Assembly: GCF_020745735.1 (NCBI RefSeq) | Contig: NC_083402.1 | Span: 8,074,004-8,138,003, forward strand | Source: Hemiscyllium ocellatum | Lineage: Eukaryota | Direction: 5' to 3' | Length of the DNA: 64,000 bases | In this document: positions 1 to 64,000 of the stretch, piece by piece | How the letters are laid out: each line of letters opens with the position of its first letter | Position numbering within the stretch: position 1 is the first letter of the stretch | Program-made: the position numbers and the translations under genes | Notes under the pieces: generated by a model | Seen by the model: the letters and a program-made list of their open reading frames with translations, nothing else | What the model was told of the DNA's origin: nothing | Databases searched by the model: none

Positions 1-510
1 CAGTTCTGGTCACCCTGTTATTGCAAGGATATCATTTAACTGGAGAGGGTTCAGAAGAGATTTACCAGGAAGTTGCCGAGAAAGTAGGCCTTGAGTTACC
101 GAAAGAGGCTGGAGCGACTGGGACCTTTCTCACTGGAGTGTACAAGATTGAGAGGTGACCTTATCAAGATCGACAAAAGCCTGAGGAATTTAGATCCAGT
201 GAATGGCAGGTGTCTTTTTGCTCTTGTGGGAGATTTCAAGACTGGGGCATATCTTTAAGGTGAGAGGAGAAAGATTTTAAAAAGACATAAGGGGCAGTTT
301 TTATTTTACACAGAGAGTGGTTCATGTGGAATGAGCTTCCAGAGGAAATGGTGGATGTGGGTACAGTTACAATGCTTAAAAGACATTTTGATAATTTCAT
401 GAATAAGAAATGTTTTGAGGGATATGGGCCAAGCGCAGGCAAGTGGGATTGTGTTCAGTGTGGACTAGTTGAACTGAAGGGTCTGCTCCTGTGCTGTATG
501 ACTCTATAAC
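1..510 (+). mobile_element. CR1 LINE 3' end, degenerate
   Basis: QFWSP..LERVQ.RFT, RLRGDLI, WNELPEEMV motifs and typical 3' tail. Confidence 0.85.
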
Positions 511-1130
511 TGATTATAGCTGGGGAAAGGTTGGTATAGATGCTGAAGATGGGGAGGGGGGAGGGGGCAGGAGTAAACACTCAGTGGGAAGGGACCCCAG
601 ACAGAGAGAAAAACAATTGGACAGACAAACGAAAGGGGAAAGGTCGGCCTGGGAGAATGAACAGCTGTTGATGGGGACCATTCGTCACTGACAATGGATT
701 GTTTTGGTAGTAGCCCATGTGATGACAAGGTCTGGTGTGTGGGGGTTGGGGGAAGGAGATAGGAGAAGGTGCTGAGGCTCTAAAATTATCGACCCCAATA
801 TTGAGTACAGAAGGTCACTGGGTCCCCAAAAGCTGGTGTGTCGATCTGGCAGGCAACTGATGCTCAGCATCATTTTTGTGTACGAACATTTCTGTTCTGC
901 AAAGTGGTCACCCAGTCTGTGTTTTGTTTACCCAATGCAGAATTAGAAGTGGACTGTGCAGAGTTAGTGAATTATGAACAGCCCTGAGCCTGTGTGAGGT
1001 GGTGCTGATGGAGAGAGAGGGCTCAAGATTGTCATGTGTTGCCATATGCACACTGAGTGTGAATGTAGTTTTCATTCTCTAAATCAAGTCACCATATTCC
1101 TATCAGACCATGCACTGCTTTTCTTGAGAG

Positions 1131-1172
1131 ATAGAGAGAGAGAGAGAGAGAGAACGAGAGAGAGAGAGAGAG
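1131..1172. repeat. (GA)n microsatellite
   Basis: Direct inspection. Confidence 0.9.
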
Positions 1173-2068
1173 AACTGGTGGTGGTTGAACCTGAGGGCCA
1201 CCACACCTCAGTGAGGGGAGAGTTGAGAAGGAGGGTCCTTCATGGTCACCTGAGCCAATGTGGGGATTGAACCCACACTGTTGGCATCACACTGCTTTGC
1301 AAGCCAACCGTCCAGCTAACTAAACAGAACCCCAGATTCCCTGAAGTGTACAACTGAATCAGATCAGAATTTCCAAATCTCAGCCCTGAGGTTAGCTTTT
1401 CATTCAAATTCCAGATTTTTAAAAAATTTAATCACATTTCACTTTCAGCTGTGATGGGATTTGAACCCATAGCCACAGACTTGCGTGTCTGGTTTGGTCG
1501 CCCAGTGACAGTAGCAGTTTACCACCATCTTCCTTTACCCATGGGTGAATACAGGGCGAGCATAAGTCCCACATGGCTGTGATGCCTCACACAGTCAGCT
1601 GGACACTGTGGGAATGTAGTTGCACTGATGGAACTATTCCTGTTGAAGGTTGTAACCTAGAGGGACACATCAGACTGTTGCACCTTCCTGTTTGAGGAGA
1701 TGATCTCAGTGTCAGTATAACTTTGGGGCATTTGGAGATATAACGGAATGTTCTGAGTCTGTCAATGTCTTTCAACACTGACATCAGAATGCACCTAAAA
1801 ATATCAGCACAGCATAGTACATTAAATATGGACTAAAATTAAATTTGAAACTCAAAGCTAATCCTCTCCAGAAGTTGGAAATTTTAAATAAACATCAAAA
1901 TGCTGCAAATACTCAGCAGGGCAGAGTGTACCTGTGGAAAGAAACAGGGTTAATGTTTTAGTTCCATGTCCTTTCACCAGAAAATCAAATCACAAAACAT
2001 TCACAGAATCTGTTCCACTCTCACTGTGCACCTTCTACAGGCTGAAGAATGTGGGAACGGTCTCTTAC

Positions 2069-2416
2069 CATGTACCTGCAACCGAGTCTCTTTCTGGATC
2101 AGATACTGATAATCCGGTTCTGATCTGTATTCCACCAGACACAGGTAAGTGTGATTGTCCCTCACACTCAGCTGGTTTATCCTGGTCGAGGCGTTTCCCT
2201 CCTCTGGGTTCCCGATGAGCTCGTATCGATTTCCACCGTGTCCAGTTCTCCAAGTTCCCTGTGATTGGGCTGTAAATGTAACGATGTGTTGGTAGGGCTC
2301 CTTCCTCATCCAGGTAACAGTGGTCAGGGTAGGGTAGTACCAGCGACTGAAGATACAGGGTAAAGTAACTGAATCTCCCTCTGTCCCACTCACCACTGGG
2401 ACATTTCCCTGAGCAG
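2069..2416 (-). CDS. V-set Ig exon V2a, Siglec-like, Arg replaced by Leu
   Basis: Paralog of V2b (19 of 348 nt differ). Acceptor TTTCCTCAG|, donor CATG|GTAAGA, open frame, YLCLVEY. Confidence 0.9.
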
Positions 2417-3352
2417 CTGAGGAAAGGACAAACATCAGAATGGATGAGGTCAGTGTGCAGAAGTTTTAATTTCAATATGTTCTATTCCTTTCAACTTCAC
2501 AATAAAATGAACAATTAAAGACCCCACTCACATCTCTAACAGGTCTGTCCTAGACATTCCCCAACAAGAGTCACCCTGATCAAAATATCTCCTCGCCACT
2601 CACTTTGAAAACCTTGATTACAAGATACTTCCATGATGTGGGGGTGCCAGTGTTGCACTGAGGTGGACAAAGTCAGAAGTCACACTGCACCAGGACTTCA
2701 CCTGATTCAGGAGCAGTGCTCTGAACCTTGTTATTTCAAATAAACCTGTTGGACTATAACCTGGTGCCGTGTGACCGCTGAAGGTACTTCCAGATCGGAT
2801 CCATTGAACTCTCCTGAATTCATTCATGCAGAACCCTCCGCCCGATGCTCAATATTAATATTCTTTAAACAAGGTCAAGGATTTTACAGCCTTCCCCCTC
2901 ACTCTGTTGCTCAACCACCTTCAAAGTATTGATCACACACTGTGTGAAGGAGAACCCCCTGTTGTAACCATTCACCAGCTCCAATCTGTGACCTTTGAAA
3001 TGAGCACAGGTTAATTTAAACTCAGAGTCCAGATTACATTTTCCTACACTGAGTAAAATATTTGGGTGCAGGAGGAGGGGGATAACCAGCCATGTGGCTC
3101 TTTGCTGCATGAACTTAAAAGAGGAGCTATGGGATGAAATGTTTCCCCATTCTTATTTAAATTGGTAATCTGTTATTTTGTAATTGTTCCCCTGTTTGAC
3201 TTCTGTTCACAAGAGCAAATATCCTCTCAGAATCTGCATTGTCAAGCTCCTCAGGATCTTGAGGAAGGGTCACTCTGCCTGAAACATTAACTCTGATTTC
3301 TCTCCACAGGTGCTGCCAGACCTGCTGAGCTTTTCCAACAGTTTCCATTTTT

Positions 3353-5611
3353 AAGACCATAAGACCATAAGACATAGGAGTGGACGTAAGGCCATTCGGC
3401 CCATCGAGTCCACTCCGCCATTCAATCATGGCTGATTGGCATTTCAACTCCACTTACCAGCGTTCTCCCCGTAGCCCTTAATTCTTCAAGACAACAAGAA
3501 TCTATCAATCTCGGCCTTGAAGACATTTAGCGTCCCGGCCTCCACTGCACTCCGTGGCAATGAATTCCACAGGCCCACCACCCTCTGGCTGAAGAAATGT
3601 CTCCGCATTTCTGTTCTGAATTGACCCCCTCTAATTCTAAGGCTGTGTCCACGTGTCCTAGTCTCCTCACCTAACGGAAACAATTTCCTAGCGTCCACAT
3701 TTTCCAAGCCATGTATTATCTTGTACGTCTCTATTAAGTCTCCCCTCAATCTTCTAAACTCCAACGAATACAATCCCAGTATCCTCAGCCGTTCCTCATA
3801 TGTTAGACCTGCCATTCCAGGGATCATCCGTGTGAATCTCCGCTGGACACGTTCCAGTGCCAGTATGTCCTTCCTGAGGTGTGGGGACCAAAACTGGACA
3901 CAGTACTCCAAATGGGTCCTAACCAGTGCTTTATAGAGTCTCAGTAGCACATCTCTGCTTTTATATTCCAACCCTCTTGAGGTAAGAGACAACATTGCAT
4001 TTGCTTTCTTAATCACGGACTCAACTTGCATGTTTACCTTTAGAGAATCCTCGACTAGCACTCCCAGATCCCTTTGTGCTTTGGCTTTACTAATTTTCTC
4101 ACCATTTAGAAAGTAGTCGATGCTTTTATTCTTTTTGCCAAAGTGCAAGACCTTGCACTTGCTCACGTTAAATTCCATCAGCCATTTCCTGGACCACTCT
4201 CCCAACCTGTCTAGATCCTTCTGTAGCCTCCCCACTTCCTCAGTATTACCTGCCTGTCCACCTAACTTCGTATCATCGGCAAACTTCGCTAGAATGCCCC
4301 CAGTCCCCTCATCCAAATCATTAATATATAATGCGAATAGCTGTGGCCCCAACACCGAACCCTGCAGGACACCACTCGTCACCGGCTGCCATTCTGAAAA
4401 AGAACCTTTTATTCCAACTCTCTGCCTTCTGTTAGACAGCCAATCCTCAATCCATCCCAGCAGCTCACCTCGAACACCATGGGCCCTCACCTTGCTCAGC
4501 AGCCTTCCGTGTGGCACCTTATCAAAGGCCTTTTGAAAGTCTAGATAGACCACATCCACTGGGTTTCCCTGGTCTAACCTACTTGTTACCTCTTCAAAAA
4601 ATTCCAACAGGTTTGTCAGGCATGACCTCCCCTTACTAAATCCATGTTGACTTGTTCTAATCAGACTCTGCTCTTCCAAGAATTTAGAAACCTCATCCTT
4701 AATGATGGATTCTAGAATTTTACCAACAACCGAGGTTAAACTGATTGGCCTATAATTTTCCATCTTTTGCCTTGATCCTTTCTTGAACAAGGGTGTTACA
4801 ACAGCCATCTTCCAATCATCCGGGACCTTTCCTGACTCCAGTGACTCTTGAAAGATCTCAACCAATGCCTCTGTTATTTCCTCAGCCACCTCTCTCAGAA
4901 CTCTAGGGTGTATCCCATCGGGGCCAGGAGATTTATCAATTTTAAGACTTTTTAACTTTTCTAGCACTATCTCTTTCGTAATGGCAACCATACTCAACTC
5001 AGCCCTGTGACTCCCTTTAATTTTTGGGATATGACTCATGTCTTCCACTGTAAAAACTAACGCAAAGTACTTGTTAAGTTCTCCTGCTATTTCCTTATCT
5101 CCCATCACTAGGCTTCCTGCATCAGTTTGAAGTGGCCCAATGTCTACTTTTGCCTGTCGTTTGTTTCTTATGTACTGAAAGAAACTTTTACTATCATTTC
5201 TAATATTACTGGCTAGCCTACCTTCATATTTGATCCTCTCATTTCTTATAACACTCTTTGTTATCCTCTGTTTGCTTTTGTATCCTTCCCAATCTTCCGA
5301 TTTCCCACTGTTCTTAGCCACTTTATAGGATCTCCCTTTTTCTTTAATACATTTCCTGACTTCCTTTGTCAGCCATGGTTGTCTAATCCTTCCCCGGATA
5401 ATCTTTCTTTTCTTGGGGATGAACCTCTGTATAGTGTCCTCAATTATACCTACAACTCCTGCCATTTTTGCTCTACTGTCTTCCCGGTTAGCCTCTGCTT
5501 CCAGTCTATTTTTGTCAGTTCCTCTCTCATGCCCTCATAATTACCTTTATTTAACTGTAACACTATTACATCCGATTTTGCCTTCTCTCTTTCAAACTCC
5601 AGACTGAACTC
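3353..5611 (-). mobile_element. Young 5'-truncated CR1 LINE (ORF2 RT), present only in unit A
   Basis: 659-aa stop-free RT ORF 3486-5465 (YRPISLTS, QHGF, VYLDFQKAFDKVPH, GSVLGP, FADD), one upstream 1-nt frameshift, (TCTTATGG)n 3' tail, TTTT target duplication. The empty site is present in unit B at ~31785. Confidence 0.95.
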
Positions 5612-5869
5612 TTTTGTTTCTGACTTGCAGCATCTGCAGTTTTTTGTTTGCATTTTCCTCAGGATGTTCGCTGTTTCATTAATTTCTACTTTTGTTTTAT
5701 TTGGTCATGGGTGTCACTGGCCCAGATGATGTGCATTTATTGTCCATCCTGATTGCCCAGGAGAAGCTGCCTTCTTCAACTGCTGCAGCCCTGAGGTGTC
5801 GGGGTTATCCAGAGTAATTTAAGGGATTGAGTTTCAGGACTTTGACCCAGCAACAGTGAAGGAATGCCA

Positions 5870-6180
5870 GTAGAGTACAAATAGACTCAGACTACTCTGC
5901 ATTGACCAAGGCCCCAATAACAGTGAGAACAGTCCCAGCCCTGTCAACCCTGCAAAGGCCTCCTCAGTGACATCTAGGAGCTAGTGCACAGATGGGTCGA
6001 CTAACAGCCTCACATGGTCAAACTCACAGAACCATAACTTACAATATCACAGACACCACGATCACTGTCCCTGGACACTGCCTGACCCAGCATCAGGACA
6101 GACGCAGCAGAGGTGGAGGCATAGTGGTATACCGTCAGGAGGGAGTTGCCCAGGGACTCCCCAATATGAAGTTCCCAAGT
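5870..6180 (+). mobile_element. Non-LTR LINE APE endonuclease fragment (copy at ~32040-32340)
   Basis: DTTITVPG....HQDRRSRGGGIVVY motif. Confidence 0.7.
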
Positions 6181-6719
6181 TAAAGACTACATTGTAAGCC
6201 CATTGAAGTTCAATCTGTCACCTCACAATCCACATTAACACCCCCCCACACCAACATTCCCGTCAGGGTGGGAGATCAATAAAGAGACATGTGATTTTGC
6301 TGCATGCAATACCAGGCGAAAGTGAGGGCTGCAGATGCTGGAGATCAGAGTCAAGATTAGAGTGGTTCTGGAAAAGCACAGTAGGTCAGGCAGTATCCAA
6401 GAGCAGGAAAATCACCTTTTCGGGCAGGAGCCCTTCATCAGCCACATTCCTGATTAAGGGCTCCTGCCCGAAACGTTGATTTTCCTGCTCCTCAGATGCT
6501 GCCTGACCTGCTGTGCTTTTCCAGCACCACTCTAAACTTGACTGTATACAACACTACGCAAACTGAAATGTGTGAGGCCAACACCCAGATCCCCAGGATT
6601 ACTTGCTCATCAAACAACAGAAACAGCACACAACAGAGCCAGCCCATAACCAATGGATCGGATGGCTCTGCAGTCCTGCTATAGACAGTCCTGAATGGTG
6701 GGGGACAATTGCTGCACCA

Positions 6720-7840
6720 GTTGTTCCAGTACAGAAAGCGCTTGATGTTGTCTACATGGACTTCAGTCAAGCCTTTGACAAGTTCCCTCACTGCAGACTG
6801 GTAAAAATGTGAAGTCACATGGTATCGGGGTGAGCTGGAAAGGTGGACACCGAACTGACTTAGTCATAGGAGACAAAGGGTAACAATGGAATGGAGGGTT
6901 GTTCCATAGGGATCAGTGCTGGGACATCTGCTGTTCATGGCCTATCCAATGATTTGGAGGAAAACATGTCTGGTCGAATTTGAAATTTTGCAGGCGATGC
7001 AAAGATTGGTGGAGTTAAGCATAGTGAGAAGGATTGTCAGAAGATTCAGCAGGATACAGATCAGTTCGATAGCAGATGGAGTTTAATCCAGACAAATGTG
7101 ACTGATGTATTTTGGAATGTCAAGTGCAGGTGGAAATTAAACACTGAATAGCAGAACCCTGAGGAGGATTAATATGCAGAGGGATCTGGGTGTGCAGGTC
7201 TCCAGCTCACTGGAGGTGACAACGCAGACAGATAAGGGAGTGAAAAAGGCCCACAGCATCATTGCCTTCATTGGGAGGAGCATTGAGTATAACGACAGAC
7301 AAAGTTATGCTGCAGCTTTAAAGAGCTTTAGTTCGGCCACACTTGGAATATTAGGTGCAGTTTTAGTCACCACACTACCAGAAGGATATGGATGCTTTGG
7401 AGAGAGTACAGAAATGGTTTACCAGGATATTGTCATGAATGGGGGATTTTAGCTGTGAAGAACGGGTGGATAGACTGGGTTTGTTTTCACTGGAACACAG
7501 GAGGTTGAGGGGCGACCTAATAGAAGTTTATAAGATTGTGAATGGCAGAGATAAAGTAGAATATATGAGGCTTTTCCTCAGAGTAAAGGGGTCAATTACT
7601 AGAGGACATGGGTTGAAGATATGGGGCTGGGGTTTGGGAGTGTGGTGCTGGTGCTATTAAGAGATGTACAAGGCAGGTTTCTCACACAAAGGGTGGGTGA
7701 GTGGCTGGAACGCACTGCCAGTGGAGGTGGTGGAAGCAGACACTATAGCAGCATTCCAGAAGCACCTGGATGAATACATGAATAGGAAAGGATGCTGATC
7801 CTGTAAGTGAAGACAGTTTTAGTATGGAAAGGCAAAATGT
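6720..7840 (+). mobile_element. Degenerate CR1 RT/3' end (truncated copy at ~32715-33070)
   Basis: LDVVYMDFSQAFDKFPH, DLGVQV, RRLRGDLIEVYKI. Confidence 0.85.
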
Positions 7841-8459
7841 GTCAGCCCTGGTTTGGGGGATGGAAGGGCATGTTCCTGTGCTGTGTTGTTATTTGTTCTT
7901 GATCTAATTACAACACTGACATCTACCCAACAATGCCCAGGTATACCCTATCCACAAAAAGCAATGTGGGTCTGACCAGGCCAATTAAACTGATGGAAGG
8001 TGTCAGTGACTGCCATTAACATCAAGGCTGTATTTGAGCGAGTGTAGCAAGAAGGAACCTGAGCCAGTGGGAAGCCGAGGGGAGAAACCTCCATGGGTTT
8101 CAGTCAGACCTGGCACAGAGGAAGATGGTTCATACAATCCTTTCATTGTGGAAGCAGGCCATTTGGCCCTACAAGTCCATACCAACCCTCTGAAGAGTGA
8201 CCCACCCAGGCCCATTCCCCAACCCGAATCTCTTACTCGACATTTACCCTGAACTGATACACCTAACCTGTATATCCATGAACACTATGAGCAATTTAGC
8301 ATGACTAATTCACCTGACCTTTACATCTTTGGATTGTGAGAGAACTCCAGAGTACCCATAGGAAACCCACACAGACACAGGGAGAATGTGTAAACTCCAC
8401 ACAGACTGTTACCTCAGACTGGAATCAAACCCAGATTGTTGTGGTTGTTGGAGGAGAAA

Positions 8460-10370
8460 GTGAGGACTGCAGATGCTGGAGATCAGAGCTGAAAATGTGT
8501 TGCTGGAAAAGCGCAGCAGGTCAGGCAGCATCCAAGGAGCAGGAGAATCGATGTTTCGGGCATGAGCCCTTCTTCAGGAATGAGGAAAGTGTGTCCAGCA
8601 GGCTAAGATAAAAGGTAGGGAGGAGGGACTTGGGGGAGGGGCGTTTGAAGTGCGATAGGTGGAAGGAAGTCAAGGTGAGGGTGATAGGCCGGAGTTGGGG
8701 TGAGGGCCGAGAGGTCAGGAAGAAGTTTGCAGGTTAGGTAGGTGGTGCTGAGTTCGAGGGATTTGACTGAGACAAGGTGGAGGGAGGGGAAATTAGGAAA
8801 CTGGAGAAATCTGCGTTCATCCCTTGTGGTTGGAGGGTTCCTAGGCGGAAGATGAGGCGCTCTTCCTCCAGCTGTCGTGTTGCTATGGTCTGGCGATGGA
8901 GGAGTCCTAGGACCTGCATGTCCTTGGTGGAGTGGGAGGGAGAGTTGAAGTGTTGAGCCACGGGGTGGTTGGTTTGGTTGGTCCGGGTGCCCCAGAGGTG
9001 TTCTCTGAAACGTTCTGCAAGTAGGCGGCCTGTCTCCCCAATATAGAGGAGGCCACATCGGGTGCAGCGGATGCAGTAAATAATGTGTGTGGAGGTGCAG
9101 GTGAATTTGAGGCAGATATGGAAGGATCCCTTGGGGTCTTGGAGAGAAGTAAGGGGGGAGGTGTGGGCGCAAATTTTGCATTTCTTGCAGTTGCAGGAGA
9201 AGGTGCCGGGAGTGGAGGTTGGGTTGATGGGGGGTGTGGACCTGATGAGGGAGTGGTCTTTTTGGAATGCTGATAGGGGAGGAGAGGGAAATATATCCCT
9301 GGTGGTGGGGTAAGTTTGGAAGTGGCGGAAATGACGACGGATGATACGATGTATATGGAGGTTGGTGGGGTGGAAGGTGAGGACCAGTGGGGTTCTGTCC
9401 TGTCACGATTGGAGGGACGGGGCTCAAGGGCGGAGGAGCAGGAAGTGGAGGAGATGCAGAGGAGGGCATCGTCGATTATGTCTGGGGGTAAATTACGGAC
9501 TTTGAAGAAGGAGACCATCTAGGTTGTACGGTATTGGAACTGGTCCTCCTGGGAGCAGATGCGGCGGAGACAAAGAAATTGGGAGTATGGGATGGCGTTT
9601 TTACAGGGGGCAGAGTGGGAGGAGGTGTAGGCAAGGTAGCTGTGGAAATCGGTGGGTTTATAGTAAATGTCCGTGTTCATTCGGTTGCCCGAGATAGAAA
9701 TGGAAAGGTCTAGGAAGGGGAGGGAGGAGTCTGAGATGGTCAAGATAAAATTGAGGTCGGGCTGGAAGGTGTTAGTAAAGCCCATGAACTGTTCAACCTC
9801 CTCGTGGGAGCACGAGTCAGCACCGATACAGTCATCGACGTAGTGGAGGAAAAGGTGGGGTGTGGTGACAGTGTAGCTGCAGAAGATGGACTGTTCCACA
9901 TATCCTAAGAAGAGGCAGGCATAGCTGGGGCCCATGCGGGTGCCCATGGCTACTCCTTTGGTTTGGAGGAAGTGGGAGGATTGGAAAGAGACGTTGTTCA
10001 GGGTGAGGACCAGTTCAGTCAGTCAAAGGAGGGTGTCAGTGGAAGGGTACTGGTTGGTATGGAGGGAAATGAAGAAGCAGAGGGCTTTGAGTCCTTCGTG
10101 ATGGGGGATGGAGGAGTGCAGGGACTGGATGTCCATAGTGAAGATAAGGAATTGGGGACCGGGGAAGTAAAAATCTTGGAGGAGGTGGAGGGCGTCGGTG
10201 GTGTCCCAAACATAGGTCGGGAGTTCTTGGACTAAGGGGGACAGGACCATGGCGAGGTAAGGAGAGATGAGTTCTGTGGAAGCAGGAGCAGGCTGAGACA
10301 ATGGATCGGCCGGGGCAGTCAGGTTTGTGGATTTTGGGCAGGAGGTAGAAACGGGCGGTGTGGGGTTGTG
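8460..10370 (-). mobile_element. Penelope-like retroelement (RT plus GIY-YIG endonuclease), decayed
   Basis: MGTRMGPSYACLF..YVE, HYVDD, DIYYKPTD; IYCIRCTRCGLLYIGETG region; pLTR with hammerhead-like CTGAAGA..GAAAC. Confidence 0.9.
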
Positions 10371-11857
10371 GGACTATGATTGTGGTGGTTGGTCAGTCAT
10401 CTCAGTTCCAGAACATCCCTGCAGGAGTTCCTCAGGATAGAGTCCTTGGCCTAACCATCTCCTGCTGTATCATCAATGACTTTCCCTCCACTATATACAT
10501 GAGAACATCACCACCTACAAGCTTCCCTCCAATACACTCACCATCTTGATTTGGGAATATTTCATCATTACTTCAGTCTGACTGGGACAAACCCCTTGGA
10601 ATCCTTAAACAACCTTATCGGGAATGTCCCTGCAGCTGAGGGAATGCAGCAGATCAAGAAGGCAGCTCACCATTCCCTTCTCCAGGTCAATTAGGGATGG
10701 CCAATATAGGCTGACCGAGCATGTGACACCCACGTCCCCTTGAACAATGAAAAGATAACTATACTTCCCAGTCAGGATGGTCTGTATCTGATGCCATTTT
10801 TTACACTGAGGTTATAGAGGTCACTACTTTGGAAGGTGCTGGTGGAGGAAGTGTTGCTGCCTTGCTGCAGTGTATTTTCTTGTTATTTTTATTGTTACAA
10901 TACTGTTGGGGTGGGGGAGTTCCAGGATTTTGACCCAGTGACAGTGACAGGGCAGCAATATATTTTCCTGCACTCTTCCAGACAAGTGGGGAGTATTCCA
11001 TCACACTTCGAACTGCTCAATATGCTTTGGAGTCAGGTGTGTTAATTTACAGGATCTCCAGCCTGTGGCCTACTCTTGAAGTCACAATTCCATTTACACT
11101 CCTGGGCTCACTCCTTGTCCACAACAGAGTGAGTCATTCAGGGGGCAGTTAAGAGTCAACCTCATTACAGTGGGGTCGCATGTAGGTCAGACCATCAAGG
11201 ATACAGATTTCCCTCCCTAAAGAACATGAGTGAACCAGGTATTATTTTTGTCCGAGGTGTCTACATGGTCTTTATTAAACTGGCTTTTCAGTCTAGATTC
11301 CTTTCAAATTCTAATTTCACAATCTGCCATGGATTGGAAAGTATTCGCCAGGACATTAGCCTCTGCAGATTCCTTCTCCCCCCCCCCCCAATCCATCTAA
11401 TTTCTGCTCAGCCAATAGAAAGTGAAGATAGAAACAGTGAGATTTTCAGCCAATGCGAACTGAGGGTTCCCTCACTCTGAGACGTGCTCATCCAATGAGG
11501 GCTCAGAATTTATGGATCTCTTTTTCTCACCCAATGCCGATAGAGCAGGACTCTCATTGGGAAGGGGGTCTTGGAGCTTGAATCCTTGATGATGTTGTGT
11601 CTGTTCCCTGTCCCAAACAACTGAAGCCGGTCTGACCACAGCAAATGAGTGACTGTGGGAGGTTTCAGATTCGGAAATGGATTGGTCTGTAAATCCCAGC
11701 CAGGTCTCTCCCTCTCTCTCTCCTTCTCACTGCCTCCTGCCTGAGACCAACTGGAAGAGCCCAGGAGAAGAACCCAACCCGAGAGCTCCCGGACCTGGTG
11801 GAGCCTGTCCCCATTGAGCTGTCAGGGCAGTGACACCATCCGAACATTGTTCCTCAC

Positions 11858-12244
11858 CTTCCACTTCCAGGCGTGTTCCATACCATGATTGAAACTTGCC
11901 GATATTGAGCTCCACACGACACCGATAGGAACCAACATCCTCCCGGCTCAGTCCCTCCATCATAACTGAGACATCTTTGTTGCTGAGGTTCCCCACGAAT
12001 CTGAATCGATTCCCACCGTGCCGCTGTATCACATTCTCACACAGCTCACCCTGGGAATGATCTGGACCAGGATATGTACACTTAAAGATAAAAGCCCGTG
12101 TTTCCTTCTTGTACCATAAGATGGAGCCGGTGAGTGTGAGGTGAGTGTCAGGGTGGGTGAAGCTGCAGGGTAAGACAGCAGAGCCTCCTTCCTCAGCCCA
12201 CACTCCATCCGCGATTGTCATTGACCAACCATAAGCAGACAAAG
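11858..12244 (-). CDS. V-set Ig exon V1a, Siglec-15-like, essential Arg present
   Basis: Paralog of V1b (25 of 387 nt differ). Acceptor CCCCTCACAG|, donor GAAG|GTGAG, open frame, YRCRVEL motif, four Cys. Confidence 0.9.
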
Positions 12245-12744
12245 CTGTGAGGGGAGAGAGAGAGAGGATATGAACACAGCACAGACACCAAACAGTGAGG
12301 TAAAACACTGAATCTGTTGTATGATGAGAACATATATAACATTGTTCAGTCATGGTTTATAAACTAACCTGGGACAGTGTGGAATGAGCTACAGGCTGGA
12401 GCACAACAGAAGGTTTCAGGGGGTTTGTGGTTCGACTGTGGGTGTTTGTTGCTGTTGGTTGATGAGAGTTTTTGGTGCCTGAGAGTTTCCAGGAGACCCA
12501 GAGTGATCTGAAGAGCAGGACTCAGGGCCCTCCCTGCAGAACCTTTTCTATTTCCCATCACCTTCTACTCTAGTACCGAGCCAGCCTTCAGCAACCTGGC
12601 TCATTCATCAGGCGTAGCAGAGGGATGGGGTACACAGTGAAAGTATTGCAGAGGGTGAAGGTGATACACAGAGACATGAAGAAGGAGAACTAAAGTAAAA
12701 AAATAAATCAGTCATAATCCCAGAGAACTGCTGTCTCATTAGAG

Positions 12745-12912
12745 AGAGGTGACTGATGGTGATTTAATCTGAGGGCCACTCTGCCTCAGACAGTGACACG
12801 GTTGAGAACCTGAGGCCTTCATGGTCCCCACAGACAGTATGGGAATTAAACCCGCATTGTTGGCTTTACTCCACATCACAAACCAACTGTCCATCCAACC
12901 GAGCTAACTGAC
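12745..12912 (-). mobile_element. Second tRNA-derived SINE family (copies at ~1170-1335 and ~35240-35405)
   Basis: Minus-strand TCAGTTAGCTCGGTTGG...GGTT(T/C)AATTCCC head with shared GAAGG.C.CATG..CCTCTC tail. Confidence 0.65.
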
Positions 12913-13094
12913 CCAAGAAGACGATCCAAGGAAATCCAGAAGGCAGTGTGAATATCATCAAGGGAGGGCATAAGGGAGTGTGGCATGGCTGGATGGCATT
13001 TACTTGTGAGTAAGGCAGATGAGCTGAGGTTGTAGATTAACACATTGGTATGTGATTTAGTTGTTATTGCAGGGATGTAGTTGAGGGTGGGTAA

Positions 13095-15615
13095 AAACAG
13101 GTAAAAACAAGGACTGAGGTAAAAACAGGTAAAAACAGATGCTGGAAACCAGAGTCGAGATTAGAGTGGTGCTGGAAAAGCACAGCAGGTCAGGCAGCAT
13201 TCGAGGAGCATGAAAATCAATGTTTCAGGCAAAAGCCCTTAATCAGGATTACAGGCAGGGTAATCTGGGTTGTTCGGTATTGGAACTGGTCCTCCTGGGA
13301 GCAGATGTGGTGGAGATGAAGGAATTGGAAATATGGGATGGTGTTTTTACAGGAGGCAGGGTGGGAGGAGGTGTAGTCCAGGTAGCTGTGGGAATCAGTC
13401 GGTTTATAGTTAATGTCTGTGTTGATTCGGTCGTCCAAGATAGAAATGGAGAGGTCTAGGAAGGGGAGGAAGGGGTCTGAGATAGTCCAGATAAATTTGA
13501 GGTCGGGGTGGAAGGTGTTGGTAAAGTGGATGAACTGTTCAACCTTCCTCATAGGAGCACGAGGCAGCACCGATACAGTCATTGATGTGGCGGAGAGAAA
13601 GGTGGGGGGGTGGTGCCAGCGTAGCTGCGGAAGATGGACTGTTCCACATATCCTACGAAGAGACAGGCATAGCTGGGACCCATGCGGGTGCCCATGGCAA
13701 CTTCTTTAGTTTGGAGGAAGTGGGAGGATTGAAAAGAGAAGTTATTCAGGGTGAGGACCAGTTCAGTCAGTCGAAGGAGGGTGTCAGTGGAAGGGTACTG
13801 GTTGTGCGGCGGGAAAGGAAGAATTGGAGGGTCTTGAGTCCTGCGTGATGGGGGATGGAGGTGTACAGGGACTGGACGTCCATCGTGAAAATAAGGCGTT
13901 GGGGACCGGGGAAGCGAAAATCCTGGAGGAGGTGGAGGGCGTGGGTGGTGTCCCGAACATAGGTGGGGAGTTCTTGGACTAAAGGGGACAGAACCGTGTC
14001 GAGGTACGCGGAGATGAGTTGGGTGGGGTAGGAGCAGGCTGAGACAATGGGTCGGCCGGGGCAGTCAGGTTTGTGGATTTTGGGCAGGAGTTAGAAACGG
14101 GTGGTGCGGGGTTGTGGGACTGAGGTTGGAGGCGGTGGATGGGAGATCCCCTGAGGTGATGAGGTTATGGATGGTCTGGGAGATGATGGTTTGGTGGTGG
14201 GAGGTGGGGTCATGGTCAAGGGGGCGATAAGAGGAGGCGTCTGCGAGCTGGAGTTTGGCCTCAGCGGTATAAAGGTCGGTGCGCCAAACTACTACCGCGC
14301 CTCCCTTGTCTGCCGGTTTGATGGTGAGGTTGGGGTTGGAGCGGAGGGAGTGGAGGGCTGCACGTCCACATATCTTACAAAGAGGCAGGCATAGCTGGGC
14401 CCATGTGGGTGCCCGTGGCTACTCCTTTGGTTTGAAGGAAGTGGGAGGATTGGAATGAGAAGTTGTTCAGGGTGAGGACCAGTTCAGTCAGTTGAAGGAG
14501 GATGCCAGTGGAAGGGTACTGGTTGGTACGGCGGGAAAGGAAGAAGAAGAGGGCTTTGAGGCCTTCGTGATGGGGGATGGAGGTGTACAGGGACTGGATG
14601 TCCATAGTGAAGATAAGGCGTCGGGGACCGGGGAAGCAAAAATCATGGAGGAGGTGGAGGGCGTGGGTGGTGTCCCGAATGTAGGTGGGGAGTTCTTGGA
14701 CTAAGGGGGACAGGACCGTGTCAAGGTATGCGGAGATGAGTTCGGTGGGGCAGGAGCAGGCTGAGACAATGGGTCGGCCGGGGCAGTCAGGTTTGTGGAT
14801 TTTGGGCAGGAGGTAGAAACGGGCGGTGCGGGGTTGTGGGACTATGAGGTTGGAGGCGGTGGATGGGAGATCCCCTGAGGTGATGAGGTTATGGATGGTC
14901 TGGGAGATGATGGTTTGGTGGTGGGAGGTGGGGTCATGGTCAAGAGGGCAGTAGCAGCTGGTGTCCGCAAGCTGGCGTTTAGCCTCAGCGGTGTAAATGT
15001 CAGTGCCCCAAACTACTACCGCGCCTCCCTTGTCTGCCGGTTCGATAGTGAGGTTGGGGTTGGAGCGGAGGGAGTGGAAGGCTGCACGTTCCGAGGGTGA
15101 GAAACTGGAGTGGGTGAGTGGGGTGGAGAGGTTGAGGCAGTTAATGTCTCAGCGGCAGTTGGCAATGAAGAGATCGAGGTCAGGTAAGAGGCCAGCACGG
15201 GGTGTCCAGGTGGATGGGGTGTGTTGGAGGCGGAAGAAGGGGACGTCAGTGGGTGGGCGAGAATCCTGGTTGAAGAAGTAGGTGCAGAGGTGAAGGCGGT
15301 GGAAGAATTGTTCAATATCTCGCTGCGTGTTGAACTCTTAATCTGAGAGCATAGGGGAATGAAGGTGAGACCTCTGCCGAGGACCAATCGTTCATCCTCA
15401 GAGAGGGGGAGGTCTGGAGGGATGGTGAACACACAGCAGGGCTGGGAGCTAGGAGCTGGAGTGGGGCTGGAGCTGGGAGTTCGGGCGGGGTTAGGCGTGG
15501 GGACGGGAATCGGGGCGGAGACGGAGATCGGGGCAGGGGTGGGGTTCGGCGTGGGGGGCGGGGTTAGGCTTGCGAACGGAGATCGGTGTGGGGTCATCTG
15601 CAGTCCTCACTTTCT
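13095..15615 (-). mobile_element. Penelope-like element with internal deletion and tandem internal duplication
   Basis: Penelope RT fragments; 13740-14345 is repeated at ~14465-15070; shares its terminal junction with the unit-B element. Confidence 0.85.
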
Positions 15616-15849
15616 CTTACAAGATTGACAGCACAATGTCCCGGGTAGAGAACCATCAGATGAGACATGTGGGGGAAGGGGAATGTAAAAGAGGAGGGGG
15701 TATTGCAACATTGACCAAGGAGTCAATTGCTGTAATAAGATGGATGATATCTTAGAATATTCTTCAAATGAGGCCACATGGTACAATGTAAAAACAAAAC
15801 CCCATCACCACCCTCTGTCTCCTACCATCACGTCAATTTTGTGTCCAAT

Positions 15850-16500
15850 TCACATTCTTCCCCTGAATCACGTGATCTGACTTTACTAACTGGTCTACCA
15901 TGCGGAACCTTGTCAAAGGCTTTGCAAAATGACCAAGTCAATAACATCTCCCATCTTGCCCTCATCAATCTTTCTGGTTACAGCATCAAAAAATTTAATC
16001 AAGTTTGTGAGACATGATTTCCCCTGCACACAGCAGTGCTGACTATCCCTTATCCCTGGTGTTGGGTGAGGTTTTTAAACTTTGTCCACCCCAGTCCAAC
16101 ACCGGCACCTCCACATTATATTCCTTAACAGTCCTAACTTCTTCACATGCCTGTAAATCCTATTTCTCAGAACCTCCTCCAAGAACCTACCCACCAGTGA
16201 TGTCAGACTCACAGGGTTATAGTTCCCAGGCATCTCCTTGCAGCCTTTCTACAATAAAGGCATAATGTTAGACAACGTCCAGTCCTCCAGCACCTTACCT
16301 TTGGATGCAGATGATGCAAATATCTCAGCTAGAGGCCCCATAATTTCTTCCCTAACGTCCCATAATGCCCTGGGATACATATGACCATGTCCTGATGATT
16401 TATTCACCTTTATGTTTTCAGGAACTCCAGCATTTCCTCTTCTGAAATGTAGGCTGTTTTCAAGTCATCAATATTTATTTTCCCAAATTCCCTCGCCTTC
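15850..16500 (-). mobile_element. CR1 ORF2 fragments (paralog ~38560-39480)
   Basis: Minus-strand DFxKAFDKVP-type RT segments. Confidence 0.7.
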
Positions 16501-17754
16501 ATTTCTTTCTCCACAATAAACACAAATGTAACGTGTTCATTTAGTATCCCTCCCATCTCCTGTGGTTCCACACAGTGATGACCTCTTTGATCTTTAAGGG
16601 GCCCTGTTCTTTCCCCAGTTGCTCTTTGGATTATCTGTATTGAACAGTTTCTGCCATGGCTATCTCATATGCACTTTCCTCCCTCCTGATATCCCTCTTT
16701 AGAATTCCCCTACACTCTGTAATAACTCCACAGAGACAAGCATCCCTTCCCCAAGTCGCCCCTTATTTACACAGGGAGAGTCCTGACCCTGATCCAGCTC
16801 CCTCGCAGCAAGCTCTCAGAGTGAACAGAATCTCTGACATTCCTGTTCTTAAACTAACAACCCCAAGTCAGGGAACTCATATCCTATGAGGTCCACCCGG
16901 CTGACATCTTCATTTTGGAAACCCCTGGATGACCTTGACTCGAGGCAGACACTCTTACTCCACATAATAATCTACCATCCTCTCCTGTGGTTGAGAAAGG
17001 TTTCACTTCTGGTTGTGATGACCCTTTGGTTTCCCCCAGCACACCAGCTATTTCAGGTTGGCCAAGTTTGGATCTGTCTTCATCCAAAGTCTGATATTGT
17101 CAGCTGTGACTGGAAGTGTGTCCAGAAAATTTAAAACCGTTGACGACTTTTCCAGTGGTGGTACCATCGGTGGTGTATCTGCCAGTGGGAGGTGGCTCAA
17201 TGTATCCACATTTGTTACTTGGGGTCCCGGACAGTGTCCTAATTGTAATTAAACCCACTTCATATTCAAGCCCATTGCTGAATCCGGCCTGAAGGTATGG
17301 ACAGCACTGCCTTATCCTCTTTCAGAAGATGTAACAGGGGTTTGTGGTCTGTGATTATTAGAAATTTGTATTCATATAGGTATTAACAGAATGTGCTGAC
17401 TCCAAATATGAACGCCCAATCGACTTCCCTCTCTGGGCATATTTACATTCTGCAGAAGCCAAAGTCCCAGACACATCTCTAATTGGTTATGTCTCTCTAC
17501 TGGGCCACCAATCAGCTCACACTACTCTGATGTGTGTACAAGCAGGCACCACAAGCAGGTTGATACAAAGGTGTCAGGATGGACGTCAGGTTATGTATGA
17601 ACTTCCTGTAATAGATCACCAGCCCTGGAACAACCCAAGCTGTGGTACTGATGTGGGAATTAGGGTCACCTCTGCCTGCCCTCTTCCAATGGGTGTTACC
17701 CAGTCTTATTGACTCTGTCCTTTAAGTAGGACACTCAGGGTGCCTGGATTCTAC

Positions 17755-17945
17755 ATTTACCCCTAACTAATTCACCTCACCTGCACATCTTTTGGATTGT
17801 ACGAGGAAACTGGAGCACTCAGAGGAAACCAACGCAGACACAGGGAGAATGTGCAAACATTGCATAGACAGTCGCCCAAGGTTGGAATTGAATGCAGGCC
17901 CCTGGTGCAGTGAGGCAGCAGTGCGAAACACTGAGCCAAAGTGTT
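17755..17945 (-). mobile_element. HE1-type SINE, degenerate (paralog ~40115-40290)
   Basis: Same body as the 38915 element. Confidence 0.8.
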
Positions 17946-18199
17946 GCTCTAAACCTTTCTGATTCATGTCCCTATTCAAATTTCCCATAAATGTTGTAAC
18001 TGTACCTACATCTAGCATTTTTTTTCTGGCAGTCCATTTCACATACAAACCCCGCTCTGTGTGAATACTTGCCCATCATGTCCCTCTTCATTCTTTCTCC
18101 ACTCATCTTAAAAATATGCCCCTTGTTTTGAACTACCCCCAAACCCTGAGACAAAGACGTTTGTTATTCACTGTCTGTATTCTCCTCACGATGTTATTA

Positions 18200-18860
18200 A
18201 CCTCAGGGATGATCACCTTGATGGGATTGCTCTATCTGCCCTCAATAGACAGATGGAAATTGAGGAGCAAAAATGTAAAGAGATCTCAGCTCTATGTAAG
18301 AATAATAGGGTTGTAATAAAAGGCAATTTTAACTTTCCAGATAGAGACTGGCACTGCCATAGTGTTTGGTGCTTGGACAAGTGAGGAAATTGTTAAATGT
18401 GTTCAAGAAAATTTTCTGTCTCAATCTGTAGCTGTCCCTATCAGAGAAGGAGCAAAATGTGACATTCTCTTGGAAAGTAAGGCAAGCGACTGAAACGTTT
18501 GGGAGCAGTGATCGTCATTTTGTTAGTTTTAGATTAGTTATGAAAAAGTATGGGCATTGTAAAGTAGTATATAATTAGAGTCAGGCAAATCTTGATGGCA
18601 TGGGACAGGAACTTTCAAACTTGATTGGAGTAAACTGTTCACAGGTAAAGGGACCACTGGCAATTGGAGTTTGCAAAACTGAGATAATGAGAGTTCAGAG
18701 ACATGATGTTCCTGTTACAGGGAAGAGTAAGGCTGGTAGGAGTCTGGGATAATGGATGAACAAAGATATTGAGGCTATGCTCAAGAATAATAAGGAATCT
18801 TTTGTGAGGTATAAACAACTGGGATCAAGCGAATCTCTTGAAAACTATCAAGAGTGTGTA
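18200..18860 (+). mobile_element. CR1 endonuclease fragment (paralog ~40560-41210)
   Basis: NRVVIKGNFNFP and following APE motifs. Confidence 0.7.
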
Positions 18861-18865
18861 GTGAT

Positions 18866-19860
18866 TGTAACAAGGTCAGCCAGGTGGGCCTCACAGAATT
18901 TGAGTTCCCTAACTGATGCAGGTAATCTGGTCCAATCAGGGAGTCCTGGCTGACAGATAAGAACAGGAGTGATAGATATCCTGTTCACTCTGAGGGAGCT
19001 GGATCAATGCCAAGGACTCTCCACATGGAAATAAGGGTTGATTTGGTGATGAAATACAAGCCTTTTTGGAATTATTTCAGTGACAACAGGGGTGAGATTA
19101 ATAATGTAACCATGCAAAAGTGCCTACTAGCTTCAAGAAAGCAGTACAACTGGCTTTACCAATGGAAAATGCAGCAAGTGAAGCCAATGAGTAGTAGGAT
19201 ATTCCCCTGGAAGTAGGCACCCACACCAGACCGACTGAGCTGAGGGAACCACCACCTGAGTGAAGGCAATTGCACAGCCTCACTCAGGACATATCCTGAA
19301 CAGAGGGACTCCAGGTCAGCCCAGAGCAAAACCCCAAAACAAAACCAAGCTTCAACCAAATAGTGACAACTTTCTTCAGGATCCAGGCCGGCACAGCATT
19401 GTCATTGCTGCAGGAATCAGGACTCGAGACAGTAAAAGAGTTTCACTCGACCTAAACTGAGTAAGAGAACTCATCAGTCAGTGTCCAGGAAAGTCCATCT
19501 ACATCTTATGTAGAATAATTAATTTGTTTCACAACACCTAAATCAGAACCAATCAAAATTGGAGTCTGGTTAAATGATGACCTATTCTAGTTGAGGTCAA
19601 TACCAGAATGGCCGTTGCAGTGATCATACAACCAGTCTTTAACAGAATTTGCCCTGGACTCTAACCCTTAGGTTTGTACAAGACCTCAGCAAGATTGAGA
19701 ACCCATACCGGGAAACCTTTCCAAATTAAGGATACAACTTCGGTTCCAGTCTCTTATGAGAAGCAGCTGGTTCAGTGATCACTGATTGTAGTAAAGGGTT
19801 TGGACCCGAGCTTGATCAGGTGAGGTTGGTTGAGAAAGATTCACCTTGCATCATCAACGT
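18866..19860 (+). mobile_element. Ty3/Gypsy LTR (TG..CA 18866-19079) plus decayed gag/protease; paralog at 41221-42220
   Basis: TG...CA LTR, degenerate PBS, LALPMENAASEA gag-like segment, EVNTRMAVAVI resembling the EVDTGAAVSVI aspartic protease motif. Confidence 0.75.
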
Positions 19861-20998
19861 TTTTGAATAGAAAATGGCTGCCTGAATGAATACTCAATGA
19901 GTATTTATATGGTTAACCATTTGCTTAAAATCTCCACAAAGGTGAATCAACTGATTGGGTTTCATAACTGGTACGATAGGATCAAAAAACAGGAAATGTG
20001 GAGGACCCTGAAACTATGAAACATAAATACAATAGTCAGCACCAAATCACCAAGGGATTCAGAAAAAGCTTCTCTGCAGGGAGTGGTTAGGATGTGGAAC
20101 CTGCTCATACACCAAGTGGTTGACACAGTGACCATTGTTGTACTGAAGGGGAAGCTTGATTGACACTTGAGGGAGGAAGCAACAGAGGGAAGTGCTGTCA
20201 AAGTGAGAAAAAGAAGGGTGGGGGAGGTGAACTTGTGCAGAACACGATCACCGGCAAAAACCAACTGCACAGATAGCTTGATTCTGTAAGTCCCAAAAGC
20301 CTGGGCCTCCTTTTGCTGTTCAGACGACTTCACAGGCACTGCTGATTTTTTTAGTCATTCATGGGATGAGGGTGTCACAAGTGAGGCCATCATTTCTTGT
20401 CTGTTCCTAACTGCCCTTGAGAAAGTACTGGTGAGCTGTCTCCTTGAAATGTTGCAGCCAATGATGTTAGAATCCTTGGTGACTTTTAATGATTTTTATT
20501 TTGTTTTATCAATCTTTGCTTAGAGTTGTGAACTGAGGACTGTTACCTGAGGAAGACAAACAAATTTGGCTTAATTTATGAGGCCAGATGTGGAAGTTAT
20601 TTGCAAGTTGATTCTGATCAAAACAATTCCATAGATTCTTCAACACTGGGGAAGAGCAGTGCATGTAAACAGACAGACGTTGGTCATTAATAAAGACAGT
20701 CCCTGGGAACTGGTTCCACCAAGTCTGGGAGAGACCGAATGCTCAAGGAGGTGGCAGATGTTCACTGGGAACTGGGACCTTGCAGTGAGATGGTCAGTCT
20801 GTCAGGGAGAGGCCACAGTTTCGAACTGGGTTTTGGGGAGGAGTCTGGCTGTTGAAGTAACAACATGAAGATCTGAAAGCCCCTTTCCTAACCGTCCATT
20901 GACAGCCAACGAAATGAGAGAGATAATGAGGTCCCTTGGCATTTGGATCTAATATTAGGAAAGCAGCCACATCCTTAACTAACTTGGTTCAACAATAA

Positions 20999-21300
20999 AT
21001 GAAAATTGAATGGGCTACAGAATGTTGCCAGACAGTCATTGCAAAACTGAAAGTAATTTTAACAAATAAATGTGTATTAACTGCACCGAACTTTAATAAA
21101 CCATTTCAATTAGCAGGAGATGTTTGCGATTTGGGGATTGGAGCAGTTCTCCTACAGGACAACGAGGCTGGGATGGAGAAACTTGTGGCTTATTTTTCAA
21201 AAAAGGTCGAACCAACATCAGAAAACCAACTTGATGATAGAAAAGGAAGTTAGCAGCTTTTCAACACTTTGGATTATATACTCAACATGGAGACAATGAG
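20999..21300 (+). mobile_element. Gypsy RT/RNase H junction fragment (paralog 42754-43050)
   Basis: LTAPNFNKPFQLAGDVCDLGIGAVLLQD..VAYFSKK. Confidence 0.85.
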
Positions 21301-21349
21301 ACTGTCTCTTTTACTGATCATAATCCACTGACGTTTGGAGATGGAGTTT

Positions 21350-22490
21350 AGATCTACAGCTGGAGAAGTGTGAGTGGACTGGAGGAAAGCTCATGTGGCA
21401 CCTTGATTTAAAAATTGAGCAAGGGATAAACCAGGTAGCTCCAGGCCAGTGAGTCTGAGCTCAGTGGTGGGGAATCCATTGGAAGCAATTTAAAGGGACA
21501 GAATTAATCTACACTTGAGGAGGCAGGGATTAATCAGAAACAGACAGCATGGCTCTGTTAAGGAGAGGGCGGCAGAAGATGGGAAATTATCTGCTGTTAG
21601 TCTGGCTTCAGTTGTTTGTAAGATTTTAGTGAACATTATTAAGAATGAGATTGCAGAGAACTTGGAAGTGCAGAGTAAAATACAGCTGAGTCAGTATGGC
21701 TTCATCAAAGGCAGGTCATGCCTGAAATAAATCTGTTAGAAATCTTTGAGGAGGAAACAGGCAAGTTAGATAAAAGAGATCAAAGTTGGTCATTAATGAG
21801 AACATGACCAACTTGGATTTCCAGATGGTTTTTGACAAGGTGCTCCAGTGGAAGCTGCTAAATAAGATAAAAGCCCATGGTGTTAGGGATTGGCCTGGTG
21901 TGACAATACTCAGTCTTTCAGAGGTATATTTTGTCCTGGTATTTATTTTTTCATGAAAAGAGGTTGAGATAGAGGTGAAAAAAAGTCTGTTTCAAAACAT
22001 TAAAGTAAACAGCTCGTGAACAGTTGAAACAATAGAAGCACTCTGAACGAGTGGGTTAAGCTCCGACATAACCAGGATTTCAGTTTAACTTTGAGAAGCT
22101 GCTGGGGTTTGGAAGCTGCTATACATTGCTTCCTGAAGGCAAATGGAATATTATCCTTCATTGTAAGAGGGATGGAGTTTAAACAGATGGAGGTTATGCT
22201 GCAGCTGTATAGGGGGCTGGTGAGACCACACCTGCAGTATTGTCTCCTTAATTCCGAAAGGATGCATTGGGACTGGAGATAATGCAGGGGAGGTTCACTT
22301 GGTTAATTCCAGAATTGAGGGGCTTGGCTTATGAGGGAAGATTGAGTCGGCTGAGACTACATTCATTGGAATTTAGAAGAATGATGGGGGAATATTACAA
22401 AAATATGTAAAATTATGAAGGAAATGGATAAGGTAGAAGCAGGGACGTTGTTTCCACTGGTGGGTGAAACTAGAACTAGGGGGCATCAGC
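21350..22490 (+). mobile_element. Degenerate CR1 ORF2 fragments (paralog ~43110-44260)
   Basis: RPVSLSSVVG, QYGFIKGRSCL, MLQLYRGLVRPHLQYC. Confidence 0.8.
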
Positions 22491-23389
22491 CTTCTGTTAT
22501 AAAGCCTCAAATTATCTTGAGAATGTGACTTAAATAAAGTTCTGGGTAATACACATTAATGAATCAAAACCAGCAAATCCATTCTAAAAGATGAAAGACT
22601 GGATAATCAAGGTTTGTTCAATGTATCATTGTATCACTGTAATCTATTGCCAGACACTCTTGTCTTATGGTCCTGTTTCACACCACCTGATGAAGGAGCA
22701 GCGCTCAGAAAGCTAGTGCTTCCAAATAAACCTGTTGGACTATAACCTGGTGTTGTGTGATTTTTAACTTTGTCCACCCCAGTCCAACACCGGCTCCTCC
22801 AAATCTTGTAAATGAACTCTGTCTTGTTTAAAACTAAATGGTTTGACCAGCCAATTCTCTCCTGCAATATCCACTTTACACCTGTTTAAAACAACGAGCA
22901 AAGTTAAGGTCTGGGCTCCCTTCTTAAAGGGTTTGAGGGATCTGGCCTGGTCCATAACAGAATGGGGACTCTTTACAGGATTTGTTGTTTAGTTGCAAAC
23001 TGGGATTCGAGTTGTTGGACTTGAAGGCAGCGAATGGTAAGTGTTAGTGTCTGTTGTTCTGGAAGTTGGTTTTGGTTGGTGTTGCTTGGTGTAGTCAGGG
23101 CTCTTTCAGTCAGCAAAAGTTTTCTGGGGGTGGAGGAAGTGACCTTGGGGGTTTTACAAAAAGGTGGTTAAAGTAGCCTGCATCTCTGCTGTCTTACTTT
23201 TTTTTTGATATTTTAAACTTCTGTCAATTGACTTCCACCTCGCACCTCTACCTATCCCCCATTAATTAGTTTAAAACACTCAAAATAGTTGTTTAAAAAG
23301 GCACAAAGATCAAGAGCTGTATTCTGGGGGAAGTCTTGTCAGATTTTTGTTAACTCACACACAAACAATGGTCCAAATGACCTCTTTCT

Positions 23390-24330
23390 ATGCAGTAAAT
23401 GTGGTGAGGGCATGGAATGCGCTGCCTGTGGGAGTGGCAGAGTCAGAATCATTGGTGACCTTTAAGCTGCAATTGGATAGGTACATGGAAAGGTGCTTCA
23501 GCCCGGAGAAATGTTTGGCACAATATTGTGGGCCGAAGGGCATGTTCTGTGCTGTATTGTTCTATGTTCTATGTTCAAGCCCTCCAGCCCTGGTATCATT
23601 CTCCTCAATCTTTTCTGAACCCTTTTGAGTTTCACAGCATCTTTCCTACAGCAAAGAGACCAGAAATGAATGCAGTATTCCAGAAGTGGTCCAACCAGCA
23701 TCCTGTACAGCCATGATAAGAGCTCCTCATTCCTGTACTCAATGCATTGATCAATAAAGGTGAGTTTACCAAATGCTTCCTTCACTAAACAGTCTACCCT
23801 TTGACTCCACTTTCAAAGAACAATGAACCTGCACTCCAAGGTCTCTTTGTTTGGCAACACTCCTCAGTACTTTACCAGGAAGTGTATCAGTCCTGCCCTG
23901 ATTTGCCTTAACAAAATGCAACACCTCAAATTTATCTAAGTTAAACTCCATCTGCCACTCCTCAGCCCATTGGCCCATCTGATCAATGTCCCGTTGTCCT
24001 CTGTGATAACCTTCTTTGCTGTTCACTACACCTCCAATTTTGGTGTCATCTGTAAACTTACTGACCATTTCTCTGATATTCACATCCGAGCCATTTATAT
24101 AAATGACAAGAAGCAGTGGATCCAGTACCGATCCTTGCAGCACACCGCTGGGTACAGGCCTCCAGTCTAAAAAGCAATCCTGTGCTACCACACTCTGTGT
24201 CCTATCTTCAAGCCAGTTATGTATCTAAATGGCTAGTTCCCCCGGTATTCCATGTGATCTAACCTTGTTAACCAGTCTATCATGCAGAACCTTGTCAAAT
24301 ACTTTGCTGAAGTCCAATTAGGTCATGTCT
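23390..24330. mobile_element. Head-to-head CR1 fragments at the right boundary of unit A
   Basis: Plus-strand 3' end at 23390-23580; minus-strand RT (GVLQGSVLDP, KFTDD) at 23580-24330. Confidence 0.8.
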
Positions 24331-24630
24331 TCCACTCTCCATTCATCAATCATCTTCATTACTCCTTCATGAAACCCAATGAGTCATGTTATGTCTGAAC
24401 ATGTCCTACTGATCCACACATTATCAGGAGCTATACAAATGTACAAGAATCCCAGTAGGATCACCCTGACACCCAAAGTGCCTGACAGACTGTCACTCAG
24501 CACAGAAGTGAGCCACACCAGGATTCTTCAGTAACAGTTAAATAATTCCATTAATGAATAATTCCAGTAATAAGAGCAGTGAAAGAAATGGATACCTAAT
24601 TAATAATCCAAAACAGCATCCCTAGCAAGC

Positions 24631-24677
24631 CACACACACGCACACGCACACACACACACACACGCACAGACACACAC
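24631..24677. repeat. Imperfect (CA)n microsatellite
   Basis: Direct inspection. Confidence 0.9.
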
Positions 24678-25239
24678 AATCACAAGTAAGACAGAGAAAA
24701 GATAGATGATTTATATTTCTACCATGAGTGACAAAAGAATGTAGACAGGGTAACAGGGAAAACAAAACTCTGAAAATAAAAGTCCTGACCACAAGATGGA
24801 AGGATCGTTCTCTCTCACAGTCCTTGTGTTTTTTAGCAGGAACGAGATGCTGTGTTCTGGACAGTGATGGTTATGCTTCAAATTCAACGGCCACCAGGTG
24901 AACTTAGAACTTTTCACATGTGACTTCTTTCTTTCCAGATTACTTGTGTATTTTTCTGCTTTTCTCGATAGTGATGGGGGAGAGGCAGTGCTGGCTGCTT
25001 TCTCTCTGTAGGCTCCAGATACTTTACACTTTCAGACACTCCAGGGATGTTTAGCTTTGTAACAGCACAGTTCAACCAATCAGACAGCAGTTGCTAAGCA
25101 GAATTTTCTTAACTCGAAACATTATCATGAGATCCGATGACATCAGGTCAAACATGAGCAAGGGAATCTCCGGATGATTTCCCACTGCCACAATCCCCCC
25201 ACTCCCAGGCTTCTGATCATGTTTATCACCACTTGGAGG

Positions 25240-26000
25240 AAGCACTGAGGTCAACACTGGCACAGAATGTACTCTGGGTGGGAGACGTCACTGTCCAACA
25301 CCAAGACAGACTCAGCAGCTTTACTACTGCCTGAGCTGGTGGAATCTGAAATGACATAGCTCTTGGACTGGGTCTGTGGTGGGTGGTGAGGGAACCAACA
25401 AGAGAGAAAAGCTTGACCTTGTCCTCAGTCGTCTATCTGCCTATTATAGGATTGGGAGGAGTAACTACCACACAGTTCCGTGGAGACAAACTCCCATCAT
25501 CACATTGAGGTACATCCCCATCGTGTATGGCACTAGGCCTGAGTTAAATAGGACAGACTTTGAACAGATCGTGCAAGTCAAGACTGGGATCCCTGAGACA
25601 CTGTGGGCCATCAGTACAGCAGAATTGAGCTGTAACACAATCTGTAAGCTCATGGCATGTAATTCTCCCCCACTCAGCCATTAACATCAAGTCAGGACAT
25701 CAATTCTCGTTCAATGAACAATGCAGGAGGTGATGCCAGGAACAGCACCAGCAAACCTGAAAATGAGATGTCAGCTATAAAACTACTTCTGTGTCAAACA
25801 GCATAAACTGCAATTGATGCTCTGGGGTAAGTGATTCCACTGTCAGTGCATCAGATATAAGCTCAGCAGACCTGTCACATGCAGTTATGAATGGGTGAGG
25901 ACAATTAAGCAGCTAACAGGAATATGAGTCTCCACAAATATCCCCATCCTCAATGAGGGGGAGCCCTGCTCATCAGTGCAAATGATAGGGCTGAGACATT
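25240..26000 (+). mobile_element. Non-LTR LINE APE/linker fragment
   Basis: AQNVLWVGD.., EPTREK.LDLVL motifs; same family as the 5870-6180 fragment. Confidence 0.7.
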
Positions 26001-26639
26001 CACACCTAACTTGACCCAGAAGATGTCCCCAGCATCATAGATGATTCCTTACCCAGCCGGTAAATATAATTCAGTGGGTCAGCATTCACGTGTAGATGGG
26101 GCTAGGGACAGAAATCATGGGACCTAGTGCTGTTCCTCACACAACCCCTGACCCAACCTCCAGGACCCACACTCACTTCCACTTACCTGACACAGTGAAC
26201 ACCCTTCTTCAATCCTAATGTACTGTCCACCCCTGTCCTGGAGAGACCTGACCAAGTAAGGATGGCAGAGACAAAAACAGAAATTGTGGGAAAAACTCAG
26301 CAGGTATGGTGACATCTGTGGAGAGAAAGTAGAGTTAATGTTTTGGGTCCAGTGACACTTCTTCAGAAATAAAATGATCAAAAACAGTGGACTGAGAGGA
26401 GTGTGGGTCTTGCAGCTGCTCCTGAGATTCAGATTTATTTCCAAATTTACTTCTGGTTTTCTTACATTTATTAAATTTCAGTAAGAAAAGCTTTTTGTTT
26501 GATTCACGTTTAGTTATTTTATATTCAAAAACACAAAAAAATCCCAAAATGGACAGGCACAATATTTTTTATCAAACAGAGTCCTATAAATGGACTTTTT
26601 GGATCGGCCCACATGTGGGCTGTGGGAAGCTTTGCTGAT

Positions 26640-29400
26640 GGAAAATCATTGCTGAGGGAGGTTTTGTTTCAAACCAAGTTGTGTTCACAGAGCTCTTGGA
26701 CAGGTTAACGCGTGGTTGGCTCTGGAGTGGGATTTTATTTTTAATCAGAACATTGATAGCTGTCTGCTGACCACTTGTGCTTATTATTAGCTCTTTGGAT
26801 AAAGAAATGTAGTTTATTTTAGAGTTAAGATGTGAGTGTAAGTTGGTTCTTTTTTGACTTAATGACATTGTGGGCATACAAGAGACACAGCATTAGATGG
26901 CCAGTAGATTTCGAGAAGTGATAACACAGCAGGATCAGTCAGATAGAAGGATGACTGTCAGGAAAGGTAAGAAGGTAGTTCAGAAATCTCTCGTACTGTT
27001 GAAAGGATAATCTCTCAGAGGAAGTTAGAAGGGACAGTCAGATCTTGGGCACTAAAAATGAACCTTATGTTCAAAGGGGTTTGACAAAATTTAAAAGAAT
27101 AATTGTTGTAGGTGATTCTCCTGTCAAGGACACAGATACTAGGCTCTGCAGCAGTGAGCATGGATCTAGGATATTATACTGTTTTCTTGGTGCTAGGATT
27201 AAGGACATTACAAAATGTTTGAAGCATACTGTTAAAGGGAATAATGAGATACTGGAAGTTTTTGTACACATTTATTGGAATAACATAGTTAGGGAAAGGA
27301 TTAAGGCTTTACAAAGTAATATCAAAGGTTAGGTCGACGATTAAAAACCAGACCCTCAAAAGTAATAATCTCTGGTTTACTCCCAAAGCCAAGCTCAGAT
27401 GAGGGAACAAAAGGATAAAGGAGACAAATCAATGGCTGAAGAGGTGGTGTAATGTTCAGGGATTCAGATTCTTAGATCACTGCGATCTCTTCTGAGACAG
27501 AAAAGACCATTCACAAAGGATGGTTTCAACTGTACTGCTTTCAGGAACAATGTGTGAATAAAGAGATTGAGGTTCCAGTCAGGGATAGGAGAGAATCATA
27601 CACTAAATATAAACAACTGGATCCAAATGGATCTCTTGCACCATATAATGAGTGTCGGGGCATTCATACGAGGGCGATCAGGAAGTCAAAGAAAGGACAT
27701 GAGATAGCCTCAACAAGTAAGGTTAAGGATAATCCAAAGGGATTCTATAAATACATTAAGACCAAGACAGCAACACGAGACAGAGGAAAGGGCAAAGAGA
27801 TTGCCTTTGTGTTCGACCTCTGGAAATGGGAGAGATCTTAAGTGAATATTTTGTGTCAGTTTTTACAGTGGAGAGAGAAGTGGAGGCGAGAGAACGCTGA
27901 GAAATAAATATTGATGTTTTGAAAACCGTTTGCATTACAGAAGAGGAAGGGCTAGAGGTCTTTGAAAATATAAATCTCTGAGACCTGGTCTCATGAATCC
28001 CAGGACTTTGTCAGAAGTTAAGAGGAAATCGCTGGGCACCTTGCAGAAACATTTGTATCATCTATAAATATGAGTGAGACGCTGAATGAGTGCAGAGTGG
28101 CTAATGTTCAAGAAGGGATGTCAGGGGAAGCCTGGGAACTTCAGACCTGTGAGTCTGACTTCAGTGGTGGATAAGTTGTTGAAAATAATTCTGAAATTTG
28201 GGATTTATATGCATTTGGAGAGACAAGGAATGATTAGGGATGGTCATCATGGGAGACTGATTAGCAAGATTAGATCTCAAGGAATACAGGGAGAACCAGT
28301 TATTTGGATCCAGAAATGGCTCAAAGGTAGAAGACAGTGGGTGGAGATGGAGGGTTGTTTTTCAGACTGGAGGCCTGTGACCAGTGGAGTGCCACAAGGA
28401 TCGGTGCTGAGTCCTCTACCTTTTGTCATATACATAAATGATTTGGATGCGAGCATAAGAGGGACAGTTAGTAAGTTTGCAGATGACACCAAAAATCGAA
28501 GGTGTAGTGGACAGCGAAAAGGGTTACCTCAGATTACAACAGGGCCTTGATCAGATGGGGCAATGGGCTGAGAAGTAGCAGATGGAGTTTAATTCAGATA
28601 AATGTGAGGTGCTGCATTTTGGGAAAGCAAATCTTAACAAGACTTATACACTTAATGGTAAGGTCCTCGGGAGTGTTGCTGAATAAAGAGACCTTGGAGT
28701 GCAGGTTCATAGCTCCTTGAAAGTGGAGTCGCAGTTAGATAGGATAGTGAAGTAGACGTTTGGTATGCTTTCCTTTATTGGTCAGAGTATTGAGTACATG
28801 GGTATTGAGCCAGGGGGTCATGTTGCGGCTTTACAGGACATTGGTTAGGCCACTGTTGGAATATTGCATGCAATTCTGGTCTCCTTCCTATCGGAAAGAT
28901 GTTGTGAAATTTGGAAGTGTTCAGAAAAGATTTACAAGGATGTTGCCAGGGTTGGAGGATTTGAGCTACAGGGGAGAGGGCTGAACAGGCTGGGGCTGTT
29001 TTGCATGGAGCATCAGAGGCTGAGGGGTGACCTTATAGAGGTTTCCAAAATTATGAGGGGTATGGATAGGATAAATAGGCAAAGTCTTTTCCCTGGGGTC
29101 AGGGAGTCCAGAACTAGAGGGCATAGGTTAAGGCTGAGGGGGAAAGATATAAATCAGAGCTAAAGGCAACTTTTTTACGCAGAGGGTGGTACATGTATGG
29201 AATGAGCTGCGAGAGGAAGTGGTGGAGACTGGTACAATTGCAACATTTAAGAGGCATTTGGATGGGTATATGAATAGGAAGGGTTTGGAGGGATATGGGC
29301 CAGGTGCTGGCAGGTGGGATTCAATTGGGTTGGGATATCTGGTCGGCATGGATGGGTTGGACCGAAGGGTCTGTTTCCATGCTGTACATCTCTATGGCTC
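26640..29400 (+). mobile_element. Decayed, internally deleted CR1 with ORF1 SGNH/GDSL esterase and ORF2 pieces
   Basis: IVVGDSPVKDTD..CFLGARIKDI (27045-27332), [24 protein letters not shown], and CTATG-repeat tail. May be more than one insertion. Confidence 0.85.
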
Positions 29401-30492
29401 TATGACTCTAGTGATAGTCAGCATGGTTTTGTGCAAGGGATATTGTGTCTCACAAACTTGATTGAGTTTTTTGAAGAGGTAAACAAGAAAATTGATGAGG
29501 GCAGAGGGGTTAAAATGGTTTACTGAGACTTTGGTAAATCCTTTGATAAGGTTCCCCATGGTAGACTAATTAGTGAAGTTAGATCCCATGGGATTCCGGG
29601 TGAGCTTGGCAAGTGGATGCACAATTGGCTGAAAGGCAGAAGACAGAGAGTGACGGTGGAGGGAGGGTTTTGTTCTGGAGGCCTGTGACCAGCAGGGTTC
29701 CACGGGGATCAGGGCTGGGCCCAGTTTTGTCACTCAATAATTTGAAAAGTTTAGGTAAGAACACAGAAAGACTGTTTTGCAAGTTTGCGGTTGATACCAA
29801 CATTGATGGTACATTTAACAATGAAAGAAGGTTTTCTTAGAATACAAAGAGATCGTAATCAAATGGGAATGGGCTGAAGAGTGACAGATGGAGTTTAAGA
29901 TAAGTGTGAGGTATTGCACTTTGGGAAAACAAACAAAGGGAAGACTTACACAATTAAAAGTAGGGCCTGTGAATGCAGGGCGAGGGTAAGTCCCACATGG
30001 CTGTGATGCCTCACACAGTCAGATGGACATTGGGGGAATGTAGTTGCACTGATGGAACTGTTCCTGATGAAGATTGTAACCAAGAGGGACACATCAGACT
30101 GTTGCACTTTCCTGTTTGAGGAGATGATCTCAGTGTCAGTATAACTTTGGGGCATTTGGAGATATAACTGAATGTTCTGAGTCTGTCAATGTCTTACAAT
30201 ACTGATATCAGAATGCACCTAACAATATCAGCACAACATAGTACATTAAATATGGACTAAAATTAAATTTGAAACCCGAAGCTAAAACACTACAGATGGT
30301 GGAAATTTTAAATAAACATCAAAATGCTGCAAATACTCAGCAGGGCAGAGAGTACCTGTGGAAAGAAACAGGGTTAATGTTTTAGTTCCATGTCCTTTCA
30401 CCAGAAAATCAAATCACAAAACATTCACAGAATCTGTTCCACTCTCACTGTGCACCTTCTACAGGCTGAAGAATGTGGGAACGGTTTCTTAC

Positions 30493-30840
30493 CATGTACC
30501 TGCAGCCGAGTCTCTTTCTGGATCAGATACTGAGAGTTGAATCTTGACCTGTATTCCACCAGACACAGGTAAGTGTGATTGTCCCTCACACTCAGCTGGT
30601 TTATCCTGGTCGAGGCGTTTCCCTCCTCTGGGTTCCCGATGAGCTCGTACAGATTTCCACCGTGTCCAGTTGTCCAAGTTCCCTGTGATTGGGCTGTAAA
30701 TGTAACGATGTGTTGGTAGGGCTCCTTCCTCATCCAGGAAACAGTGGTCAGGGTGTAGGAGTCCCAGCGACTGAAGATACAGGGTAAAGTAACTGAATCT
30801 CCCTCTGTCCCACTCACCACTGGGACATTTCCCTGAGCAG
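30493..30840 (-). CDS. V-set Ig exon V2b, Siglec-like, Arg replaced by Leu
   Basis: Acceptor TTTCCTCAG|, donor CATG|GTAAGA, 348 nt, phase 1-1. V-set hallmarks: VTLPC, VSW, RY/LY-ELIGNP, D-x-x-T-Y-L-C, G strand ETRLQVH. Confidence 0.9.
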
Positions 30841-33800
30841 CTGAGGAAAGGACAAACATCAGAATGGATGAGGTCAGTGTGCAGAAGTTCTTATTTCAAT
30901 ATGTTATATTCCTTTCAACTTCACAATAAAATGAACAATTAAAGACTCCACTCACATCTCTAACAGGTCTGTCCTAGATATTCCCCAACAAGAGTCACCC
31001 TGATCAAAATGTCTCCTCGCCACTCAATTTGAAAACCTTGATTACAAGATACTTCCATGATGTGGGGGTGCCAGTGTTGCACTGAGGTGGACAAAGTCAG
31101 AAGTCACACTGCACCAGGACTTCACCTGATGCAGGAGCAGTGCTCTGAACCTTGTTATTTCAAATAAACCTGTTGGACTATAACCTGGTGCCGTGTGACC
31201 GCTGAAGGTACTTACAGATCGGATCCATTGAACCCTCCTGAATTCATTCATGCAGAACCCGCCGCCCGATGCTCAATACTAATATACTTTAAACAAGGTC
31301 AAGGATTTTACAGCCTCCCCCCTCACTCTGTTGCTCAAACACTTTCAAAGTATTGACCACACTCTTGTGTGAAGGAGAGCCCCCTGGTGTCATTCCTAAT
31401 GTAACCATTCACCAGCTCCAACCTGTGACCTTTGAAATGAGCACAGGTTAATTTAAACTCAGAGTCCAGATTACATTTTCCTACACTGAGTAAAATATTT
31501 GGGTGCAGGAGGAGGGGGATAACCAGCCATGTGGCTCTTTGCTGCATGAACTTAAAAGAGGAACTATGGGATTAAATGTTTCCACATTCTTATTTAAATT
31601 GGTAATCTGTTATTTTGCAATTGTTCCCCTGTTTGACTTCTGTTCACAAGAGCAAATAGCCTCTCAGAATCTGCATTGTCAAGCTCCTCAGGATCTTGAG
31701 GAAGGGTCACTCTGCCTGAAACGTTAACTCCAATTTCTCTCCACAGGTGCTGCCAGACCTGCTGAGCTTTTCCTTACACTTTCCATTTTTGTTTCTGATT
31801 TGCAGCATCTGCAGTTTTTTGTTTGTATTTTCCTCAGGATGTTCGCTGTTTCATTAATTTCTACTTTTGTTTATTTGGTCATGGGTGTCACTGGCCCAGA
31901 TGATGTGCATTTATTGTCCATCCTGATTGCCCAGGAGAAGCTGCCTTTTTCAACTGCTGCAGCCCTGAGGTGTCGGGGTTATCCAGAGTAATTTAAGGGA
32001 TTGAGTTTCAAGACTTTGACCCAGCAACAGTGAAGGAATGCCAATAGAGTACAAATAGACTCAGACTTCTCTGCATTGACCAAGGCCCCAATAACAGTGA
32101 GAACAGTCCCAGCCCTGTCAACCCTGCAAAGGCCTCCTCAGTAACATCTAGGAGCTAGTGCACAGACGGATCGACTATCAGTCTCACATGGTCCAACTCA
32201 CAGAACCATAACTTACAATATCACAGACACCACGATCACTGTCCCTGGACACAGCCTGACCCACCACCAGGACAGAGCCAGCAGAGGTGGAGGCACAGTG
32301 GTATACTGTCAGGAGGGAGTTGCCCAGGGACTCCCCAATATGAAGTCCCCACGTTAAAGACTACATTGTAAGCCCATTGAACTGCAATCTGTAACCTCAC
32401 AATCCACATTAACACACCCCCACACCAACATTCCCGTCAGGCTGGGAGATCAATGAAGAGACATGTGATTTTGCTGCATGCAACCAGATGAAAGTGAGGA
32501 TTGCAGATGTTGGAGATCAGAGTGTGTATAACACCAGGCAAACTGAAATGTGTGAGACCAACACAATGAATCTACAATGTCCCCAGGACTACTTGCTCAT
32601 CAAACAGCAGAAACAGCACACAACAGAGCCACCCCATAACCAATGGATCAGATGGCTCTGCAGTCCTGCTATAGACAGTCCTGAATGGTGGGGGACAATT
32701 GCTGCACCAGTTGTTCCAGTACAGAAAGCGCTTGATGTTGTCTACATGGACTTCAGTCAAGCCTTTGACAAGTTCCCTCACTGCAGACTGGTAAAAATGT
32801 GAAGTCACATGGTATCGGGGTGAGCTGGGAAGGTGGACACCGAACTGACTTAGTCATAGTAGACAGAGGGTAACAATGGAATGGAGGGTTGTAACAAGTG
32901 ATGTTCCACAGGGATCAGTGCTGAGATGTCTGCTGTTCATGGCCTATCCAATGATTTGGAGGAGAACGTGTCTGGTCTAATTTGTAATTTTGCAGGCGAT
33001 GCAAAGATTGGTGGAGTCGAGGATAGTGAGAAGGATTGTCAGAAGGTTCAGCAGGATACAGATCAGTTCAAAGCCCTTGGAATCCTTAACCAACCTTATC
33101 GGGAATGTCCCTGCAGCTGAGGGGATGCAGCAGATCAAGAAGGCAGCTCACCATTCCCTTCTCCAGGGTAATTAGGGATGGCCAATATCGGCTGACCCAG
33201 CATGTGACACCCACGTCCCCTTGAACAATGAAAAGATAACAATACTTCCCAGTCAGGATGGTCTGTATCTGATGCCATTTTTTACACTGAGGTCATAGAG
33301 GTCACTACTTTGGAAGGTGCTGGTGGAGGAAGTGTTGCTGCCTTGCTGCAGTGTATTTTATTGTTATTTTTATTGTTACAATACTGTTGGGGTGGGGGAG
33401 TTCCAGGATTTTGACCCAGTAACAGTGACAGGGAGCAATATATTTTACTGCTCTCTTCCAGACAAGTGGGGAGTATTCCATCACACTTCTAACTGGTCAA
33501 TATGCTTTGGAGTCAGGAGGTGTGTTAATTTACAGGATCTCCAGCCTGTGACCTACTCTTGGAGTCACAATTCCATTTACACTCCTGGGTTCACTCCTTG
33601 TCCACAACAGAGTGAGTCATTCAGGGGGCAGTTAAGGGTCAACCTCATTACAGTAGGTATGGGGTCGCATGTAGGTCAGACCATTTAGGATACAGATTTC
33701 CCTCCCTAAAAGACATGAGTGAACCATGTTTTTTTTGTCGGAGGTGCCTACATGGTCTTTATTAAACTGGCTTTTCAGTCGAGATTCCTTTCAAATTCAA

Positions 33801-34339
33801 ATTTCACAATCTGCCATGGATTGGAAAGTATTCCCCAGGACATTTGCCTCTGCAGAGTCCTTCTCCCCCCATCCATCTATTTTCTGCTCAGCCAATAGAA
33901 AATGAAGATAGAAACAGTGAGGTTTTCAGCCAATGCGAGCTGAGGGTTCCCTCACTTTGAGACGTGCTCATCCAATGAGGGCTCAGAATTTATGGATCTC
34001 TTTTTCTCACCCAATGCCAATAGAGCAGGACTGTCATTGGGAAGGGGGTCTTGGAGCTTGAATCCTTGATGATGTTGTGTCTGTTCCCTGCCCCAAAAAA
34101 CTGAAGCCGGTCTGACCACAGCAAATGAGTGACTGTGGGAGGTTTCAGAGTCGGAAATGGGTTGGTCTGTAAATCCCAGCCAGGTCTCTCTCTCTCTCTC
34201 TCTCCTTCTCACTGCCTCCTGCCTGAGACCAACTGGAAGAGCCCAGGAGAAGAACCCAACCCGAGAGCTCCTGGACCTGGTGGAGCCTGTCCCCATTGAG
34301 TTGTCAGGGCAGTGACACCATCCGAACATTGTTCCTCAC

Positions 34340-34726
34340 CTTCCACTTCCAGGCGTGTTCGATACCTTGTTTGCAAATTGCCGATATTGAGCTCCACTCG
34401 ACACCGATAGAAACCAGCATCCTCCCGGCTCAGTCCCTCCATCATTACTGAGGCATCTTTGTTGGTGAGACTCCCCACGAATCTGAATCGATTCCCACCA
34501 TCCCGCCGTCTCACATTCTCACACAGCTCACCCTGGGAATGGTCTGGACCAGGATATGTACACTTAAAGATAAAAGCCCGTGTTTCCTCCTTGTACCATA
34601 AGATGGAGCCGGTGAGTGTGAGGTGAGTGTCAGGGTGGGTGAAGCTGCAGGGTAAGACAGCGGAGCCTCCTTCCTCAGCCCACACTCCATCCGCGATTGT
34701 CATTGACCAACCATTAACAGACATCT
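34340..34726 (-). CDS. V-set Ig exon V1b, Siglec-15-like, essential Arg present
   Basis: Acceptor (CT)n CCCCTCACAG|, donor GAAG|GTGAG, 387 nt, phase 1-1, no stops. Motifs WSMT..AVLPCSFTHP..ILWY..FKC..ELCE..RFRFVG..YRCRVEL..TRLEVE resemble, from recall, Siglec-15 (WSMQ..AVLPCTFTHP..FRC..ELCQ..RFRLLGN..YFCRVEF). Orthology not established. Confidence 0.9.
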
Positions 34727-35574
34727 CTGTGAGGGGAGAGAAAGAGAGAGAGAGAGGATATGAGCACAGCACAGACACCAAACAGTGAGGAAAAACACTG
34801 AATCTGTTGTATGATGAGAAAATATATAACATTGTTCAGTCATGGTTTATAAACTAACCTGGGACAGTGTGGAATGAGCTTCAGGCTGGAGCACAACAGG
34901 AGGTTTCAGGGGGTTTGTGTTCGACTGTGGGTGTTTGTTGCTGTTGGTTGATGAGAGTTTTTGGTGCCTGAGAGTTTCCAGGAGACCCAGAGTGATCTGA
35001 AGAGCAGGACTCAGGGCCCTCCCTGCAGAACCTTTTCTATTTCCCATTACCTTCTACTCTATTACCGAGCCAGCCTTCAGCAACCTGGCTCATTCATCAG
35101 GCGTAGCAGAGGGATGGGGTACACAGTGAAAGTATTGCAGAGGGTGAAGGTGATACACAGAGACATGAAGAAGGAGAACTGAAGTAAAAAAATAAATAAG
35201 TCATAATTCCAGAAAACTGCTGTCTCATTAGAGAGAGGTGACTGATGGTGATTTAACCTGAGGGCCACTCTGCCTCAGACAAGGGGCGCGGTTGAGAAGC
35301 TGAGACCTTCATGGTCCCCACAGACAGTATGGGAATTAAACCCACATTGTTGGCATTACTCCACATCGCAAACCAACTGTCCAGCCAACCAAGCTAACTG
35401 ATCCAACAAGATGATCCAAGGAAATCCAGAAGGCAGTGTGAATATCATCAAGGGAGGTCATAAGGGAGTGTGGCATGGCTGGGTGGCATTTACTTGTGGG
35501 TAAGGCAGATGAGCTGATGGTGTAGATTAACACATTGGTATATGATTTAGTTGTTATTGCAAAGACAGATAAAA

Positions 35575-38305
35575 ACAAGGACTGAGGTAAAAACAAGGAC
35601 TGCAGATGCTGGAAACCAGAGTCGAGATTGCTGGAAAAGCACAGCAGGTTAGGCAATATCCGAGGAGCAGGAAAATCAATGTTTCGGGCAAAATCCCTTC
35701 ATCAGAAATAGCGGCAGGGTGCCTGCAGAGTGGAGAGACAAATGAGACGGGGTAGGGGTGGGGAAAAGTTAGCATTGAGTACAATAAGTGAATGGGGATG
35801 GGGAAGAAGGTGATAGGTCAGAGAGGAGGGTGGAGTGGAAGGCTTCTTTAGGGTAGGCAAGATTGACAGCAGAGGTGTCAATGTGTTGCTGGAAAAGCAC
35901 AGCAGGTCAGGCAGCATCCAAGGAGCAGGAGAATCGACGTTTTGGGCATGAGCCTTTCTTCAGGAATGAGGAGAGTGTGCCAAGCAGGTTAAGATAAAAA
36001 GTAGGGAGGGGGGATTGGGGGAGGGGTGTTGGAAGTGCGATAGGTGGAAGGAGGTTCAGGTGAGGGTGATAGGCCGTTGTGGGGGTGGGGACGGAGAGGT
36101 CAGGAAGAAGACTAAAGGTTAGGAAGGTGGTGCTGAGTGGTGCTGAGTTCGTGTGTTGGGACTGATATAAGGTGGGGGGAGGGGAAATGAGGAAACTGGA
36201 GAAATCTGAGTTTATCCCTTGTGGTTGGAGGGTTCCTAGGCGGAAGATGAGGCGCTCTTCCTCCAGCCGTCGTGTTGCTATGGTCTGGCGATGGAGGAGT
36301 CCAAGGACCTGCATGTCCTTGGTGGAGTGGAGGGGGAGTGGGAGTGTTGATCCATGGGGTGGTTGGGTAGGTTGGTCCGGGTGTCCCAGTGGTGTTCTCT
36401 GAAATGTACCGCAAGTCAGCGGCCTGTCTCCCCAATATAAAGGAGGCCACATCTGGTGCCGTGGATGCAGTAAATGATGTGTGTGGAGGTGCAGGTGAAT
36501 CTGTGGCAGATATGGAAGGATCCCTTGGGGACTTCGAGGGAGGTAAGGGGAGAGGTATGGGCGCAAGTTTTGCATTTCTTTCGTTTTCAGGGGAAGGTAT
36601 CGGGAGTGGAGGTTGGGTTGGTGGGGGATGTGGACCTAACAAGGGAGTAACGGAGGGAGTGGTCTTTTTGGAATGCTTATAGGGGAGAGGAGGGAAATAT
36701 ATCCCTTGTGGTGGGGTCCGTTTGGAGGTGTTGGAAATGATGACGGATGATATGATGTATATGGAGGTTGGTGGCGTGGTAAGTGTGGACCAGTAGGGTT
36801 CTGTCCTGGTCACGATTGGAGGGGCGAGGCTCAAGGGTGGAGGAGCAGGAAGTGGAGGAGATGCAGTGGAGGGCATCGTCGATCATGTCTGGGGGGAAGT
36901 TGCGGTCTTTGAAGAAGGAGGCCATCTGGGTTGTTCGGTATTGGAACTGGTCCTTCTGGGAGCAGATGTGGCGGAGACGAAGGAATTGGAAATATGGGAT
37001 GGCGTTTTTACAGGGGGCAGAGTGGGATGAGGTGTAGTCTAGGTAGCTGTGGGAATCGGCCGGTTTATAGTTAATGTCCGTGTTGATTCGGTCATCCAAG
37101 CTAGAAATGGAGAGGTCTAGGAAGGGGAGGGAGGAGTCTGAGATAGTCCAGATAAATTTGAGATCGGGATGGAAGGTGTTGGTAAAGTGGATGAACTTTT
37201 CAACCTTTCTCATGGGAGCACGAGGCAGCGCCGATACAGTCATCGATGTAGCGGAGGAAAAGGTGGGGGGTGGTGCCAGTGTAGTTGCGGAAGATGGACT
37301 GTTAAACATATCCTACGAAGAGGCAGGCATAGCTGGGGCCCATGCGGGTGCCCATGGCTACTCCTTTGGTTTGGAGGAAGTGGGAGGATTGGAAAGAGAC
37401 GTTGTTCAGAGTGAGGACCAGTTCAGTCAGTCAAAGGAGGATGTCAGTGGAAGGGTACTGGTTGGTACAGTGGGAAAGGAAGAAGCGGAGGGCTTTGAGT
37501 CCTTCATGATGGGGGATGGAGGTGTACAGGGACTGGACGTCCATGGTGAAGATAAGGTGTTGGGGACCGGGGAAGCGAACATCATGGACGAGGTGGAGGG
37601 CGTGGGTGGTTCTTGGACTAAGGGGGACAGGACCGTGTCAAGATATGCGGAGATGAGTTTGGTGGGGCAGGAGCAGGCTGAGACAATGGGTTGGCCGGGG
37701 CAGTCAGGTTTGTGTATTTTGGGCAGGAGATAGAAACGGGCAGTGCGGGGTTGTGGGACTATGAGGTTGGAAGCTTTGGACGGGTGAGAAGTTGGAGTGG
37801 GTGAGAGGGGTGGAGAGGTTGAGGCAGTTAATGTCGCGGTGGCAGTTGGCAATGAAGAGATCGAGGTCAGGAAAGAGGCCAGCACAGGGTGTCCAGGTGG
37901 ATGGGGTGTGTTGGAGGCGGAAGAAGGGGACGTCAGTGGGTAGGCGAGAATCCTGGTTGAAGAAGTAGGCGTGGAGGTGAAGGCGGTGGAAGAATTGTTC
38001 GATGTCTCGCCGCATGTTGAACTCGTTAATCCGAGAGCGTAGGGGAATGAAGGTGAGGCCTCTGCTGAGGATCGATCGTTCATCCTCAGAGAGGGGGAGG
38101 TCTGGAGGGATGGTGAAAACACGTCAGGGCTGGGAGCTAGGACCTGGTGTGGGGCTGGAACTGGGAGTGGGGGCGGGGTAAGGCGTGGGGACGGGAATCG
38201 GGGCGGAGACGGAGATCAGGGTAGGGGTGGGGTTCGGCGTGGGGGGCGGGGTTAGGCTTGCGAACGGAGATCGGCGTGGGGGCATCTGCAGTCCTCACTT
38301 TCTCC
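35575..38305 (-). mobile_element. Penelope-like element (paralogous insertion in unit B)
   Basis: RT and GIY-YIG fragments (TKDMQVLGLLHRQT..RRLEEERLIFRLGTLQP), two terminal pLTR-like segments. Confidence 0.88.
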
Positions 38306-38914
38306 AACAAGCTTGACAGCACAATGTCCCGGGTATAGAACCATCAGATGAGACATGTGGGGGAAGGGGAATGTAAAAGAGGAGGGGGTATTGCGACATT
38401 GATCAAGGAGTCAATTGCTGTAATAAGATGGATGATATCTTAGAATATTCTTCAAATGAGGCCACATGGTACAATGTAAAAACAAAACCCCATCACCACC
38501 CTCTGTCTCCTACCATCACGTCAATTTTGTTTCCAATTCATATTCTTCCCCTGAATCCCATGTGATCTGACTTTACTAACTGGTCTACCATGCGGAACCT
38601 TGTCAAAGGCTTTGCAAAATGACCAAGTCAATAACATCTCCCATCTTGCCCTCATCAATCTTTCTGGTTATATCATCAAAAAAGTTAATCAAGTTTGTGA
38701 GACATGATTTCCCCTGCACACAGCAGTGCTGACTATCCCTTATCCCTGGTGTTGGGTGAGGTTTTTAAACTTTGTCCACCCCAGTCCAACACCGGCACCT
38801 CCACATTATATTCCTTAACAGTCCTAACTTCTTCACATGCCTGTAAATCCTATTTCTCAGAACCTCCTCCAAGAACCTATCCACCAGTGATGTCAGACTC
38901 ACAGGGTTATAGTT

Positions 38915-39226
38915 TTTTAGATTAGACTTACAGTGTGGAAACAGGCCCTTCAGCCCAACAAGTCCACACCGACCCGCCGAAGCGAAACCCACCCATACCC
39001 CTACATTACCCCTTACCTAACACTACGGGCAATTTAGCATGGCCAATTCACCTGACCCGCACATCTTTGGACTGTGGGAGGAAACCGGAGCACCCGGAGG
39101 AAACCCACGCAGACACGGGGAGAACGTGCAAACTCCACACAGTCAGTCGCCTGAGTCGGGAATTGAACCCGGGTCTTCAGGCGCTGTGAGGCAGCAGTGC
39201 TAACCACTGTGCCACCGTGCCGCACC
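38915..39226 (-). mobile_element. Full-length HE1-type tRNA-derived SINE, present only in unit B
   Basis: A box TGGCACAGTGG, B box GGTTCAATTCC, CR1-derived 3' tail, TAGTT duplication at 38910-14 and 39227-31. Empty site at ~16220 in unit A. Confidence 0.92.
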
Positions 39227-42200
39227 TAGTTCCCAGGCATCTCCTTGCAGCCTTTCTGCAATAAAGGCATAATGTTAGACAACGTCCAGTCCTCCAGCAC
39301 CTTACCTTTGGATGCAGATGATGCAAATATCTCTGCTAGAGGCCCCATAATTTCTTCCCTAATGTGCCATAATGCCCTGGGATACACATGACCATGTCCT
39401 GATGATTAATCACCTTTATGTTTTCAGGAACTCCAGCATTTCCTCTTCTGAAATGTAGGCTGTTTTCAAGCCATCAATATTTATTTTCCCAAGCTCCATG
39501 TCTTAAAGAGTGACTTAAAAGGGGGAAAGAGAGTTGGAGAGGTTTGGGCAGGAATTCTCACAATCTTGGAGATTGAAAGTTAGGCACCAGTGATCTTAAT
39601 ATTACAGTCTGGTGAAACCACCACCAGTCATCTCTTGCTAATGAGAGATTGGCCCGATGCCCCCTGGGACTATGGTGAGTTTACATTTACAATAAGGGAT
39701 ATGGAGGGGCCAGATTTGGAAATATTGTGAGTATATGAAGATGACAGACCCAATGCTGTGGAAGAATTTGAACCTGAGGAGGATAATCTTTCATTTTATG
39801 TCTTTTTCAATTCACGAGCAGTTCTGGGCACCACACCTTGGGAAGGATATTCTGTACCGGGCCACCAATCAGCTCACACTACTCTGATGTGTGTACAAGC
39901 AGGCACCACAAGCAGGTTGATACAAAGGTGCCAGGATGGACGTCAGGTTATGTATGAACTTCCTGTAATAGATCACCAGCCCCTGGAACGACCCAAGCTG
40001 TGGTACTGATGTGGAAATTAGGGTCACCTCTGCCTGCCCTCTTCCAATGGGTGTTACCCAGTCTTATTGACTCTGTCGTTTAAGTAGGACACTCAGGGTG
40101 CCTGGATTCTATATTTACCCCTAACTAATTCACCTCACCTGCACATCTTTTGGATTGTGGGAGGAAACTGGAGCACTCAGAGGAAACCAAAGCAGACACA
40201 GGGAGAATGTGCAAACATTGCATAGACAGTCGCCCAAGGCTGGAATTGAATGCAGGCCCCTGGTGCAGTGAGGCAGCAGTGCGAAACACTGAGCCAAAGT
40301 GTCGCTCTAAACCTTTCTGATTCATGTCCCTGTACAAATTTCCTATAAATGTTGTAACTGTACCTGCATCTAGCATTTTTCTTCTGGCAGTCCATTTCAC
40401 ATACAAACCCCCCTCTGTGTGAATACTTGCCCATCATGTCCCTCTTCATTCTTTCTCCACTCACCTTAAAAATATGCCCCTTGCTTTGAACTCCCCCCAC
40501 TCTGAGACAAAGACCTTTGTTATTCACTGTCTGTGTTCTCCTCACGATGTTATTAACCTCGGGGATGATCACCTTGATGGGATTGCTCTATCTGCCCTCA
40601 ATAGACAGGTGGAAATTGAGGAACAAAAATGTCAAGAGATCTCAGCTCTATGTAAGAATAATAGGGTTGTAATAAAAGGCAATTTTAACTTTCCAGATAG
40701 AGACTGGCACTGCCATAGTGTTTGGTGCTTGGACAAGTGAGGAAATTGTTAAATGTGTTCAAGAAAATTTTCTGTCTCAATCTGTAGCTGTCCCTATCAG
40801 AGAAGGAGCAAAATGTGACATTCTCTTGGAAAGTAAGGCAAGCGACTGAAACGTTTGGGAGCAGTGATCATCATTTTGTTAGTTTTAGATTCGTTATGAA
40901 AAAGTATAGGCATTGTAAAGTAGTATATAATTAGAGTCAGGCAAAATTTGATGGCATGGGACAGGAACTTTCAAACTTGATTGGAGTAAACTGTTCACAG
41001 GTAAAGGGACGACTGGCAATAAGAGTTTGCAAAACTGAGATAATGAGAGTTCAGAGACATGATGTTCCTGTTACAGTGAAGAGTAAGCTGGTCGGAGTCT
41101 GGGATAATGGATGAACAAAGATATTGAGGCTATGCTCAAGAATAATAAGGAGTCTTTTATTAGGTATAGAAAACTGGGATCAAGCGAATCTCGTGAAGAA
41201 TATCATGCGTGTGTAGTGATTGTAACAAGGTCAGCCAGGTGGGCCTCACAGAATTTGAATACCCTAATTGGTGCAGGTAATCTGGTCCAATCAGGGAGTC
41301 CTGGCTGACAGAGAAGAACAGGAATGCTAAATATCCTGTTCACTCTGAGGGAGCTGGATCAATGCCAAGGACTCTCCACATGTAAATATGGGTTGACCTG
41401 GTGATGAAATACAAGCCTTTTAGTGGAATTATTTCAGTGACAACAGGGGTAAGATTAATAATGTAACCATGCAAAAGTGCCTACTCGCTTCAAACAAGCA
41501 GTACAACTGGCTTTACCAATGGAAAATGCAGCAAGTGGAGCAGATGAGAAATAGGATATTCCCCTGGAAGTGGGCACCCGCACCAGACCGACTGAGCTGA
41601 GGGAACCACCACCTGAGTGAAGGCAATTGCACAGCCTCACTCAGGACATATCCTGAATAGAGGGACTCCAGGTCAGCCCAGAGCAAAACCCCAAAACAAA
41701 GCCAAGCTCCAACCAAATAGTGACAAATTTCTCCAGGATCCAGGCTGGCACAGCATTGTAATTGCTGTAGGAATCAGGACTCGAGACAGTAAAAGAGTCT
41801 CATTCGACCTAAACTGAGTCAAAGAACTCATCAGTCAGTGTCCAGGAAAGTCCATCTAAATCTGGTGTAGAATAATTAATTTGTTTAACAACACCTAAAT
41901 CAGAACCAATCAAAATTGGAGTCTGGTTAAATGATGACCTATTCTGGTTGAGGTCAATACCAGAATGGCCGTTGCAGTGATCATACAACCAGTCTTTAAC
42001 AAAATTTGCCCTGGACTCCAACCCTTAGGTTTGTACAAGAGCTCAGCGAGATTGAGAACCTCATACCGGGAAACCTTTCCAAATTAAGGATACAACTTCG
42101 GTTCCAGTCTCTTATGAGAAGCAGCTGGTTCAGTGATCACTGATTGTAGTAAAGGGTTTGGACCCGAGCTTGATCAGGTGAGGTTGGTTGACAAAGAGTC

Positions 42201-44453
42201 ACCTTGCTTCATCAACATTTTTGAATAGAAAATGGCTGCCTGAATGAATACTCAATGAGTATTTATATGGTTAACCATTTGCTTAAAATCTCCACAAAGA
42301 TGAACCAACTCATTGGGTTTCATAACTGGTACGATAGGATCAAAAAACAGGAAATGTGGAGGACCCTGAAACTATGAACCATAAATACAATAGTCAGCAC
42401 CAAATCACCAAGGGATTCAGAAAAAGCTTCTCTGCAGGAAGTGGTTAGGATGTGGAACCTGCTCATACACCAAGTGGTTGACACAGTGACCATTGTTGTA
42501 CTGAAGGGGAAGCTTGATTGACACTTGAGGGAGGAAGCAACAGAGGGAAGTGCTGTCAAAGTGAGAGAAAGAAGGGTGGGGGGAGAACTTGAGTCTGGCT
42601 GTTGAAGTAACAACATGAAGATCTGAAAGCCCCTTTCCTAACCGTCCATTGACAGCCAGTGAAATGAGAGAGATAATGAGGTCCTTTGGCATTGGATTTA
42701 ATATTAAGAAAGCAGTCACATCCTTAACTAACTTGGTCGAAAAATAAACGAAAATGGAATGGGCTACAGAATGTTGCCAGACAGTCATTGCAAAACTGAA
42801 AGTAATTTTAACAAATAAATGTGTAATAACTGCACCGAACTTTAATAAAGCATTTCAATTAGCAGGAGATGTTTGTGATTTGGGGATTGGAGCAGTTCTC
42901 CTACAGGACAACGAGGCTGGAATGGAGAAACTTGTGGCTTATTTTTCAAAAAAGCTGGAATCAACATCAGAAAACCGACTTGACGATAGAAAAGGAAGTT
43001 AGCAGCTTTTCAACACTTTTTCTCCATGTTGAGTATATAATCTAATGAGACTGTCTCTTTTACTGATGGTAATCCACTGACATTTGGAGATGGAGTTTAG
43101 ATCTACAGCTGGAGAAGTGTGAGTGGACTGGAGGAAAGCTCATGTGACACCTTGATTTAAAAATTGAGCAAGGGATAAACCAGGTAGCTCCAGGCCAGTG
43201 AGTCTGAGCTCAGTGGTGGGGAATCCATTGGAAGCAATTTAAAGGGACAGAATTAATCTACACTTGAGGAGGCAGGGATTAATCAGAAACAGACAGCATG
43301 GCTCTGTTAAGGCGAGGGAGGCAGAAGATGGGAAATTATCTGCTGTTAGTCTGACCTCAGTTGTTTGTAAGATTTTAGAGAACATTACTAAGAATGAGAT
43401 TGCAGAGAACTTGGAAGTGCAGGATAAAATACAGCTGAGTCAGTATGGCTTCATCAAAGGCAGGTCATGCCTGAAATAAATCTGTTAGAAATCTTTGAGG
43501 AGGAAACAGGCAAGTTAGATAAAAAAGAACAAAGTTGGTCATTAATGAGAACATGACCGACTTGGATTTCCAGATGATCTTTGACAAGGTGTTTCAGTGG
43601 AAGCTGCTAAATAAGATAAAAGCCCATGGTGTTAGGGATTGGCGTGGTGTGACAATACTCAGACTTTCAGAGGTATATTTTGTCCTGGTATTTATTTTCC
43701 ATGAAAAGAGGTTGAGATAGAGGTGAAAAAAAGTCTGTTTCAAAACATTAAAGTAAACAGCTTGTGAGGCTTTGGGTGTTTTTTTTACAAGTTGAAACAA
43801 TAGAAGCACTCTGAACGAGTGGGGTTAAGCTCCTACATAACAAGGATTTCAGTTTAACTTTGAGAAGCTGCTGGGGTTTGGAAGCTGCTATACATTGCTT
43901 CCTGAAGGCAAATGGAATATTATCCTTCATTGTAAGAGGGATGGAGTTTAAAAAGATGGAGGTTATGCTGCAGCTGTATAGGGGGCTGGTGAGACCACAC
44001 CTGCAGTATTGTCTCCTTAATTCCGAAAGGATGCATTGGGACTGGAGATAGTGCAGGGGAGGTTCACTTGGTTAATTCCAGAATTGAGGGGCTTGGCTTA
44101 TGAGGGAAGATTGAGTCGGCTGAGACTACATTCATTGGGATTTAGAAGAGTGATGGGGGAATATTACAAAAATATGTAAAATTATGAAGGAAATGAATAA
44201 GGTAGAAGCAGGGACGTTGTTTCCACTGGTGGGTGAAACTAGAACTAGGGGGCATCAGCCTTTTGTTATAAAGCCTCAAATTATCTTGAGAATGTGACTT
44301 AAATACAGTTCTGGGTAATACACATTAATGAATCAAAACCAGCAAATCCATTCTAAAAGATGAAAGACTGGATAATCAAGGTTTGTTCAATGTATCGTTG
44401 TATCACTGTAATCTATTGACAGAAATTCTGTGTCTTATGGTCCTGTTTCACAC

Positions 44454-44488
44454 CACCTGATGAAGGAGCAGCGCTCCGAAAGCTAGTG
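44454..44488 (+). ncRNA. Minimal type I hammerhead ribozyme motif in a Penelope pLTR
   Basis: CAC-CTGATGA-A-GGAGC-AGC-GCTCC-GAA-AGCT-A-GTG: stem I CAC/GTG, stem II GGAGC/GCTCC, palindromic AGCT for stem III. The paralog at 22684-22718 has one stem II mismatch. Confidence 0.7.
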
Positions 44489-46097
44489 CTTCCAAATAAA
44501 CCTGTTGGACTATAACCTGGTGTTGTGTGATTTTTAACTTTGTCCACCCCAGTCCAACACCAGCTCCTCCAAATCTTGTAAATGAACTCTGTTTTATTTA
44601 AAACTAAATGTTTTGACCAGCCAATTCTCTCCTGCAATATCCACTTTACACCTGTTTAAAACAACGAGCAAAGTTAAGGTCTGGGCTCCCTTCTTAAAGG
44701 GTTTGAGGGATCTGGCCTGGTCCATAACAGAATGGGGACTCTGCAGGATTTGTTGTTTAGTTGCAAACTGGGATTAGAGCTGTTGAACTTGAAGGCAGCG
44801 AATGGTAAGTGTTAGTGTCTGTTGTTCTGGATGTTGGTTTTGGTTGGTGTTGCTTGGTGTAGTCAGGGCTCTTTCAGTCAGCAAAAATTTTCTGGGGCTG
44901 GAGGAAGTGACCTTGGGGGTTTTACAAAAAGGTGGTTAAAGCCAAGCTGTGGGAATGAGCAAACAAGCTGGAGTTGGAGCTGCCTCCTTCCGTGAGGAAA
45001 GGACAGATACTTACAGCAGGAGCTCAACATTTACATTTGTTGGAAACTCCTTCAGAATCTTTAGAGAGGCTAAAGTTCAGGTGAAAATGAAGCAGCTTGG
45101 GTTAGAGGCAAAAGGAAAAAACCCAAGGACAACCGAACCTTGTTAAAGGAGCAGCTCCTTCACAAAAGGAATTTCAGGTTATGGTCAGCAAGTGGGTAAG
45201 GACAGCGGAGTCCATGGAAAGGTCACCCATGGTCTTATTGGATGGTGGGGCAGGCTCAATGGGAAAACAGCTTCAAGGTAAGAAATAAAAGGTGAGAAGA
45301 GAGTTGAGGAGAGATACGTTTTCATACAGAGGGATTTAAGAGTTTGGCACTCACTGTCTGAAAGAGTGTTAGAGTTAGAAACGTGAGTAACATTTAACCA
45401 GTATTTTGGGATTTAGTAGACTTCCCATTTGCCTCTTCAGTAGCCTGCATCTCTGCTGTCTTACTTCTTTTTGATATTTTAAACTTCTGTCCAATTGACT
45501 TCCACCTCCCACCTCTACCCATCCCCCATTAATTAGTTTAAAATCCTCAAAACAGTTGGTAAAAAAGGCACAAAGATCAAGAGCTGTATTCTGGGGGAGG
45601 TCTCGTCAGATTTTTGCTAACTCACACACAAACGATGGTCCAAATGACCTCTTTCTATGCATTAAATGTCCAAGAGTCCGTGAATCGGTAATGAAACCTG
45701 AAAGTAATGAATCTTCACATGAGGAATAGTTAATTGTCACTGGCCGACAGTAATTAACACTCATCATATTGACAGAAGAGCTTTGAGGCAGAAACAGACA
45801 AGATGGAACTTTCTACACTGAGTTTAGTTTGTATCTACCAGAGAAAGGTTGTCACTGCACATCATTCAGGAAATCTCAATGGTCAACCAACTGCATGGTT
45901 TAGTTACAGCAAGTGGAACATTTTGACTTTCTGTGTTCTGTATTTGTAGTATTATTTGTAAGAAATTGAGGCATACACTTTTGTCTCATCATTGTCACTT
46001 CTCAATCAGTTCTGTCCCAGTATCTCTCTGAAACCTGGGTGTGCCTGCAGTGTTCTGTATCTCCCCTCACTCTCTGGAAGTGTTAGAAAGTACTTAC

Positions 46098-46161
46098 TGT
46101 AAGCCTGCACTGAGACTGACAGGAGGACTGCAGAAAGACAAACGTAGAGGGACTTCATCAT
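46098..46161 (-). CDS. Signal-peptide (leader) exon of a Siglec-15-like Ig-superfamily receptor gene
   Basis: Minus strand reads ATG ATG AAG TCC CTC TAC GTT TGT CTT TCT GCA GTC CTC CTG TCA GTC TCA GTG CAG GCT TAC A|GTAAGT = MMKSLYVCLSAVLLSVSVQAY. It has a basic n-region, hydrophobic core and V-Q-A cleavage motif, a consensus donor, and phase 1, matching all four downstream V acceptors. Too short for the ORF track. Confidence 0.85.
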
Positions 46162-46410
46162 CAATTCTTCACTCTTCTCCTTCTCCAGAAAAATATGAAG
46201 TTACTTGACGTCCTGTGCACCAATGAAGAAATGTTGATCAGTGTAAACGATCTGAAGCAGGAGGAGGAAGTCTGTATGTGGTCAGTAAGACCCGAGAGGA
46301 TGACAAAACTGTTGTAAAACTGAGGCACCAACCACAGCAACTGTTGAGAAAACAGGATGTTGCATCAGCTTCCAATACATTCCTCAAAATACTTAACGTC
46401 AACGTCAAAA
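46162..46410 (-). promoter_or_regulatory. Candidate 5'UTR/proximal promoter with haematopoietic-type motifs
   Basis: Directly upstream of the leader ATG. Motifs in plus-strand coordinates: TGACGTC 46206-12 (CRE-like), CCAAT 46220-24, GAGGAAGT 46264-71 (ETS/PU.1), TGTGGTC 46277-83 and AACCACA 46330-36 (RUNX), CAACTG 46338-43, tandem ACGTCA 46396-407. Motif match only. Confidence 0.55.
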
Positions 46411-47369
46411 ACTCTGAGAGCTTGGGCTGCACAGTGTTAACGACAAACTAAAGTTCACATCTCCATGAAAAAACAAACTCCCAGGACAGGGACAGTTAGA
46501 GAGAGAGTGAATTTTCTCAACTCTTTTAAACTGAAATTAATGTTCCCTCAACAGCGTCGCCACCAAGCCCTCATCGGGCACGAACAGCACAAGGGAGGAC
46601 ACTCAGGACACTCAGTAAAGACCCCTCTCTGCTGTCTTCATCAAATACTGTCAGGACACAAACAGTTCAATTTTAACTACAGAGTAAAGCTCTCTCAAAA
46701 CCGTCCCTATCAATCACTCCCAGTACAGTGACAGTCTGGGGTTGAATATGGAGTAAACATTCCTCTCAAAGACATCCAGGGCAGGGAGACCACATGGCCA
46801 GATTCAGAGTAAAGCTGTTCCCATCAAACACTCTGAGACAGTAACAGCACAGGATCAGATAAAGAGTTTAGCTCCTTCTCCCTGGTAACCCACGTCCCCC
46901 TGTATCACTGAAGGGAGAGGGACTGGACCCACAGATTCAGGCTGCTATCCTGGACCTTCCGTCCTGAACACACACCCTGGGGATAAGGGGTGAGCCAGGA
47001 TCACAGATCACTGGCTAGTTAAACACTAATCCATGTATAGACAGATGCAGATTCAATGAGACTGGTTTGAATTGACATAGCAGACTCACACAGACAATTA
47101 TTTTTAGTGCCATTAAAACCAACAGGATTTAACAGGACACCAAATTCTGTTGTGGTTGCTGAAGCCAGAGCATGGTTTGAATGTTATTTCTGCAGTTCCC
47201 ACAATTTCTTTCCCTGACACATTGGGCTGGACTTTCATTTGTTTTTGTCCAAGATGCACCAAGTGTTTTTGAGCATTTTTACCTTACTCATTCTGATTCC
47301 ATTACAAAAAGGCAAGGCTCACTGGGAGCACCCAGGGATATTGTTAGGGTGAGAATTGCAGGGGTTTGA

Positions 47370-48960
47370 CCGAGTTACACTAAAGGAATGACAGTATGTT
47401 TCCAAGGTAGAACAGTGGGTGGCTTGGAGGGTAACGGTAATCCAATGTATGTCCTACCCTTATCCTTCCAGATGGTCATGGGTTTGGAAGGTTCTGTCTC
47501 AGAGTCTCTGGTAACTTTCTGCAGTGCATCTTGTAGACAATACACACTGCTGCATTTGAGTCTCGGTGGTGGTTGGAGTGGATGTTTGTGGATGTGGTGA
47601 CATATAAGTGGGCTGATCTGTCCTGGACGGTGTCCTGTATCTTGAGTGCTGGTCAAGCTGCACCCATCCAGGCAAGTGGGCAGTATTCCAACACACTCCT
47701 GACTTCTGCCTTGTAGATGGTGGACCGGATTTTGGGAGTCAGGAAATGAGTTAACCATTGCAGTTTTCCGAGACTCAGATCTGCTCTTGTAGCAATTGTG
47801 TTTATGTGGCAAGTTCAGCTGAATCTTTGGTCAATGCTAATCCCAAGGGTGTTGACAGTGGGAGATTCAGTGATGGTAACACCATGAAATGTCAAGTGGC
47901 AGACTCTTATTGGAGATACTCATTGTCTGGTATTTGTGTGAGACAACTATTACTTGCCAACACAACCTGATATTGACACATTCTTGTTGCATTTAAAGTA
48001 TCAGAGAAGTTGCGAATGGTGCTGAACATTATGCAATCATTGGCAAACATCCTCACTTCTGACCTTCTGTTGGAGGGAAGGTCATTGATGAAGCAGCTGA
48101 AGATGGTTAGGCCAAGGAGACTACACCACACTAATGTCCTGAAGCTCAGATGATGGACCTCCAAAAACCAGAAACATTTTTTTGTGCGGGGATGACTCCG
48201 AACAGTGGAAGGTGGCCCCAATCCTCAAACACTCTCATTTTGCTCGGGCTCCTTGATGACACACTCAAAACAATGTGGGCTTGATATCAAGGGCAGTCAT
48301 TCCCACCCCACTCATGGAAGTCAGATCTTTTGTCCATATTGTCCAGGAGATGCCAGTGTTTTAACTGGATGGGCTTGACTCAGGAAGTGGCAAACAGAGG
48401 GGCACAAGCTTTTAGCATGATTACTAGAAAGTTCTCAGGCCTAAGCACTGTCCAGAGCCTCCAGCCATTTCTTGTGGAGTTTTCATGTGGAATAAATCCA
48501 ATTGGCTGAAGTCTAGTATCAGTATTGCTGTGAATCACTGGAGGAGGCCAGGATGGGTCACTCACTTGGCACTTTGAAGATTGCTACAAATGCTTCAGCC
48601 TTATCTTTTGCACTGATATATTGGGCTCTTCCATCATTGAAGACAGGGATAGTTCTGGAGTCACCTCTTCCATGACTGAGTGTGGCAGGACTGCAGAAAT
48701 TAGATCTGACTGTTGGTTGTGGAATCACTGAGCTATCATTTGCTCCTCATGCTCTTTGGCACGCAAGTCCGCCTGTTTGATTGCTTCTCCAGACCGACAC
48801 CTCAGTTATAGGTGTGCCTGTTGTTGCTCCTGGCATGCCGTCCTGCACACTCTATTGAACCTGGAGTAATCCCCTGGCTGAATGGTAATCCTTGAGTGAG
48901 GGAGCTGTCACACTCTGAGATTACAGATGTGCTGGAGTGCAATTTTGCTGCTGTTGATGG
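47370..48960 (-). mobile_element. Non-LTR LINE RT fragment, same family
   Basis: FSCFINDLPS..SEVRMFANDC, VRSAWEY-like and 3' motifs. Confidence 0.75.
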
Positions 48961-49859
48961 CCCACAGTGTCCCATGGATGTGCAGGCAGGAGTTGCTAGA
49001 TCTGTTCAAACTCTATCCCTTTTGACATGGTGATAGTGCCCCACAACATGGTGGAGGAGACCTTTTGTCAGGAAACAAACACGCGCGCGCACACACACAC
49101 TCATACACACACTCTCATAAACTAAACATTGGTCTTTGGGTGGGGGGATGCCCCATAAATCAGTTTCAATGGTCCCCTGTACACAAGACCTGCTGAGGTG
49201 CTTTTTGTGCTGATCAGAATGCTGATCCTTGGTCTTCCTGCTCCTGGTCAGTTATATCTGCAATAAAAAAAATTAAAAATGTCTGCAATAAACAGAAATC
49301 AGAGCAGCTCAGAATTATAATTTTTGTTTGAGGGGAATTACATGAAAGGGGAACATTTCCCCCAACAATTGTACATTTATTTTATTCATTGATAGGATGG
49401 GTGTATTACTGGTAGAAAGTGAGGACTGCAGATGCTGGAGATCAGAGCTGAAAAATGTGTTGCTGGAAAAGCACAGCAGGTCAGGCAGCATCCAAGGAGC
49501 AGGAGAATCGATGTATCGGGCATAAGCCCTTCTACTGGCCAGGCCAGCATTTATTGCCGCCCAGAGAGCAACCAAAACCCAACCATACTGTGGTGGGTCT
49601 GGGGTCAGGTATAGGCCGGTCCCTGTAATGATGGCATTTTCTGTCCATAAGGACATGACTGACCCAGATGGATATTTCCTGACAAGCGGTGATGGGTTTG
49701 TAGTCACAATTAGGCTCTTAATTACAAAATGTTTTGTATTTAAATTCTACCATCCCTTATGGTATAATTCAAATCCAGACCCCCAGAACATTACCTGGTT
49801 CGCTGCATTAACTGTCCAGCAATTTACCATGATGCTCTCACATCCCCTTTTCCCTCATT

Positions 49860-51000
49860 CTCTTCCTGACCGGGATAAATTCACTGGGAGAGACAAACTG
49901 GTGACTGACAGTCAGGTACCACCCAATAGGAACGTGGAGAATCTGTTTGTTTTCTGTTTGGTGCATAAAAGCAACACCCCAATGAAGCTGGGTAGGTTGG
50001 CAGACCAATGGCAGAGCATTGGAGGGAGGAGGTGAGGTTTGAAAGTCGTGGGATCAAACCCCCATGATCTGACTGGACAGCATTAGAGATACCAGGAACA
50101 AGGAAATGGGTTACAACCTCTGTTTTCTTATTCCGTGGGGCCAACTGTCCATGTCCGATAACATGGCCCCGGAACTTGACTTGAGCTTTTCCGAATTCAC
50201 TCTTAGCCAGGTTAATTACAGGGTCAGTCTCCAAATGTCAGTCAAATAATTCCAATCAATAAATGTTCCTTCCATGTGTAATTAAATATCACAAGGTCAT
50301 CAATGTATACCGCAAAATTCGGTTATTCAGAAATGACTTATTGGTTAGTCTTTGAAATGTGGCAGGAGCATTTTTCATCACAATTGTCATGCCTTTAAAT
50401 TGGTATTGTCCAATTGGTCGGGGAAAGTCAGGACTGCAGATGCTGGAGATCAGTGTCAAAAACTGTGGTACTGGAAAAGCACAGCGGTCAGACAGCATCT
50501 AAGGAGCAGGAGAGTCGGAGATTCGAGCATAAGCTGAATACTTCCCAGTTTATTCTCAAATATCTCTCCATGCGATAGTAATAACTCTCTCAGGTCATTT
50601 AAATTTTCCTCTGGAAGCTAACTCAATAGTTTATCCCAAGTTTTGAGATCTTCCTCATTGTCCAAATTAATTTGAGAGATGTCCAATTCAGAATCCTCTG
50701 AACTTGCTTCTTCACTCTGTGTTGTCACCAGTAACACCTTCTCCTTTTGCTTTCATTGCATATTGAAATACCTTGTGCACATAATCACCTGATACATTCT
50801 GTGAAATTTCTTTTCTATCTGGAACCCTTATCAAATAATTCACCTCACTCAATCTCCTTTTGATTTGTTAAGATCCACTAAACCTTGTTTTTTAAGGTTC
50901 ACCTCTCACTGGAAAAACACTGACACTTTATCACTTTGAGTAAAATTGCAATTTTTTGGTTTTCTTGTCTCCTTCCTGTTTCATCACATGCTGTGCTATT
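49860..51000 (-). mobile_element. Gypsy gag/RT remnant
   Basis: MKNAPATFQRLTN and INLAKSEFGKAQVKFRGHVIG. Confidence 0.75.
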
Positions 51001-53149
51001 TTAACTGCTGTTGAGCCTACTCTCTTGCTTTATTTAATTGTTCATTAAACTTTGACACATAGATACAGTCTGCAGTTAAGTGAGAATTGGTCAACATGAT
51101 CTCTGATAAGGCATGACAAGAGATGGCAAAGAAAACTGAAGATGGATATGGGTTCAAGATTGAGACAAGGAGCAACATGTGAGGGCCTTTGGACCAGCGG
51201 GCTGGAGTATGTGAGGGATGGCACACAGGCACAGCATCAGCAACAAATTCTGATGAAACTGACTCACTCCCAAATATGGTTAACATTGAAGACCATAAGA
51301 CACAGGAACCGAAGTGGGCCATTCATCCCATCAGTGTCTTGCAGGTACAGTGCTGCTGTGACAGAGGGGTTGGGAGCATATGACATGGGAACCATTCGCA
51401 AACAGGAAACTCCAAACAGACATGTGACTGTTACTCCTTTTACCAGGATATGAATATCATTGTCCTTTCTCCATGGAAGCAAATGTTTTCCTTTCTGTCT
51501 GAGAGAAAAGATGTCAGGTGTTGGTGTGACTGTATGTGTTCCAAGATATTCACAATCCTGAGTAGACCATCCTGGAGTGTGTGGTCATTCTGTGTGCCCC
51601 ACCTGCAGAAGGATGACCTGTACTGGGCTGAGTTGGAGTACAGAGCAGGTTTATTGAAATGGTAGTTTGTCTCCATGCGTTAAAAGATCAGAACAGGTTA
51701 AAGAGAGAAAAAGAGCTTCATTGTGGTACAGAAAAAGACCATTCAGCCTATCAAGTCCAAGCTAACTATCTGCCACATAATCCCATGTGTGCCATTCACT
51801 GCTCTATCCACAAAGCCCTGCAAATTTATTTCCCTCAGTTTCTAGTCTCATTTTTTTCATCAATAATTGATCATCTTCATTTGCACCAACCGAATAGGCA
51901 GCATGTTCTGCACATTTCCATTCAATGCATCAACAGAACCACTTGCCCATCTACATTTTCTCAAACTTTTAAACCTGATTCGAATTCTTGTGCCATCACC
52001 TATTGGACAGAGTTCTTTTTTTTTTTGTCTGCCTTATCTTGATCTGTTATAATCTTGTACAGCTCAATCAAAATGATTCTCAACCTGTATTCTTCAAGGA
52101 AAATAGCCATTTCTCCAAAACAATCCTCTGACTATATTTTCTGTGTCTCTGAGCCATTCTGGTACAAGTGCACTCTACCCCTCAGGAGCTCTCACATCCT
52201 TCCTGACCAGAACACTGGTGACTAAAATTGGATGCAACACTTGACTGTCTCATAACCAGAGCTGAATCAAAGATAAGCATCTTCTCCATGAGATTGTTCT
52301 TATTAACAATAATAATAAAGCCCAAGATCCCATATATGGTGCTTTCTGTCCTGTCACCTTTAAAGATAGGTGCACATTAACCTCCTGCTCCCTCTGTCCT
52401 TGCATACTCTCGACATCTGTGTCATTCAAATATACATTCCCTCTCTGCATTGCTTCTCTCAAAACGCATCAACTCACTGTGTTCAAAAGAAGAGACATAT
52501 TCAATTCAAAATGCTAACTCTGGCTGTATAATTTCCTTTCCACTCAGGTTTCCTGGGTTATTTATAGGAAATAAAACTCCATGGGCTCACCACTTCCTGG
52601 GTGAAGAAATCCCCATGGGCATCTGTAGAGTGAATGCAGAGTTAACGTTGTGTGTCCAATCCAGTTATGTTTTCTGAGGAACGGTCACTGGACTCCAAAC
52701 ATGAAGTCTGCTTTCTGTCCACTGATGTTGCTAGACCCGTTGAGTTTCACCAGCAGTTTCTGTTTATGTTTCTGATTTCCAGAATCCACAGTTCTTTGTC
52801 ATTTTTTTGATTCACTGTGGTGAGTGTTTGTCTTTCAGCTTGGAGGGAAGTGTGCTGTCCTGTTAAAACAATTCTCTTTTCGTACGATGTGTATGACCTG
52901 GACTTAGGTATACAGGACAGAATTTTAATACTTGCAGAGACACAATGAAAAGAAAACCTTCAATGATCCTCAAAATTACCGAATCATTCCTCATGAGGCA
53001 TGACAAAAACAAATCTTGGTCACCAAGTGTATAATTTTAACAAAAATGAACAATTCATTATGAAAAACAGAACTTAGCAAAGCACAGTGTACTGTGTACT
53101 GTACCTTTAAGAGAGAGAGACTGCAAGTGGCGAAGCAATTACATTTCTC

Positions 53150-54420
53150 ATTTCCCAAAGCAGCCGAGGACAAATCTGGTCCGGGCCTGGCGACTTGTCA
53201 ATCTTAATGTTTGACAAAATTTTCAGCACATCAGCTTCCTCTATCTCTATCCATTTCAGCATACACACCTGCTCTTCAAAGGTTTCATTCACTACAAAGT
53301 TCGTTTCTTTTGTAAAGATAGAAGCAAAAAACTCATTTAGGGCTTCCCCTACATCCTCAGACTCCACACACAAATTCCCTATGCTATCCCTGATTGGCCC
53401 TACTCTTTCTTTGACCATTCTCTTATTCCTCACATACATGTAAAATGCCTTTGTGTTCTCAGGCTCATCAGCCACACAAGGACACACAGACCCCATGGCC
53501 AGTGGCACGGAATTTCCTCAGTGGATGATCACACTCATCAGTGAGTAATGATGATGACAATGAATTAACCTGCTTTGCCTTTCCAAGCCAGATTCCAATA
53601 ACATTTGTTCCATTTTTGTTTTCTCATCTTTTGTAAATGATGAACTGAGAGCACGGATCAGTCCTTGGAGCTACGATGTTGTGTCCATTATGGAGACTTT
53701 GATACCACAGGGGCAGGAATGGTTGTTGGACGTTCTGGTGTTTGAGCAGATTGGGAGGCATATTTTGTAAAGGTGCAGAAGTAACAGGGTTGTTGTCATG
53801 GGTGACTTTAACTTCCCTAATATTAATTGGAATCTCCTTACTGCAAATAGTTTGAATGGAGCAGGATTTGTCAGGTGTGTCCAGGAAGGATTCGGGCTCA
53901 ATATGTAGATAGGCCGACTAGAAGGGAGGCCATATTCCCTTTGGTTCTTGGCAATGAACCAGGTCAGGTGTTAGATCTCGTGGTGGGATAATATTTCACT
54001 GATAGTGATCACAACTGCCTGACCTTAACAGTAATCAGGTAGGGAAAGTATTTAATTGGGGGAGGGGGAATTACAATGCTATTAGGCAGGAACTGTGATG
54101 CATAAATTGGGAACAGATAGACTCAGGGAAATGCACGACCGAAATGTGGAGGTTGTTCAGGGAGCACTTGCTGATAGTGCTGGACAGGTTTGTCCCACTG
54201 AGGTAAGGAAGGGATGGTAGGGTGAATGAATCTTAGATGACAAGGGATGTAGGACATCTAGTCAAGAGGAAGAAGGAAGATTACTTAAGATAATGAAAGC
54301 AAGGATCAGACAGGGGTCTGGAAGGTTACAAGGTCGCCAGGAAGGAATTGAGAAATGGAGTGAGAAGAGAAGGAAGGGGCATGATAAAGCCTTGGTGGGT
54401 AATATTAAGGAAAACACCAA
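53150..54420. mobile_element. CR1 fragments (minus 53150-53470, plus 53640-54420)
   Basis: KIDKSPGPD and VVVMGDFNFPNINW motifs. Confidence 0.8.
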
Positions 54421-54429
54421 GGCTTTCTG

Positions 54430-54985
54430 CGGCTGAACATTTCAACTTCCCCTCCCACTCTGCTGAGGATATGTAGGTCCTGGGCCTCCTCCACCATCAC
54501 TACCTCACCACCCGACTCCTGGAGGAAGAATGCCTCATCTTCTGCCTGAGAACACTTCAACCCCAGGGTATCAATGTGGACTTTACCAGTTTCATCACTT
54601 CCCCATCCCCACCTTATCCCAGTTCATAAATGCCAGCTTAGCACTATCCTCATGACTTGTCCTACCTGCCCATCTTCCTTTCCACCGATCCACTCCACCC
54701 TCATCTCTGACCTATCACCTTCATCCCCACCCCCATTCAACCAGTGTATTCTTTACTACCTTCCCCCACCCTCCTCCCTGACCTATTACCTCCCTTCCCA
54801 TCCCCATTCACCTATTGTACTCTCTGCTACTTTCTCCCCACCCCCACTCTCCTCTCATTTATCTCTCCACCCTGCAGGCACTCTGCCTCTAATCCTGACG
54901 AAGGACCTTTACCTGAAACGTCGATTTTCCTGCTCCTCGGATGCTGCCTGAACTGCTGTGCTTTTCCAGCACCACTCTAATCTTT
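54430..54985 (+). mobile_element. Penelope 3' fragment/pLTR (an opposite-strand fragment lies at ~57780-58200)
   Basis: EEECLIFCLRTLQPQGINVDF and terminal GCTGCCTG.CTGCTGTGCTTTTCCAGCACCACTCT. Confidence 0.8.
54891..54926 (+). ncRNA. Minimal hammerhead ribozyme motif, second Penelope family
   Basis: AATC-CTGACGA-AGG..CCT-GAA-ACGT-C-GATT: stem I AATC/GATT, GTC cleavage triplet, weakened stem II. Confidence 0.55.
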
Positions 54986-56919
54986 AAGAAAAACAAGGTC
55001 CAGAAAGTTCCAACAAACCTTGAGGGCCTATTATTTATCTTCTTGTGCCACAAAACAACTAAGATAAACTAAGTCCATCATTTCGAAAGCGAGGCCTCAA
55101 ATCCTCTTTTCAGAAGAAATCACCACAACTTCAGTAATACTAACGAAGCCGATTATTAACCTGAGAGACACAGAAAGTCCACGTGTTGCTCACTTAAAAA
55201 TAAAAATTACAAACTGGGAATGAATAATATTAAATACACTGAGTTGGGTGAGAGAGTAAACTATGAAGAGAATACATATACTTTAGTGCAATTTGGATCA
55301 GTTCAGTGAGTGTGCAAATGCATTATAATGAAGTATAATGTGGTTAAGTATGAGGTCATCCACTTTGGTAGCAAACACAGGAACAAGTTAAAATGCAACC
55401 GCAAAACAAGTTATCCACAACGATTCAAGCAGAAGATATATTCAAACAACCTGAATACAGCTCTTGTATGAAGGGATACAATTCTTTTAAAATACCTACA
55501 GAAAAGAGGAAGCATGGAAAAGGAACCAGAAAAAAGGAATACCAGTGACCCGGTGGCCAAGGATAAATTCCAAAAGTGTGGAAGGATTAGCGGTTGCAGG
55601 ATTATGCTCATCAGCCACACAATGACCCACAAAACCCACAGGCAATGACAAGGAATTTCCAAATGCAGAAACCCAGATAAATGTAGATGGGTAAAGGTAG
55701 TCCAGATGAGGAGTACTTCGAATATTTTTGGAATCATTTCTTCAAACAGCACATTCTGGAGCCAAAAGTACATCAGACCCTTCAAGACTTGTTATTCTGC
55801 AATAAGATAAGATTAATTAATAAAGTGAAAACAGAGATACCCCGAGGTAGCAATGATACTAATGTGAATGAATTTTACAGTTTTAGGGAGGAAACCATGG
55901 ATCCAAAACTGTTACGTTAAACTAAAATAAGGATAATTATGAGAGTATGAAAGCAGAATGAGTTGAATTGAACTGATAAATGAGGTGAAGGGAATGATCA
56001 ATGGATATAGTGGCAGATATTAAAGGGAATAAATATTCCAATGAGAAAGAGAAATGGCAAGGGGCAGGACCCAGCATTTGGAGGGAAACGCAAAAAGAAA
56101 TGAAGTATTGAAATGAAAGGAAAAGGAAATAATTACACAAAGCAAAGGAACAGGTCTGAAGATTGAACAGAATATAAAAGGCACAGGAATCAATGGCTCC
56201 AAGATGTACAAAGAGGGAAAAATTAATGTACGAGAGAAAATCATGTCGAAATATGTATGAAGACTTTAGAAACAAGTACAACATGAGTCAGTCTGCACAA
56301 TTAATCATGGAAATGGCAGATGAACTCAAATATTTTTTGCATCTGCAAGAAAATTACAATCCCCAGAGAAATGACACTGAGTTAATCATTGAAGCTGTGG
56401 GCTGGCAACTTCCCGGGTCCCTGATGGAGGGGATCTTGGGTCTTTAAGGTGTCGCTGCTGGGAAAGTTGACCAATTGCTTTAAATTTCCAAAGTTCTCGA
56501 GGTTCAGGGGATGTCCCATTCCTTCAAGAATAGTGAATGCAAGTCATTTATTCAAAAAGGGAAGAAGGCAGAAAGTAGAAAACAACAGGTCAGTTTGTTT
56601 ATCTATCAGAGTGAAAATGCTAGAAATTAATATTGAAGACATTATAGCAGGTCACTTTGTGAAAATGAAATGTACAGCAGATAAAGGACAACATGTGGAT
56701 ACATTGAGCTTATATTTCCAGAAGGCATTTGTTAACATAGAAAATAGGAGGCTGGAGGAGGCCATTCGGCCCTTTAAGCATGTTTCACCTTTCAATCTGA
56801 TCGTTACTGATTGTCCAACTCAGGACCTTGTTCTGGTTTTCTTTGACATCTTTAATCTGAAGAACTTGATCTATCTCCTTCTTAAAGTATTCAATGTTTT
56901 GGCCTCAACTGTTTTCTGT

Positions 56920-57235
56920 TTAGATTCCTTACAGTGTGGAAACAGGTCCTTCAACCCAACAAGTCCACACTGACTCTCCGAAGAACATCCCACTTAAACC
57001 CATTCCCCTACATTTACCCCTGACTAATGCATCTAACACTACGGGCAATTTAGCATGTCCAATTCACCTGACCTTCATATCTTTGGACTGTGGGAGGAAA
57101 TCGGGTCACCTGGAGTAAACCCATGCAGACACGGGGAGAATGTGCAAACTCCACACAGATAGTGGCCCGAGATGGGAATTGAACCCGAGTCACTGGCGCT
57201 GTGAGGCAGCAGTGCGAACCACTGAGCCACTGTGC
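56920..57235 (-). mobile_element. HE1-type SINE
   Basis: A/B boxes and CR1-like tail (CTTACAGTGTGGAAACAGG on plus strand). Confidence 0.85.
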
Positions 57236-58652
57236 CACCTGTAGTAATGCTTTTTGTGAGGAAATGAATTTCTCCTTCATCTCTGTCCTAAATGACCTAC
57301 CCCATATCCTTTCCAGTGACCCCTTGATTTTTGACTCCTCAGTCATCGGGAACATCTTTCTTGCATTTACTGTGTCTAGTCTTTGCTAAAATTTCATGCG
57401 TTTTCCTGAGATCCCTCATACTTAATCACAAGTTTCACTTTCCCATACTAAGCAAAGAGGCTTTGATCTCATGACACTTCATGTGTTCATCCAAAGCCTG
57501 TGAGGCTTCCTGCATCTACTAAAGTCCCAGGCAATGCATTCCAGAATCCCACCACCCTCTGAGTGAAAAACATTTGCCTGAAACTCCCTCTGAACCTCCT
57601 ACCTTTCATATTAAAGTTATGCCATTTTGTTGTTGTGAAGTTCGTAATTCACTGGGAACCCGAAATTCCACATTAGGAAGGCAGAGGTAAAATTCTGGAC
57701 AGGAACACTTCATTGATGATGCTCACCCCTCCACAACTGTCTCCTTACTGAGCCCCTGGCACCACACCCTGCAAGGGAAAAACAATGGCTGCAGATGCTG
57801 GAAACCAGATTCTGGAGTAGAGTGGTGCTGGAAAAGCACAGCAGTTCAGGCAGCATCCGATGAGCAGGAACATCAACGTTTCAGTCAAAAGCATTTCATC
57901 AGGAATACAGGCAGAGTGTCTAAAAGTTGGAGAGATAAATGAGAGGAGGATGGGGGTGGGGAGAAAGTAACACAGAGTACAATAGGTAAATGGGGGTGGG
58001 GATGAGGGTGATAGGTCAGGGAGGAGGGCAGGGTAAGGTAGCAAAGGTAACAATGGGTGGATGGGGGTGGAATGAAGGTGATAGATCAGAGAGGAGGGTG
58101 GGGTGGATAGGTGGAAAAGAAGATAGGTCGGTAGGACAGGTTATGGGGACAGTGCTGAGCTGGAAGTTTGGAACTGGGATGTGGTGGGAGAAGGGGAAAT
58201 GACACCCTGCAAGTCACCTAACCAGCTTTCTTAAAGGGGAAGCGTCAACCAGATACATAACACCCTCCCCCTTTGTTTTAAAGAAATCCCACCAAGGCTG
58301 GATTCAAACGAGTGTGGCAGGAAGGATCTCTGAAAAACAATGGAATCAAGGGGGGTCATGGGTCAAACTCTCTATAGGTTAGAGTTCCAAAGGAAGATGG
58401 TCGTGGTTCTGGGACATCAGTTATCTCATCTCTGCAGGAGTTCCTCAGGACATTCCCCCAGGCCCAAACATCCCCAGCTGTTTCATCAATGACCTTCCCT
58501 CCATCACAAGGTCAGAAGTGGGGATCTTACCCGATGATTATACAATGTTTAGCATCATTTACAAATCCTCAAATACTGAAGCAGTTCATGTTCAAATCCA
58601 ACAAGATCTGGAGAATATCTGGGCTTGGGATGACAAGTGGCAAATAACATCC

Positions 58653-58770
58653 CAGCAGAATCCGCTGTGAGGGGTGAGAGAGAGAGAGAGAGAGAGAGAG
58701 GATATGAACACAGCACAGACACCAAACAGTGAGGTAAAGCATTGAATCTTTTATATAGTGAGAAAAGATA
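58653..58770 (-). pseudogene. Relic of a third V1-type exon: intron 3' end, acceptor and ~12 exonic nt
   Basis: 58665-58770 matches the intron flank of V1a/V1b (CTGTGAGGGG(AG)n GATATGAACACAGCACAGACACCAAACAGTGAGGTAAA). After the AG only CGGATTCTGCTG remains before LINE sequence. Confidence 0.75.
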
Positions 58771-59669
58771 AAACCGGACCTGAAACATTAACTCTGATTT
58801 CTCTTCACAGATGCTGCTAATTTCCAACATCCACAATTGTTTCAGTTTGTATTTAACATCAAAATCGAAAGGTGTGGTGCTGGAAAAGCACAGCCGGTCA
58901 GGCAGCATCCGAGCAGCAGGAGAATCGATGTTTCGGGAATTTGGACAGGGGGAGTTGGGCTGAGAGATAAATTGGGTAGTGGAGATTCTGTATGAATCAC
59001 TCAAAATGAGAAGGTGAAATGGTCCCATTCTATTATCAGCAGGTTATTAATCTGGAGACCCAGGTAAGGTTCTGGGGAATGAAGTTCAAGTTCCACTATG
59101 TTGGGTGTTCCTTTTTGTCAGTCTGGATTAACAGGCTTGTGATGGCCATGACCTATCGAGTAGAAAGTCTGTCATTATTCCCTGGTTGGTTCAAATATGA
59201 TTCCAGACCCACAGCAATGCGAGTGACTTCCCAGTGAACTCTGGGCAATTCGGGAGGGATAATGAATTCTGGCCCAGCCAGTGACAACTGGATGCCATGA
59301 ATGAATCAAAACAAAGAGTCCATGGAAGGTGATGAAACCAAACCCACATTGTGCTCAGGATTCCGGAATTTCTGACAATGAGCAATGAGATTGACTGCTC
59401 TGAGTGCGACAATGGTCAGGAGGATTATGGAGAGGACAGCCCAGATTACAATTACGAGTCACAAAGCCAGGTCATGCAGCAGAGACAAGGAATAAAGTGT
59501 CTTGACAAAACGATCAAAAAGCAAAATGGAAGTCTTTACAAAAAACGATGCATTCACGGAGAGGATTCATGGAGAGGAAAGACTGAGCAGAATTTCAGAC
59601 TCTGCTCCTGAATCAGGAAGGCTGACTGATGGGGACGGTGAAAGTTATGAGATGTCAGATAGTACAGAC

Positions 59670-60480
59670 AAGCAGGAAATGTGGAGGGACCTGAAACCAG
59701 GAAATATAAATATTCTAGTCACCACCAAACCACCAAGAGATTCAGGAAAACACAGGGAGTGGTTAGAATGTGGAACCTGCTCATACACCAAGTGGTTGAC
59801 ACAGTGACCATTGTTGTACTGAAGGGGAAGCTTGATTGACACTTGAGGGAGGAAGCAACAGAGGGAAGTGCTGTCAAAGTGAGAAAAAGAAGGGTCGGGG
59901 AGGTGAACTTGTGCAGAACATGATCACCACCGAAGACCAACAGAATTCTTTACGTTCCATTTGCATGAGCCCTAATTTACTGTTCAGATTACTTCATATA
60001 ATTCTCAACATGCTGAACGTTTATTCATTCATGGGGTGTAGGTGTTGTGAGTGGGTGTTACCTGTCCCACATTGTTGTAAAAAGGTACTAGCGAGCTGCT
60101 GCGGTCCATGATGTTATAACCCTCACTAATACTTCATTATGTTTATTTCATCAGTTTTACTTTGGAGCTGGGAATTAAAAAGATGTGAGCTGAAGGTGAC
60201 AAACAAGTTTTGGTTTCTTTGTGAGGCCAGGCCTGGAAGTTATTTGCAGATTGCTTCTTGATCAGAACCATTCCATCGAACAGCTGTGAGCTGGGAGAGC
60301 AGTCTGTTTAAACAGATAGAAGATCTTGATCAGTAATTTTTTGTCATTACCTCGGTCAATCCACTCTGGGGGAGACCTTCTGCTCAAACTGATGGTAGAT
60401 GTTGAATGGTAACTGGGACCTGGTGGGGAGATGGTCAGGGTGAGAATGAAAGTCCACAGTTTTGAACTGGATTTTGGTCT
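59670..60480. repeat. Remnant of a third paralogous unit (C)
   Basis: 59675-59930 is near-identical to 19990-20270 (and partly 42350-42580). 60030-60480 is a more diverged match to ~20350-20850. Same orientation as A and B. Confidence 0.7.
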
Positions 60481-61119
60481 GTGTTTTAAGGGAGCAGGAG
60501 TTTTGATGCAAAAGCATGAAGTTTTGAAAGGTCCCTGATTAACCTTCCATTGGCACCGATCGGAAGCTCAGAGAATAGAAATTCAGTTCCAAGTATTACT
60601 GAATTCATCGGAGTGAGCTGAAACTTTGGCCCTGATTGATATCTCCAGAAAGTCAAACCAAGAAACAATCATCTCTGCCTGTGGAACTAAAGTATCATGA
60701 GAACCACTTGCATAATCTGGCCTGTTTTGTTATTGTACTTTATTTATCCCTTAACTGTGTTTTTTCATCCGTCAGTATTTTGTGTGATTGGGGCTGAAAT
60801 GAAAAAAAATTGAAAATAGACATCGCCAACTATTTTGCTCTTTACTTTTGTTGAAATTTCACTCTGCTACAGTCACTGTATTGTTCATAAATTGCTAAGT
60901 ATTTTGTTTAAGCTACAAATCTGTGTCATTTGGGTCAATTCTGAAGGTCTTTGAAGACAAATGGAATTGAGAAAATTGGAGATGAGAATTCCAAAGAACA
61001 GAGAAAGAGATAGAAAGGGAGGAGAAAGAAAAAAATTTCAAAGAGCATTAAAGCTTAAAAAATTGGAACAAGAGTGGCAAGAGAAAGAAAAGTAACAGAA
61101 ATTGAAAATGATGCCATTT

Positions 61120-61400
61120 CGGAGCAGTGGGTCAGTGGTTAGCACTGCTGCCTCACAGCATCAGCAACCCAGGTTTGATTGCACCCTTGGGTCCGTCTGT
61201 GTGGGTTTGCTCCGGGTCATCTAGTCTCCTCCCACAGTCCAGAGATATAGGGGTTAGGTGGATTGGTCATGTTAAATTACCCATAGTGCCCAGGGATTTT
61301 AGGTTAGGTGGATTAGCCACAGGAAATGCAGGGTTACAGGGACGGGATGGAATCCTCGTTTGAATGTCAACGTGGATTTGATGGGCTAAATGGCCTGTTT
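61120..61400 (+). mobile_element. HE1-type SINE (another copy at ~61700-61880; partial minus-strand copy at ~8180-8430)
   Basis: AGTGGTTAGCACTGCTGCCTCACAG...CCAGGTT head. Confidence 0.8.
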
Positions 61401-61899
61401 CCACACATTAGGGATTCTATGTTACTCTATGCTAGGCAAGTTAAACCAAATGTGTGGAAGAGACTTAAAGAGGAAGGTTTGAGCTGTAATTCACAGTTCA
61501 GTCAGGAGATTTTTCAGATTGTGCAGGTGAAATGATTGCACAGAGGCCAGGATCCTATCACCTAGACACATTTTATTTTCACGGCCAGCTCAGAACCAGT
61601 TCCAAGAATGAGGAGACTCTCTGAATCTCCTGTTTATATCTGTTCCCCAGTGCCCCCGGCCCAGGTAACAACCCAATCAAGGACCTTCTAAAATGAGCAG
61701 CACGGTGGCTCAGTGGTAGGCACTGCTGCCTCATAGTGCCAGGGAACCAGGTTCAATTCCCACCTGAGGCAACTGTCTGTGTGGATTTTGCACATTCTCC
61801 CCGAGTCTGCTTGGGTTTCCTTCCAGTGCTCCGGTTTCCTCCCACGGTCCAAAGATGTGCAGGTTAGGTGAACTGGCCAGGCTAAATTGCCTGTAGATC

Positions 61900-64000
61900 A
61901 CCGGAGGATCTGAGCTACAGGGAGAGGCTGAACAGGCTGGGGCTGTTTTCCCTGGAGCGTTGGAGGCTGAGGGGTGACCTTATAGAGGTTTACAAAATTA
62001 TGAGGGGCATGGATAGGATAAATAGGCAAAGTCTTTTCCTTGGGGTCAGGGAGTCCAGAACTAGAAGGCATATGTTTAGGGTGAGAGGGGAAAGGTATAA
62101 AAGAGACCTAAGAGGAAACTTTTTCATGCAGAGAGATTGGTACGTGTGTGGAATGATCTGTCAGAGGATGTGGTGGAGGCTGGTAAAATTGCAACATTTA
62201 AGAGGCATTTGGATGGGTATATGAATCGGAAGGGTTTGGAGGGAAATGGGCTGGGTGCTGGCAGGTGGGACTAGATTGGGTTGGCATATCTGGTTGGCAC
62301 GGACGGGTTGTACTGAAGGGTCTGTTTCCATGCTGTACATCTCTACGACTCTCTGACTCTATACACCTTCTTGACCACCCTATCCACTTGTATTGGCACT
62401 TTCAGGGATCAGTCGACCTACACAACTAGATCCTACTGTGTGTTAATGCTTCGAAGGGTTCTACCATTTACTGTACACTTCCCTCTTGCATTAGACCTTA
62501 TGCATCACCTCATATCTCTCCAAATTAAATTTCATTAGCCATTTCTGTGCCCTAGTCTACAGCCTTTATATGTTCTGCTGTATCCTTTGTCAATCTTCCT
62601 CACTATCCACAATTCCCCCAATCTTTGCGTCTTCTGCAAACGTACTAATCAGACCCTGACATTATTCTCCAAAATATTTATAAATGCTGTGAACAGCAGG
62701 GGTCCCAACACTGATCCCTATGGAACAGCAATGGTCACAGATTTCCAACCAGAAAAACACCCTTTCACCACTACTCTCTGTCTTCTATGATTAAGCCAAT
62801 TATATCTACATCTTACCAGCTCTCCACGGATCCATGCGGCTTCAATTTTAGTATCAGCATGCCACAAGGTACTTTGTCAAATACCTTACGAAAGTCCATG
62901 TGGACAACATCTATCGCCCTCCCCTTGTCAATCACGAAACCTGCTCAAAAGACTGAATGACTTTGTGAGACATAACCTTCCTGCAAGAAGCCATGCTGCC
63001 TCTTGTTAATAAGAAGATTTTTTTTCAAATGGGAGGAAGTCCTGTCAGTAAGAATCTTCTCCAATATTTCCCCTACCACGGATGTAAGGCTCACCAGCCA
63101 GTAATTTCCTGTCATTTGCTGCATTATCCCTGTTGCCATTAAACAAAGGAACAATGGTGGCTCTTCTCCAGTGCGCTGGGACCTGTCCCGTCTGGAAACA
63201 GAATCCAAAGATTCTGTCCAAGCTCCAAACAATGTGTTTCCTCACCTCGAGGAGTGAGGGGAGACAAACCTCTATTTCTTTATATGAAAATATCTGTTTC
63301 CGTACCCTCCATTTACCAAAGTAAATGGAAAATCATCCCATACAATGTTTCTAAATGCATATTTGCTGCAGTGCAATCTTTGAGACTGGCTGCTGCTTTC
63401 CATCACTTCCTGATGACATTGGCTTCCTCTTTGAGCATGTGGCACCTTGTAGCTCTGTATAAATCTGCTCACTCACAGCCCCTCCCATTCTTCAACAATT
63501 ACTGTACCTTACAGCAGTGTCCTTTTGTGGGACTGGAGTCACATGTCGGCCAGACCAGGTATGCAATGGGGTGCATTGAAGAAGGAAATAAGGAGAGTAC
63601 AGGGCTAAAGGGTGGGACCAACAAATCCAGTGAACCTTGTATACTTAGGAATACACAGCATGGGATGATGGGAAAAGGGAGGCTTATGGCAGATTCTGAG
63701 AATTCAAAACAGTGGCAATTTCTGGAGGATTATAAAATGTGCAAGTGGGAAATTAAAGTGGAGATTCGGAGTGCTAAAAGAAAATATGAAAGTATATTGA
63801 CAGGTAATATAAAGAAACATCCAAAATGTTTTAAAGGAATATAAATGGTAAAAGGACAACAAAGACTATGGTTGTAATTGAAACTTGAACCCAGAGAATG
63901 TATGTCAGGCTGTAAATGAGTACTTTATGTTGGTGTTCAACAGTGAGAGGGATAAGTTTGGTGTCGAAATCAGGAAGATAGTCTGTGACAAAGTTGAAGA
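61900..64000. mobile_element. Cluster of CR1 fragments on both strands
   Basis: Plus-strand 3' end 61900-62360, minus-strand RT 62360-63260, plus-strand linker 63600-64000. Confidence 0.75.

Follow-up and report, generated by a model that had tools for sequence, protein, structure and literature searches.

A candidate multi-V receptor gene of Hemiscyllium ocellatum built from tandem cassettes with Siglec-15-type V domains

The usual picture of Siglec-15 is of one conserved activating receptor with V-C2 architecture, and annotated orthologues are present in mammals, birds and lungfish. Siglec-12 (Siglec-XII) is an inhibitory Siglec with two N-terminal V-set domains, acquired through exon duplication, not every one of which has the Arg. 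The gene described here lies on the minus strand of a 64-kb stretch of epaulette shark (Hemiscyllium ocellatum) DNA (the window) and resembles each of these receptors in part. As in Siglec-12, extra V-set domains come from intragenic duplication and the Arg is missing from some of them; Siglec-12, however, retains C2 and has one extra V, whereas the window gene is all V-set and it is a V pair that has been duplicated. With Siglec-15 the gene shares a V1 domain of the same type, including the CRVE Arg and the extra Cys pair, but it lacks the C2-set, has a second V-type domain in its place, and repeats the V pair.

The portion of the gene within the window comprises one leader and four V exons:

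46161-46098, minus strand: leader (signal-peptide) exon, 64 nt, with ATG at 46161 and the phase-1 donor GTAAGT
34726-34340, minus strand: V1b exon, 387 nt; Siglec-15-type V-set with four Cys and the Arg of YRCRVEL present
30840-30493, minus strand: V2b exon, 348 nt; V-set with two Cys, Leu replacing the Arg (YLCLVEY)
12244-11858, minus strand: V1a exon, 387 nt; Arg present; 86.7% amino acid identity to V1b
2416-2069, minus strand: V2a exon, 348 nt; 91.3% amino acid identity to V2b

The leader encodes a hydrophobic 21-residue signal peptide that is identical to residues 1-21 of two H. ocellatum RefSeq proteins, XP_060690378.1 (600 aa) and XP_060703220.1 (871 aa). A polypyrimidine tract and AG precede, and GT(G/A)AG follows, all four V exons, each of which has a Pfam V-set match (E 1e-12 to 1e-17); an N-L-S sequon in V1a is absent from V1b. 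All five exons are phase 1, and their 1534-nt join contains zero stops. A sequence-only reading of this DNA had proposed exactly such a leader and four in-frame V exons with canonical splice sites, and our analysis confirms it. The 511-residue product of the join agrees at 100% with residues 1-511, the N-terminal portion, of both RefSeq proteins, which differ from each other in the sequence after V2a, and the five-exon join is therefore far beyond chance.

The same reading had described the interval between V2b and V1a as filled with transposable elements (TEs) and free of C2, TM, cytoplasmic or leader exons, and this description holds. Searches of the 64-kb window with the leader (blastn at word size 7, and tblastn) found no other copy, and tblastn with 16 TM- and tail-carrying family members found no TM, cytoplasmic or C2 exon. 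The interval consists of repeat-unit tail and head with reverse-transcriptase fragments. Open reading frames at window positions 1-2068 look TE-like or low-complexity, with no C2, TM or tail exon among them, and the window contains no further Ig exon beyond the four V exons.

The V exons belong to a tandem array, the repeat unit of which is a 22-30 kb block carrying V1 and V2:

23403-45669, minus strand: repeat unit B; from 5' to 3', head (intron-1-like, ~11 kb), V1b, V2b and tail (~6.5 kb, with reverse-transcriptase fragments)
1-23402, minus strand: repeat unit A; head, V1a, V2a and the start of the tail, which extends ~7 kb past window position 1
3486-5465, minus strand: open LINE reverse-transcriptase reading frame of 659 aa, inside the V1a-V2a intron within block 3352-5612

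Downstream of the leader exon, ~430 bp separate it from the start of unit B, and the head of a third unit follows unit A's tail. Unit A (window 1545-23402) is collinear with unit B (29969-45669) at 93-96% identity and is the longer of the two owing to additional blocks (3352-5612 and 7067-10588), the former being absent from unit B, L002 and scaffold L003. Collinear tandem units with boundaries in introns bear out the earlier proposal of intragenic duplication, and the cassette copies would have been produced by intron-internal unequal crossing-over.

The duplication is young, with A and B diverged by 4% in non-coding DNA, and one or both cassettes could be an unused leftover of it, or an assembly artefact, their open frames reflecting youth. 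Several observations lean this way. The exons have no indels in 735 nt where 2.4 are expected from the flanks, but the probability of this under neutrality is not negligible (P = 0.09). The A/B dN/dS is 0.75, and lineage-specific changes, scored by reference to cassette C and to the sister gene, are too few to demonstrate constraint on either copy. In the sister gene, LOC132821675, a distal V1-V2 pair has decayed to frameshifted pseudo-exons, so a gene does not retain every added cassette. The regional assembly is also redundant, with near-identical copies and a gap, so copy number may be misassembled. On the other side, collapsed or duplicated haplotypes do not account for A and B, which sit in a single gap-free stretch, diverge by 4-6% and carry TE insertions not shared between them. 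Both have zero stops, zero indels and all eight splice sites intact, and cassette C on scaffold L003 lacks a leader within the 20 kb upstream of it. Furthermore, exon divergence (6.0%) exceeds flank divergence (4.0%; Fisher p = 0.013), with replacements falling mainly in the BC, C'C'' and FG loops and leaving the framework and Cys residues untouched. We consider a leftover or artefact very improbable.

From its alignments, V1 is clearly a Siglec-15-type V domain. Its best PDB match (phmmer) is Siglec-15 (7ZOZ, E 4e-13), the next, pIgR, being seven orders weaker (5e-6), so that the earlier reading of the V domains as Siglec-15-like is supported for V1. The features aligned with 7ZOZ include the N-terminal WSM, LPC-FTHP in the B strand, CRVE with its Arg in the F strand and the extra Cys pair. 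YRCRVEL in V1b, V1a and V1c aligns to FCRVEF of human Siglec-15, while V2 has Leu instead; across the family the F-strand Arg is not invariant. In a shark relative (P0191), V1 and V2 alike can be aligned with a mammalian Siglec-15 V domain, and the nearest non-elasmobranch relatives carry a Siglec-15 annotation. V2 matches pIgR domains at ~2e-7, weaker than its matches to CD276 and Siglec-15, and appears to be an older, Arg-less copy of V1's V type. An all-V or multi-V ectodomain is a point in common with pIgR, CD300, skate MDIR and JAML; the nearest relatives are nevertheless not of the pIgR/CD300 type, as pIgR matches are weak for V1 and middling for V2. An AlphaFold model of V1b-V2b (pLDDT 88, pTM 0.85) has two V-type Ig folds, and its top Foldseek matches are JAML, scFv-like pairs and pIgR. 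The TM-scores are ~0.4, so likeness to JAML and pIgR is limited to domain type.

How the whole receptor should be classed is a separate matter. V1 is a V-set domain in which the F strand has the Arg that Siglecs conserve for binding the sialic-acid carboxylate, and it is nearest to Siglec-15. Beyond this domain the agreement ends: a Siglec has C2-set domains after the V-set, whereas all four domains here are V-set and the RefSeq models pass from V2 directly to TM, and a Siglec-15 orthologue has V plus C2 and a TM lysine, whereas the TM of both RefSeq models is uncharged. With no C2 and no TM lysine, the protein is neither a canonical Siglec nor a Siglec-15 orthologue. The earlier label Siglec-15-like is thus apt for V1, with its close match and retained Arg, and fails for the receptor as a whole. 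LOC132829852, the gene of XP_060703220.1, instead has the uncharged TM and (I/V/L/S)xYxx(I/V/L) motif (ILYAEI) of an ITIM receptor, in contrast to the DAP12-coupling lysine of Siglec-15. A fuller tail on scaffold L003 (P0259) also has VTYAAV and the ITIM-like CTYASI. Because the ITIM exons lie outside the window, it is the RefSeq model that links them to the window exons. Further elasmobranch proteins of this family have a TM lysine in the context PLG-K-L-LLV, as in tetrapod Siglec-15.

The two RefSeq proteins come from LOC132821685 (XP_060690378.1) and LOC132829852 (XP_060703220.1). Both are automatic predictions named "uncharacterized protein", with five exons in common and different 3' ends after V2a. 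When the V2b-V1a junction piece served as a protein query, the matches were seven NCBI models, with run-assembly open reading frames absent. The LOC132829852 model continues past V2a with V1c-V2c, a TM exon and a tail bearing an ITIM, all of which would lie beyond window position 1. It would supply the TM and tail that were to be sought beyond that position, with no C2. The CDS of XP_060703220.1 spans 105,039 bp, which puts the stop codon at -58,878 in window numbering; by this span arithmetic the window most likely matches LOC132829852. Since that gene continues with a third V1-V2 cassette, four V domains are probably a lower bound, rising to six when the third block beyond the window is counted. 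The four-V receptor of the sequence-only reading accordingly stands as to its four in-frame V exons, but the ectodomain probably does not end there. On scaffold L003, where cassette C to TM/ITIM runs from 9980 to 49336 (39,357 bp), no leader was found in the 20 kb upstream of cassette C, and all five LOC132809452 isoforms begin at an internal Met of V1c, so cassette C needs an upstream leader.

The LOC132821685 locus (L001) was rejected as the source of the window. It is 99.97% identical over window positions 1-50000 and diverged upstream of ~50 kb, and the two are therefore different copies.

The remaining RefSeq model would make the product an exact four-V protein that ends in the TM and tyrosine-less tail of XP_060690378.1, with neither a third cassette nor an ITIM. 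This model has the full identity over residues 1-511 noted above, and four or more further models from H. ocellatum share its TM/tail type. Its locus, however, is the one that departs from the window upstream of ~50 kb, and there the V2a-to-TM join spans a 200-N gap inside the head of the third unit. All 13.7 kb after the gap match the 3' end of LOC132821675 at 99.76% identity, whereas elsewhere the figure is 93-96%, which suggests that this piece is mis-scaffolded or very recently converted. The model also reads through a GT donor that paralogues use to splice to their next exon, and ITIM exons were not found within 10 kb downstream of its tail. Of two RefSeq genes with the same five exons, one crosses a gap in the assembly and is possibly a chimera, and we regard the exact four-V protein as quite improbable.

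We therefore favor, with a probability of about 0.6, the reading that the window holds the 5' two-thirds of one H. ocellatum gene, most likely LOC132829852, encoding a type I membrane receptor, L-(V1-V2)x3-TM-ITIM, with concatenated cassettes. In this gene one promoter-proximal leader exon would be followed by the tandem cassettes, each made up of head intron, V1, V2 and tail. Copies B and A lie in the window, and copy C, one TM exon and the ITIM cytoplasmic exons would lie 19-59 kb past window position 1. With each cassette exon in phase 1-1, splicing would stay in frame whatever the whole number of cassettes, and the annotated product would be obtained if all exons are joined in one mRNA. 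Several points count against this reading: gene predictors are able to chain any phase-1 V exons, RefSeq has two 3' ends (600 aa and 871 aa) for the five exons, the junction query matched NCBI models only, and the decayed pair in LOC132821675, the A/B dN/dS and the possible misassembly of copy number noted above bear on it too. V1 would then be a putative lectin-like domain, possibly binding glycans through the Arg that aligns with the conserved Arg of human Siglec-15, and V2 may take the role of the C2 spacer. Repetition of V1-V2 would provide more, further-reaching binding sites, with higher avidity and reach, while the ITIM tail may deliver inhibitory signals via SH2 phosphatases. If long forms are expressed, they would constitute a natural experiment on how cassette amplification gives lectin-type receptors avidity or new specificities, and would show how paired activating/inhibitory families came about early in jawed vertebrates.

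The phase that permits concatenation also permits choice. As the cassette and TM exons are all phase 1, every subset is in frame, and the gene could be real and yet have as its common mRNAs those with one V1-V2 pair (L-B-TM, L-A-TM, L-C-TM) or subsets, giving alternative ectodomains on one tail. Within the family, no other architecture comes close to two-V in frequency, the cassettes differ mostly in CDR-like loops, and RefSeq isoforms of Chiloscyllium punctatum and on scaffold L003 skip single V or TM exons. Yet the only RefSeq models for the window exons include all of them, and models with three to six V domains occur in several paralogues and species, which makes cassette choice rather unlikely beside the concatenated receptor. 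A bolder version, which we hold to be unlikely, has one leader and one ITIM tail in a single germline gene serving three interchangeable V1-V2 cassettes with diversified CDR-like loops, with splicing choice or combination yielding a small repertoire of ectodomains of varied ligand specificity and length, and unequal crossing-over continuing to make cassettes. Were it true, sharks would have a non-rearranging route to receptor diversity.

Judged by its sequence, the window gene is a member of a large elasmobranch V1-V2 receptor family that includes ITIM-bearing, TM-lysine and tyrosine-less-tail forms. Repeated Siglec-15-type V domains behind a single leader are likewise found in H. ocellatum LOC132821652 (654 aa), the "pIgR-like" proteins of C. 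punctatum (641-653 aa), Stegostoma tigrinum LOC132206012, Heptranchias perlo (V1-V2-V2-V2), a four-V Narcine bancroftii protein and Protopterus annectens (seven V, C2 and TM). As sequence the window gene is not new: its model is in RefSeq, which also has similar three- to six-V models for a number of sharks and one ray, plus the seven-V lungfish model. Our literature search found no paper on the elasmobranch V1-V2 family. In a V1 tree the two V1 domains of the window gene group together and with that of a neighboring two-V gene, not with same-position V1 domains of other multi-V genes, so the V-pair amplifications look independent or homogenized. In sharks and rays, then, the Siglec-15 V domain appears in a large, fast-evolving family in which a second V replaces C2 and the V pair has been recurrently amplified to four or six domains. 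Some family members are named "pIgR-like" or "JAML-like" by NCBI.

The gene lies on the minus strand, and the window carries a leader exon and two tandem V1-V2 cassettes, B and A.

46161-46098, minus strand: leader exon, 64 nt
34726-34340, minus strand: V1b exon, 387 nt
30840-30493, minus strand: V2b exon, 348 nt
12244-11858, minus strand: V1a exon, 387 nt
2416-2069, minus strand: V2a exon, 348 nt

The leader exon, which has a GTAAGT donor, codes for a hydrophobic signal peptide of 21 residues; the V exons have a long pyrimidine tract and AG on the 5' side and GTGAGG or GTAAGA on the 3' side. All junctions of the five exons are phase 1, the sum of 1,534 nt is stop-free, and all four V exons match the Pfam V-set profile (E values of 1e-12 to 1e-17). 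No second leader was found within the 64-kb window, and probes from 16 relatives detected no transmembrane (TM) or cytoplasmic exon there. Exon mapping, Pfam, and the relative probes thus bear out the sequence-only reading in its account of one leader and four V exons in a single open frame.

The intragenic duplication proposed in that reading is likewise supported by self-alignment, in which collinear blocks A (1545-23402) and B (29969-45669) are 93 to 96% identical and set apart by private insertions. The whole repeat unit was seen by comparison with a fetched paralogous locus: it begins ~430 bp past the leader exon and runs from an ~11-kb head through V1 and V2 to an ~9-kb tail, for a total of 22 to 30 kb. 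The interval between V2b and V1a, earlier described as TE filled, resolves in the same comparison into the tail of B followed by the head of A. One insertion private to A contains an open 659-amino-acid LINE reverse transcriptase frame (3486-5465, minus strand; Pfam RVT_1, E = 1.6e-31), possibly a young, still coding element. Some 12.5 kb upstream of the leader, at 58674-58774 (minus strand), is an isolated 100-bp copy, 87 to 90% identical, of the pyrimidine-rich intron end preceding V1 exons; no V exon follows, and the copy probably survives from another cassette.

In noncoding sequence, A and B differ at 470 of 11,661 sites (4.0%) and by 38 indel events; in the exons the proportion is higher, with differences at 44 of 735 sites (6.0%; Fisher p = 0.013). 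Exon indels number 0 versus 2.4 expected (P = 0.09), and dN/dS between the exons is 0.75. In V1, replacements fall mostly in the N terminus and around C-C', C'', and F-G, and in V2 mostly in the BC and FG loops, while Cys residues and framework are unchanged. With modest statistics, this pattern suggests exons that are otherwise maintained rather than decaying, with diversification of their loops or patchy gene conversion.

The best solved relative of V1 is human Siglec-15 (7ZOZ; E = 4e-13, runner-up 5e-6), with which it aligns at an N-terminal WSM, the LPC-FTHP strand, an extra pair of Cys residues, and the Arg-containing CRVE of strand F. The label "Siglec-15-like" therefore suits V1, but V2 lacks the Arg and matches CD276 V domains (4e-9) more strongly than the Siglec-15 V domain (1e-8), with further matches to TIM and pIgR. 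In pairwise comparison with mammalian Siglec-15, V1 and V2 of the shark relative P0191 both align to the V domain (40% identity, E = 1e-25, and 32%, E = 9e-11, respectively) and no part aligns to C2, so that V2 is best read, from these alignments, as an old Arg-less duplicate of V1's V type sitting in the C2 position. AlphaFold models V1b-V2b with confidence (pLDDT 88, pTM 0.85), and the predicted pair resembles the tandem-V proteins JAML, scFv pairs, pIgR, and CD33/Siglec-10 in domain type only.

The exon join is 100% identical to residues 1 to 511 of P0169 (XP_060690378.1, LOC132821685, 600 amino acids, H. ocellatum), and the same first 511 residues occur in P0257 (XP_060703220.1, LOC132829852, 871 amino acids), encoded on the same chromosome. 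The P0169 locus, L001, was rejected as the window itself: identity is 99.97% over positions 1-50000, 94.5% at 50 to 53 kb, and absent beyond, where the sequences are unrelated. P0169 spans 58,265 bp; the P0257 coding sequence spans 105,039 bp, which would put its stop at window position -58,878. Unplaced scaffold JAJGRY010000332.1 (L003) holds a near-copy of the third cassette, C, and its 3' exons, with V1c starting 39,357 bp before the last P0257 exon ends. The V2a-V1c distance is then ~21.5 kb, versus ~21.1 kb for A's tail plus C's head, a fit within ~0.5 kb that leaves no room between for a set of TM and tail exons. From P0257 identity, coding span, L003 spacing, and this fit, we infer that the window belongs to LOC132829852. 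The four V exons of the sequence-only reading stand, but probably as part of a longer ectodomain: past residue 511, the P0257 model adds V1c-V2c, a TM segment, and an ITIM tail with ILYAEI, all of which would lie beyond position 1, where that reading had suggested looking for TM and ITIM exons.

The leader and both cassettes (~50 kb) are thus present twice on one chromosome (window 1-50000 versus L001:6162-56164, 99.97% identity); some 4 kb before the leader, identity falls sharply to 94.5%. The two copies reflect either a segmental duplication of very recent date or redundancy in the assembly. The L001 contig breaks off at an unfilled 200-N gap (L001:64333-64532) after 1.2 kb of a third unit's head. 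XP_060690378.1 takes its TM and tail exons from the 13.7 kb that follow (L001:64533-78265), a stretch that matches the 3' end of the sister gene LOC132821675 (L002:46845-60555) at 99.76% identity, whereas the remainder of L001 and L002 is 93 to 96% identical. The 600-residue model therefore joins V2a to the TM exon across the gap, onto a piece that may be mis-scaffolded (chimeric) or very recently converted, and its last exon runs through the GT donor where paralogues splice to ITIM exons. On L003, each of the five LOC132809452 isoforms begins within V1c, at an internal Met, and the preceding 20 kb contain no leader. Cassette C must therefore take its leader from far upstream, an arrangement consistent with one long gene. 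In L002, by contrast, an extra cassette has decayed, leaving two pseudo-exons between the one intact V1-V2 pair and the TM exon.

L002:41157-41533: frameshifted V1 pseudo-exon of LOC132821675
L002:46011-46288: frameshifted, truncated V2 pseudo-exon of LOC132821675

The best-supported reading of the gene product is a type I inhibitory receptor with an ectodomain built as a chain of V1-V2 pairs, for which we infer expression, ligand, and signaling. The Arg-bearing V1 domains would bind glycans as units of the Siglec-15 type, the tail would use its ITIM to bring in SH2 phosphatases, and the number of cassettes would set valency and reach. The cassette exons and the TM exon are all phase 1, which makes shorter isoforms just as possible, and since the cassettes differ chiefly in loops, alternative cassette use is a serious rival to the full chain.

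The sequence-only reading had left unchecked whether the receptor was described before: the sequences are public in RefSeq as automatic predictions, and no paper on the family was found in the literature. We class it with the known IgSF/Siglec-type paired receptor families. Searched exhaustively with HMMER, V1b matched 259 proteins, the closest being elasmobranch RefSeq models, mostly named "uncharacterized protein" and some Siglec-15, Siglec-12, pIgR-like, or JAML-like; the nearest relatives outside elasmobranchs, from lungfish, birds, and mammals, carry the Siglec-15 annotation. A domain census of fetched proteins shows L-V1-V2-TM as the typical layout and divides it into three kinds. The first has an uncharged TM and a long tail with ITIMs (ILYAEI, VTYAAV). 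The second combines a tail of 10 to 25 residues with a lysine-bearing TM whose IPLG-K-L-LLVMW motif recalls the tetrapod Siglec-15 TM; such members, found in sharks and rays (P0188-P0191, P0197, P0198, P0210, P0212, and others), may be the true activating, DAP12-type counterparts in a paired receptor family. The third also has an uncharged TM, but its tail, of 61 residues, contains no tyrosine and arises by read-through of the donor that ITIM-bearing paralogues use. In H. ocellatum this subfamily comprises P0169, P0274, P0177, P0003, and P0272, and the four tails read (P0169, P0274, P0003, and the L001 exon) end in T-S-S-V, resembling a class I PDZ-binding C terminus.

Longer models, of three to six V domains, are found in Hemiscyllium, Chiloscyllium, Stegostoma, Heptranchias, and Narcine. 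In the V1 tree, V1b and V1a cluster together and with V1 of the neighboring two-V gene LOC132821675 (support 93/89), not with same-position V1 domains of other multi-V genes. This grouping by locus rather than position suggests that V-pair amplifications are local and recurrent, or homogenized. P0174 from the cow shark Heptranchias perlo has the pattern V1-V2-V2-V2, and P0001 from the lungfish Protopterus annectens has seven V1-type (Siglec-15-type) domains followed by C2 and TM.

Follow-up and report, generated by a model that had tools for sequence, protein, structure and literature searches.

The locus studied here raises the question of how two immunoglobulin V-set exons that are almost identical over most of their length came to differ nearly exclusively in the loops equivalent to CDR1 and CDR3 of antibodies. 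The two exons, designated V2a and V2b, lie in a 64,000-nucleotide stretch of the genome of the shark Hemiscyllium ocellatum (contig NC_083402.1, positions 8,074,004 to 8,138,003 of the forward strand), and this whole stretch is referred to below as the window.

The window matched most of one gene, the H. ocellatum RefSeq model LOC132821685 (protein P0173, 600 aa), which was reached in two steps: 1.8 billion representative proteins were searched first, and a word-indexed search was then made. P0173 was colinear with, and essentially identical to, the leader, V1b, V2b, V1a and V2a exons of the window, all of its junctions were in phase 1 with canonical splice sites, and its stalk, transmembrane segment and tail are encoded beyond the window start. 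This colinear mapping indicated that V2b and V2a, termed paralogs in the original prediction, are not separate genes but the second and fourth domains of a single predicted receptor with four V domains. The exons and the duplicated segments that contain them are as follows.

46098 to 46161, minus strand: leader exon, 100% match to P0173 residues 1-21, the only leader in the window.
34340 to 34726, minus strand: V1b exon, domain 1, a four-cysteine V-set domain in which the Siglec arginine is kept.
30493 to 30840, minus strand: V2b exon, 348 nt long and phase 1-1, for domain 2, a V-set domain without the Siglec arginine.
11858 to 12244, minus strand: V1a exon, domain 3, duplicate of V1b.
2069 to 2416, minus strand: V2a exon, domain 4, duplicate of V2b.
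1545 to 23402, unstranded: copy a of the duplicated module, from self-alignment, with an extra LINE-like reverse-transcriptase insertion at about 3352-5612.
29969 to 45669, unstranded: copy b of the duplicated module, from self-alignment, about 95% identical to copy a.

An arrangement of two separate genes was ruled out by the presence of one leader and the lack of transmembrane and tail exons in the window; no second leader, transmembrane or tail exon of any family type was found in it even at lax thresholds. Judged by its sequence, LOC132821685 is a predicted Siglec-15-like type I receptor whose ectodomain would read leader-V1b-V2b-V1a-V2a, the four-V transcript being a computational RefSeq model. 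The two module copies could be aligned in nine blocks of 12.4 kb in all, with divergences of 2.6-5.7% (3.6-5.3% in blocks longer than 500 nt), and the V2 copies arose by a recent intragenic duplication of a V1-V2 module of about 22-28 kb.

Several other features of the duplicated segments were observed. The LINE-type element (3352-5612) is located in the intron between V1a and V2a, is present in copy a only and carries an intact reverse-transcriptase ORF of 659 aa (3486-5465, minus strand); this insertion partly accounts for the longer V1-V2 intron of that copy. GC-rich, strongly GC-skewed repeats with proline-rich ORFs were located around the V1 exons (8484-10379, 13263-15089 and 35870-37784) and, with a reverse-transcriptase YVDD motif in the ORF at 9519-9947, look like another retroelement family present in three copies. 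A 23-bp micro-inversion distinguishes the module copies (21271-21293 on the plus strand versus 43021-43043 on the minus strand, one mismatch) and is displayed by a plain alignment as a cluster of 14 mismatches. Four-V and longer models also recurred in Chiloscyllium, Stegostoma, Heptranchias and Narcine. Module number and order varied among genes and species: P0174 of Heptranchias perlo has one V1 followed by three V2-like domains, Narcine P0001 is another gene illustrating this variation, and P0175, P0176 and P0177 are V1-V2-V1-V2, with the same FG loop in both V2 domains of P0176.

The minus strand of positions 30491-30838 translated without a stop into a 116-residue V-set domain (Pfam V-set, E = 3e-16, other Ig models being far weaker), and the exon bounds at 30493-30840 were set by an AG acceptor and a GT donor. 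V2b was identical to residues 152-266 of P0173 and V2a matched residues 397-511. In blastn and tblastn searches, the sole close copy of V2b within the window was found at 2067-2414 on the minus strand, with 94.5% identity and without gaps over 348 nt; V1a and V1b were recovered as the copies of a V exon more distantly related to it. When V2b was aligned with Siglec-15, a leucine ('ylcLvey') stood opposite the Siglec-15 arginine, and this position (93) was leucine in most V2 domains of the family.

A codon-by-codon alignment of V2a and V2b gave 19 nucleotide differences, ten amino acid changes and two silent codons (R97 and L112), exactly the numbers originally counted. Codons 26-28 read YYP in V2a and DSY in V2b, and codons 99-102 read EPDY in V2a and RFNS in V2b; the silent change at codon 97 adjoins the second cluster. 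The other replacements were T34S, R56T and R63L, one each. To place these changes, V2b was modelled with AlphaFold2 from 58 aligned family sequences (mean pLDDT 90); in the resulting model, strands B (16-18), C (29-37), C'' (55-57), D (64-67), F (89-97) and G (103-115) were assigned, residues 22-28 formed the BC loop and residues 98-102 the FG loop. These strand limits place codons 26-28 in the BC loop and codons 99-102 in the FG loop, which confirmed the earlier assignment of 13 changes to these two loops (five of nine nucleotides in BC and eight of 12 in FG). Residue 56 is in strand C'' and residue 63 ends the C''-D loop, in agreement with the position near C''-D that had been given for two arginine changes. 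The four patches are located as follows.

30755 to 30763, minus strand: BC-loop (CDR1-equivalent) patch of V2b, codons 26-28, DSY, one nucleotide from the family default DSH.
30534 to 30548, minus strand: FG-loop (CDR3-equivalent) patch of V2b, codons 97-102, R-S-RFNS, a 'type 3' loop block.
2331 to 2339, minus strand: BC-loop patch of V2a, codons 26-28, YYP, with four of the five nucleotide differences derived when compared with four outgroup exons.
2110 to 2124, minus strand: FG-loop patch of V2a, codons 97-102, R-S-EPDY, a 'type 1' loop block.

The 36 structurally defined loop nucleotides of the 348-nt exon contained 13 of the 19 differences (Fisher's exact test, p = 3e-10), and a density of eight differences in 12 nucleotides was reached in none of 200,000 permutations. 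The introns flanking the V2 copies differed at 58 of 1460 nucleotides (4.0%) and the V2 framework at 5 of 321 (1.6%; p = 0.03 versus the introns), so that the expectation of a nearly invariant framework with changes clustered in the CDR1- and CDR3-equivalent loops was borne out. The lower divergence of the framework than of the introns is due to purifying selection. When the nine loop codons 26-28 and 97-102 were considered together, 14 of 27 nucleotides differed versus the 4% found in introns (p = 1e-12).

The V1 exons are also diverged. Between V1a and V1b, 25 of 396 nucleotides and 18 amino acids differed, with only four silent codons, and the changes were more scattered than those of V2 (C''-D, D-E, F and FG/G), although codons 1 to 5 of the exon (ALSAY versus EMSVN) were densely hit.

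Third codon positions took part in the V2 clusters: they differed in four of the nine loop codons (28, 97, 100 and 101) and in one of the 107 codons elsewhere (Fisher's exact test, p = 8e-5), and the loop pS between V2a and V2b was 0.42 compared with a framework dS of 0.03. Since the wobble positions change alongside the replacements, the V2 loop clusters are best read as block replacements, rather than as point mutations that accumulated or were selected individually.

If the loops were replaced as blocks, the question becomes where related blocks exist. As outgroups for V2, four exons of Chiloscyllium punctatum (L001-L004) were used. The family default at the BC block was GAC-TCC-CAC (DSH), and the four derived BC differences of V2a were polarised against these exons; the resulting V2a motif, SRWYYPP, recurred in the H. 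ocellatum paralog P0197. The FG loop of V2a is of the majority type and was two of 12 nucleotides off the EPDS block of C. punctatum L001 and L002, and four of the distinguishing nucleotides of the V2b FG block were common to L003, the sole outgroup of the 'LN' type. At the protein level, the FG type [EK]PD[SYF]QY was found in Hemiscyllium, Chiloscyllium, zebra shark and whale shark (as EPDF and KPDS in the latter two), and the type [RKS][LF]N[SF]QY was found as RLNS in C. punctatum P0178 and C. plagiosum P0009 and as SLNF in whale shark (Rhincodon) P0201. The presence of such old loop types on copies whose introns are only 4% apart indicated that short blocks were exchanged after the duplication.

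Two other origins of the patches were also considered. Neither V2 patch is the reverse complement of the other copy, and an origin by micro-inversion or reverse complementation was rejected. A compensated frameshift ('AC' moved by 5 nt, or a duplication of ACCCT) could also have produced the BC patch, but conversion is the more parsimonious reading, since SRWYYPP is present in P0197.

The same two loops were hypervariable throughout the family. The closest V2 domains numbered 24, three of them from zebra shark and 21 from Hemiscyllium and Chiloscyllium (V2a and V2b among these). In this set, a Shannon entropy of at least 1 bit was reached only at positions 23-29, 97 and 99-102, besides the exon-junction positions 1, 115 and 116, and the Wu-Kabat peaks of 58 elasmobranch V2 domains were found at the same BC and FG loops, with a minor rise at 52-58. 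The 12 loop positions contributed 44% of the pairwise amino acid differences, a 6.6-fold excess per site. This family-wide pattern is in line with the loop placement in the original prediction. Given that one BC type, [SR][RS]WDSH, was paired with at least five FG types, the loop pattern of V2 is a mosaic.

The framework showed the opposite tendency. When H. ocellatum and C. punctatum paralogs were compared, the synonymous divergence of the V2 framework was 4-7% versus 14-21% in the adjoining introns, i.e. approximately three-fold lower, and the contrast was significant in three of four comparisons. The homology of L002 and L003 to positions 28993-32340 of the window ended within about 30-140 bp of the V2 exon. 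These findings suggest exon-limited concerted evolution of V2 across the family, and a uniform framework with diverse loops is what is expected from frequent exon-level conversion combined with protection of loop diversity.

From these results we consider it probable that the loop differences were brought about after the module duplication by gene conversion in short tracts, with other family V2 exons as donors, and that the resulting loop diversity was kept by selection. A recent duplication inside the gene would have copied the V1-V2 exon pair together with some 20 kb of intronic sequence (non-coding divergence about 4%), after which the BC block of V2a would have been changed from the family default DSH to YYP, and the FG block of one of the two V2 copies would have been replaced, leaving an [EK]PD[SY]-type loop in V2a and an R[LF]NS-type loop in V2b. 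Such conversion would be the likeliest source of the blocks and would also keep the V2 framework near-identical among paralogs, with the BC and FG loops remaining diverse. It is deduced here from protein motifs and from the four C. punctatum exons, rather than from an exact DNA donor match; the donors would presumably be family members in the H. ocellatum genome. Any selection maintaining loop diversity could be diversifying or balancing and driven by ligands or pathogens, and the V2 loops may contact a ligand.

Alternatively, the BC and FG loops might be neutral and unconstrained, the clusters having resulted from complex mutations (template switching, micro-inversion or compensated indels) or from conversion fixed by drift. 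Clustered complex events have occurred in the non-coding DNA of the same duplication, where three comparably dense clusters were found in 11.7 kb of aligned sequence; two of these three are visibly single complex events, namely the 23-bp micro-inversion and a local repeat switch, which implies that some clustering may arise without a paralogous donor, and the V2a BC patch itself could be described as a duplication of the local 5 nt ACCCT or as a 2-nt shift with compensation. However, the V2 exon contains two such clusters in 348 nt, a density approximately 22-fold higher than in the 11.7 kb of non-coding duplicate (Poisson p = 0.004), and a local template for either patch was lacking, as no second match within three mismatches was found anywhere in the window. 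The loop pN/pS was about 0.4-1.9 over the 15 pairs of six exons and near or below 1 in most, which would suit neutral loops, although these Nei-Gojobori counts are unreliable given that multi-hit codons and block exchange confound pN/pS. The distinct loop types nevertheless persist across Hemiscyllium, Chiloscyllium, Stegostoma and Rhincodon on an exon of which the rest is more uniform than the introns, and this persistence is hard to explain without selection that protects the loops. A neutral origin is therefore regarded as unlikely.

Independent point mutations that were fixed after the duplication by positive selection on loop residues, with no conversion involved, could account for the ten replacement versus two silent codons and for the concentration of changes in CDR-like loops. 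This explanation is quite improbable in view of the wobble changes in four of nine loop codons versus one of 107 elsewhere, the implausibility of 13 hits in 21 nt when the background is 4%, and the pre-existence of both FG motifs and of YYP in other paralogs or species, partly at the DNA level. In addition, the loop pN/pS was 0.6 for V2a and V2b. Of the two processes put forward originally, diversifying selection or patchwork gene conversion, conversion is thus favoured by the co-change of wobble positions and the recurrent motifs.

It may also be asked whether the V2 loops form an interdomain contact that co-varies with V1, rather than a surface for an external ligand. The BC and FG loops are at the N-terminal end of a V-set domain and in a tandem array face the preceding domain, and V1a and V1b also differ (by 18 amino acids). 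Against such an interface, many different FG types are found freely combined with a single BC type and the V1 frameworks are similar, and we regard it as highly doubtful. An assembly or haplotype artefact, in which the copies would be alleles or a false duplication, is hardly credible: near-identical tandem repeats are error-prone in assemblies and nothing more specific speaks for it, whereas the copies are 4% apart over 12 kb, far above typical alleles, are further set apart by a LINE insertion of 2.3 kb, a micro-inversion and several indels, are both spliced in frame by the RefSeq model, and have counterparts in the architectures of four or more V domains that recur in Chiloscyllium, Stegostoma, Heptranchias and Narcine.

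Beyond short-tract conversion with selected loop diversity, a more far-reaching reading can be formulated, which we consider a very long shot. Elasmobranchs would in this case possess a non-rearranging antigen-receptor-like system, in which dozens of Siglec-15-derived V2 exons carry CDR1- and CDR3-like loops drawn from a limited set of ancient blocks that are combined by targeted short-tract conversion. The conversion might then be enzyme-driven, or even somatic by analogy with chicken Ig genes, and the multi-V receptors would join a putative sialic-acid-binding V1 to a variable, putatively protein-recognising V2.

As to which known receptors the family resembles, Siglec-15 was the best solved-structure match by sequence for both V1 (E = 3e-13) and V2 (E = 9e-9). 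The V2 model had a TM-score of 0.82 to 7zoz_A, and its best fold matches were the V-set domain of Siglec-15 and other V domains. The arginine of V1b ('yrcRvel') aligned with the F-strand arginine of Siglec-15 ('yfcRvef', 7zoz), and the Siglec arginine was present in both V1a and V1b. The conserved F-strand arginine of the Siglec V-set domain is essential for sialic-acid binding. A lysine in the transmembrane segment, through which Siglec-15 couples to DAP12, was found in some members of the shark family (P0007 and P0183). In contrast to Siglec-15, the second domain of the shark receptors is V-set and not C2-set and has leucine at the arginine position, the V1-V2 modules are repeated within genes, and the receptors form a large elasmobranch multigene family with ITIM-bearing and charged-transmembrane forms. 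The transmembrane segment of P0173 (residues ~520-545, outside the window) has no charged residue and thus no lysine, and its tail (residues ~512-600 including this segment, likewise outside the window) has no ITIM or ITSM. By its predicted sequence, LOC132821685 would therefore be placed outside Siglec-15 on the type of domain 2 and on the transmembrane lysine.

The labels given by NCBI to the relatives were diverse (uncharacterised, Siglec-15 for several, pIgR-like, JAML-like and others). All close relatives (at least 44% identity) were from elasmobranchs, and the distant matches included lungfish Siglec-15 and hagfish CD276-like proteins. In the lungfish protein (P0032, Protopterus annectens 'Siglec-15 isoform X2') the second domain (residues 158-267) matched shark V2 with E = 5e-17, and on this similarity a V-like second domain may predate the elasmobranch expansion.

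The family comprised at least 14 loci in H. ocellatum and many in other elasmobranchs. ITIM- or ITSM-like tails were found in P0038, P0225 and P0006, with the motifs SILYAEI, CTYASI and VTYAAV in the close relatives P0038 and P0225, and forms with a transmembrane lysine were P0007, P0013 and P0183. As for variability in CDR-like loops, another mark of paired IgSF receptors, V2 had its entropy and Wu-Kabat peaks at 23-29 and 97-102. With ITIM/ITSM tails or a transmembrane lysine among its members, the family would by analogy behave like the paired, germline-diversified IgSF families such as Siglec-5/14, Siglec-11/16, NITR, KIR and CEACAM. Further germline-diversified IgSF families are KIR/LILR, CEACAM, SIRP and PILR, and NITRs are reported from bony fish only.

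Human SIGLEC11/16 and SIGLEC5/14 are pairs of adjacent Siglec genes in which gene conversion is reported to maintain the similarity of the extracellular exons (PMC5701461, PMC4042635). The shark V2 framework is likewise more uniform than the introns. In the human pairs, however, the whole ligand-binding domain is homogenised between activating and inhibitory partners, whereas in the shark gene the framework is homogenised but short loop blocks differ, and both domains belong to one chain. The NITRs are reported to be non-rearranging multigene receptors of V type, which occur in inhibitory and activating forms and whose V domains are highly divergent (PMC2442602, PMC2814043). Receptors of the NITR and KIR type resemble shark V2 in that germline diversity is concentrated in CDR-like regions, and differ from the shark family in that only the latter has a V(Arg+)-V(Arg-) module that is repeated within genes; neither the 60 best sequence matches in the PDB nor the 50 best fold matches included an NITR.

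The MDIRs are a multigene IgSF family of cartilaginous fish with a variable number of Ig domains and activating and inhibitory forms, and are described as CD300/TREM/pIgR-like (PMC3031540). Among 88 relatives of a skate member of the present family, none was named MDIR and none was from Raja eglanteria, which, on names and descriptions rather than alignment, points to a family distinct from the MDIRs. A literature search returned nothing relevant on this receptor family in sharks.

Taken together, the results point to a Siglec-15-derived family of elasmobranchs that is large and as yet unnamed, and in which an arginine-bearing lectin-type V domain is followed by a second V domain with antibody-style hypervariable loops. 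The swapping of loop blocks is a known route of diversification in innate immune receptor families and is met here in an undescribed family of sharks. Sharks represent the oldest living lineage with immunity based on antibodies and T-cell receptors, and to our knowledge their germline-encoded innate V-type receptors are almost unknown. V2a and V2b constitute a clean natural experiment, in which the framework is the same, the introns are 4% apart and only two CDR-like loops were exchanged, and with only ten residues differing between them the idea of recognition through the loops is directly testable. Should the loops prove to bind ligands, cartilaginous fish would have in this family a counterpart of diversified receptors of the NITR, KIR or CEACAM type, and the family would also exemplify the shuffling of loop blocks in a gene that does not rearrange.

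Follow-up and report, generated by a model that had tools for sequence, protein, structure and literature searches.

Introduction

Among vertebrate receptors for 'self' sialic acids, the Siglecs are the principal ones. The binding template known from sialoadhesin (Siglec-1) consists of an arginine on the F strand and aromatic residues on the A and G strands, and mammalian Siglec families typically contain a minority of members that have lost the arginine. To our knowledge, ligand is bound by the N-terminal domain only in the known Siglecs, and diversification of Siglec specificity is known almost only from mammals.

In Siglec-15, the V domain is held by two disulfides (C64-C142 and C95-C104). 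R143 pairs with the carboxylate of sialic acid, W44 contacts the N-acetyl group and Y154 stacks on C9 of the sialic acid (glycerol side chain), with Y87 and the main-chain carbonyls of V150, R153 and E155 adding hydrogen bonds (PMC10264397).

The region described here is a window of 64,000 nucleotides from Hemiscyllium ocellatum (contig NC_083402.1, positions 8,074,004 to 8,138,003). A sequence-only reading had pointed to two exons in this window, V1a and V1b, as paralogous Siglec-like V domains that keep the sialic-acid arginine and differ around it. The analysis leads us to lean, with some caution, towards the reading that V1a and V1b lie in a duplicated module, that their core was kept and their rear half diverged, and that the two sites would be expected to differ in glycan recognition.

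Results

Exons and gene model

The exons and repeat units of the locus are the following.

34340..34726, minus strand: V1b exon, first (membrane-distal) V-set domain, with four Cys, Arg-positive, without N-glycan sequon, Leu117
11858..12244, minus strand: V1a exon, V-set domain 3 in one gene model with V1b, Arg-positive, with NLS sequon, Phe117
30493..30840, minus strand: V2b exon, Arg-negative two-Cys V-set domain, follows V1b
2069..2416, minus strand: V2a exon, Arg-negative two-Cys V-set domain, follows V1a
46098..46161, minus strand: leader (signal peptide) exon, donor GT at 46096-46097, the sole one in the window
29969..45669, no strand assigned: duplication unit B with V1b and V2b, from self-blastn blocks
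1545..23402, no strand assigned: duplication unit A with V1a and V2a, from self-blastn blocks, with extra insertions at 3353-5611 and 7068-10587

Both V1 exons are 387 nt long, of phase 1-1, and have the same splice signals, an acceptor cccctcacAG preceded by a polypyrimidine tract and a donor GTgagg. The reading frames and all splice sites are intact in both. The V1b exon codes for a V-set domain of 128 residues (128 whole codons), which matches Pfam V-set with E=2.7e-12; V1a is also a Pfam V-set domain. Two RefSeq models, XP_060703220 (871 aa; P0231) and XP_060690378 (600 aa; P0159), contain the leader, V1b, V2b, V1a and V2a exactly and in this order, with V1b as residues 23-150 and V1a as residues 268-395 of both. 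The leader exon matches residues 1-21 of P0231 at 100%. V1b and V1a are domains 1 and 3 of one predicted H. ocellatum receptor, with the putative layout leader - V1b - V2b - V1a - V2a - (further module) - transmembrane segment - tail.

The longer model, XP_060703220, additionally holds a third module (V1c-V2c), a transmembrane segment and an ITIM-like tail. Its ILYAEI fits the ITIM pattern [ILVS]-x-Y-x-x-[ILV] as a motif match only; the shorter model, P0159, is without ITIM. A further motif match of this kind, VTYAAV, is present in the sister genes P0168, P0156 and P0233. In P0231 and P0159, the transmembrane segments are free of Lys and of other charged residues. Between V2b and V1a, neither a leader nor a transmembrane or tail exon was found, and the possibility of two separate genes for V1a and V1b was dropped, as no second exon of these kinds lies between the modules. 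A search of the 64-kb window for a C2 exon found none.

The GeneIDs LOC132829852 and LOC132821685 have the leader and the first four V exons in common and differ in their transmembrane and tail exons, one tail with an ITIM-like motif and the other without. Alternative receptors from one locus are one possible reading; another is that the models extend across adjacent genes.

Tandem duplication

The V1a/V1b pair arose through tandem duplication of a V1-V2 module of 22-28 kb. Between V2 and V1, unit A holds about 2.3 kb (3353-5611) and about 3.5 kb (7068-10587) that are missing in unit B, probably post-duplication insertions (transposons or G-rich repeat). The spacer between the units contains inverted repeats of about 700 bp with 77% identity (23581-24284 and 28248-28958). 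G-rich blocks lie at 8484-10379, 13263-15089 and 35870-37784, with a GC content of 0.52-0.55 and a GC skew reaching 0.53. They recur both within the units and across them; one direct repeat, at 13643-15089, has a length of about 722 bp. With periods up to 500, Tandem Repeats Finder reported no repeat scoring 200 or above.

Siglec-type fold

In a sequence search of the PDB, Siglec-15 (7ZOZ) was the best match (E=4e-13), the next one following at 5e-6. Outside the cartilaginous fish and lungfish, the best named matches were tetrapod Siglec-15. Profile comparison of the shark family with the Siglec-15 orthologues by hhalign gave a probability of 100 and E=2.6e-47. An AlphaFold2 model of V1b, built with 77 family domains, had a mean pLDDT of 84.7, with residues 63-66 and 70-76 poorly defined (pLDDT below 50 at 70-76). 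When this model was compared to the PDB with Foldseek, the top 18 matches were all Siglec V-sets, headed by sialoadhesin with sialyllactose (1QFO; E=4.9e-9, TM score 0.70-0.77); for Siglec-15 (7ZOZ) the TM score was 0.74-0.76 at 32% identity. The proposal that the V1 exons encode Siglec-like domains was borne out: both are intact V-sets, and their closest solved or named relatives are Siglec-15 and other Siglec V-sets.

Across the alignment with Siglec-15, residues W6, C26, C55, C68, C108 and R109 show no variation. The Cys residues C64/C142/C95/C104 of Siglec-15 correspond to C26/C108/C55/C68 of the shark V1 domains, so that those of the extra C'-C'' disulfide (C95-C104 in Siglec-15) are kept as C55 and C68, besides the B-F pair. 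The Siglec-15 layout of one V-set followed by one C2-set domain was not found, V1 preceding a second V-set exon in a module that repeats. Absent from P0231 and P0159 is also the transmembrane Lys by which Siglec-15 couples to DAP12/DAP10 (PMC7226832). Because it has neither a C2-set second domain nor the transmembrane Lys, the gene is not a Siglec-15 orthologue.

Differences between V1a and V1b

The exon alignment confirmed the 25 nucleotide differences counted earlier. The 18 amino acid differences were recovered as 17 among the 128 whole codons and one at the first codon, which is split and reads Lys in one copy and Ala in the other in the RefSeq models; the overall amino acid identity is 86.7% (tblastn). 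The identical stretch GWSM...ILWYK, put at about 40 residues, extends over 41 (residues 5-45). Local differences between the two domains, together with the arginine codon, are given here.

34398..34400, minus strand: Arg109 codon, CGA in V1b (CGT at 11916-11918 in V1a), equivalent of Siglec-15 R143
34359..34379, minus strand: codons 116-122, G strand, NLQTRYR in V1b and KFQSWYG in V1a; strands 115-118 and 123-127 in the model
34500..34511, minus strand: codons 72-75, C''/C''-D region, RRRD in V1b and IQRH in V1a; low model confidence
34464..34472, minus strand: codons 85-87, D-E loop, SLT in V1b and the family-conserved N-glycan sequon NLS in V1a

Each of the local changes first read from the sequence was present: VIQRH to VRRRD, KFQSWYG to NLQTRYR through five single-base changes that are all non-synonymous, NLS to SLT, and the silent change of the essential arginine codon from CGT to CGA. 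The loss of an N-glycan site from V1b likewise stands, NLS being the ancestral state, with Asn85 in 79 of 84 family domains. The gain of arginines holds in number, with 12 Arg in V1b and eight in V1a, but Lys residues are fewer and acidic residues more numerous in V1b, so that both domains have a net charge of -2, and Arg122 may be old. It is not clearly a new gain because a Y-R-T-R-L G strand (Y121-R122) occurs in both Chiloscyllium punctatum and C. plagiosum; of these two species only C. punctatum has R120-Y121-R122. This type of G strand may be old rather than newly gained.

When polarized on the family, the states V3, R73, S85, T87, F105 and L117 are derived in V1b and Y4, K46, H75 and V91 in V1a; positions 72, 103, 116, 119, 120 and 122 are ambiguous. 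V1b departs from the family at the well-conserved positions 73 (Q), 85 (N) and 117 (F).

The predicted sialic-acid site

The claim that both paralogs keep the sialic-acid arginine was upheld, R109 aligning with Siglec-15 R143. The A-strand tryptophan W6, present in V1a, V1b and altogether 71 of 72 family domains, aligns with W44. Siglec-15 Y87 corresponds to shark R49, which is not conserved, and V150 falls inside a 3-residue deletion of the shark FG loop. R153/Y154/E155 correspond to shark residues 116/117/118.

This register, with a 3-residue gap in the FG loop, was obtained from MAFFT alignment with the orthologues, inspection of the G-strand motif and hhalign. Residue 117 is taken as the Y154 equivalent because the Siglec-15 motif [K/R]-[Y/F]-[E/Q]-[S/T]-x-x-G-[T/V]-x-L-x-V aligns without gaps with K-F-Q-S-W-Y-G-T-R-L-E-V of V1a. 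A pairwise HMMER register to 7ZOZ, in which R120-Y121 of V1b would equal R153-Y154, was rejected since it could not be carried through to the conserved T-x-L-x-V motif that closes the domain. With it fell an enrichment of differences at contact sites (3/7 positions, p=0.049); in the corrected register two of six contact-equivalent positions differ, and the enrichment is not significant (p=0.18).

Opposite Y154, V1a carries Phe117, the residue of 69 of 84 family domains, and V1b carries Leu117. Opposite R/K153, residue 116 is Lys in V1a and Asn in V1b, and opposite G159, which is invariant in the Siglec-15 orthologues, residue 122 is Gly in V1a and Arg in V1b. The Trp-Arg-aromatic triad is complete in V1a, as it is in 53 of 74 full-length family domains, and reduced to Trp and Arg in V1b. 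The neighbourhood of the arginine is indeed altered in V1b, where five of residues 116-122 differ from V1a, but remodelling is too mild a term for it, with one of the three canonical contacts missing.

Distribution of substitutions

The clustering of the differences, regarded beforehand as the signal, was corroborated. At most one residue difference in some 67-residue window has p=0.0003, at most three nucleotide differences in some 201-nt window p=0.001, and the longest identical run between V1a and V1b p=0.014. The G-strand cluster alone, five differences in 21 nt, is not significant (p=0.30). Differences sit at sites that vary in the family (mean entropy 2.01 versus 1.10 elsewhere, p=0.0003). 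The near-neutral ratio of non-synonymous to synonymous changes was supported in substance by a Nei-Gojobori omega of 0.84, not different from 1, but the ratio of about 18:7 became 17:6 when counted in whole codons.

Over 11.7 kb of the duplicate outside the exons, the substitution divergence was 4.03%. It was 6.46% in the V1 exon (p=0.015) and 5.46% in the V2 exon; jointly, both exons exceed the non-exon divergence with p=0.007. Between V2b and V2a, residues differ in the regions of the B-C and F-G loops.

The exon was divided into a front part (codons 5-71) and a rear part (codons 72-128) after the data had been seen, which makes the p-values for the halves somewhat optimistic: the rear part diverged by 9.94%, about 2.5 times the flanking non-coding sequence (p=0.0006), with 13 non-synonymous changes where 5.3 are expected at the non-coding rate (p=0.0025) and four synonymous ones where 1.6 are expected (p=0.08), and the front part has one non-synonymous change against 6.3 expected (p=0.012). 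Among 171-nt windows, no more than 1.9% have at least as many substitutions as the rear part. In codons 5-71, dN is 0.0065, dS 0.046 and omega 0.14, and this part of the domain, strands A to C', is under purifying selection as judged from these rates. In codons 72-128, dN is 0.107, dS 0.106 and omega 1.0, not above 1, so that the comparison of V1a with V1b gives no strict signal of positive selection there, and relaxed constraint suffices for the coding pattern by itself. The raised synonymous divergence of the rear half would fit exchange or older ancestry better than selection.

A third paralogue and the mosaic signal

The closest other domain is the first domain of the P0200/P0237 type, from a neighbouring H. 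ocellatum gene, which is 90% identical to V1b, compared to 87% between V1a and V1b. Over residues 5-58, V1a and V1b group together against this domain at six of seven informative sites. Over residues 72-122 they do so at none, and P0200 agrees with V1b at eight sites and with V1a at five (Fisher test of front versus rear grouping, p=0.0002). The maximum chi-square test with this paralogue placed a break at residues 58-72 (p=0.002-0.004). Two histories would fit these data: the halves may have different ancestry through conversion or exchange, or the rear halves of both copies may have accelerated while the front halves froze. In the rear half of P0200, states like those of V1a and of V1b alternate at the scale of single residues, and no donor carrying R73, L117 or NLQTRYR was found among the 86 family domains or in a further protein search with V1b; some substitution in place is therefore needed under either history.

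The family in elasmobranchs

Sharks and rays have dozens of V1-type family genes in many genera, mostly named 'uncharacterized' or, loosely, 'Siglec-15'. Searches of the literature on shark or elasmobranch Siglecs yielded no description of the family. Arg109 is replaced by His, Gly, Cys, Tyr, Ser or Lys in 13 of the 86 aligned family V1 domains, a set that includes V1a and V1b, and this loss parallels the Arg-mutated members of mammalian Siglec families.

Most close paralogues, among them P0003, P0156, P0157 and V1c (P0231 residues 513-640), have the G strand F-G-S-G-K-G-T-x-L-x-V, which resembles the J-segment motif of antigen receptors; the G strand of V1a and V1b is of another type, Q-x-x-Y.

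Discussion

The receptor gene would belong to a large elasmobranch family derived from a Siglec-15-like V domain. V1a and V1b are both likely to be maintained as working Siglec-type domains, because each retains the fold, the two disulfides, the tryptophan of the A strand and the arginine of the F strand. Their rear half, comprising the C''/C''-D region, the D-E loop, the start of F and the G strand, has diverged about 2.5 times as far as the surrounding non-coding sequence at positions that are hypervariable in the family. The cause would be segment exchange between family members, diversifying substitution or a combination of the two. V1a would be left with a canonical site, Trp6-Arg109-Phe117 and a D-E loop whose glycosylation is predicted from the sequon, and V1b with an altered one, with Leu117, Asn116, Arg120/122 and Arg72/73 and without the glycan. 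From this difference between the sites, the two domains would be expected to differ in glycan affinity or fine specificity. A difference in fine specificity for sialoglycans, as proposed from the sequence, is plausible, and the site of V1b would be the less canonical one. V1a is an internal domain, which counts against this reading, given that the Siglecs known to us bind ligand through the N-terminal domain only.

The pattern could also arise by plain drift, with the core constrained, the loops and G strand neutral, and the two domains functionally equivalent or V1b decaying. The omega values of 0.84 for the whole exon and 1.0 for the rear half, neither different from 1, agree with this, as do the location of the differences at positions tolerant of change across the family and the lack of significant enrichment at contact-equivalent positions. 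Drift should not exceed the neutral rate, however, and both the rear half and the two V exons taken together exceed the divergence of the non-coding sequence. V1b moreover deviates at the well-conserved Q73, N85 and F117, and frames and splice sites are intact in both copies; we consider drift an unlikely explanation. Another explanation is a gene-conversion mosaic, in which V1a and V1b share recent ancestry in the front half and the introns, and one rear half or both were replaced from another family member or go back to an older ancestor in common with it, so that the differences were imported. Such an origin concerns how the differences arose and is compatible with a functional difference. 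The flip in grouping with P0200 between residues 5-58 and 72-122, the higher identity of V1b to the P0200-type domain than to V1a, and the joint rise of synonymous and non-synonymous divergence to about 0.106 in the rear half, versus 0.04 outside, all speak for it. The P0200 states interleave by residue and not in tracts, however, no donor turned up among the 86 family domains or in the further search for R73, L117 or NLQTRYR, the five G-strand changes are single non-synonymous bases, and codons 110-128 contain no synonymous change; a mosaic is a serious possibility, if not quite a probable one.

A different objection is that the domains may not be sialic-acid lectins at all and that a Siglec-15-like scaffold may bind protein or other ligands, with Arg109 kept for another reason. 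The Y87 of Siglec-15 is not conserved, the V150 loop is deleted, Arg109 is lost in 13 of 86 family domains, and the architecture and signalling parts are unlike those of Siglec-15. The zebrafish Siglec-15 orthologue, too, is reported to bind the tested glycans poorly (PMC7226832), which counts against a lectin function. On the other hand, the Trp-Arg-aromatic triad is found in 53 of 74 full-length domains, Arg109 was retained across a synonymous codon change, and the best structural neighbours of the model are sialoside-bound Siglec domains. Loss of the arginine in a minority of members is itself a trait of mammalian Siglec families. We regard the absence of lectin function as rather doubtful, and prefer to read V1a and V1b as two maintained Siglec-type domains with sites that probably differ.

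It is conceivable, though we would not expect it, that one receptor carries serial, separately tuned Siglec-type lectin domains at positions 1, 3 and 5, which read sialoglycans in combination and signal through an ITIM. If this were true, the array would consist of a canonical Trp-Arg-Phe domain in V1a, an Arg-rich, aromatic-less and unglycosylated one in V1b and one with a J-segment-like G strand in V1c, diversified through module duplication and segment exchange. We know of no described counterpart of such an intragenic 'Siglec array' among Siglecs. The interest of the locus lies in a cartilaginous fish in which a Siglec-15-derived lectin-type domain is repeated within one predicted receptor. 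Opposite the residue of Siglec-15 that stacks on sialic acid, V1a and V1b offer a naturally occurring Phe/Leu contrast, and thus a simple pair of constructs for specificity residues, and their receptor allows a test of whether internal lectin domains can function.

Comparison with known systems

Siglec-15 (vertebrate, DAP12-coupled; 7ZOZ) is the best sequence match to the shark V1 domain. Both have the B-F disulfide and a second one between C' and C'', the essential Arg within a CRVE motif and the A-strand Trp, and the G-strand motif [K/R]-[F/Y]-[Q/E]-[S/T]-x-x-G-T-x-L-x-V of Siglec-15 is kept by V1a. In contrast to Siglec-15, the second domain of the shark receptor is a V-set instead of a C2-set domain and the V1-V2 module occurs two or three times. 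The shark transmembrane segment is without Lys, and the longer model ends in a tail with the ITIM-like ILYAEI. The shark FG loop is three residues shorter, the Y87 equivalent is lost and V1b has Leu at the Y154 position.

The N-terminal domain of sialoadhesin (1QFO) follows the same template as shark V1, an F-strand Arg with aromatics on the A and G strands, of which V1b is without the G-strand one. The identity is only about 20%, however, the disulfide pattern is another one, and 16 C2-set domains follow in sialoadhesin.

Several Arg-positive Siglec-15-like V domains in tandem within one protein are also found in lungfish XP_043935463 (P0001), as in the shark receptor. The lungfish protein has seven such domains in succession, which do not alternate with an Arg-negative V2, and then a C2-like domain, and its identity to V1b is about 30%.

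The CD33-related Siglecs of mammals and the shark family are alike in being clustered multigene families with tandem duplication and fast change of the ligand face of the V-set domain. In both, the essential Arg is present in most members and lost in some, many tails are of ITIM type, and there are signs of exchange between paralogues. Unlike the CD33-related Siglecs, the shark receptor has a V domain of the Siglec-15 type with a B-F disulfide, is without C2-set domains, and carries lectin-type domains also at internal positions of one polypeptide; the shark family has an origin of its own within the elasmobranchs. By analogy, the shark gene would resemble the CD33-related inhibitory Siglecs in its tail motifs and mode of evolution, on a lectin domain of the Siglec-15 type.
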